From contig BAAFHK010000001.1 in the NCBI GenBank assembly GCA_042852035.1, forward strand, positions 30,001 to 62,000: a stretch of 32,000 bases of DNA, in the 5' to 3' direction. A program made the position numbers and the translations under genes. How positions within the stretch are numbered: the stretch's first letter is position 1; every line of letters starts with the position of its first letter. Shown in pieces: positions 1-32,000 of the stretch. Below the pieces are notes generated by a model. That model was not told the origin of the DNA and did no database searches. It was given only the letters and a program-made list of their open reading frames with translations. The DNA comes from Candidatus Saccharimonadota bacterium (GTDB lineage: Bacteria; Patescibacteriota; Gracilibacteria; BD1-5; UBA2023).

Positions 1-1
1 A

Positions 2-385
2 CTTACCTCTCAGGGTGATAGGCTTCTTAGGGGTGATTTGGTAGATGTATATTGACCGAATACTGTTGAATTCATGCATATCTTAGCAAGAAAGCAGCTC
101 ATAAAAGAAGGAAAATTGAGAGGGCAGATTGGGTATGAAGGCGTCCATCTTCCTCCAAAGTTTTCCAAGCTCACCTATGATGAAATCGTAGAAACCCTTC
201 TTTGGTATGCTGAGTACTCGAGTGATGAAGAACGAGAAGTTATTATGGAGTTTCTCCTCACTGATGGTCGATGTGGTGGATCATATAGGGAATTCAATGA
301 GAAAAATAGAAGAGTCCAAACAATCCTGACCCAGGTTTCGAATTCGCAAGTTGGGCAAAAATTCCCTAAGGATGATTCCTTATAA
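2..385 (+). CDS. hypothetical protein, 5'-truncated by the window edge
   Basis: The frame is open from nt 2, with one in-frame TGA at 53..55. It runs into track ORF 74..385 and stops at TAA 383..385, followed by a hairpin terminator. No family recognised. Confidence 0.5.
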
Positions 386-433
386 AATCTAAAATTTCTC
401 GTAGACGGAGAAATAAGAAAACGTGGTAACTCT

Positions 434-462
434 AAAAATCCCTCCACATCGGAGGGATTTTT
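434..462. terminator. bidirectional rho-independent terminator
   Basis: Perfect 12-bp stem aaaaatccctcc / ggagggattttt with loop acatc. A-run and T-run flanks sit between convergent CDS ends. The stop codon of the minus-strand gene lies in the 3' arm. Confidence 0.7.
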
Positions 463-1315
463 AATAAGTTGGATTTGGTTGCCAGACTCACTCGGGTTCA
501 TTGGGATTTGATTTATTTCAAAAAGCCTTTTTCTTATAGACAGGTATATCTCAGAGATGAGCAAGTATTTTTCCACGAACGACTCATTCATTTTCAGTTG
601 GGATGACATTCGCATAACGCTTCATGAGTTCTGGAGGGAGTGTTATCCTCGACATCACCGATACTTGCACCCCGATCATTGTTGGTTGAATTTGCATGCC
701 TACCACATCCATACCATGTTCTACTGGCAGCTCAGGAAATGGTTCTATAGGATCAATATGTCATTCAAATATAAGCTGACACTGAGTTTCTCCATTTTCT
801 CCTGGGACAAACTTCGGTACCGATATAAGTTTTCTCTCCTCTGTTTCTATATCGTTTTGTGCGAGGAGTGAGAGGAGTGATTTCCAGTGTTGGAACTTCG
901 TCATAAGTTCAGCTGCAATAATCCTATCCTGATCATGAGGAGAAAGGGTATTTGCAAGAGTAGTGTTTACAAGTTTTCGAGTGGTAAATCTTTGAAAAAG
1001 AGAGGGTTCTTTAATGACGACATGGTAGAGGAAACCTCACACCATTGAGAGTGACCTTTTTCGAATAGAGTCTTTTAGGCTTCGTGCTTCGAGGCTTTCA
1101 CTTGGGTCATCTTTAAGGATTGCCCACTCTTCAGGGGCTACTTTTTCTATCCATTTGACTGAGAGTTCTTTTGGTGACTGCCATACAGCACTATTGGTGA
1201 GACTAAATAGAACATCATATGTTCGAGAATATCATTTCCGAATACGGCCCCAAAGCCTATGAGCAGCCTCAGCATAGATTTCATGTTTTTTTTCTAATTC
1301 CGTTGGTGCATTCAT
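461..1315 (-). CDS. hypothetical protein (284 aa under table 25)
   Basis: ATG at 1315, TAA at 461..463. The minus frame was checked triplet by triplet with no TAA/TAG; 7 in-frame TGAs are read as Gly. It absorbs track ORF 175..615. No family recognised. Confidence 0.6.
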
Positions 1316-1478
1316 GAGACTTTTAAATAATTAGTGATAGATTCTTCAAGAAGATGTGAGGTCTAGAGTATCTCCTTCATATGGACTCAATTCTAAGAAT
1401 GTTTCGAATTCATAATTTTTATATATTAATAATTATATCATCATGTCAAATTTATTTTCATGAATATTGCTATGAGAT

Positions 1479-2309
1479 TTATTCTTCTCATTTTGGGATA
1501 TATCATCCTCAGAGATTTTTTGCATCGAGTCTTGGAACTACTATGGTTCGGAAAATAAATTCGAGTCGACGTTCTGGAGTATTGTATTTCTCAACTTGTA
1601 GAAGTGGGAATCATCGTAGAATTGCAGCGTCAATCCACTCGAGGAATTCAGCATAACTTGATAGGAGTATCCGAGATTTTTCTCTATTTGTTCCGTATCG
1701 GGCAATCTGAATCTGCGCCTCCTTCACTTCCCCTTCACTGTGAGCAAGTTCGGTTACTGCAAGGATTGCGAGAAAGAGTAGAGGAGGGGTATAGTTTTCA
1801 TCTCGAACAAATGAAGTGGCACTTACGTGGAGCTCAAGAAGTGGGTCAATAATTTCATAGTCATAGCCATGCTCTGAGTCAGGGCTTGACATAGGGATAG
1901 CTTCTGGAAAAAATCCTCTTTCATTCGAGAGAAGGTCCTGCTCAACATTATCAAAGTCAGCGGGATCTTCATCTTCCGTCTCTAGGATATACTGATGTTT
2001 TGCAGTGTAAGACAGAAGGTATTCCAAATAATCTTCTGTATCGGCATCTAGAGTGTCAGCCGTATATTTATAAAAATCAGCAACAGGGAGACTAATTTTA
2101 TCAGGAGTTTCATCTTCCTCGTTAAATGAGAGAACACAGAGGGTATCGCTTGGGAGAACAGGACCTTCTTTCCCTTGGAGCAAATAGAGAACCTTTTTCC
2201 TACTAAGAATATCAAAAAATAATCGAACTCTTGGATTCTCTGGGAGTCTCTCGGTGTGTACTCCGAGGACTTGAGAAAGTTCTATAATTGTAGTGGCTCT
2301 ACCAGCCAT
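1479..2309 (-). CDS. acidic hypothetical protein, paralogue A (276 aa)
   Basis: Track ORF 1611..2309 ends on TGA. Read-through continues across 3 more TGAs to TAA 1479..1481. It shares N-terminal GRA(T/V)..E and (D/G)(E/D)TP..ISL..DF motifs with the next gene. Confidence 0.6.
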
Positions 2310-2470
2310 ATGGGGAATAGTTCATGAACAAGCTCATCCATTATTTCATCAGTGATCTTTTTTTTCGACATTGGCGCGTGGGGTGAACTGAAGGACTTTC
2401 GAAGTCATTTTGCAAAATAGTATTAAAGAATTTTCTCTCTATGAGAGCTATCATTTCGAGCTCGTTATAT

Positions 2471-3343
2471 TTATTTCGAGAAAGGTAAAACCTGAGATTC
2501 ATTCACTTCTCGGCTGAGTGATCGATCGAGGTATGCTCCAATAATTTCAACTGTATCATCAAAATGTTGGAGAAGAGGATGGTTATCAAGAATTTCTGTG
2601 AGGCACGCGCCCTCAAGCTTGTCGTAAGAGATTCGAGTTACGTGAGTTCTATGAGTTTTATATGAATAGCGCATTATCTCCACTTGAGTTGATCCATCAT
2701 AACGCTTGCTACTATCTCCATGGGTTTGCTCAAGATAGGCGGCCACAAGATCGATGAGTCTTGCTTCAGGATGTCACTCGAGTACCATATCAGGATCAGC
2801 TGTGATGCCTTCTTCTTCAGGATCATATGTGGAGATAGAATAGAAATAATCTCAACTTACAAAAACTCTTTCACCGAGACATTCTAAAGACCATGCTTCA
2901 TCTTCGATATGATCCAGATGATCACTCGGAGAAAAATTCAAAGCCTCAAGATATATATGAATTCTCTGAAATATCTCTTCGAGGAATGGGAGAATTTCCT
3001 CGACTTTGTATGGAGGTTCTGTGAAATCTCCTTCTGTGAGGAGGTGAAGAAAGTCACCAAGACTTATCACGTAAGGAGTATCCCCTGGAGGTGCAACATA
3101 AAAAAGTATCGCAGTATTATCAATAACATCTGCCTCTATATGAAGTTCTACAGTACTTACTTTTTGAAGTCCTGCTAGGAATTCGCTTGAGCTCTGTTGT
3201 AGGGTTGCGACTTTTTTTGGATTAAGGGGGAGGCAATTTCTCAGAAGACTTTCCACTGTAGCAACCGCTCTTCAGGGTCATTTATCACCAATGACTGATT
3301 CTCTTCTGGCCTTTCAAAAATGTGGATAGACGACGTCATTCAT
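2471..3343 (-). CDS. acidic hypothetical protein, paralogue B (290 aa)
   Basis: Track ORFs 2852..3256 and 2471..2746 are in the same frame. The gap 2747..2851 has no TAA/TAG. The upstream extension reaches ATG 3341..3343. TAA at 2471..2473. 5 in-frame TGAs. Confidence 0.6.
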
Positions 3344-3395
3344 AATTATTGTGTGAGAATTTCTACTGGGGTCCGTGAGGTAGAGTATGAATTTT

Positions 3396-3478
3396 ATTAT
3401 AAATAATAAATTCCATTGTCAAAAATATTCTTAGAAATACCAAATCATTATTGACAATAAAATATAATTCTCTATTTT
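3396..3478. promoter_or_regulatory. divergent promoter region with mirrored TTGACA boxes
   Basis: Minus strand: TTGACA (plus 3417..3422) with TATAAT (plus 3396..3401), 15-nt spacer. Plus strand: TTGACA 3451..3456 with TATTTT 3473..3478, 16-nt spacer, only 6 nt before ATG 3485. The boxes are part of the 8-bp inverted repeat attgtcaa / ttgacaat. Confidence 0.35.
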
Positions 3479-3484
3479 ATATTA

Positions 3485-4303
3485 ATGTCAATAAGTCAAC
3501 ACAGATCAGTTTATGGGGCTCTTGAGTTCGATACATGAGGTATTGTTCATGCTGCACTCAAAATGAGAGATGCCCCTCTTTTGACTCCAACTGATTTAAA
3601 GCAATCCTGCATCATGGCTCACGATTATGTGACACAGGTGGCAAGAGTTCTTGATAAGCCAAGAACGGGTTGGACTCTTGCAGAGAGGCATATCGATAGT
3701 GATTCCCAAGAAACTATCTGAGCTCATCTTGTGAAGGTGTCTCTCGGAGTATGGCATCTTGTGGAAGGTCTTGTCCTCTGGCATCGAAAAAGGGGTGAGA
3801 CTCCCTCACGAGAACTTATGGAATTGTATGTTCATGTCTGAAGAAGGCTCCATCTCGTGAGGAAGGGATTTTTTCATGATTTTTCCGAATGGGGAAATCA
3901 TCGTGATTATCGACCAGGCGAATTATCTAAAGCAGAAAAACTGAGAAGAGAGACCCAAGCCCTTGAAGAATATAAAGATATAACAGGGGATAGTTATCCT
4001 CTTGGAATATTTCTCACCATCAAGGATCCAACACTTGAAAACACAATATTAGAAAATATAGATAAGACGGATCCTGCTATCATGGCATTGAATTATCAAA
4101 AAAACTTGCCTCAAGCAGAAGTGAGTGAATTTTTTCGGTCATCTTTTGATAAGATAAATCTCCCACTTGTGAGGGAAGTACTTGAGGCTCTCATACTCTA
4201 CAGAGATGATTATCCGAGTGATATGTTTTTACAGTATCTCATTCTTCTTCAGAATGGGTGAGATATTTGAAAGTGGAGGCGCATAATGGAGGAGCACCAA
4301 TAA
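3485..4303 (+). CDS. hypothetical protein (272 aa)
   Basis: ATG 3485 is the first ATG after in-frame TAA 3458..3460. The frame was verified through 5 TGAs into track ORF 3857..4261 and on to TAA 4301..4303. No family recognised. Confidence 0.55.
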
Positions 4304-4372
4304 TATGTTATATACCTAACAAGTATTTTTCGTAGAGTTGTTTTTCTTGAAGGAGTTTTTATACTCAGAGGT

Positions 4373-5182
4373 ATGTCGCATCATAATTTTAGATACAACA
4401 TCCTTCATCTTCTTTCGTTAGTATTTTTAGTGCTGACAGGGATATTTCTTATCGGACTTCAGTATCGGATCGAGGGGTGGGTACTGTATTTTTTTGGACT
4501 TTTTTCACTTATCTTTTCGCATAAGTCTTTCGCAAAATATTTTATACTTCTCTATGTAAGTATCGGGTTGCTTGGCATCACTCCTATAACCACAGACACA
4601 AGCCTCCAGCATATTGCTATCATGAGCATAACCCTTGGCCTTGCTCTACTCGTTCCATATCTTATGGTTCGATTTGTATATAAAGATGATACCATACGAT
4701 ATGGCGCATTTCTCACAAGAAGATGGACGACAGGGGAAAGAATATGGTTATGTTTTACATTTATAGTTGGGTATCTTCTTTTGCCATATTATCTCAGAGA
4801 TACTCTATCGTATTTGAATTGGACGGTGAAGCCAGGTTGGAGCGAGATTATGATTTTATTTCTTGGTACGAATGCGCTAGGTATCTGGGATGAACTTTTC
4901 TTTGTAAATACTGTTCTTCAGGTTCTTCGTCGATATTTCCCGTTTGTGATTGCCAACATTTCTCAGGCGCTTCTTTTTACTTCATTTCTTTATGAACTTG
5001 GATTTAGAGGGTGGTGACCAGTGATGATTTTTCCTTTTGCTCTCGCGCAGGGATATGTTTTCCGAGAAACAAAAAATCTTACCTATATAATTAGTCTACA
5101 TCTTGCGCTCGATTTCATTTTATTTCTCGCTCTCATCTACCTTCATAAACCAGATTGGTGGGTAAAGATATTCTTTTTCTAA
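4373..5182 (+). CDS. CPBP-family (CAAX protease/Abi-like) polytopic membrane protein, possibly degenerate
   Basis: Track ORF 4373..5017 plus read-through of TGA 5015..5017 to TAA 5180..5182. Multiple hydrophobic segments. WDELFF resembles CPBP motif 1 (EExxxR) and SLHLALDF resembles motif 3 (HxxxN/D). Motif 2 His is not obvious. Confidence 0.45.
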
Positions 5183-5337
5183 AGAAATTCTTCTTTGTTT
5201 TCCTTAAAGAATAGCTACGTTCTATTTATAAAAAAATTTACTATAGCGACCGGGGTATTTTTTATGATTTACATCTGAGAAATTTGGAGAAATCAGGAAA
5301 TAACGCTAGACTGTTTCTACTTCGTAATAAAACAAAT

Positions 5338-6510
5338 ATGAAAATTTCTTTTTTTCCAATCTCTTTTCTTTTGGGGCTTTCTTTTTTTATCGGGAATGTT
5401 TCTGCCGAATCACTTGAACATTTTGCTACAAATGACGGAAGGCATTTTTGTTCTGTCTTTATGAAAAGTGAATTTAAACCTTGTGAGGAATTCGGAGTGG
5501 TCTATGAGGGTGACCGAGTTGTAACAGGGAGTGAGCCAGGTTTTTCTGCAGGATTTCCGAGTATCGAAAAGGTTACTATTGGTAGTGAGGAATTTTGCGT
5601 CGAAGGATCACTTGATGCCCCTGGGCATGAGGTAGATATGGAGAAATGTAATTCCGCTTCTGAGAATACAACGGTACAAGAATATGAAGAAAATGGGGTA
5701 AAAGTACGAATAAAAATGTGAAATACTTCTCTTTCTGATTCTGAAGATACAGGCATAACTACTTCTGATTCCCTTCAGAATTCTTCTTCATCATCAGAGA
5801 ATTCTTGAATTACCGATGAGTCTCTCACTCCATCCGAATCTGAAGATATATCAGGAACAGGAGAGAGTTTTACTCCTTCAGAGAGAGCCATAGCAGTTCC
5901 AGTATCTCATACTGAGAAGCCACAATTTACTCCCATCAAGGAAATTAAAGGAAGTTGTAAAGTGAATGGTCAAGAAGTTGACTGCGAGCAAGTGGCAAAT
6001 GAAGTAAAAGCAGTGGCAAAAGCTGGATTGGGTATACTCGGTATGGTTCTTATCTTTGGTTTTATTTTTAGTATTTTCTGGATTTGGATGTTGGCACATG
6101 CGCTTATGAATCCTATACCAAACAAGACACTCTGGATACTTGCTATTTTCTTTCTCTCTCCATTTGGAGCAATTATCTACTTCTTTGCAGTGAAAAAGAA
6201 TTTTCAGCCCCAAAATTCTTACAACCAATACCCACAGACAACTCATCTTCCCCCAACTCAAGTCAATCCAACACCCTGAGTAACTCAAGTTCCTACTGAA
6301 ATGAATACAATGCCGATTATTACTCCTGTTGTAGCTCCGAGTATTCAAACAAGTACTTACTTATCTGAATCAAACCTGGGAGTTCAGTCTTCTTTCCAGA
6401 GCGGATCAGTATCACCAGAGACTACTTCGACTTGACTACATGATTCTCAAACCTCAGCCTGAGATATATCTTCTTCAACTCCTTGAAATACTACTGAAAA
6501 TCAGGGGTAG
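5338..6510 (+). CDS. signal-peptide protein with Ser/Glu-rich linker and C-terminal PLDc_N-type transmembrane domain (390 aa)
   Basis: ATG 5338 gives MKISFFPISFLLGLSFFIGNVSA. The frame was verified across TGAs (5719, 5806, 6277 and others) to TAG 6508..6510, joining track ORFs 5284..5721 and 5962..6279. IFWIWMLAHAL...KTLWILAIFFLSPFGAIIYFF matches the PLD-nuclease N-terminal (PLDc_N) two-helix motif. Confidence 0.6.
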
Positions 6511-6531
6511 TTGCTCTAAGATTTCTTAAAA

Positions 6532-6563
6532 ATGATGAAACCTAATGGTTTCATCATTTTTTT
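6532..6563 (+). terminator. rho-independent terminator
   Basis: Stem atgatgaaacc / ggtttcatcat, loop taat, followed by tttttt. Confidence 0.7.
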
Positions 6564-6639
6564 AGAAAAATGTCACACTTTCTTTTTTTCGTCGTCTTTT
6601 TATAATGAACGAAAGAGTTCTATCTTTACCTTACTTTTT

Positions 6640-7992
6640 ATGAAAAAATATATTTTTCTCCTCTGACTTTTTGCCTTTCCGGTATTTGCTTCAGCTTCTG
6701 ACATAGTCGTATGTACTATGGAATATGCTCCAGTATGTGGTCAACCCCCTATGCCATTATGTCCAACAGGGATGGCATGTATTCAATCATTTCCAGCTCC
6801 GAAGACATATTCCAATACTTGTATGATGAAAGCAGATAATGCGGCGCTCATTCATACTGGAGAATGTGAATCAGTAAACACTCCAAAAGCTTGTACCAAA
6901 GAATATATGCCAGTATGTGGCATGAAGCAGGTGCAGTGTTTTACTACACCATGTAATCCTATCCGAACTGATTATGGAAATCGGTGCATGGCTGAGGCAG
7001 ATGGGGCGACAGATATTACATATGGAACCTGTCAGATGAGCGAAGGAAATCCTCCAGTTGTATGAGGCGATAAAGACAAATATGGATGTATCCCATCAGC
7101 AGGATACACTTGGGATGAATCACTGAAGTCATGTATCCGTCCTTGGGAATACCAAGACAAGGTTGATTGGGCATATAATAAAAAAATCACGAAATATACT
7201 TCGATAAATGAGTTTAAGTATGGAAATATACTTACTCGACAAGAAGCAGCAGCTTTTATTACGCGATATCTCATCGAAGGTCTTGGTCGATCAGAAGCTC
7301 TCTGTAAACTTTCTTATAAAGATTTAAGCAGTATAGATACAAGTCTTACGCCTTCTATAAGTCGTGCTTGTGGACTTGGAGTTATGCTTTGAGATAGATG
7401 ATACTTTCATCCTCGACGTGGACTCACTCGTGCCGAAGCACTCGCTGTGCTTATACGCGCAATTGATCAAAAAAGACGGGATGAATCGCTTTTTCCATGG
7501 TATCAGAACTATATAACACGAGCAAATGAACTCGGTCTTTCTCTCCCAAATAAGCCAGAAAATTTCAATCAATTTATCACTCGAGGTGAGTTTATTGAAT
7601 GGCTCAAGACTCTTTCTGAAAACCAGACTTGAACTAACGATACGACACTTTTAGGTGATTGGAAGCTCGAGGGATATACAGATGCAAAAGGAAAAGAGTA
7701 TAGCGTAAGCCCGACAACGCTTACATTTACGGCGAATCGTTTTAGTGCGAAGTTTTGTAATAGTATAAGTGGAGAATATAGTGCAAAGGATGGAATGATT
7801 ACCGCTAAATCAGTTATGAGCACTATGATGGCATGTGCCGATGATACTCTGACGATGCTTGAGGGAGCCTTTGATCTCGACTGAGCAACATATTCTGTTA
7901 TGATAGCAAGTGTCATGCCGTGATACACTGGACCAACAATGTGGGTGAATATTCGAACATCCGCCGGTGCAACATACAGATTTGGCCGATAG
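6640..7992 (+). CDS. secreted multidomain protein: 2x Kazal-type inhibitor domain + SLH-like repeats + META/HslJ domain (450 aa)
   Basis: Signal peptide MKKYIFLLGLFAFPVFASA. Two Kazal signatures: YAPVCG...TYSNTCMMKADNAALIHTGEC and YMPVCG...DYGNRCMAEADGATDITYGTC. SLH-like LTRQEAAAFITRYL, G-D-R-G-YFHPRRGLTRAEALAVLIRAI and ITRGEFIEWL. META-like WKLEGY...LTFTANRFSAKFCNSISGEY...STMMAC. The frame was verified to TAG 7990..7992, joining track ORFs 6718..7065 and 7447..7632. Confidence 0.7.
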
Positions 7993-8051
7993 AGAAAGTT
8001 TGGAAATGCGGAGAATTTCCCTATAATTTATCTATCTTTTTTCTCCAAAAT

Positions 8052-8336
8052 ATGCCACAAATGTCACGAGATGATTTTACTGATAAAGTCCAAGAATATA
8101 TCAAAAGGATTAATCAGATTGCTGAAGAGCAGGGATACTCTGTAATGATGGCATATTATATTGCCTGAGATGAAACATCCCCCGATGACTTTATTATTGA
8201 TTGGAGAAATATGAGCCTCAATGATAACCTCTATGCTCTTTCACGATGGAACCAAGATATTATGAATAACTTTGATGAAGGAGCTCTTGAGGATGGGAAA
8301 GAAAGATGGGGAAGAGGTGATTTTACCAATCAATAA
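8052..8336 (+). CDS. small hypothetical protein (94 aa)
   Basis: ATG 8052 (MPQMSRDDF), one in-frame TGA at 8166..8168, TAA 8334..8336. The upstream part of track ORF 7920..8168 overlaps the preceding gene and starts on GTG. Confidence 0.45.
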
Positions 8337-8343
8337 CTCGGTA

Positions 8344-8371
8344 TTGACAAAAAATAACTATTTTATATAGT
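8344..8371 (+). promoter_or_regulatory. candidate sigma70-type promoter of the giant-ORF pair (possibly leaderless)
   Basis: TTGACA 8344..8349, 16-nt spacer, TATAGT 8366..8371. ATG 8379 lies 7 nt after the -10 box. Confidence 0.35.
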
Positions 8372-8378
8372 TATTTTT

Positions 8379-11300
8379 ATGTCTAGAAATGATATAAGTC
8401 AAGCAGAACTTGAAGATCTTGAACTAATCTGTCGATCACTCGAAGAAGAATGAGTGCTTGATGGACTTGTTCAGGGTGTTGATTGAGTTCGCAGAGAGGC
8501 ATTCAAAAGGATTGAACTTACCCTTTCAAAGTCTCAAGAATCAAATCCTCGAGTAAAAGAAAATTTTCCATTTCTTCTCTATCGTCTTTGAGATGTACTT
8601 TGAGCTGTTCATTTTGTCCTTTCAGAAATCGAAACTTACTGAATCCGAGACGTCCCGCGAATTGTGGATACATTTAAACTCGCCGTAGAATGATATGAGC
8701 AGCTTCAATGAGTCGAGCCATCTGAATCAGAACTTGTTACCGAAAGGGATAATGCGCAACTTCGGGAGCTTTCTCTCGGACTCAATCGGATTCTCTCATT
8801 TTTGCCCTCTGATCTTCCAGATTCGTTTCGACTCCGCTCTCTCTATGCTTCAAAAATAGAGAAAAATGAAAAATCAGCGAGTGATATATATGAGGATTTT
8901 TTCCGGAGTAAAGAACAAAAAACAGTCGAAGATTATAAAGAGAGTGCGAAACTTCTGGAGCTCCAATGAAGACTTGAAGAATCCTTCAATCGACTTCGTG
9001 ACGGATGTGACATGAGCAAGGATTACTCTCTTTTTGAGCAGTATATCCGTATGGCTCTCATATTTCTCCCCGAAGAAGTTGCGAGAGAGATTTTTGATTT
9101 TTCCCGACCACCGAAGTATCCCTACCCATTCAGTTTTCATAGAGGATGAATTACTTCATTTACAGAACTTCGCGAATTGAGATCGGTTGTATGATATTTC
9201 GAGAAGCATCTTACTGATAATACATGATATGCGATATATTTTGAAGCATCTAATGCATTTTGTAATCATTTAATCGAAGGTGCATCACAATATGCAGTAA
9301 AGAAGGATTTTTCATGAGAGATGAAACTGGATGATGATCTTAAGAAATACTTTCGAGTTTTACTTGAGGCGCTCGAAACGCAGTTATTTTATTTGCGTGA
9401 TTTTACCCATCTCAATCATTATCTTGCGATTATTGATACTCTAAAAGATACTCCAGAGGGTCAGACATTTCTTTTTGAATATTTTACTGATACATCGCTT
9501 TCACCTTCGCCAAAAGAACAAGTTGAGCTTACGAAGGATAGAATTGAGCGCTGTGGGACTTCGCTTTCAACTTTTGATGAGGATGTTGGATGACTCTATA
9601 CGCCCATAACTGGATCAAATGCTCTTGAGAATGGATTTATGTCGGAACTTTCTTATCGGTATGTCTTGCTTGCAAAGTATATTTATGGAACCAATGGAAC
9701 GAATGAGGTGAATTCATGAGGAGGTGAGACATCATGAACTCTTTCCAAAGAATCCTATACACTTGAGGGAATGCGGGATTCACTTGATGGGATGAGTCAT
9801 TCACTCGTGAAATATGGGAGTGAAATTGAGGATTTTCGGCTTCGTCAGTGAGCCCGTGAACAATTTCTCTCCCGAACATGAATTGAGGTTGCGACAGAAT
9901 TCCAGGAGTTTAGAGAGGCATTGATTTTAAAATATGGAATAACTCTGATTCATGTCATTAAAACTGAAGCAATGGATGAAGATTACACTTGATCTTCAGC
10001 TCCGCATATATGTCTTGCTCATCCAGAGCTCAGTCTTTATTTCTATACGGAGAGAATTCTTGCTGGATATGAAGAAAATTTTAGTGAATCTATCGCAGAA
10101 ATATATGGAGATCATAAGTGGATGTATCTCCCTCATCGTCATATTCTGTTTTTTGCGGAGATGTTGCTTGCAAATAGTCGACCGAGTGAGGCAATCTTAA
10201 TTCTTTCTCGTTATCCTGATTCTGCCGTAAATCTCGATGCCTTGAATTGTATGATTCGATCAATTGCCCGTATTCGTGCGAGTAAAAATACTGAATTACT
10301 TGATACAACACTGGCAGAACTTGATAATTTTGCTTCGAAGATGAGCGGACATGAAACCTTCGAATCTCTCCTCCTCACCCTCACTCAGAGTTATAGTGAG
10401 GATCTTGATGCTGCAGAGACGAGCCAAGAGAGTTCAGAAGACGAGAAAGAACAGATTAAAACCGATCTTGCTCTTTCATCATATCTGTTTGGGGCAACTC
10501 TTCGATATTCTGCCCCTTCTGAAGCCCTTCACTATCTAGAAGTTGCAAGATGATATGGGAGTATCGAGGCGCTTGTAGAAATCGCAGAAATAGATCTCGA
10601 GAAAGGGACGGGTGATCCTGAGAATATTATCGATGGATTTGAGGGGCAGATGGATGGTATAACATGAGAAACATATTTGCGAGTTCTTCGTGCTATTATA
10701 CGAGCAGGTGCAAAAATTATAGAGAGTGATGAAGATTCTCAGATAAAAGAAAAAGCAAAAAATGCCATACATCATGCCATTCAAGCTGCTCGAAATGAAT
10801 CTGATCCAAATATTCTATGATGTGCAGTGGAGGCATTTCTTGGGAATCCCGTTACTCGGAGGTATTTTTATTCATACTTTGCAAGCGTAAGTGATGATGA
10901 TATACTTGCTCTTGATAAGAAAGAGTTAGAGTCTATAAGAGATGCCTGTCAGAAAGATCTTTCGATACAAGATCTTCCAATTGCCCTGAAAATGGCAATT
11001 ATCTATGCCAAAGTTCGACTCTCAACCATCAGCGAATCTTCCTTTACTCTCTCTACTTGGTGAGAATTCCTTCGAGCCCTAGAAGATGGACTTCCAGAGC
11101 TCGATAGTCCAAAATGACAGATAAGTGTTACTGCCTTTGCAGAAATAATTTATCAAAATATTTCCATGGAAAGCGTTTCTGAAAATGCTGTTCTTTCACT
11201 TCATGCATTTGCCTGTGATATTCATAGAGATGCTGTTGTAACGATAAAAGATGAATGTGTAGCAGATAAAAAGATAAAAAATAAAGAAAGGTATAAAGAG

Positions 11301-11558
11301 CTTCTTGGAATTCATGCCTCACTTCTTGAAGTTATTCTGAGAGTTTTCTCAAATTTCAAAGAAGCAAAAGAGCTTCTGGTCGAAGCGCCATCAAGTGATG
11401 ATGAAGAGAATACCATGTCACATCGGAGTATTTTTGAATATTGGCAGAGAAGATACTATGATGTTGTTACTACTAAAGCATATTATGAGGCTCATGAGAG
11501 CCTGAAAGATTCAGTACCAATTCGCACTCTCGGATCAGAAAGCGTGTTAATCCATTAG
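8379..11558 (+). CDS. giant hypothetical protein 1 (1059 aa), probably helical, function unknown
   Basis: The frame was verified codon by codon from ATG 8379 to TAG 11556..11558 with no TAA/TAG. It joins track ORFs 9321..9593, 10122..10553, 10827..11063 and 11166..11558 across many TGAs. Acidic patches (ETSQESSEDEKEQ). No catalytic motif recognised. Confidence 0.75.
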
Positions 11559-11563
11559 AATTC

Positions 11564-14500
11564 ATGTCTCACGTAATAGAAAGAACTGAACATCCTGAAG
11601 AATATGATCTCCTGGCGGACGAGGCAATCATCTCGGGTCTTTCCTCTGATTCTTTTCGGCAAAGACAGAGAGTCTGAGCACAAGTACATAAAACAATTTC
11701 ACGAGATCAACTCGGTGAAGTGAGTAAAAAATTATTTGAAGAAAGGCATGCCTTGTATGGATGGATTGAATACTGCCTCAGGAATAATCTCCCCATAGAT
11801 GAATCAGATGTGGAATCGGTCTTTCAGGAATATAGAAAAGATTATGTAGCCCGTAAACAAATCGCAGACTACTCATATGGAGATCGAGAGGATCAAGCCC
11901 TTGAGGAGGTTTCAATAATCTTTCAACGGTTACAAAACCTCTCGAGACTTCTTACACGAAATCCAGATTTGATACGACTTTCTGTTCTTACGCGAGCAAG
12001 GATAATGAGAGACACGAGCCAAGATATTGAAGCTACTATTTTACTTCTTGAATCCCACCCTGAGATTCTCGGTGTACACATAGAACTTATGGAGATTCTT
12101 GCTTGGGCGTATGAGCAAATTGGACAAGATGAGAAAGCATTTGATATCTATGAAGATCTCCAGTGCACTACCTGACAATTGAAATTTCTTGAGAAAGAAA
12201 TTGAAATTCTCTATAGACTTTGAAGGCCTCATGAGGCAGATCGTCGTTATGAATTTATGGCGAATGTGGAGGATCCAAAAATCCCGAAACTCAGACCAAA
12301 GGTATATTATCGCACAACAATCGAAGATACTTCTGATCTTGCAGAGCTTGATATTGCACTTGAAAGAGTTCTTATGGGCGATGTTTTCGATGAACAATCA
12401 AAAACAATTCTCAAGAATGCAGAGGAATATATTGAGAAAAGGCTGAAAGCGCTTTCAAAGAAGATTAAAAGTCTTTTTAAAAGGACAGGACAATTATATA
12501 ATCCAGATGCAGAGCCACTTCATCTTGAATTTCTCTATCTTTTAGAAATTTCTGCTTGTGTACTTTTTCTTGTTCCCGGGAAGAATAAGGATCAAATGCG
12601 CTGAATTCACCGCTATCTTTATGTCTTGTCTGATCATTATGATGACTATAGAAAAAATCCAGCATGATCAATGCTGAATGCATATTTTTCGGAATATAAC
12701 AGGGACTTTATTGCTCGTATTCGAAAGCTCCAATGTGAAGAAGCTCAAGATGAGGAGAATGAAGGGAAGTCGTGAGATACTATTATTCCAGAAGCTTACG
12801 CAGGTATACCATATCATCTCGCGGAGACTCTTGAATTTCTTTTCGATCGCACGGACAGTCCAACACATGAAAATCGAGCCATTCAGGATGATATTGAGGA
12901 GCTTCATGATAAAATCGCTGCCCATATAGTAGATATAGAACCGATTAATGAAGATGATTTTGAAGGATGTTCACAGATTATTCTCGTACGACTTGAGGTA
13001 CTCAATGAGGATGATCAAAGAATTTATGAATCATTAAAAAAATATGTCATATGAAAGTATGGAAGAACGGTATTTGAGTTGGTTTCATTTTATGCTCATA
13101 CCATAGATAATTTTTCTGAACTTGCCCTTGATGCTATACGTAAAGATCCAAATGTTCTTCTCTACTCGATACTTACCACACTTTTATGATGAGGTCACCA
13201 TTCCTATGATAGGCTTGCATATTTTGTGCTTGATCCTATCCTTGAAGCCCTTGATCCAAAAGATGCATATTTTCTTTCTACGATGCTTTTTCGAGAGGGT
13301 CATTATTCACTCCTGGCTGAATTTCTTCTCAATGATGCATATTTGCTCTGACGGCCTGAATTTCTAGAGCTATTTCTATTAGCACTTACTTACTGTAGTG
13401 ATCTAGAGGCTATGAAATTTCTCGATGACTGCGAATGAGAGATGCTTCCTGATAGGTATGATTTTAATACGATAGGGGCATTTATAGATGCATTGGAGCG
13501 AGACAATCGAGGGCGAAATCCGCGATCTCACTTGACTCATGCGAGATTTCTTTATTCGAGGCTCCAAGAGGAGAAAATTACTTTTGAGGCATTTTCCTTA
13601 GCTCCTATTCCTTCGGACATGAGACTTACTCGTGTGCAAGCATCTCAGTATTTTAGTATATTTCGCTCACTTCCATATCCAAAGTCAGAAGCAGAAAAAA
13701 TTGAACGAATCGCTTATCTTGAGAGTCTCTATCCTTTTATGTGATTTGAGAAGCGACCAGTAATTGAGGCTATATTTCTGCTTGCTGCGGAGTCACCATC
13801 CCAATATGAGACCATTCGGAAATATCTTCGTACAGCAGGACTTTTTGACGAAATATCACTTGGACTTTGGAAATACTTTCCTTGAGTACTCTGAACGGAG
13901 GAACAATTTCGACATACACTCGCTTCGCTCGCTTCAAATCCAAATATTTCATCTATTCCTGAAGAAGTTCTTTATAGGATACATAAACGTCCTATTGATA
14001 GACTTCATTCTGGTCATCTTCTTCAAAGACAATTCATTTTGCTACACTCACGAGGTTCTCTCAAGGAGGTTCTTGATGGGGGACGTTCTTATTTTGAGCT
14101 TCTTTGAAGAGTCCTAGCAATTCACTCAACATGAGGGCAAAATTGGAGTGAAAATTATGATCTCATATGTGAGCTTGTTCAACCAGAAGGCTATAGTGGA
14201 TTAAAAGGGCAAATAACTATCGATACTGAATTTGAATATCGTACAAAAATTGCGCATTTAATACTCGAACAATTTGATCGTATTCGCCAGCATGCTTTTG
14301 AACAATTTATGAGAGAGGCGAATATGGACGAGCAATCTACAGAGTCAGAAGATGAACCAGATTCGAATCTTTGGAGAGATACATTTACTTCGTGTGTTGC
14401 GATTTTCCGTGAATTTTGAATTGATATGTGATTTGGATCTAGGATTGAACGAATTATTGAGGATGATATCCGGATGCTTCTTTCGTGAGAGGTGCTTTCT

Positions 14501-14566
14501 GATATTTGGGAGGATCCAAAGGAAGAAAGAAAAATTGAATTTGAGCCAGGACGAGTCGTTCACTAG
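11564..14566 (+). CDS. giant hypothetical protein 2 (1000 aa), probably helical / TPR-like, function unknown
   Basis: ATG 11564 lies 5 nt after the upstream TAG. The frame was verified to TAG 14564..14566, joining track ORFs 11720..12175, 12257..12604 and 13442..13744. TPR-like helix pair ILAWAYEQIGQDEKAFDIYEDL. No other family signature. Confidence 0.75.
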
Positions 14567-15264
14567 AATTGTTCCCAGAAAATACTATTTTTTTCTATGC
14601 CAAGTGCTTCAAGTTTTCCTCGAGCACTTTTTACCATGGCTGGAGATCCACAGAGATAGTATTCTTCATAGTGAGAAATATTCTCCCTCGTTATCCAATC
14701 GGTTACATATCATGTCCGTGATTGGTGAACTTGGCTGGTATCTTCAAGGTTTTCCTCCCGAGAATAGTACTGAATATAGGTAAAAGCTTCAAAGTTTTTA
14801 CCAACTTTTTCTATGTCTTCACCATAAAAATAATCTTCGTGGTGGCGTACTCAGAATATAAATGCAACAGTGCTGGGTTTGTTTTTTGCTAGACTTGAGG
14901 CAAGCATCTGGCAGTATACGGGAGCAAATCCTGTACCAGTTCCAATAAAACATTTACTCCGAGGAGTATCCCTAAGAAGAAAGTGTCCAAGTGGAATTAT
15001 TGCGTGAAAGACGGTCCCAATTTCAGCATCACAGATAATTGGACTTCCTCTTCACTCAGGAATTCTTTTAATAATAAGCGTAAAGTCAGTCTCACGAATT
15101 ATAGCTATTGAATATGCACGGTTTAACCCTGGAGCAAGTTGGAACATTACATAGTGTCACGGTTTTGGAGATTCTTGTATCATTTCCGCACAATAATAAG
15201 TGAGTTCAAATACGTCATGGGTAAGTTGTTTTTTTGCAGTGAGTGTTATAGTCGTGCGCAACAT
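14563..15264 (-). CDS. FNR-type FAD/NAD(P)-binding oxidoreductase (233 aa)
   Basis: Not in the ORF track because of 4 in-frame TGAs. Manual translation gives the RAYSIA (RxYS FAD motif), GTGTGFAP (NAD(P) motif) and CGSPAMV C-terminal motifs. ATG 15264, TAG 14563..14565. The frame was checked for TAA/TAG. Confidence 0.7.
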
Positions 15265-15357
15265 AGGCGGGTAGTTTGGAGCTTGGGTAGGTATGAAAAA
15301 ATCCCTCGTATTATGGAGAGATTTTTTAATTTTACAAGATTCAAAAATATATTTATC

Positions 15358-15624
15358 TTATGCTACTTTTTGCTCTGATGCAGTATCATTTGCAGCAATA
15401 TTTGAAGTTCAGACATGTCAAAGCACTCCGTGAACCTGCTCATTTTTTTGTAATCATGTTTGGACTACTTGGGAAGGTGTCTGATTCAATATGCTATCAA
15501 TATTTACACGAGTACTTCCAATACCTACGATTCAAAGAACTCCCAACAATGTCTCACGAAGAGGTCCAATTTGGTTAGCTCGTTGTGCAAGATTCATGTA
15601 TGCGATATTTTCAGAAGTAGACAT
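15358..15624 (-). CDS. small hypothetical protein (88 aa) downstream of recA
   Basis: ATG 15624, TAA 15358..15360, 4 in-frame TGAs, Gly/Val-rich core LLGVLGIVGIG. No family recognised. Confidence 0.4.
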
Positions 15625-15670
15625 AAAAAATCTATACCATAATTATAGCATAGATTCAATCCTTTGCAAA

Positions 15671-16660
15671 CTATTTTGCCTTTCGTACTTCTTTTTCCAT
15701 CTCTTTGAGAAGTTTCTCATTCTGTTTTAGAAAGTCACGAGCATTTTCTCTACCCTGTCAGAGGCGCGTTTCACCATAGGAGTAGAATGATCCAGATTTT
15801 TTTATGATACCCCGTTCAGTACCGATATCGAGCACTTCTCATGCCCGAGAAATCCCTTCATTAAAGAGCACATCGATTTCAACTTCTCGGAATGGAGGTG
15901 CAACCTTATTCTTTACTACCTTCACCTTCACGCGATTTCCAGTTGCTTCTTTATCATCTCAGGTACCACTTTCAAGTTTTTCTTTACGGCGGATTTCCAG
16001 TCGCTGTGATGCATAGAACTTAAGTGCATTTCCTCCAGTAGTGGTTTCTGGGTTTCCAAACATTACTCCAATCTTCATGCGGATCTGGTTAATAAAGATG
16101 ACCGTACTATTGGATTTATTGATTACGCCGGTTACTTTACGAAGTGCTTGACTCATGAGACGAGCCTGAAGACCCATAAATGAATCTCCCATATTTCCTT
16201 CAATTTCAGCTTTCGGAGTGAGGGCAGCTACGGAATCAACAACGATGAGATCAACTGCTCCAGAACGTACGAGAGCATCGACAATTTCTAAGGCTTGCTC
16301 ACCATAGTCAGGCTGAGAGACGATAAGATTATCGATATCTACTCCAATCTTGCGCGCGTATTCTGGATCAAGGGCATGTTCAGCATCTACGAAAGCAGCA
16401 GTACCTCCGGCACGTTGAACTTCGGCGATAGCATGAAGCGTGAGTGTTGTTTTACCAGAAGATTCAGGTCCAAAGATTTCGATGATGCGACCTTTTGCAT
16501 ATCCGCCACCGAGTGCCTCATCGAGGGCGATTGATCCAGAACTGGAAGTTTCGACCTTCATGTGAGTTTTTTCACCGAGTTTCATTACGGATCCAGCACC
16601 AAATTGTTTTTCTATCATCGAGAGTGCTGCATTAAGAGCATCTTTTTTATTATCAGTCAT
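15671..16660 (-). CDS. recA: recombinase RecA (329 aa)
   Basis: Track ORF 15959..16660 carries GPESSGKTT (Walker A) and IVVDSVAAL. Read-through of TGA 15959..15961 continues with [12 protein letters not shown]...GETRL-G-QGRENA to TAG 15671..15673. Confidence 0.97.
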
Positions 16661-16837
16661 AAGAGAGGGGTAAAAAATGGAAAGTAAATTTAGAGAGCAA
16701 AATAGTATGAGAGTCTTGAGAGAAGACTATTTCCTTTTCTTCTTTTAATGTTTTCTCTTTTCTCAAGAAGATAGGTGCTATGTTGTTTTTTTGTTGTTCC
16801 GATAAGAGTGAGCATACTAAGAATTATTACAAAAATA

Positions 16838-17464
16838 TTAATTAAAGAGGGTTCCTGGAAATGAACGAATAAATATTCATTGTACCATTATGTTTCCATC
16901 AGATTCATCAAGAATAATTGGTTTGTGAAGGGGATTGGTTGAATGAGGAATGAGGTATACGCAATTTTCGATTTGTCGATATTCCTTAAGGGTAGCTTCA
17001 TCATTAATCAGTGCGACGACAATTTTTCCGTTTTCAGGAATATTCGTCTTTCGTATAAGTACCAGATCACCATCTTCTACTCATTTCTTGTTCATCGAGT
17101 CTCATTCAGCCCTGAGGAAGAAGTATTCATCTCAAGAAGAGAGAAGTTTTGTTGATATAGGAATCTTGGTTTCGATATTTTCTTCTGCGAATATCGGCAT
17201 TCCACAGGCTATAGCACCGACGAGAGGGATTCATCGAACCTCATAGCTATCAGTACTATACTGAGGAGAGATTTTGATTTCATCTCTTGTATCTCGGTAG
17301 ATCCAACCTTTTTCCATAATTTGATCGAGAAGGACTGATATCGAACGAGGAGAAGCATATCCCAGAGCACTCTGGAGTGCTCGTATAGTGATTTTTTCTC
17401 CATTCGAGAGATATTCTCTTACTTTTTGGAAAACAAGTTGTTCTTTGTTGGTAAGTTTTTCCAT
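16838..17464 (-). CDS. lexA: LexA repressor (208 aa)
   Basis: N-terminal winged-helix region (LTNKEQLVFQKV...ASPRSISVLLDQIMEKGWI). VGAIACGMPIFAEE cleavage region. AE-G-DSM serine-protease motif with TGA 17102..17104 as the Gly. ATLKEY catalytic Lys. ATG 17464, TAA 16838..16840. The frame was checked. Confidence 0.9.
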
Positions 17465-17483
17465 AAGAAATAATAATACATAC

Positions 17484-17525
17484 AATGTATACAAAAGAGT
17501 ATATTTGTATACATTTTGAATGCAA
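17484..17525 (-). promoter_or_regulatory. lexA promoter with inverted 12-mer operator candidates
   Basis: Minus strand: TTGCAT (plus 17520..17525), 16-nt spacer, TATACT (plus 17498..17503). AATGTATACAAA at 17484..17495 and its reverse complement TTTGTATACATT at 17504..17515 each contain the palindrome TGTATACA. One lies in the spacer, the other just downstream of the -10 box. Confidence 0.45.
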
Positions 17526-17528
17526 ATT

Positions 17529-17555
17529 AAAAACTCTCGACAAAGAGAGTTTTTT
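17529..17555. terminator. hairpin terminator between the Zn-ribbon ORF and lexA
   Basis: Stem aaaaactctc / gagagttttt, loop gacaaa, with A/T runs on both sides. Confidence 0.55.
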
Positions 17556-17572
17556 AGAGAATGCTATAATTA

Positions 17573-17830
17573 TTATTTTTTTCTTTCGTAATGTTCTTTG
17601 AGTCCTTCTATGGTTCCAATGGCAATACGTTTTCCATGGCATATGGGGCATTCATAGAGGTATTCTTTCATTTTCTTTCCGATTTTTTGTGGTTCGAGCT
17701 TGATGGCTTCGACTTGCTTCCAACAGTCACGACAAAAAAATCCGACATCACCACGCTCAGGATTGAAGGTGTCTTCACGTTTTTTTCCAAAAGAGGGAAC
17801 ATTGACGAGGTCATTATAGGAGGTAGTCAT
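17573..17830 (-). CDS. small zinc-ribbon protein (85 aa)
   Basis: ATG 17830 (MTTSYNDL) lies within track ORF 17573..17863, whose first codon is TTG. Two CxxC pairs (CRDC, CPIC). TAA 17573..17575. No internal TGA. Confidence 0.55.
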   Translation of the reverse strand: MTTSYNDLVNVPSFGKKREDTFNPERGDVGFFCRDCWKQVEAIKLEPQKIGKKMKEYLYECPICHGKRIAIGTIEGLKEHYERKK

Positions 17831-17907
17831 GCTTCTAGTATAAAGAATTATGAGAGATTGCAAGATTTGTTCCTGGCAATGACAGGAGCGAAATAGAGTA
17901 TATTTTC

Positions 17908-18996
17908 CTACTCAAAAATCCCTTCAAAGAATCATTTTTCCATCTTTTTTCCACTCTCGAGCTCAAGAAGGGCTGTGTAGAGTTTTTTTTCTTCACTTGA
18001 GAGTTTTGTCGGAATATCAATCTCATAGTGGATGATAAGGTCTCACTTCATTCCTCTTCGATCAAGGCGAGGAAATCACTCATCTCGGAATTTGAGAGTT
18101 TCACCAGAAGAGGTTCCGTGTTTGATTTCGAGCGCACGTTTTCAGAGAATAGGAATCTCGATATCAAGCCTTCCACCAAGTACTGCGAGAGCTGGGGAGA
18201 GTTTTACTATATAGTGGAGATTTGCTCAGTCTCGCTCGAGTCACCCCTCTCGGTCGGGGACATCGAAGGTAATATAGAGGTCACCATTACCATCTCTTCC
18301 TCCATGTCATTCATCTCGGAGTTTTATGCTCATTCCATTTTCTATACCAGCAGGGATATCAATATCTTTTTTAATAGATACATCTTCGTATTTTTTTCCG
18401 TGACAGACACTACATTTTTCTATGATTTGTTTTCCAGTTCCGTGACATACTCCACAGTTTCGAGTTTGTTCCATTGTACCGAAAACGGTTTGTACTCGTT
18501 CACGTACTCGCCCATTTCCTCCACAACTTTCGCAGGTTTTTGTGGTTCCACCATATCCTTGGCATGATCCACATAAGGTTCGGCGTTTAAATTCAACTTT
18601 TCGAGTATTTCCCTTGATAGCATCTTCAAGTGAGATATTCATCCGAATCTCGATATCTTCACCGATATCTGCATGTTTTCTTCAAGCATTTGAAAATCCT
18701 CCACCAAAGAATTGGGAAAAAATATCTCCGAGATCTGAAGCATCAAAACCTCATTGAAATCATCAAAATCCCCCCATTCATTCCGTAGTGCCGAATCGAT
18801 CATAATGAGCTTTTTTCTGCTCATCAGAAAGAGTAGCGTACGCTTCGTTTACTTTTTTAAATTGAGCCTCTTTTTCCTTATCTCAACCATGACGATCGGG
18901 ATGAAGCTCCATTGCCTTTTTCTTATAGGCACGTTTGATTTCATCTGCAGTTGCTGTACGCTCGATTTCGAGGATAGAATAGTATTCGTATTGCAT
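17908..18996 (-). CDS. dnaJ: molecular chaperone DnaJ (362 aa)
   Basis: J-domain [31 protein letters not shown]. The G/F region has four TGAs at 18751, 18760, 18763 and 18778. Four CxxCxGxG zinc-finger repeats lie in track ORF 18307..18642. The C-terminal domain was verified to TAG 17908..17910. Confidence 0.95.
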
Positions 18997-19099
18997 TATA
19001 AAAAATTTCTAGGAAAAAATATGTCACTTCAATCTGGTGAGATTCTAGATTAAAATAGATTTCTCACTTTGGCTGAAATGACAAAAAAGGGAATAAGAA

Positions 19100-19414
19100 T
19101 TATGCATGTTTCATTATGGCAGCCTCAAGTGTTGCAATATCTTGAACTCCAACAAATTTTTCAACGGCTTGACCATCTTTAAAAATAATAATGGTAGGTA
19201 TACTCATGATACGAAACTGTCCAGGAGTATTTGGTTCATTATCAACATCGTGCTTCATAACTTTTGCCTTTCATTCAACTTTGCTTGCAAGTTCTTCGAG
19301 ACGGGGAAGCATAATCTGACATGGTCCACACCACTCAGCCCAGAAGTCGACAAGGGTAATTCAAGAGGCAATATTGGTAGCGAAATCTGCATCGGTAGAA
19401 ATTTGAGGTGACAT
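19100..19414 (-). CDS. trxA: thioredoxin (104 aa)
   Basis: Manual translation gives LVDFWAEWCGPCQ (WCGPC active site) and MSIPTIIIFKDG. Two in-frame TGAs hide it from the ORF track. ATG 19414, TAA 19100..19102. Confidence 0.93.
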
Positions 19415-19505
19415 AAGCAAAATAATTACAAGGTATATGAATGAAACATTTACTGATAAAACATTTCTCGTCGAATATTATAGAAAATTCCTGTATAATT
19501 GCAAG

Positions 19506-19536
19506 ATAAGTAATGAGAATAATTCTCATTACTTAT
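19506..19536 (-). terminator. long perfect hairpin downstream of the methyltransferase gene
   Basis: ataagtaatgagaat / attctcattacttat are 15-nt inverted arms around one central base. No strong U-run, so terminator function is uncertain. Confidence 0.3.
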
Positions 19537-19554
19537 ACTGATTTTTATCTATCT

Positions 19555-20130
19555 TTATAGCTTTAAGGGTGCTATATTTTTTCTTTCAAGAATCATGATG
19601 CTATCATCAATATCGGTTTTCTCGAGCTTGTAGGGGATGGTATTGATTTCTAGGTAGGAGTAGAGATTTTCCATCTTATCGCGAAATTTCTCAACATCAT
19701 CAATAACGATAATTGCATCCTCTGTTAGTTTTCGAAGAGAGAGGAGGAGATAGTCGAGATATTCTCGCTTCATGGCATCGATATAGAGGAAATCAAAGTA
19801 TGCATCTGCGAGAGTGGGTATGATGGCTTTTGCATCTCACCATAGGGCATAAATATTTTTACTTTTACAATTCTTGAAGTGCTCTACTGCCTCAACGTGA
19901 GCATTCCAAGCATACTCGATAGTAGTAATAGTGCTACTATCTGCAACTGCTTGGGAAAATTGAAGTGCTGAATACCCGTTGGCGGTTCCGATTTCAAGAA
20001 GATGCTTTGGGGCCTTTTCTCGGATAAGATCTTTTATAAATTCGGCATTTTCCTCACTGATATTTGGAATTTTTCTCTCTATTCCATTCTGTTTGAGTTT
20101 TTTAAGATATGTTTGCAAAAATTGAGTCAT
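19555..20130 (-). CDS. class I SAM-dependent O-methyltransferase, family 3 (YrrM/TrmR-like) (191 aa)
   Basis: Track ORFs 19837..20130 and 19555..19773 are in the same frame and join through TGA 19837..19839. LLEIGTANGYSAL (SAM motif I) and FDFLYIDAMKREY are typical of family-3 O-methyltransferases. TAA 19555..19557. Confidence 0.8.
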
Positions 20131-20166
20131 AGAAAAAGCATAGAGAGAAATCTTGCGAAATCAATG

Positions 20167-23100
20167 CTACTTTCAACGAATTTCACCAATATTAATGACG
20201 TCACTCGTAAGCATTCTTAACCAATTTTTATAATCTTCGGATGCTATATAATTGAGGAGATCTTCTTTTGTAATTGTTTTCGGACGTTGATAGAGAATTG
20301 GGATTTTTGCTCCTTCGGCCTCCTCTATAAATCTCTGAAAGAGGGAAATATCACTTTCTGGAAGTTTTACTTCAAGTCATTTTCCGGCATGTCCGTCTGG
20401 GCCAGCTACAGCAAGCATAAACTGTTCCTGTGTTGCGGTATCGAGATTTCTCCAAAACGTGAGAAAAAATGACTGCATTCTATTTGAAAATGGGGAAAGT
20501 CAGAGAAAACTTTCATTTTTTACAGTTGCTACCATGCGTCTTATAAAGTACTTTTGGGATCTTTTGTGAGATTGTAGTATTGCATAAGTAGCACTGTAGG
20601 GATGGCTTCGCCTTTTTCCTTTCCATCATGCCTCTATTACACGAGCCTGTTCATCATCGATACAGGTTAATCTTTCATCAGTAAGGACAATATCGTCCGT
20701 TTCTTCAAGTTTATGAAACTCAAGTATTCCTCGAGCAGTATGAATTTCTGGTATAATAACGCCACTTTTTATATCGGAGACATATCATTTTGAGATTTTG
20801 AGCCCACCATTTTTTACTCGTACTACCGCCTTATCGATGAGTGATTTCTCCGATGGACTAAGAGGTATTTTTCCAGTATTTTCTCTCTTATATGTTCCTG
20901 CTATCATGGCTTCAATTTGAGCAAAGCTATATCATTTCTTTCAGCCTTTCAGTTTCTCTTTTAGGACTTGTTCTTCATAAACGAGTCTTCCCATAAGCGC
21001 AATCAAAAGATAGGCATCTGTGGTAATTTGCCCGAGCGCTCTATCGAGGGAAGCACTCTCTATTTCCTGATTTCTTGAGAGTACAAAATATGGAACATCT
21101 TCTTTTCGAGATGCCTTATATACTATGTTTGGTCAATCTTCTTTTCTGCATACCAATTCGAGATTATAATTTTTCCCACGCGTACTCCAATCATCGACGA
21201 GGTTAATTTCTATTCAATATGAAGAAAAAACTGATTGGAGTGCTGAGAATTTTCCAGGGTGGAGTGGACTTTTAAATATATCGCCCCCATATCGATCCTG
21301 AATACGAGATGTAAAAAGAAGATCGCTTACCTCAATAGTTTCCTCAGATGCAGAGGATGTTTTTTCTTCTATAAGTGCAGAAAGTACTTGTTTTACTCGG
21401 GAGTGGAGTCATTCAAGTTGATTTAGGAGGGTGCTTTCTCGAAGTTCTTTCATCGCTGAAATAAATGGTGGAAGCGCTGGAAGCAGTTCTTTTTCAATCT
21501 CGGCAAGCTCTATTCAGCTTGTATTATCCGCACTGAGATGGATAGAGTTCTCGGCGATATTAATAGAGAAACGAATGAGTGGTTCTACCATGAAAATTCA
21601 CAGAATATATCCTGAAAAAGCTCATCCAAAAGAAATAATGCTCCCGTCTCACTTCTTTTCCATGATTTCCATAATCTCAAGTGCAACATCAAGAGTTCTG
21701 TCAGGAATACTGTCTGTTCATGTTTGTAATGAAATTGCCTCAGTGGGAAGGGTGATTTCCTCAACCTGAGTTCGTATATGATCACTGTGTCTGGCTACTC
21801 ATGCTCAGGTCGATCCAGCTAGTGAGTGGATATCTGGGTTTCGGAAGTGTTTTCACTCTCATCATTCAGTTCCAGTAGTTGCTGGTTTTGGATTTCTTGG
21901 TGTTACAGTGATGCGTGTTTGCGGAAAATCGTCTCATTCAATCGTTGATGGTGTGGATTGTGTATCTCAAAAAACAAAAATAAACTCGGTTTTTTCAGTA
22001 ATTTTTTCTATTTTTATCAGCTCGCCCCGAGCATACTTTTCCCATCCGACTCATGGTCCTCCCCAAATCCAGAGAAGAGCACCTTCGGGAAGGTTTGTTG
22101 CTGTGAGTTCTGTAATTCTCTCAAAGCTATTTCCTCATGAGAGAATATTTTGAAATCCACCATAAATTCCTGGAGAAGGAAATCATTTTGCTATTTCTGG
22201 TGATTTTTTAATTGCAGATACACTCGGTAACTCAGGCCCTGAATGAGATGGTCGTAGAGCGGGGGGAGTTTTTCTAATGCGGGAAGGAGGAGTTTTCTTT
22301 ACAGGAACAGATACGCCTTTTAATTGTGGAACAGATGCTTCGATTTGCAGTTTCTCAAGATACTTCCATCCTTCTTCCCAGCCACACCTTTCGTGCATAT
22401 TCACAAGGAAAAAATCCTTATGTTTCCGCAAAAAGGCTTCCATGACTTTCTTATAGGGAGGATGGGTTTGAATTGGTCCAAAAAGCACATACTGCTCCTC
22501 TAAATAGGAAATATCACTTGCTGGTGCAGGGACTCATACCTTTGGTTCGATATCTCAGAGCGAAGAAAATACTGGTGGGATATTTTTTTGGTCGATGACT
22601 CGGGAGTTGTGTATTTTTTTTGCGGTATCTCCGTCATAGCCTATCGCATATAGGTAGTGTTTTCCTCCTTCTTTGTATCCCGTAAATGAACCCCAAGCAT
22701 TCATGGCTTCTTTTGAAACTTTCTCAAGAGCATTTCCTCTATTATTCGGATCATATTCACTTACGGTTGGAATTCTCGCAAAACATCGATGATTCACTCA
22801 GAGTTTCTTCCACATGAAAAGAAGTCAAAACATGTAGAGGAATCGGTCTTTGTGTTCAGGTCCCATGTAGTATGGGGCAATAAAAATAGTTCAAGAATGA
22901 ATGTCAGCCTCTTGAAAGCTTGTATCGAAAAATTCTTTGATGGCTTCTATTCGTTTTCTTGCATCAACTTCTTGAACTTTTTCATTGATTCCCTCATCTT
23001 CGGGAAGGTCTGTATTTTTCACTCACTGCGTCATGAAGAGGAGGGTTTCATATGCAATACGGTTCGATTTGAGTGAGTTCAGTACGTTGAGTCACGATAG

Positions 23101-23259
23101 CATTCTTTGTTTTATGCCCATAAGAGCTTCTTCTCATATTCAGAGGAGTTGTGCTCGTTCGATTTGCTCAGGATTGAGTGGGAAATATTTTCATAGTCCC
23201 TCTGCTGATCAGAGGGAAGAAGTCGGGGCTTCAGGATGTCACAGAGTGTCTATTCACAT
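20167..23259 (-). CDS. giant hypothetical protein 3 (1030 aa), function unknown
   Basis: The minus frame was verified line by line from ATG 23259 to TAG 20167..20169 with no TAA/TAG. It joins track ORFs 22555..22797 and 22183..22488 across dozens of TGAs. Pro/Lys-rich linker VPVKKTPPSRIRKTPPALRPS. No family recognised. Confidence 0.75.
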
Positions 23260-23284
23260 ATATCCCTTCTATTATAGAGGAAAT

Positions 23285-23313
23285 ATATTAAAAATCAATT
23301 TATAATATGTCAA
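23285..23313 (-). promoter_or_regulatory. candidate promoter of giant ORF 3
   Basis: Minus strand: TTGACA (plus 23308..23313), 17-nt spacer, TAATAT (plus 23285..23290), 25 nt upstream of ATG 23259. Confidence 0.45.
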
Positions 23314-23415
23314 TAAACTATAGTTTTTTATACTAAAATGTATTTTTAAACATATTCCATTGACTTATATAAATTTAGTATAATATTTAATTATTAAATT
23401 CGTTATTTAAAAAAA

Positions 23416-26400
23416 ATGCAAGGCAATACTCATATGCGAAATGGTGATATCGTGGATGTATATGGAAGAGTTATTACGAGAGAAGAGGCTTTTGATATAA
23501 TGCGAATGGCTCACGGGCTGCCGGCTGCAAGCATGAGAGCTGATATTCTCCATGCTTTGGAACATCACCCGATAACTATAGTACAAGGAGAAACTGGAAG
23601 TTGAAAAACAACACAAATACCAAAATTTTTAGTGGAAAGATATCCAAATAAGCAAATTGTCGTAACTCAACCAAGAGTGCTTTCTGCCATAGCAAATTCG
23701 AATCGTGTAGCGCTAGAGCTCCTTGCTGAGACTGGAAATCCAAGATTTTCAATATGACAAAAAGTTTGATTCCGTACATGACCACAAAAAAGCCACCCCT
23801 CTACAGCCCCACTTTCTTTTCATACCGATGGACTGGAGCTGAGGAGACAGTTGGTAGCATCCATCATACCTGATATTCTTGTTCTTGATGAGGCACATGG
23901 ATTTCCTGTCGCAGGAGAAATGATTTCGTGGAATATGCGAGAGAAACTCAGGAAAGATCCTAAACTTCGAATGATTATCACCTCAGCAACTCTTGATCCA
24001 GCAGTATTTCGAGAGTACTATAAGGGTATAGATCGTGATATTCCTCTCATTCAAATTCCTGGGAGGACATTTCCAGTTGATCGGAAACTGGACGCAGAAA
24101 GCTCTCTGATAGATGAGGTTGTTATGGCTTATAGAAATTGAGAAAACATACTCGTTTTTGAAGCGTGAAAAAAAGAAATCGAGCTTGAAATCGAAAAACT
24201 CCGAACAATTCTCTGACCTGATGCCCAGATATTTCCTTTGCACGCAGAAATGCCAAAAGAAGAGCAAGAAAAACTTTTAAAAAAGGATCCCAACGACCGA
24301 AGGCCTCGAATTATTGTAGCAACGAACGTTGCCGAAGAGAGTATTACTATTGATTACATTGATCGAGTTGTAGATAGTGCTCGATATAAAGTTTCGCGTT
24401 ATAATGAGGCCTGAATCCCAGGACTGTATCTCGAAGATATTCCCATGTCGAGCGTTAAGCAACGTTCCTGAAGAGTATGAAGAACCCATCCATGAATATA
24501 TTCTCGTCATAGTGATACACCGTTCAATGAATTGCCAGAATACGGGGATGCCCCGATAGAAAAAGAAATGCTTGATCAGCACATTCTTATGCTCCTTGCG
24601 GAAGGTTATGACATGCGAACAATTATAGATGAAGCTAAGAGTCGTGGAGAAAGTCCATTTTATCATAGATTTGATGTGTGACTTCTTCGTATTTCTTATG
24701 AGAGACTCAAACAAATTGGTGCAATTACCAAAAATGGAGCCCTCACAGAATTAGGATACACACTTTTACGTTACCCTCTTGATGTTTATTACGGACGCAT
24801 GCTCCATGAATCCATTGATCGATCTTGTGTTGATGAGATGATGATTATTGTATCGATACTTGAAAAGAAAGGATTCCTTTCTAAAGAAGACACATGGAAG
24901 AATCTTGGTATTGTAAAACCGGGTACGTCAGACCTTGCTGGATATACGGCATTATTTCGTTTCTTTACAGCCACAGAAATTACCCCTAAACAAGCAGAAA
25001 AACTGAAAGAATTCTGAGCAAATCCGGATGAAGTTGACGATTTTATGACACGAAGGCACTCGAAGAATAATCCAAGACTTTTTGAGATAGTTGATCTTAC
25101 TCCAATTGGCGTAAAAAAAGCAAGGATTAAAGCAGTATATGATAAGTACCTTGAGCTCCAAAAACGATTTGAGATGCTTGAAATACCTATAACAACAGGA
25201 AAAGATAAAAATGCTATTGCGATTTCTATAGCTACATGAAGTCCATTCTTTCTCTATTCTTATAATGATGAAGAAGGATGATTTATCTCACAAAAACAAT
25301 CAGGAAGCAAAGATGCGGATATATTTCGAATGGGGGATATTTCACTCGTGGAGCCTGAAGACGGTGCGCGTTACATAGGGCAACCATTTATTATTTGACC
25401 GAAAGATGAATCGAGCTCGTGAATGAGGCTCCTATCATTTATTACTCAGGTAGATGATGCTATTATAAAGGAAGCACAGGCTACCAATGCTCGTTATGCA
25501 AAAGCAGAATATTCTCATGAAGAATGAAATGTCCATCATGCTGGTATTTTAGAGTGGACATGAAATCAAGGAGGAGGATCTGGAGGTGTCACTCAGGCGT
25601 GAGCGAGATCTTTACAATGACAATCAACCGCAGCAAAGGGAAGTCCTCATCGAGCTGAGAAACTCGCGCATTATCCTGATATAGCATTAGGAGAAGAAAC
25701 TTATGCAAACTCTCTTGAGCAACTTTATGATGCTCCATTTACCTCTGATGAAGCATCTCGGGATTATTATCTTCGATACTGTCTTCCACTTTTTCTTATA
25801 GAACACAATCAGGCAATTCGAAAATATATAAAATGAAAATCACCAGAATGGGTTGCAATATTTCGAGAGTTGCTCACACGATTCGTTCTTGATGAGGCTC
25901 AACGTATTCGATTACAGAATTTAGAAGTAACAGAACGAAGTTTTCGTTATGACTCATGAATTCTCCAGAGATTTGAGGAATCAAATGACTTTCATATTCG
26001 TTACTTCAGGATTCATGGGATGCTTCCTGAGATACGAGGACCAAAAGAGGGCGCTCCAAAAGAAAGTGATTTTGACATTTTGGACTATCCAGATGAAGAT
26101 ATTGAGGGAATGAGAAAGCAATATGCAAAAAGACTCGGATGAGCAAACCGATTCAGTGTAGCTATCGATTCCGATAGTATCGAAGAGCAATATTTTACAT
26201 CGCGAGTACTCGCCATTAGTGAATGAGATGGAACTGAAGAAGAAATAGGTGCATATGCTGTTATAAAGGACATATATGATTCAGTTGGTCGATTGGATCA
26301 AGTTGAGAGAGGATCAATGAGTCGATGACTCAAGAAGATGAGTTCTCAAAAGAAGGATATTGATAAGCTCGCGAAAAAAATATGAGGACTTCAAGTAGTA

Positions 26401-27105
26401 TATGATGCACTTTCTATGGCTTCAGATTTACGATATAGGGCATCAAGTTTACGAGTACATCAAAAGGTGCTCCATGATGCATGAAAAATTTTTGAGGATT
26501 TTTGAATTTGAGGATCTTATAATCAGGCCCTCCAAAGAGCATTTTCAGATGATTCGAAAAAAAGAAAAAGAGGCGCAAATGCCCTTAAATGATACCGAAC
26601 AGCATTGGGGGGATTAATTCATTCACATTCTGAAAGAAAACGTGAATTGGAAGGGCAACTTTCATTTGCAGAATTTCCACAACTTCGAACTCTTTGAGAT
26701 ACGTTGAATCGTTTGGCTGCGAGTATGTATCAAGGTGACTACTTAAGACTGCGAATTCAACCAAAGATGCTAGAAACTTTACGGGCTCTTGTGCGAGATT
26801 ATGGAACAGAACGTCTATGAATGGATGCTCTACTAACGAATTTTATTTATCATAGACAATCAGGGAATTTCCTTGTGGACGATGGAGTAAAATTTCAAGA
26901 AATCCGAGAATATCTCGATGCATGGGAAGTTATAGAAAATCATCAGATGGATATCGCTGAAGAAGTTAAGAAATCAGACGATGCTGAATATATTCGATTG
27001 ATGCTCAAAAAACTTGAAGAGGCAATATGAAATCTAGAAGAGTCGCACAAAAAGCTCAAGCGAAATCCAATCTATAAGAAATTCCAAGAATCTGTTAAGG
27101 CCTAG
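23416..27105 (+). CDS. hrpA: HrpA-like DEAH-box ATP-dependent helicase with long C-terminal extension (1229 aa)
   Basis: GETGS-G-KTT Walker A (TGA 23602..23604), LDEAH, TSATLD, TNVAEESITI, and QRS-G-RV-G-R motif VI (TGAs 24469..24471 and 24478..24480). HA2-like region LTELGYTLLRYPLDVYYGRML. The frame was verified to TAG 27103..27105. 34 in-frame TGAs. Joins track ORFs 23416..23604, 23851..24141, 24799..25017, 25045..25239 and 26821..27030. Confidence 0.85.
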
Positions 27106-27574
27106 AAAGGAGAGATGGAATTTTCGGAGCAAATATAATTCTAATAACCATCTCTCGTCTCAGGTTTATGAACTGCTCTAGGAATTTGAGTACAAATTCT
27201 ATATCTGATTCACTGCGTTTCGTACTGAGGAGAGCTTTTGAAGTGTCACGATTATAAGCAAGAGCTCTACCGCTTTTTATATTTCTTTTTCTCTGATTTC
27301 TTCTTTCTATTCCAGAAAGAATATTTGGTAGTGCTGTTTCAAATTCTCTTCTTCCTTTTGCCAAATTTTCAAGATCGAGAAGGAGTTCTTTATGCATTTT
27401 TTCTCTCGTCTCATAAGACAAAGTTCTTTTTTTATGCTCATGAGCAAGGAATGCTGCCACGCGTCACCTTACCCTGTATCCAAGTCTCATCCATGTATTT
27501 CATACCTGTGAGGGAGAAATCTTATTACTCGCAAGGTCTTCAATCGATAATGTATCCTGAGAAGTATGTTCCAT
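27095..27574 (-). CDS. hypothetical basic protein (159 aa)
   Basis: ATG 27574 lies 2 nt after the recG stop. Joins track ORFs 27500..27706 (part) and 27095..27460. TAA 27095..27097. Its 3' end overlaps the convergent hrpA end by 11 nt. No family recognised. Confidence 0.45.
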
Positions 27575-27576
27575 AA

Positions 27577-29547
27577 TTATTTTTTTGATTTCATCCACTC
27601 TTCGATGTCCTCTCTGATTTCTGAGATGAGATTCACATCTCGGAGATCTGCAAAGTGAAAGTCTGGAACGCCAGATTGCCTTACCCCGTAAACTTCTCAT
27701 GGTCATCTGAGTTCGAGATCTATTTCTGCAAGCTCAAATCCATCATTCGTTTTTTCCATTGCCTTCAGACGATCAGTCTTGTATTCCTTTGTTGTAAAAA
27801 GATAACAATAACTCTGATGTTCACCTCGGCCGACACGCCCGCGAAATTGGTGGAGTTGTGAAAGTCAGAATCGTTCCGAAGCCTCGATACAGATAATAGT
27901 TGCGTTCGGATTATTTACTCAGACTTCTACGACAGAAGTGGAAGAGAGGATATGAATTTTGTTTTCATAAAAATCTTGCATCACCTGATCTTTTTCTTTC
28001 CCGCTCATTTTCCCATGAATGAGGCCGATACTCAGCTTAGGAAAAACGCTTGAGAGGGTTACTTGCATCTCGGTTGCGCTTGCTATATCAAGGGTTTCTG
28101 ATTCGCTCACAAGTGGAGAAATCCAATAGACCTGACGTCCTTGTCGTACTTCCTCCTCGATAAATCGATACACTTCTACACGCTGATCTTCCCGGATGAC
28201 TCGAGTATGGATTGGTTTTCTTCCTGCTGGATATTCATCAAGGACTGAAACATCCTGATCTCCATAGATGGTGAGGGCGAGAGTCCGAGGGATAGGAGTT
28301 GCTGACATATTGAGTCGATGTGGAACAATTTTTGATCGACTACAGTACTCTTCAAGAGTTTTGCGTTGTTCTACACCAAACCGGTGTTGCTCATCAACGA
28401 CCACGAATCAGAGGTTCGCAAAGCCTACCGTATCTTGTATGAGAGCATGAGTTCCAAAAATGATATCCGTTTGTCCATTTTTGAGTCGTTCTCGAGCATC
28501 TTCCTTCATTCGAGGAGTGAGTGAGCCAACGAGGAGATCAGACTGAATACCGAGTTCTATAAGCCAAGCCTCATTGCCACTGAAGTGTTGTCTTGCAAGG
28601 ATTTCAGTAGGGGCCATGATGGCTACTTGAATGGCTTTGGTCTTTATTATGTGTATGGCAGCAAGTAAAGCGACTATAGTTTTTCCCGTTCATACATCAC
28701 CCTGGAGAAGACGAGCCATAGCATGGGGTTTTTCCATATCTTTGAGAATCTGGAAGAGAACAATTTTTTGTTTATTTGTCAGAGGGAAAGGGAGTCCTTC
28801 GATAAGAGTCTTCATGAGTTCACTGTCGAGTGGAGTGTTCATTGCATGACCTTCACTTTCAGCAAGGGCTTTGTATTTTTTTTCGACGCCTATCATTTGG
28901 AATCGAAATAATTCTCCATATCAGAGTTCAAATTTTGCACGTTCAAAATCTTCGATAGAAGAAGGGTAATGGATATCATGTATCGAATCGGATTTGATTC
29001 GAAGTCTTTTTTTCTTCCTGATATCATCAGGAATATCATCTTCAATCTCTGAAACAAAAGATGAGAGAAGCTTCATCTTATCTCTGATCCAGCTACCAGG
29101 AATATAGTTTACATCAGAATATACGGGTTGTATTTCTTGTCGTTTGGGAGAAAAATGCTCGATTTCCACACTCGGAAAAGAAAGTCTTCCATATTCATAC
29201 TTTGCTTTCCCATAAATAAGTACGCTATCTCCTTTGGTAAACTTCGAAAGAATAAGGCGCTGATTAAACCACACAGCTTCGGCATGCATTCCATCGCTGT
29301 CAGTAAGCACTGCCTTGATGAGGAGTTTCTTATTTCTCGTCATCTCACTTGTAATCAGTTCTATAGTGCACTTGATTGCTTGTTTCTCAGTTATATTTAT
29401 GAGGGAAAATTTTGAGAGAACATCACTTTTATCTTCGTATTCTTTCGGAAAAAGCATCAAAAAATCCCGAGTTGTTTCGATACCAGCCTCTTTTAATTTT
29501 TTTATATATACATCGGTAGTGTGGAGGAGTGATTTTGTGAGGAGCAT
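27577..29547 (-). CDS. recG: ATP-dependent DNA helicase RecG (656 aa)
   Basis: GDV-G-TGKT Walker A (TGA = plus tca 28690..28692), [31 protein letters not shown], and [17 protein letters not shown] (TGAs 27703..27705 and 27697..27699). Four track ORFs share one frame. ATG 29547 (MLLTKSLL), TAA 27577..27579. Confidence 0.93.
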
Positions 29548-29742
29548 TTCTCGTATAGTAGAGAAAAAATAAGAAAAGGCAAAAAATGAAAAAGGCCACA
29601 CTGCATACTGCAGGGGCCAATGTAGGTTGGAAACTCCTTTCGGAGTCAAAGAGCAATCCTTTCCGGTTGCCTAAGTGGTCAGAGACCATTCCGTGATTGA
29701 TATGCCACCATGGTTATTTTGACTTCTGGTGGAGGAGAGATG

Positions 29743-30006
29743 TCAGGGCGCCTTCACGAGGTGAACATCGAGTTGCCATTGATGCTTCTTGCGCAGCCAG
29801 TCAGCGCAGCCAGGGCAGATCTTGATGCCGGTGGCTTCGAGGCAAGCGATGAAGCGTTCCTGTTCAGCGGCACCAGCAGCCACCAGAGCGTTCCAGCTCG
29901 ACTGCAACTTCTGCAGCACGATGACCCCATTGGTCGCAAGACCTTGGAGCATCTTGCTGATGCTCGAATGTATCCCGTCTTCACGGGAGCCTTTCGGTTT
30001 TCTCAT
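29743..30006 (-). CDS. small protein of unknown function (87 aa if TGA is stop; 111 aa under table 25)
   Basis: ATG 30006 is preceded by AAGGAAG (plus 30015..30021), 8 nt upstream. No internal TGA. Ends on TGA 29743..29745; the next table-25 stop is TAG 29671..29673. Cys cluster C-x9-CPGC. Confidence 0.5.
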   Translation of the reverse strand: MRKPKGSREDGIHSSISKMLQGLATNGVIVLQKLQSSWNALVAAGAAEQERFIACLEATGIKICPGCADWLRKKHQWQLDVHLVKAP

Positions 30007-30121
30007 GTCGTTGTCTTCCTTGTCTCAGATGTCTGATTTCCCACCATTCTTCAGGTGAGACCTTTTACCACAGGATCAGTGTGGTAAATAGTAAATTAGA
30101 GATTTATTTTATTTTGTCAAT

Positions 30122-30151
30122 ATAAAAAAGATTCACGATTGGGTGAATCTT
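30122..30151 (-). terminator. rho-independent terminator (minus strand) in the AT-rich spacer
   Basis: Minus strand reads aagattcac-ccaatc-gtgaatctt followed by ttttat. Confidence 0.55.
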
Positions 30152-30167
30152 AGGTTTATACAAGTGA

Positions 30168-30189
30168 AGGCCCGCGCAGTGGCGGGCCT
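30168..30189 (-). terminator. GC-rich hairpin downstream of the 105-aa ORF
   Basis: aggcccgc / gcgggcct 8-bp stem, 6-nt loop. No clear U-run. Confidence 0.4.
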
Positions 30190-30262
30190 CTTTACCATTC
30201 CCTCGTTTCTCCTTTCATTCCTTACTTTCGTAGAAACTTAGGAGAATGGTTGTTGGAGGGGT

Positions 30263-30580
30263 TCAGTGCAGCCGGAGTTTCTTCCGCTTGCTCTTGGCGG
30301 CTTCGATGAGGTCATGCGCCGACTGGAAGGGTGACTTTTCGCCGTGGCGACGCTTCACACCGTGTTCTTCCAGCAGGCGCTCTTCCTCTTGCTTGAAGGC
30401 AAGAATCGTCGGGGACAACTTCGTCCCCGAGGCGTGATTCTTGTCCAGTTCATAAGCCGTTGCCAAGAGCTTGGTCCAGCGGTCCTTCTTCTGGGCCGAA
30501 CGCTTCTGCCGGGCATGCCAGCTTTGGCGCATCCGGTCACCACGGGACCTGTCATTTTCGTGAGTTTGCAGTTGTTGCAT
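30263..30580 (-). CDS. small basic protein of unknown function (105 aa if TGA is stop; 158 aa under table 25)
   Basis: ATG 30580 is preceded by GAGGAGG (core GGAGG = plus 30585..30589). No internal TGA. Ends on TGA 30263..30265; the next table-25 stop is TAA 30104..30106. Lys/Arg-rich. Confidence 0.55.
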   Translation of the reverse strand: MQQLQTHENDRSRGDRMRQSWHARQKRSAQKKDRWTKLLATAYELDKNHASGTKLSPTILAFKQEEERLLEEHGVKRRHGEKSPFQSAHDLIEAAKSKRKKLRLH

Positions 30581-30678
30581 TTCCCCTCCTCAAGGGAATA
30601 GGTCAAATAATGAACTGGCGCCCCACGGCACCATCATCCTATTAAATGACACCTGTAGTCTATCGCTTCTCTAGTTTC

Positions 30679-30759
30679 TTGTCAAACAAATTTTCTCATT
30701 TTATATATGAAAATGATTCTCACTCTTTCATTTTACTCGGTTCTTTTTTTAGATATAAT
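30679..30759 (+). promoter_or_regulatory. candidate sodB promoter(s)
   Basis: Candidate 1: TTGTCA 30679..30684, 17 nt, TATATA 30702..30707. Candidate 2: TTTTAC 30731..30736, 17 nt, TATAAT 30754..30759. ATG at 30782. Confidence 0.3.
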
Positions 30760-30781
30760 ACGTCTATATTAAATTTTTACT

Positions 30782-31369
30782 ATGTCATTTATTCTTCCTT
30801 CTCTCCCATACGCTCTTGATGCACTCGAGCCTCATATCTCAAAAGAAACTCTTGAATATCACTATGGGAAACACCATCAGACCTACGTTGATAATCTGAA
30901 TCGTCTCCTTCCAGGAAGCGAATACGAAGGGAAAACTCTTGAGGAAATTATAAAGAATGCCCCTGCTTGAGGAATATTTAATAATGCAGCCCAAATCTGG
31001 AACCATACATTTTATTTTGAATCCCTCACGCCTGCTGGGCACCATATTCCTTCGAAATCACTCTATGATGCGATTAATCTGAGGTGGGAATCTCTTGATA
31101 ATTTCATTGCAGAATTCAACAAGGCAGCTCTCGCAAATTTTGGATCAGGCTGGACCTGGCTTGTTACAAAAAAAGATGGAACACTCGAGATTGTATCCAC
31201 GAAAAATGCAGATACTCCTCTTACTACCTCTGAGATTCCACTCCTTACTTGTGATGTCTGGGAGCATGCATACTATATTGATTACCGAAATGCTCGAGCG
31301 AAGTATGTAGAAAATTTCTGGAAGGTAGTCGATTGGCATCGAGTGAGTGATCGTTATGATAAAAGATAA
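30782..31369 (+). CDS. sodB: Fe-type superoxide dismutase (195 aa)
   Basis: [25 protein letters not shown], then TGA 30968..30970 at the Gly of [16 protein letters not shown], then [16 protein letters not shown] 31367..31369. Confidence 0.95.
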
Positions 31370-31373
31370 AAAT

Positions 31374-31401
31374 AAAAAATCCCGCACCTGCGGGATTTTT
31401 T
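31374..31401. terminator. bidirectional rho-independent terminator
   Basis: Perfect 12-bp stem aaaaaatcccgc / gcgggatttttt, loop acct, between convergent sodB and the transferase gene. Confidence 0.75.
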
Positions 31402-32000
31402 ATTTTTTCTTCACGATTGAGAGAATCTTTGTCATAAAGAGAGTGATGATTGCGATAAAAATAAAGAGAATTATTTTTCCTTTTGTATCAAGGAAAATAG
31501 CTGCGATTCAAAAGCTTGCTGCGAGAATGTATATGATATTGCGAATATTTGCATGAGTGAATCCAAGTTCAAGGAGACGAAAATGGAGGTGATGAGTCTG
31601 ATCTCATTTCATCGGATTTTTCCCTTGCATAATACGAACCCCGACTACATATATAAGATCAATAAGATAAATCCCAATCACTGACATTGCAGTAGCAATC
31701 TTCCCTCATGCTACGATCGCAAGAGTTGCAATAAAGAATGCGAGGAGTATTGTTCCAGAATCTCCCATAATCCCACTCCGATGAATATCATGATAGGTTA
31801 CAAGAGCTGTTATGGGCAAAAGAATCATCACGAAAATAAGGATGAATTGACTGTTTTCAACTGCAGCTTCTGTAGTATCTGTGAGTGAGAGTTTAAGAGC
31901 GAGAAATCAAAGAATTACGAAGCTAATAAGAGAGAATCATCATGTTAGCCCAGGGATTCCATCAGAAAAATTTATGCTATTAAATACTAGAACGTACCAA
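31400..32000 (-). CDS. glycosyltransferase family 4 polyprenyl-phosphate sugar-1-phosphate transferase (MraY/WecA family), 5' end outside the window
   Basis: The manual minus-strand translation is open to the window edge. FNSINFSDGIPGL (NxxNxxDGxDGL), MGDSGT and DQTHHLHFRL motifs, hydrophobic throughout. TAA 31400..31402. Several in-frame TGAs. Confidence 0.8.

Follow-up and report, generated by a model that had tools for sequence, protein, structure and literature searches.

The window, meaning the whole 32,000-nt stretch of DNA that was analysed, carries 23 native genes when TGA is read as a sense codon, and together these genes cover 88% of its length. In-frame TGA is present in 22 of the 23, amounting to 198 TGA among 9,397 codons. 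A short GC-rich island lies between recG and sodB. The features are as follows, with TGA counts referring to in-frame codons.

461..1315, minus strand: hypothetical protein, 284 aa, 7 TGA, stop TAA, no Pfam match
1479..2408, minus strand: hypothetical acidic protein, 309 aa, 8 TGA, stop TAA
2471..3343, minus strand: hypothetical protein, 290 aa, 5 TGA, stop TAA
3485..4303, plus strand: hypothetical protein, 272 aa, 5 TGA, stop TAA
4373..5182, plus strand: CAAX/Rce1-like membrane protease, 269 aa, 1 TGA (PF02517, E=1.5e-7)
5338..6510, plus strand: secreted/membrane protein with a PLDc_N domain, 390 aa, 6 TGA (PF13396)
6640..7992, plus strand: secreted Cys-rich protein with META and SLH-like domains, 450 aa, 7 TGA (PF03724)
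8052..8336, plus strand: small conserved protein, 94 aa, 1 TGA, with TGA at the same site in the L001 orthologue
8379..11558, plus strand: 1,059-aa protein, 23 TGA, no Pfam match
11564..14566, plus strand: 1,000-aa protein, 19 TGA, no Pfam match
14563..15264, minus strand: ferredoxin-reductase-type oxidoreductase (NAD_binding_1), 233 aa, 4 TGA (PF00175)
15671..16660, minus strand: recA, 329 aa, 3 TGA, including 15758..15760 (RLxQGRENA)
16838..17464, minus strand: lexA, 208 aa, 5 TGA, including 17102..17104 (AExDSM)
17573..17830, minus strand: Zn-ribbon protein, 85 aa, the sole native gene without TGA
17908..18996, minus strand: dnaJ, 362 aa, 13 TGA, four of them in the G/F region (18751..18780)
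19100..19414, minus strand: thioredoxin, 104 aa, 2 TGA, WCGPC active site
19555..20130, minus strand: O-methyltransferase (Methyltransf_3), 191 aa, 1 TGA (PF01596)
20167..23259, minus strand: 1,030-aa protein, 38 TGA, no Pfam match
23416..27105, plus strand: DEAH-box helicase, 1,229 aa, 34 TGA, HrpA-like over the N-terminal ~480 aa
27095..27574, minus strand: hypothetical protein, 159 aa, 2 TGA; a 159-aa orthologue adjoins recG in L083
27577..29547, minus strand: recG, 656 aa, 7 TGA, with 28690 in Walker A and 27703 and 27697 in RGPGE
29620..30753, no strand assigned: GC-rich island of ~1.1 kb with two ORFs, up to 58% GC against ~38% elsewhere
29743..30006, minus strand: island ORF, 87 aa, GC3 0.68, TGA as its stop but none inside
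30263..30580, minus strand: island ORF, 105 aa, GC3 0.72, TGA as its stop but none inside
30782..31369, plus strand: sodB (Fe superoxide dismutase), 195 aa, 1 TGA (30968..30970)
31400..32000, minus strand: glycosyltransferase family 4 (MraY/WecA-like), C-terminal 199 aa, 6 TGA (PF00953)

The glycosyltransferase gene runs past the window edge, and its orthologue in L083 is 374 aa long. In the helicase, a C-terminal region of ~750 aa is without family assignment. No paralogy was found among the large uncharacterised ORFs of the window.

Reading frames depend strongly on how TGA is treated. With the standard code, open frames in the whole window extend to 255 aa at most, and all stay below 300 aa. 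Treating TGA as sense yields 15 frames that are 300 aa or longer, with a maximum of 1,235 aa. The frames were not rescued when TAG or TAA was given a sense meaning in the same way, the maxima then being 277 and 314 aa, respectively. All 23 native genes terminate at TAA or TAG, and their C-termini agree with those of homologues. A preliminary description had reported that standard-code ORFs are fragments throughout, and table 11 indeed breaks every gene except one. Taken by itself, such breakage could also suit a standard-code genome whose window is full of pseudogenes, or TGAs that arose as sequencing or assembly errors. This explanation is so improbable as to be negligible, since the 198 in-frame interruptions are exclusively TGA, never TAA or TAG, with the frames kept, and relatives have GGN at the corresponding positions. 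Furthermore, an independent Logan assembly (L081 and L082, run DRR350542) is 100% identical to the window over 10.8 kb, and the TGA pattern recurs in relatives from many samples.

The identity of the amino acid was examined at individual codons. The preliminary description had placed particular TGAs within conserved motifs, and every one of them was recovered on the coding strand: 23602, 24469, 24478 and 30968 on the plus strand, 28690, 27703, 27697, 17102 and 15758 on the minus strand, and four within 18751..18780 (minus strand) in the DnaJ G/F region. The corresponding motifs (GETGSxKTT, QRSxRVxR, GDVxTGKT, LRxPxE, AExDSM, RLxQGRENA, xGIFNNAAQ and GGFxxFQxGF) were likewise all found. In the helicase, 23602 falls in Walker A and both 24469 and 24478 in motif VI, while the lexA codon at 17102..17104 lies two residues ahead of the catalytic Ser. 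Six E. coli orthologues (RecA, LexA, DnaJ, HrpA, RecG and SodB) and PDB sequences served as code-independent references. TGA aligned with an E. coli Gly at 27 of 38 sites, a rate indistinguishable from that of GGN codons (101/131; Fisher p=0.52) and far above the 8.7% Gly background (binomial P=1.2e-20). The remaining 11 TGA sites fall on non-Gly E. coli residues at a rate equal to that of GGN codons; one of them, in the E. coli alignment, meets a conserved Arg in the VGYxIRF motif of the helicase. Alignments to solved structures place the quoted TGAs on Gly, including the Walker A and motif VI glycines. The earlier assignment of TGA to glycine columns is thus borne out. Selenocysteine was rejected as a meaning of UGA on the grounds of the 198 sites, their Gly-type columns and the lack of any SECIS-type Rfam match.

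The main competitor among known codes is table 4, in which UGA encodes tryptophan, as in the Mycoplasmatales and various insect endosymbionts. The window clearly uses TGA as sense, some public Logan gene calls on the same DNA put W at TGA, and early BD1-5 records carry the label "gcode 4". These observations would be compatible with tryptophan; however, none of the 38 aligned TGAs falls on an E. coli Trp, compared with 8 of 13 TGG codons, and the argument made against table 4 in the preliminary description holds on this count. In addition, codons were compared, in true coding frames only, with those of the closest relative, the Gracilibacteria MAG L001. TGA stood in one or both genomes at 20 sites, of which 17 were TGA-GGN exchanges, one had TGA in both and none was a TGA-TGG exchange. 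All four TGA sites of the oxidoreductase at 14563..15264 are GGN in the L001 orthologue, and L001 itself carries TGA on invariant RecA glycines. Overall composition points the same way: GGN (4.7%) and TGA (2.1%) together give a normal Gly level of 6.8%, and about 31% of the window's Gly codons are TGA. Under table 4, TGG (0.87%) and TGA would together raise Trp to an abnormal 3% of residues and leave Gly at 4.7%. Moreover, neither RecG nor the helicase would stay active with W in place of the glycines of Walker A and motif VI. On the column counts table 4 is rejected, and tryptophan is considered highly improbable.

A further line of evidence comes from the recoded lineage itself. The 120 best RecG matches all belong to that lineage. 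In them, all seven columns holding TGA in the window are mixtures of G and W, while at the window's TGG columns these 120 proteins have W present and G absent. The W residues in the mixed columns are the product of table-4 translations. Since G or W in lineage RecG proteins depends on the gene caller, these proteins were used solely for the G/W-mixture argument, the E. coli and PDB sequences remaining the references. The reading of TGA as a glycine codon is therefore supported by four independent tests, namely calibrated columns, codon swaps with L001, mixed RecG columns and composition.

Similarity searches place the DNA among the Gracilibacteria. The best GTDB representative for RecA is a Candidatus Gracilibacteria MAG at 85%, the next matches reaching 69% or less, and the named RecG relatives are all Gracilibacteria. 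Translated with G at UGA, RecA, DnaJ and SodB are identical to NCBI GAB0174157.1, GAB0174161.1 and GAB0174170.1, assigned to a Candidatus Altimarinota bacterium and lying on a contig of 750,307 bp, and the window's RecG matches the NCBI Altimarinota RecG record P0020. The taxid carried by the identical proteins, 363464, is listed as Gracilibacteria in the Codetta paper (PMC8629427). The suggestion in the preliminary description that the window comes from a recoded CPR lineage was therefore correct, and judged by single-gene similarity the organism is a member of Gracilibacteria/BD1-5. It is not SR1, as the additional CGA/CGG-to-Trp change predicted for Absconditabacteria is not seen. In this window UGA is a sense codon, it specifies glycine, and the DNA belongs to that lineage; the stretch is almost certainly a chromosomal segment of a Gracilibacteria bacterium (BD1-5, "Candidatus Altimarinota" at NCBI) that uses translation table 25.

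Comparison with known codes puts the window within a described system. UGA-to-Gly reassignment in Gracilibacteria/BD1-5 and Absconditabacteria/SR1 goes back to Campbell 2013 and Rinke 2013, as cited in PMC8629427, and PMC4032931 is cited for the confirmation of UGA as Gly by proteomics. The window resembles table 25 organisms in reading UGA as Gly, in using only UAA and UAG as native stops and in deriving from a low-GC CPR bacterium; GenBank translations of its genes already carry Gly at UGA, and the code itself shows no difference. For Absconditabacteria (SR1), Codetta predicted CGA/CGG-to-Trp in addition to UGA-to-Gly, and for some Gracilibacteria the prediction was that CGG encodes Trp (PMC8629427). 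The window shares UGA-to-Gly with this extended code, but CGA/CGG-to-Trp is not seen in it. CGA is common (161 codons, about 1.7%, or 173 per 10,000 codons), and CGG (35 codons, 38 per 10,000) occurs on invariant RecG Arg residues in DEQH-R-FGV and ATPIP-R-T. Neither was found on a Trp column among 45 CGA and 8 CGG aligned sites, a small sample. CGN thus remains Arg, as CGA and CGG never fall on Trp and CGG occupies invariant Arg. Table 4 is used by Mycoplasmatales, Hodgkinia, Zinderia, Nasuia and others, with loss of RF2 as the usual correlate. These organisms are similar to the present one in that the stop codon UGA has turned into sense in a reduced, low-GC genome; they differ in the amino acid, which in the window is Gly, with 0/38 TGA on Trp columns.

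Because code 25 is already established and the sequence is deposited with Gly at UGA, the finding as such is already known: the window represents one more Gracilibacteria genome with the established UGA-to-Gly code, correctly translated at NCBI. Its value is practical rather than conceptual. Gene calling with the default code shreds 22 of the window's 23 genes, and calling with table 4 places Trp at catalytic glycines, as has happened in Logan-derived proteins of the same organism that now stand in public protein clusters as G/W "variants". Recognition of table 25 is consequently a prerequisite for a functional reading of the contig. Possible wider interest attaches only to the standard-code cassette inside the recoded genome.

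This cassette, at 29620..30753, qualifies one statement of the preliminary description, that only TAA and TAG end reading frames: it holds for 23/23 native genes, but not for the two short GC-rich ORFs of the island (29743..30006 and 30263..30580, minus strand), which end at TGA. The 87-aa and 105-aa products stop at the same residue as their sole homologues, P0019 and P0140, respectively, and both homologues are also terminated by TGA. Among 1.84 billion representatives, the homologues of the cassette comprise one near-identical orphan and one 55% relative. Such conserved ends could indicate that UGA has a dual meaning, encoding Gly in native genes and still signalling a stop in some contexts. 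This possibility is regarded as very unlikely. The cassette is a compositional outlier (GC3 0.68-0.72 versus 0.26-0.38 in native genes), internal TGA is lacking, and its 11 Gly codons are GGN without exception. The relatives compared do not carry the cassette, and its homologues reside on standard-code contigs of 51% GC, so that a recent import accommodates the cassette data better than a native stop signal. TGA terminates none of the 23 native genes, and PMC6851277 reports that none of the BD1-5 genomes available at the time contained prfB, which encodes release factor 2.

On the basis of its composition, the cassette is probably foreign DNA. Its more specific interpretation as a module of two genes that a UGA=Gly genome acquired recently from a standard-code donor, be it a host bacterium, a plasmid or a phage, has roughly an even chance of being right. 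Both genes would then have kept the donor's UGA stops, so that in the recipient read-through would have to add 24 and 53 residues to their products, or the genes would be non-functional. Under such an import, the cassette would exemplify the passage of DNA across a genetic-code barrier in nature and might help to trace the donor or host. Two other identities were tried and rejected: an RNA gene, as a search of the whole window gave no match to any Rfam family, and a plasmid or phage fragment, as blastn gave no match in PLSDB or INPHARED. The island also showed no Pfam match, only weak PHROG matches (E of at least 0.009) and no convincing terminal repeats.

As for how glycine is inserted, the lineage suggests that the absence of prfB would leave UGA free to be read and that a dedicated tRNA-Gly with anticodon UCA, putative in this genome, would decode it. 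ARAGORN found no tRNA gene in the window and no tRNA-Gly(UCA) in L001, in the other RecA loci or in the close relatives L083-L089, and the 10 kb flanks of the close relatives contained no tRNA genes. On other recoded low-GC metagenome contigs, ten tRNA(UCA) genes were found, all with Gly identity elements (G1-C72, C2-G71, G3-C70 and U73). In this respect the related recoded contigs differ from table 4 organisms, their tRNA(UCA) bearing Gly rather than Trp identity elements. On two of the ten contigs, tRNA(UCA) directly adjoins tRNA-Gly(GCC). In L182, the neighbour of the tRNA(UCA) gene encodes a YmdB-like phosphoesterase.

In this Gracilibacteria window, UGA is a sense codon read as glycine, and UAA and UAG terminate the native genes. 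In the whole window (32 kb, ~39% GC), open frames of the standard code were no longer than 255 amino acids (aa), so that none reached 300 aa, in agreement with the preliminary description, a model's reading of the sequence alone that had proposed UGA = Gly throughout and had called the standard-code ORFs fragments. Treating TGA alone as sense opened 15 frames of 300 aa or more, the longest being 1,235 aa; controls with TAG or TAA as sense reached maxima of merely 277 and 314 aa. The gene set predicted with TGA as sense comprised 23 genes and occupied 88% of the window; 22 of the genes contained in-frame TGA (198 TGA in 9,397 codons). The terminator of all 23 native genes was TAA or TAG, and the C-termini of RecA, RecG, DnaJ, LexA and SodB matched those of solved homologues. 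The positions first reported were all TGA on the coding strand, with the flanking motifs as described there. The accompanying statement that only TAA and TAG end the frames held for the 23 native genes and failed for two ORFs of a GC-rich cassette, which end at TGA.

The identity of the inserted amino acid was examined by masking TGA as X before alignment, with neither glycine nor tryptophan presupposed. In alignments to PDB sequences, TGA fell on glycines of Walker A in both RecG and the DEAH helicase, on both glycines of helicase motif VI (QRxGRxGR), on glycine in RecG RGPGE, RecA GQG and SodB GG-IFNNAAQ, on the glycine preceding the catalytic Ser of LexA, and on many glycines of DnaJ. A calibrated count against the E. 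coli K-12 orthologues of six window proteins gave glycine at 27 of 38 TGA sites (71%) and at 101 of 131 GGN sites (77%), proportions that did not differ (Fisher p=0.52). Tryptophan was aligned to 0 of the 38 TGA sites and to 8 of 13 TGG sites, so the columns are those of Gly and not Trp, as had been claimed. Because glycine makes up only 8.7% of aligned E. coli residues, the binomial probability of the TGA-on-Gly count is 1.2e-20. TGA sites off glycine occurred as frequently as genuine Gly codons off glycine, one of them on a conserved Arg in helicase VGYxIRF.

Comparisons within the lineage gave the same result. The closest relative among GTDB representatives was a Candidatus Gracilibacteria MAG (L001) with 85% RecA identity, all other matches being at most 69%. 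Across five orthologous genes, 20 aligned sites carried TGA in either genome, of which 17 were TGA/GGN exchanges, one was TGA in both, two involved other codons and none was a TGA/TGG exchange. Invariant RecA glycines were also TGA in L001 itself, e.g. [10 protein letters not shown]. Furthermore, among the 120 closest RecG proteins, every one from this lineage, all seven window-TGA columns were G/W mixtures in which W came from assemblies translated with table 4, and columns with real TGG in the window contained W and no G. Of the G/W-mixed columns, 28/30 coincided with a Gly or TGA in the window. Regarding composition, GGN accounted for 4.7% of codons and GGN plus TGA for 6.8%; TGG accounted for 0.87%, and TGG plus TGA would reach 3%. 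The proposed table 25 is therefore supported by the Gly columns, the TGA/GGN exchanges, the RecG columns and codon composition.

In public collections these Gracilibacteria genes occur in two versions, one with Gly (NCBI, table 25) and one with Trp at every UGA, the latter in the Logan assembly collection and in older 'gcode 4' records (proteins P0001 and P0004; RecG P0020-P0139). This duplication creates artificial G/W polymorphic columns, 30/655 in RecG, inside 90% identity clusters.

The finding is already known, and the window DNA was public and annotated with UGA = Gly beforehand, as follows from exact protein matches and identical contigs. When translated with G, DnaJ, SodB and RecA agree exactly with GAB0174161.1, GAB0174170.1 and GAB0174157.1 ('MAG: ... 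[Candidatus Altimarinota bacterium]', NCBI), all three encoded by a contig of 750,307 bp, and RecG is also matched by an NCBI Altimarinota record. W-translated DnaJ and SodB were found solely in Logan gene calls of run DRR350542, two contigs of which match window positions 16939-19556 and 23742-31943 at 100% identity. Candidatus Altimarinota taxid 363464 is the Gracilibacteria taxid in the Codetta paper; together with L001 RecA, these labels bear out the initial guess of a CPR lineage and specify it as Gracilibacteria. Reassignment of UGA to glycine in Gracilibacteria and Absconditabacteria constitutes NCBI table 25 and, by the account in PMC8629427, was described in 2013, with proteomic confirmation reported in PMC4032931. 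Codetta recovered it in 13/15 Gracilibacteria species (PMC8629427), the two exceptional species having kept prfB and missing tRNA-Gly(UCA) (PMC8629427, PMC6851277), and the gTranslate preprint assigns table 25 to the GTDB class containing BD1-5 and Absconditabacterales. Codetta also predicted CGA/CGG as Trp in Absconditabacteria and some Gracilibacteria (PMC8629427). In contrast to that predicted Absconditabacteria code, CGA and CGG of the window never aligned to Trp (45 and 8 aligned sites, respectively); CGA is frequent and CGG occupies invariant Arg positions of RecG, and this reassignment thus does not hold for the window.

UGA would be decoded by a tRNA-Gly(UCA), with RF2 presumably lost. 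A search of the whole 32-kb window found no tRNA genes. Scanning metagenome contigs with a pattern (U33-UCA-A37, T-arm, CGC 3' acceptor half, U73) yielded ten tRNAs of 79 nt including CCA, whose anticodon is UCA and whose identity elements are those of Gly (G1-C72, C2-G71, G3-C70 and U73). All ten were on contigs of low GC in which ORFs become far longer with TGA as sense, and TGA fell there on P-loop glycines of Cmk and UvrD. These contigs, none from the window's genome, provide support at the lineage level only. In two of them (L120 2639-2799, - strand; L182 624-796, + strand; GC 38-40%), an identical 79-nt tRNA(UCA) lies 5 nt and 17 nt, respectively, from tRNA-Gly(GCC), an arrangement that resembles a tandem of Gly isoacceptors. 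The ARAGORN label 'SeC' for a UCA tRNA derives from the anticodon alone.

The TGA-terminated ORFs belong to one island:

29620-30753: GC-rich island, 1.1 kb, up to 58% GC, between recG and sodB

Its two ORFs, orphans of 87 and 105 aa on the - strand, have a GC3 of 0.68-0.72 vs 0.26-0.38 in native genes. Their 192 codons include no internal TGA (P=0.017, given the frequency in native genes), and 11/11 Gly codons are GGN (P=0.017). An independent Logan assembly also contains the island; close relatives carry at this position a GGDEF gene along with small ORFs that are unrelated, and show no similarity to it. Among 1.84 billion representatives, relatives of the cassette proteins were limited to one 80% match (528-bp contig) and one 55% match. 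The two standard-code contigs with homologues have a GC content of 51%; on one of them both genes are present with their order conserved, and 3/3 homologous genes have a TGA stop at the C-terminal residue identical to that of the window. Searches of the island against Pfam, plasmid and phage sequences gave no match, PHROG gave weak ones only (E >=0.009), and no clear terminal repeats were found. The island is probably foreign standard-code DNA inside a UGA = Gly genome, most simply read as a recently imported two-gene cassette, whose stops would now be read through in the recipient, adding 24 and 53 residues. It does not weaken the table 25 conclusion for the native genes.

Several other genes deserve description:

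8379-11558, + strand: ORF of ~1,000 aa
11564-14566, + strand: ORF of ~1,000 aa
17573-17830, - strand: Zn-ribbon protein of 85 aa with CxxC...CxxC, encoded between lexA and dnaJ
20167-23259, - strand: ORF of ~1,000 aa
23416-27105: DEAH-box helicase, first labelled hrpA

The helicase is only HrpA-like: its N-terminal 447 aa are 35% identical to E. coli HrpA, and its C-terminal ~750 aa matched no Pfam family. Judging from the TGA at ~23767-23769, it probably has Gly in place of the conserved VGYxIRF Arg. The three ~1,000-aa ORFs, with 19-38 TGA each, showed no Pfam match and no paralogy among themselves. ORF 20167-23259 and the helicase are absent from the syntenic region of L083, a contig of a close relative, and two further such contigs (L086, L087) have in their position a 1,022-aa ORF without DNA similarity to the window, which marks this stretch as a variable region. 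The Zn-ribbon protein matched no Pfam family; its gene is the sole one in the window without TGA, and its position is kept in L001 and L083.

What the first reader, a model, noticed from the sequence alone, without database searches (positions are those of the whole stretch)
29594..30655. GC-rich insert carrying standard-code-style genes (SD sites, TGA stops) inside a UGA=Gly genome
About 1.06 kb between recG and sodB has ~57-62% GC in hand-counted 60-nt lines, against 27% in the one host line counted. It contains two minus-strand ORFs, of 87 aa (29743..30006) and 105 aa (30263..30580).

They differ from the host genes in three ways:
1. Both have purine-rich Shine-Dalgarno sequences: AAGGAAG 8 nt upstream and GAGGAGG about 4 nt upstream. 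None of the inspected host starts has one (recA, dnaJ, trxA, sodB, hrpA, giant ORF 1).
2. They have no internal TGA in 192 codons. The helicase has 34 TGAs in 1229 codons.
3. Both terminate on TGA. The host would read that as Gly, adding 24 codons (to TAG 29671..29673) and 53 codons (to TAA 30104..30106).

This is the signature of DNA that evolved under the standard code. It could be a recent horizontal acquisition or mobile-element remnant crossing a genetic-code barrier, or an assembly chimera. Against a simple chimera, the two GC blocks are separated by an AT-rich spacer (30060..30165) containing an AT-rich canonical-looking terminator (30122..30151) and a TTGACA box (plus 30115..30120). 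Neither protein matches a family I can name, and no integrase or repeat boundary was seen.
Basis: partly seen in the sequence, partly recalled or inferred. Interest (0 to 1): 0.8.

Follow-up and report, generated by a model that had tools for sequence, protein, structure and literature searches.

The report
GC-rich small-gene cassettes before recG
Two tiny GC-rich genes with tightly folded messenger RNAs sit in front of recG in a Gracilibacteria genome; they are an old inherited feature of this lineage, not imported or mis-assembled DNA, yet they keep a TGA "stop" that their host should read as glycine.

Summary
Window 29594-30655 holds two GC-rich blocks (50-58% GC against a 39% window mean), each with a minus-strand ORF that has a Shine-Dalgarno site, no internal TGA and a terminal TGA. 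The host reads TGA as Gly.

The interpretation as recent horizontal transfer, mobile remnant or chimera is not supported. The same cassettes lie at the same recG-upstream site in at least 10 contigs from independent samples. Protein identity there is 32-80%. GC3 stays at 0.57-0.78 in every allele, although flanking sodB is saturated at synonymous sites.

Each block is a self-contained gene: TTGACA promoter, structured 5'UTR, SD, small ORF, C-rich box, structured 3'UTR, terminator. ORF1 is clearly coding (dN/dS about 0.1). ORF2 is coding with unusually constrained synonymous sites, and its mRNA folds very strongly (z = -8.7 to -9.2). A 5'-3' fold-back pairs the SD with CCCCUCC two bases after the TGA. 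UTRs are more conserved than the coding sequences.

In related strains the first slot carries a different 52-aa ORF, whose coding part alone has been swapped between near-identical genomes. No homologue, domain, fold or Rfam family was found.

Unresolved: three unrelated ORF families all keep TGA exactly where protein and frame conservation end.

The parts
30657..30685 (-). Cassette A promoter: TTGACA (30685-30680), 17-nt spacer, TAGACT (30662-30657)
   Evidence: Matches 10 of 12 consensus positions. TTGACAAG plus a TA-rich -10 box is conserved in L001, L002, L007, L008, L009, L010 and L017.
30602..30650 (-). Cassette A 5'UTR hairpin (GUCAUUUAAUAGGAUGAUGGUGCC GUGG GGCGCCAGUUCAUUAUUUGAC). It contains the alternative in-frame ATGATG start at 30637.
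   Evidence: Helices 1-2 are 98-100% paired in 4 lineages, and 2 pairs are changed on both sides.
30583..30599 (-). 5' strand of the fold-back: AUUCCC (30594-30599) and the SD GAGGAGGGG (30583-30591)
   Evidence: Invariant in 4 lineages. The SD pairs with the post-stop C-box with probability 1.0 (window), 0.97 (L007) and 0.5 (L002).
30263..30580 (-). ORF2: 105 aa, pI 10.4, helical, ends in TGA
   Evidence: Homologues at 73-80% identity (P0002, P0003) and a 98-aa relative (P0006, E = 2e-25), all next to recG. The only indels are whole codons. dN/dS is 0.3-0.4, with dS only 0.27-0.39.
30197..30261 (-). Cassette A 3'UTR: anti-SD box CCCCUCC (30255-30261), hairpin with a CGAAAG loop (30207-30246), and GGGAAU (30197-30202), which closes onto the 5'UTR
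   Evidence: helices 3, 4, 19 and 20 are 94-100% paired. The same layout follows the unrelated 52-aa ORF in L008-L010, with compensatory changes seen by eye (CUCAAUACCU/AGGUAUUGAG against CUUAAUAUCU/AGAUAUUAAG).
30119..30190 (-). Cassette A terminators: GC hairpin 30166-30190, then hairpin plus T-run 30119-30151
   Evidence: The GC hairpin is conserved in all lineages.
30093..30120 (-). Cassette B promoter: TTGACA (30120-30115) and TAATTT (30098-30093)
   Evidence: TTGACAAA is conserved in L002, L005 and L007. The -10 box is weak and was not called by the scan.
30015..30084 (-). Cassette B 5'UTR: hairpins 30068-30084 and 30040-30059, and the SD AAGGAAG 30015-30021
   Evidence: The hairpins are kept through changes (CUCACC/GGUGGG in the window, CCUCACC/GGUGAGG in L002). 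AAGGAA is conserved.
29743..30006 (-). ORF1: 87 aa, pI 9.5, four predicted helices, conserved KIC-x2-CADWLR motif, ends in TGA
   Evidence: Window against L004: dN 0.125, dS 1.29, and 39 of 60 differences at codon position 3. Type-2 alleles in L002, L006 and L007 are 32-35% identical. AlphaFold2 model pLDDT 74.
29620..29742 (-). Cassette B 3'UTR: C-rich box CUCUCCUCC (29731-29739), then a conserved multi-hairpin element (29705-29732, 29677-29687, 29634-29645, closed by GGAA/UUCC)
   Evidence: More conserved than the ORF1 coding sequence. RNAalifold predicts 25 pairs, 2 of them with compensatory changes.
29581..29618 (-). Cassette B terminator (GGCCCCUGCAGUAUGCAGUGUGGCC plus a U-run), followed by the conserved recG leader. 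recG's ATG is at 29547.

Best explanation
The island is a native, vertically inherited locus of one Gracilibacteria (Altimarinota) clade. It consists of two independent small-protein genes placed head-to-tail just upstream of recG.

Each gene is an autonomous cassette: sigma-70-type promoter, structured 5'UTR, SD, ORF of 52-105 codons, a C-rich box just after the ORF, structured 3'UTR, intrinsic terminator.

The transcripts are GC-rich because selection keeps them as stable, heavily base-paired RNAs. The GC content is not a leftover of foreign origin.

In the ORF2 cassette the mRNA folds back on itself. AUUCCC in the 5'UTR pairs with GGGAAU in the 3'UTR. The SD pairs with CCCCUCC two bases after the last codon, so the start and the end of the ORF lie side by side and the ribosome-binding site is masked.

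I infer that translation is gated by opening this fold-back, through 3' trimming, a trans factor, or a ribosome reaching the ORF end. Full-length type I toxin mRNAs (hok, aapA1) work this way.

The proteins are small, helical, fast-evolving and lineage-restricted. The coding part of the first slot is exchanged between strains by recombination within the conserved UTRs. This suggests a conflict-type or regulatory role.

Shown: the anatomy, conservation, coding signal, predicted structure and allele exchange.
Inferred: the gating and the biological role.
Unexplained: why TGA is kept as the last codon.
For: Synteny and age:
- ORF2 and ORF1 relatives, and other small GC-rich ORFs, occupy the same (sodB or GGDEF) / recG slot in L001, L002/L003, L005, L007, L008, L009-L011, L013, L017 and L018, from different runs and projects.
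- L005 is 100% identical to the window over 8.2 kb.
- Flanking sodB has dS 1.93 between window and L002.

GC is maintained: GC3 is 0.57-0.78 in all alleles.

Coding signal:
- ORF1 dN/dS is about 0.1.
- ORF2 dN/dS is 0.3-0.4, with dS five times lower than sodB.
- The 52-aa ORF keeps its length, ATG, SD and TGA across alleles about 30% divergent.

Structure:
- ORF2 transcript MFE is -219.7 kcal/mol against -161 +/- 6.7 for shuffles, z = -8.74. My own shuffles gave z = -9.23; the other cassettes range from -1.65 to -4.2.
- UTRs are more conserved than the coding sequences.
- 91.6% of cells are paired, against 34-47% in slid controls. Eight pairs are changed on both sides. The covariation score is 0.164 against at most 0.097.
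- SD to anti-SD pairing probability is 0.5-1.0. SD accessibility rises from 0.00-0.15 to 0.28-0.50 when the 3'UTR is removed.

Promoters and terminators.

Allele exchange:
- L009 and L010 differ by 0-2 mismatches per 30 nt in the flanks, but by about 48 differences across the 159-nt slot-A coding sequence.
- The L010 allele recurs in a different background in L017.
- L001 lacks cassette B.
Against: - Only 3-4 lineages exist per cassette type, so covariation is suggestive rather than proof. The key fold-back helices (AUUCCC/GGGAAU and SD/CCCCUCC) hardly vary and so cannot be tested by covariation.
- In the 52-aa cassettes the predicted SD to post-stop pairing is weak, at most 0.27.
- No antisense promoter or RNA was seen.
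- No protein has a transmembrane segment: the maximum Kyte-Doolittle 19-residue mean is 1.0. The type I toxin analogy therefore covers the mRNA design only.
- High GC3 is kept even in alleles whose transcripts fold only modestly (z = -1.65), so structure alone may not explain the GC content. Biased gene conversion at a recombination hot spot is an alternative.
- The model does not explain the strict retention of TGA.
- There are no expression data.
Confidence: 0.5

Rival explanations
1. Ancient capture of moron-like genes. In this reading the cassettes entered an ancestor of this clade from a code-11-compatible phage or plasmid of the kind predicted to infect Gracilibacteria. They were then domesticated. 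SD, TGA stop and GC-richness are frozen because they became part of the RNA structure.
For: - The promoter-ORF-terminator units with deviant GC resemble phage morons (my own knowledge).
- Liu et al. 2023 (PMC10746230) describe predicted Gracilibacteria phages that lack in-frame TGA and use TGA stops.
- Cassette B is present or absent between lineages.
- Slot contents differ between lineages.
Against: - No homologue lies outside the recG site: searches of 5.8 billion clustered proteins, 1.84 billion representatives, IMG/VR, INPHARED or PLSDB found none.
- No phage genes are nearby.
- Back-up stops are far away (13 to more than 70 codons), unlike the 'close proximity' reported for those phages.
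- GC3 has stayed high although dS is above 1.
Confidence: 0.2
2. Context-dependent end of translation at UGA. In these mRNAs the UGA, followed by the C-rich box and the closing helix, would cause termination, drop-off or rescue instead of Gly insertion, so the short proteins are the real products in the code-25 cell.
For: - Protein and frame conservation end exactly at TGA in three unrelated ORF families, in 11 of 11 sequences examined.
- The read-through tails differ in frame and length: 13, 13, 23 and 53 codons for ORF2, and 15, 24 and more than 70 for ORF1.
- In ORF1, 'TGAC' is invariant between variable columns.
- In the window the ORF2 read-through frame has no stop before the terminators.
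- Context-dependent stops are known in ciliates (PMC4967479).
Against: - TGA makes up 31% of Gly codons in 21 host ORFs, so it is decoded efficiently.
- prfB is reported absent from all BD1-5 genomes (PMC6851277).
- No bacterial precedent is known to me.
- The base after the TGA is not uniform (A, U or C).
Confidence: 0.1
3. Cassettes built to be translated by standard-code machinery. The translating system would be a partner or prey bacterium, after transfer of RNA or DNA, or host ribosomes altered by a phage that supplies RF2. In either case SD, GC-rich codons, absence of in-frame TGA and a TGA stop would all be functional.
For: - One idea accounts for all the odd features together: SD where host ORFs have at most a weak 4-mer, GC3 0.57-0.78, no in-frame TGA, conserved terminal TGA, UTRs more conserved than coding sequences, and hypervariable coding alleles.
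- Gracilibacteria are inferred to be host-dependent (abstract of PMC11452946).
Against: - No transfer machinery or precedent for mRNA or gene delivery between bacteria of this kind is known.
- The slot-B type-3 ORFs end in TAA.
- Composition alone explains much of the TGA avoidance.
- There is no direct evidence at all.
Confidence: 0.06
4. Recent horizontal acquisition or mobile-element remnant from a standard-code donor.
For: Deviant GC, SD sites, a TGA stop and no in-frame TGA.
Against: - The same site is occupied in lineages whose sodB is saturated at synonymous sites (dS 1.93). Cassette divergence is comparable to that of the neighbours.
- GC3 has not ameliorated.
- No integrase, boundary repeats or donor homologue were found.
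Confidence: 0.04
5. Assembly chimera joining Gracilibacteria DNA to DNA of a GC-rich organism.
For: An abrupt GC change within a MAG.
Against: - L005 is identical across both junctions.
- Eight further diverged loci from other runs carry the same arrangement.
- The junction sequences themselves are conserved: the promoter region upstream, and the terminator plus recG leader downstream.
Confidence: 0.01
6. Purely non-coding structured RNAs. In this reading the ORFs are accidents of GC-rich sequence.
For: - A GC-rich island in an AT-rich genome is a classic sign of structured RNA (Klein et al. 2002, my own knowledge).
- ORF2 folds at z = -9.
- UTRs are more conserved than coding sequences.
- ORF2 synonymous sites are constrained.
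Against: - ORF1 has dN/dS of 0.1, with 39 of 60 changes at position 3.
- All indels inside the ORFs are whole codons, including a 6-codon deletion in L007, while indels of 1-2 nt start right after the TGA.
- ATG and SD are conserved.
- No Rfam family matches.
Confidence: 0.05

Closest known systems
Fold-back-inhibited type I toxin mRNAs (hok/sok; aapA1/IsoA1 of Helicobacter, Arnion et al. 2017, PMC5416894)
   Same: A stand-alone small ORF with its own promoter and terminator. The full-length transcript folds so that translation is impeded and the SD is sequestered. The RNA is unusually stable. The structure is conserved more than the peptide.
   Different: The proteins here are 52-105 aa, hydrophilic and without a transmembrane helix. 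No antisense RNA or promoter was found. 3' processing was not shown. Two cassettes sit in tandem.
Code-11-compatible phages predicted to infect Gracilibacteria and Absconditabacteria (Liu et al. 2023, PMC10746230)
   Same: Genes associated with a code-25 host that avoid in-frame TGA and can end in TGA.
   Different: Those are phage genomes with back-up stops close to the TGA. Here the genes are chromosomal, syntenic and vertically inherited. Back-up stops lie 13 to more than 70 codons away in non-conserved frames, and no phage genes or homologues were found.
Phage morons / autonomous promoter-ORF-terminator units
   Same: A self-contained transcription unit with a GC content unlike its surroundings, and presence/absence variation (cassette B is absent in L001).
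   Different: There is no prophage context. The site is fixed next to recG in every lineage seen.
GC-rich structured-RNA islands in AT-rich genomes, and dual-function RNAs (SgrS/SgrT, RNAIII/hld, SR1/SR1P) (my own knowledge)
   Same: A local GC excess that reflects RNA structure, with an RNA carrying both conserved structure and a small ORF.
   Different: No base-pairing target or regulatory role is known. The ORFs fill most of the transcript. There is no Rfam match.
Context-dependent stop codons in ciliates (Swart et al. 2016, PMC4967479)
   Same: A codon that is sense inside genes appears to mark the end of ORFs at a specific position or context.
   Different: That is a eukaryotic mechanism tied to the mRNA 3' end. 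Here nothing beyond sequence conservation suggests termination.

Membership tests
Recently acquired genomic island / mobile-element remnant | Atypical base composition | tested here: met
   GC is 0.50-0.585 against a 0.39 window mean. GC3 is 0.68-0.72 against 0.26-0.35.
Recently acquired genomic island / mobile-element remnant | Mobility gene, boundary repeats, or a tRNA target | tested here: not met
   No integrase or transposase ORF. No flanking direct or inverted repeats beyond chance AT-rich matches. No tRNA gene.
Recently acquired genomic island / mobile-element remnant | Patchy presence, little divergence from a donor, and composition decaying towards the host | tested here: not met
   The same site is occupied in every related lineage recovered. 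Divergence is similar to that of the neighbours. GC3 is kept at 0.57-0.78. No donor homologue was found.
Assembly chimera | Junctions unsupported by independent data | tested here: not met
   L005 is 100% identical across both junctions. Diverged contigs from other samples share the arrangement. Read mapping itself was not possible.
Protein-coding gene | Purifying selection on amino acids, codon-phased substitutions and indels, and a conserved start | tested here: met
   ORF1 dN/dS is about 0.1. ORF2 dN/dS is 0.3-0.4 with only whole-codon indels. The 52-aa ORF has dN/dS of about 0.5 and a fixed length. Translation itself was not observed.
Type I toxin-antitoxin (hok-like, aapA-like) | Long-range fold-back in the full-length mRNA that sequesters the SD | tested here: met
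   Predicted in ORF2-type cassettes with probability 0.5-1.0 and conserved in 4 lineages. This is prediction only, and it is weak in the 52-aa type.
Type I toxin-antitoxin (hok-like, aapA-like) | Small hydrophobic membrane peptide as the toxin | tested here: not met
   GRAVY is -0.16 to -1.41. The maximum 19-residue hydropathy is 1.0 or less.
Type I toxin-antitoxin (hok-like, aapA-like) | Cis-encoded antisense RNA antitoxin | tested here: inconclusive
   The consensus scan found no antisense promoter inside the cassettes. There are no transcript data.
Known structured RNA family (Rfam 15) | Covariance-model match at or near the gathering score | tested here: not met
   No hits at gathering scores over the whole window. 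The best E-value hits in 29400-30800 are terminator-like chance matches of at most 17.5 bits.
Code-11-compatible phage gene of Gracilibacteria (Liu et al. 2023) | No in-frame TGA | tested here: met
   No TGA in 1073 codons of 13 cassette ORFs, partly explained by composition.
Code-11-compatible phage gene of Gracilibacteria (Liu et al. 2023) | Alternative stop close behind a TGA stop, and a phage genome context | tested here: not met
   The next in-frame TAA or TAG lies 13 to more than 70 codons away. No phage genes or IMG/VR or INPHARED matches.
Known protein families (Pfam, NCBIfam, PHROGs, PADLOC, PDB) | Significant profile or fold match | tested here: not met
   Only sub-threshold noise. 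Foldseek against the PDB gave E of at least 4 for both models.

The most novel reading that the evidence does not exclude
The cassettes may be expression units kept compatible with the standard genetic code on purpose. Either their UGA acts as a genuine end-of-ORF signal inside a UGA=Gly bacterium (context-dependent termination or drop-off), or they are translated by standard-code machinery: a partner or prey cell after transfer, or ribosomes re-programmed by a phage that brings RF2. In the second case the conserved UTR scaffold would be the handling signal, and the hypervariable coding part the payload.
Probability: 0.15. Interest if true: 0.95.

Novelty: new variant of a known kind. Interest (0 to 1): 0.6.

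Why it matters
Gracilibacteria are among the bacterial lineages in which UGA is reassigned to glycine, and RF2 is reported lost. Here three unrelated small-ORF families, under purifying selection and vertically inherited, all keep UGA precisely at the end of the conserved protein. That gives a concrete, testable case for two questions:
- Is UGA decoding in code-25 bacteria ever context-dependent?
- Do some genes of these host-dependent bacteria stay 'bilingual'?

A single C-terminal peptide from a metaproteome would decide the first question.

Independently of that, the locus is a clean example of three things:
- A GC-rich island in an AT-rich genome that is neither foreign DNA nor a classical ncRNA.
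- mRNAs whose UTR scaffold is more conserved than the protein they carry.
- A recombination hot spot that swaps only the coding part.

It is also a caution for annotation. NCBI, JGI and Logan gene calls for these ORFs differ in start, stop and length: 104, 117, 158 and 176 aa for ORF2.

Tried and rejected
Searches that found nothing:
- Rfam at gathering and E-value thresholds, and tRNA/tmRNA search.
- Pfam, PHROGs, NCBIfam and PADLOC on all four ORF types.
- PDB sequence profiles.
- AlphaFold2 plus Foldseek. ORF1 has pLDDT 74 and four helices; ORF2 has pLDDT 68 and long helices. There was no match with E below 4.
- blastn against plasmids and phages.
- Scans of GTDB species genomes and JGI metagenomes with protein patterns and a 21-base conserved UTR motif. 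These found nothing, so all relatives come from Logan, ENA, JGI and NCBI contigs reached through protein look-ups.
- Five IMG/VR scans.

Ideas considered and dropped:
- ORF1 and ORF2 as paralogues: hhalign E = 0.055 over 13 columns, rejected.
- Homology between TAA-ending slot-B type 3 and TGA-ending types 1-2, which would have shown a TGA/TAA switch within one family: hhalign probability 0.6%, not supported.
- A diversity-generating retroelement as the cause of the slot-A variation. There is no reverse transcriptase and no template repeat was looked for. Differences are spread over all codon positions (19/12/17), and synonymous sites have diverged as well.
- bS21, bL33 or RpoZ identity for the small basic proteins: no profile hits.
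- A +1 frameshift site at CCC-UGA: present only in type-1 ORF1 alleles, so not general.
Full report
OBSERVATION

The window belongs to a MAG of 'Candidatus Altimarinota' (Gracilibacteria). The code-25 translation of sodB (30782-31369) is exactly NCBI protein GAB0174170.1, on a 750,307-bp contig. Its in-frame TGA sits at a conserved Gly-Gly.

In 21 long host ORFs of the window, TGA accounts for 200 of 636 Gly codons, and 19 of the 21 starts have no SD 4-mer upstream.

Against this background, 29594-30655 contains two GC-rich blocks. 200-nt windows reach 0.505-0.585 and 0.545-0.58, separated by a dip to 0.395. Flanks are 0.32-0.42 and the window mean is 0.391.

The two minus-strand ORFs are as described: 29743..30006 (87 aa) and 30263..30580 (105 aa).
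- GC3 is 0.68 and 0.72, against 0.26-0.35 for host genes.
- The SD sites are AAGGAAG and GAGGAGGGG.
- There is no internal TGA, and both ORFs end in TGA.
- The read-through lengths of 24 and 53 codons are correct.

A scan for the combination SD + ATG...TGA + C-rich box finds only these two real candidates in the 32 kb.

Three corrections:
- The TTGACA at 30115-30120 is a minus-strand -35 box.
- TGA avoidance is largely a by-product of the rarity of A-ending codons, which make up 14.5% of cassette codons. GGA accounts for 4 of 57 Gly codons.
- ORF2 has an alternative upstream in-frame start.

NOT A CHIMERA, NOT RECENT TRANSFER

Protein searches found very few relatives, and all lie in the same place.
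- ORF2: P0002 (80% identity), P0003 (74%) and P0006 (E = 2e-25).
- ORF1: P0004 (80%) and P0005 (33%).

Their contigs carry sodB on one side (sometimes with a GGDEF gene in between) and recG on the other. Following the SodB cluster gave more loci with the same layout.

L005 is 100% identical to window 23742-31943.

Between window and L002, sodB has dN 0.054 and dS 1.93, while ORF2 has dN 0.149 and dS 0.36. Overall nucleotide identity is about the same (81% against 83%). ORF1 between window and L004 has dN 0.125 and dS 1.29.

GC3 is 0.57-0.78 in every allele of every lineage. The high GC is therefore maintained, not a fading trace of a donor.

No integrase, boundary repeat, tRNA, phage or plasmid similarity was found.

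ANATOMY

Each block is an autonomous unit on the minus strand.

Cassette A, in order:
- TTGACA, 17-nt spacer, TAGACT (30685-30657; 10 of 12 consensus positions).
- A 49-nt hairpin (30650-30602).
- AUUCCC, then the SD GAGGAGGGG.
- ORF2, ending in UGA.
- CCCCUCC two bases later.
- A hairpin capped by CGAAAG.
- GGGAAU.
- Two terminators.

Cassette B, in order:
- TTGACA (30120-30115).
- Two 5' hairpins.
- AAGGAAG.
- ORF1, ending in UGA.
- CUCUCCUCC.
- A conserved multi-hairpin 3'UTR (29742-29620).
- A terminator, then the recG leader.

In both cassettes the UTRs are more conserved than the coding sequence.

RNA STRUCTURE

The ORF2 transcript folds at -219.7 kcal/mol against -161.2 +/- 6.7 for dinucleotide shuffles, z = -8.74. 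My own shuffles gave z = -9.23. Relatives and other cassettes give z from -1.65 to -4.2.

RNAalifold on four lineages predicts four features:
- The 5' hairpin.
- The 5'UTR to 3'UTR closing helix.
- SD paired to the post-stop C-box.
- UG/CA next to the AUG paired to UG/CA just before the UGA, so start and stop codons face each other across an internal loop.

On that structure:
- 91.6% of cells are paired, against 34-47% when partners are slid.
- Eight pairs change on both sides.
- The covariation score is 0.164, against at most 0.097.

With four sequences this is suggestive only, and the closing helices are invariant.

Partition-function calculations give the SD a pairing probability with the C-box of 1.0, 0.97 and 0.5. 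The unpaired probability rises from 0.00-0.15 to 0.28-0.50 when the 3'UTR is removed. The effect is weak in the 52-aa cassettes.

CODING

ORF1 is clearly coding: 39 of 60 differences fall at position 3 and dN/dS is about 0.1.

ORF2 is coding with extra constraint on silent sites.
- dN/dS is 0.3-0.4.
- The only indels are one codon, and six codons in L007. Indels of 1-2 nt begin right after the TGA.

The proteins are hydrophilic, with pI 9.5 and 10.4 and no transmembrane segment. They are predicted helical. They have no relatives in Pfam, NCBIfam, PHROGs, PADLOC or the PDB.

VARIATION

The slots are polymorphic.
- L001 has only cassette A.
- L008-L013, L017 and L018 carry in slot A an unrelated 52-aa ORF. 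It has SD GAGGAG, a terminal TGA, then CC(U/C)CCCUC and a 3'UTR of the same layout.
- In slot B these same loci carry an 80-85-aa ORF ending in TAA.
- L009 and L010 are nearly identical outside slot A (0-2 mismatches per 30 columns) but differ at about 48 positions across the 159-nt coding sequence (dS 0.65, dN 0.32).
- The L010 allele reappears in the more distant L017 background.

So recombination replaces the coding part within a conserved UTR scaffold.

THE TGA PUZZLE

Ten of the 13 tabulated cassette ORFs end in TGA, as does the ORF1 homologue in L004. They belong to three families with no detectable relation.
- Conservation of protein and of reading frame stops exactly there.
- The next TAA or TAG is 13 to more than 70 codons away, in different frames. 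In the window's ORF2 it lies beyond the terminators.
- In ORF1, 'TGAC' is invariant between variable columns.
- The predicted structure leaves the UGA unpaired.

prfB is reported missing from all BD1-5 genomes (PMC6851277).

The nearest published parallel is the set of code-11-compatible phages predicted for Gracilibacteria. These have back-up stops close to their TGA stops (PMC10746230). That is not the case here.

I cannot explain the retention of TGA. The options are an RNA-level motif, context-dependent ending of translation, or translation in a standard-code setting.

CONCLUSION

It describes a conserved, lineage-specific pair of small-protein genes with fold-back, GC-rich mRNAs. It does not describe foreign or mis-assembled DNA.

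The mRNA design is closest to fold-back-inhibited type I toxin mRNAs (PMC5416894), but the proteins and the lack of an antisense partner do not fit that family.

Function is unknown. I favour translationally gated, fast-evolving small regulators or conflict proteins.

Noticed in passing
L008 7917-8753 (+): A fatty-acid desaturase gene has GC3 of 0.62, no TGA in 279 codons and a TAA stop. Its neighbours have GC3 of 0.32-0.49 and 1-12 TGAs. L017 has an NMO gene at this position instead. It looks like a genuine recent acquisition from a standard-code donor.
   Followed up: partly
window about 30703-30722 (minus strand); also L002, L008, L009, L017: An imperfect palindrome, ATGAGAATCATTTTCAT, lies just upstream of the cassette A -35 box. 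It is conserved across lineages that carry different slot-A ORFs. It could be an operator or the end of the neighbouring transcription unit.
   Followed up: no
window 30627-30637 and 30586-30588 (minus strand): ORF2 can also start at an upstream ATGATG inside the 5' hairpin. This frame is open in all four lineages. In the window it passes through an in-frame TGA that is part of the 'SD' (CCT TGA GGA GGG GAA ATG); the other lineages have CGA there. NCBI, JGI and Logan gene calls disagree, giving 104, 117, 158 and 176 aa.
   Followed up: partly
L009 and L010, slot A (L009 2407-2565 on the minus strand of the locus): The coding part of the 52-aa ORF differs at about 48 of 159 positions between two otherwise near-identical strains. 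The same allele recurs in a different background in L017. This is a recombination hot spot confined to a coding sequence.
   Followed up: yes
window 29585-30163 against L001 806-854: Cassette B as a whole has no counterpart in L001. A short hairpin terminator takes its place there, so the cassette is a presence/absence polymorphism.
   Followed up: partly
L002 811-2160, L008 3547-4905, L009 2803-3915: A GGDEF-domain gene lies between sodB and cassette A in several lineages. It is absent from the window and from L001.
   Followed up: no
window 30022-30027 (ORF1) and the equivalent positions in L002, L007, L008-L010: An in-frame TGA lies 3-7 codons upstream of the SD-led ATG in several cassettes (UGAGGAG or CUGAGAC). 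A UGAGGAG motif also sits in the loop of the second 5' hairpin of slot B. This may be chance or part of a shared RNA motif.
   Followed up: no
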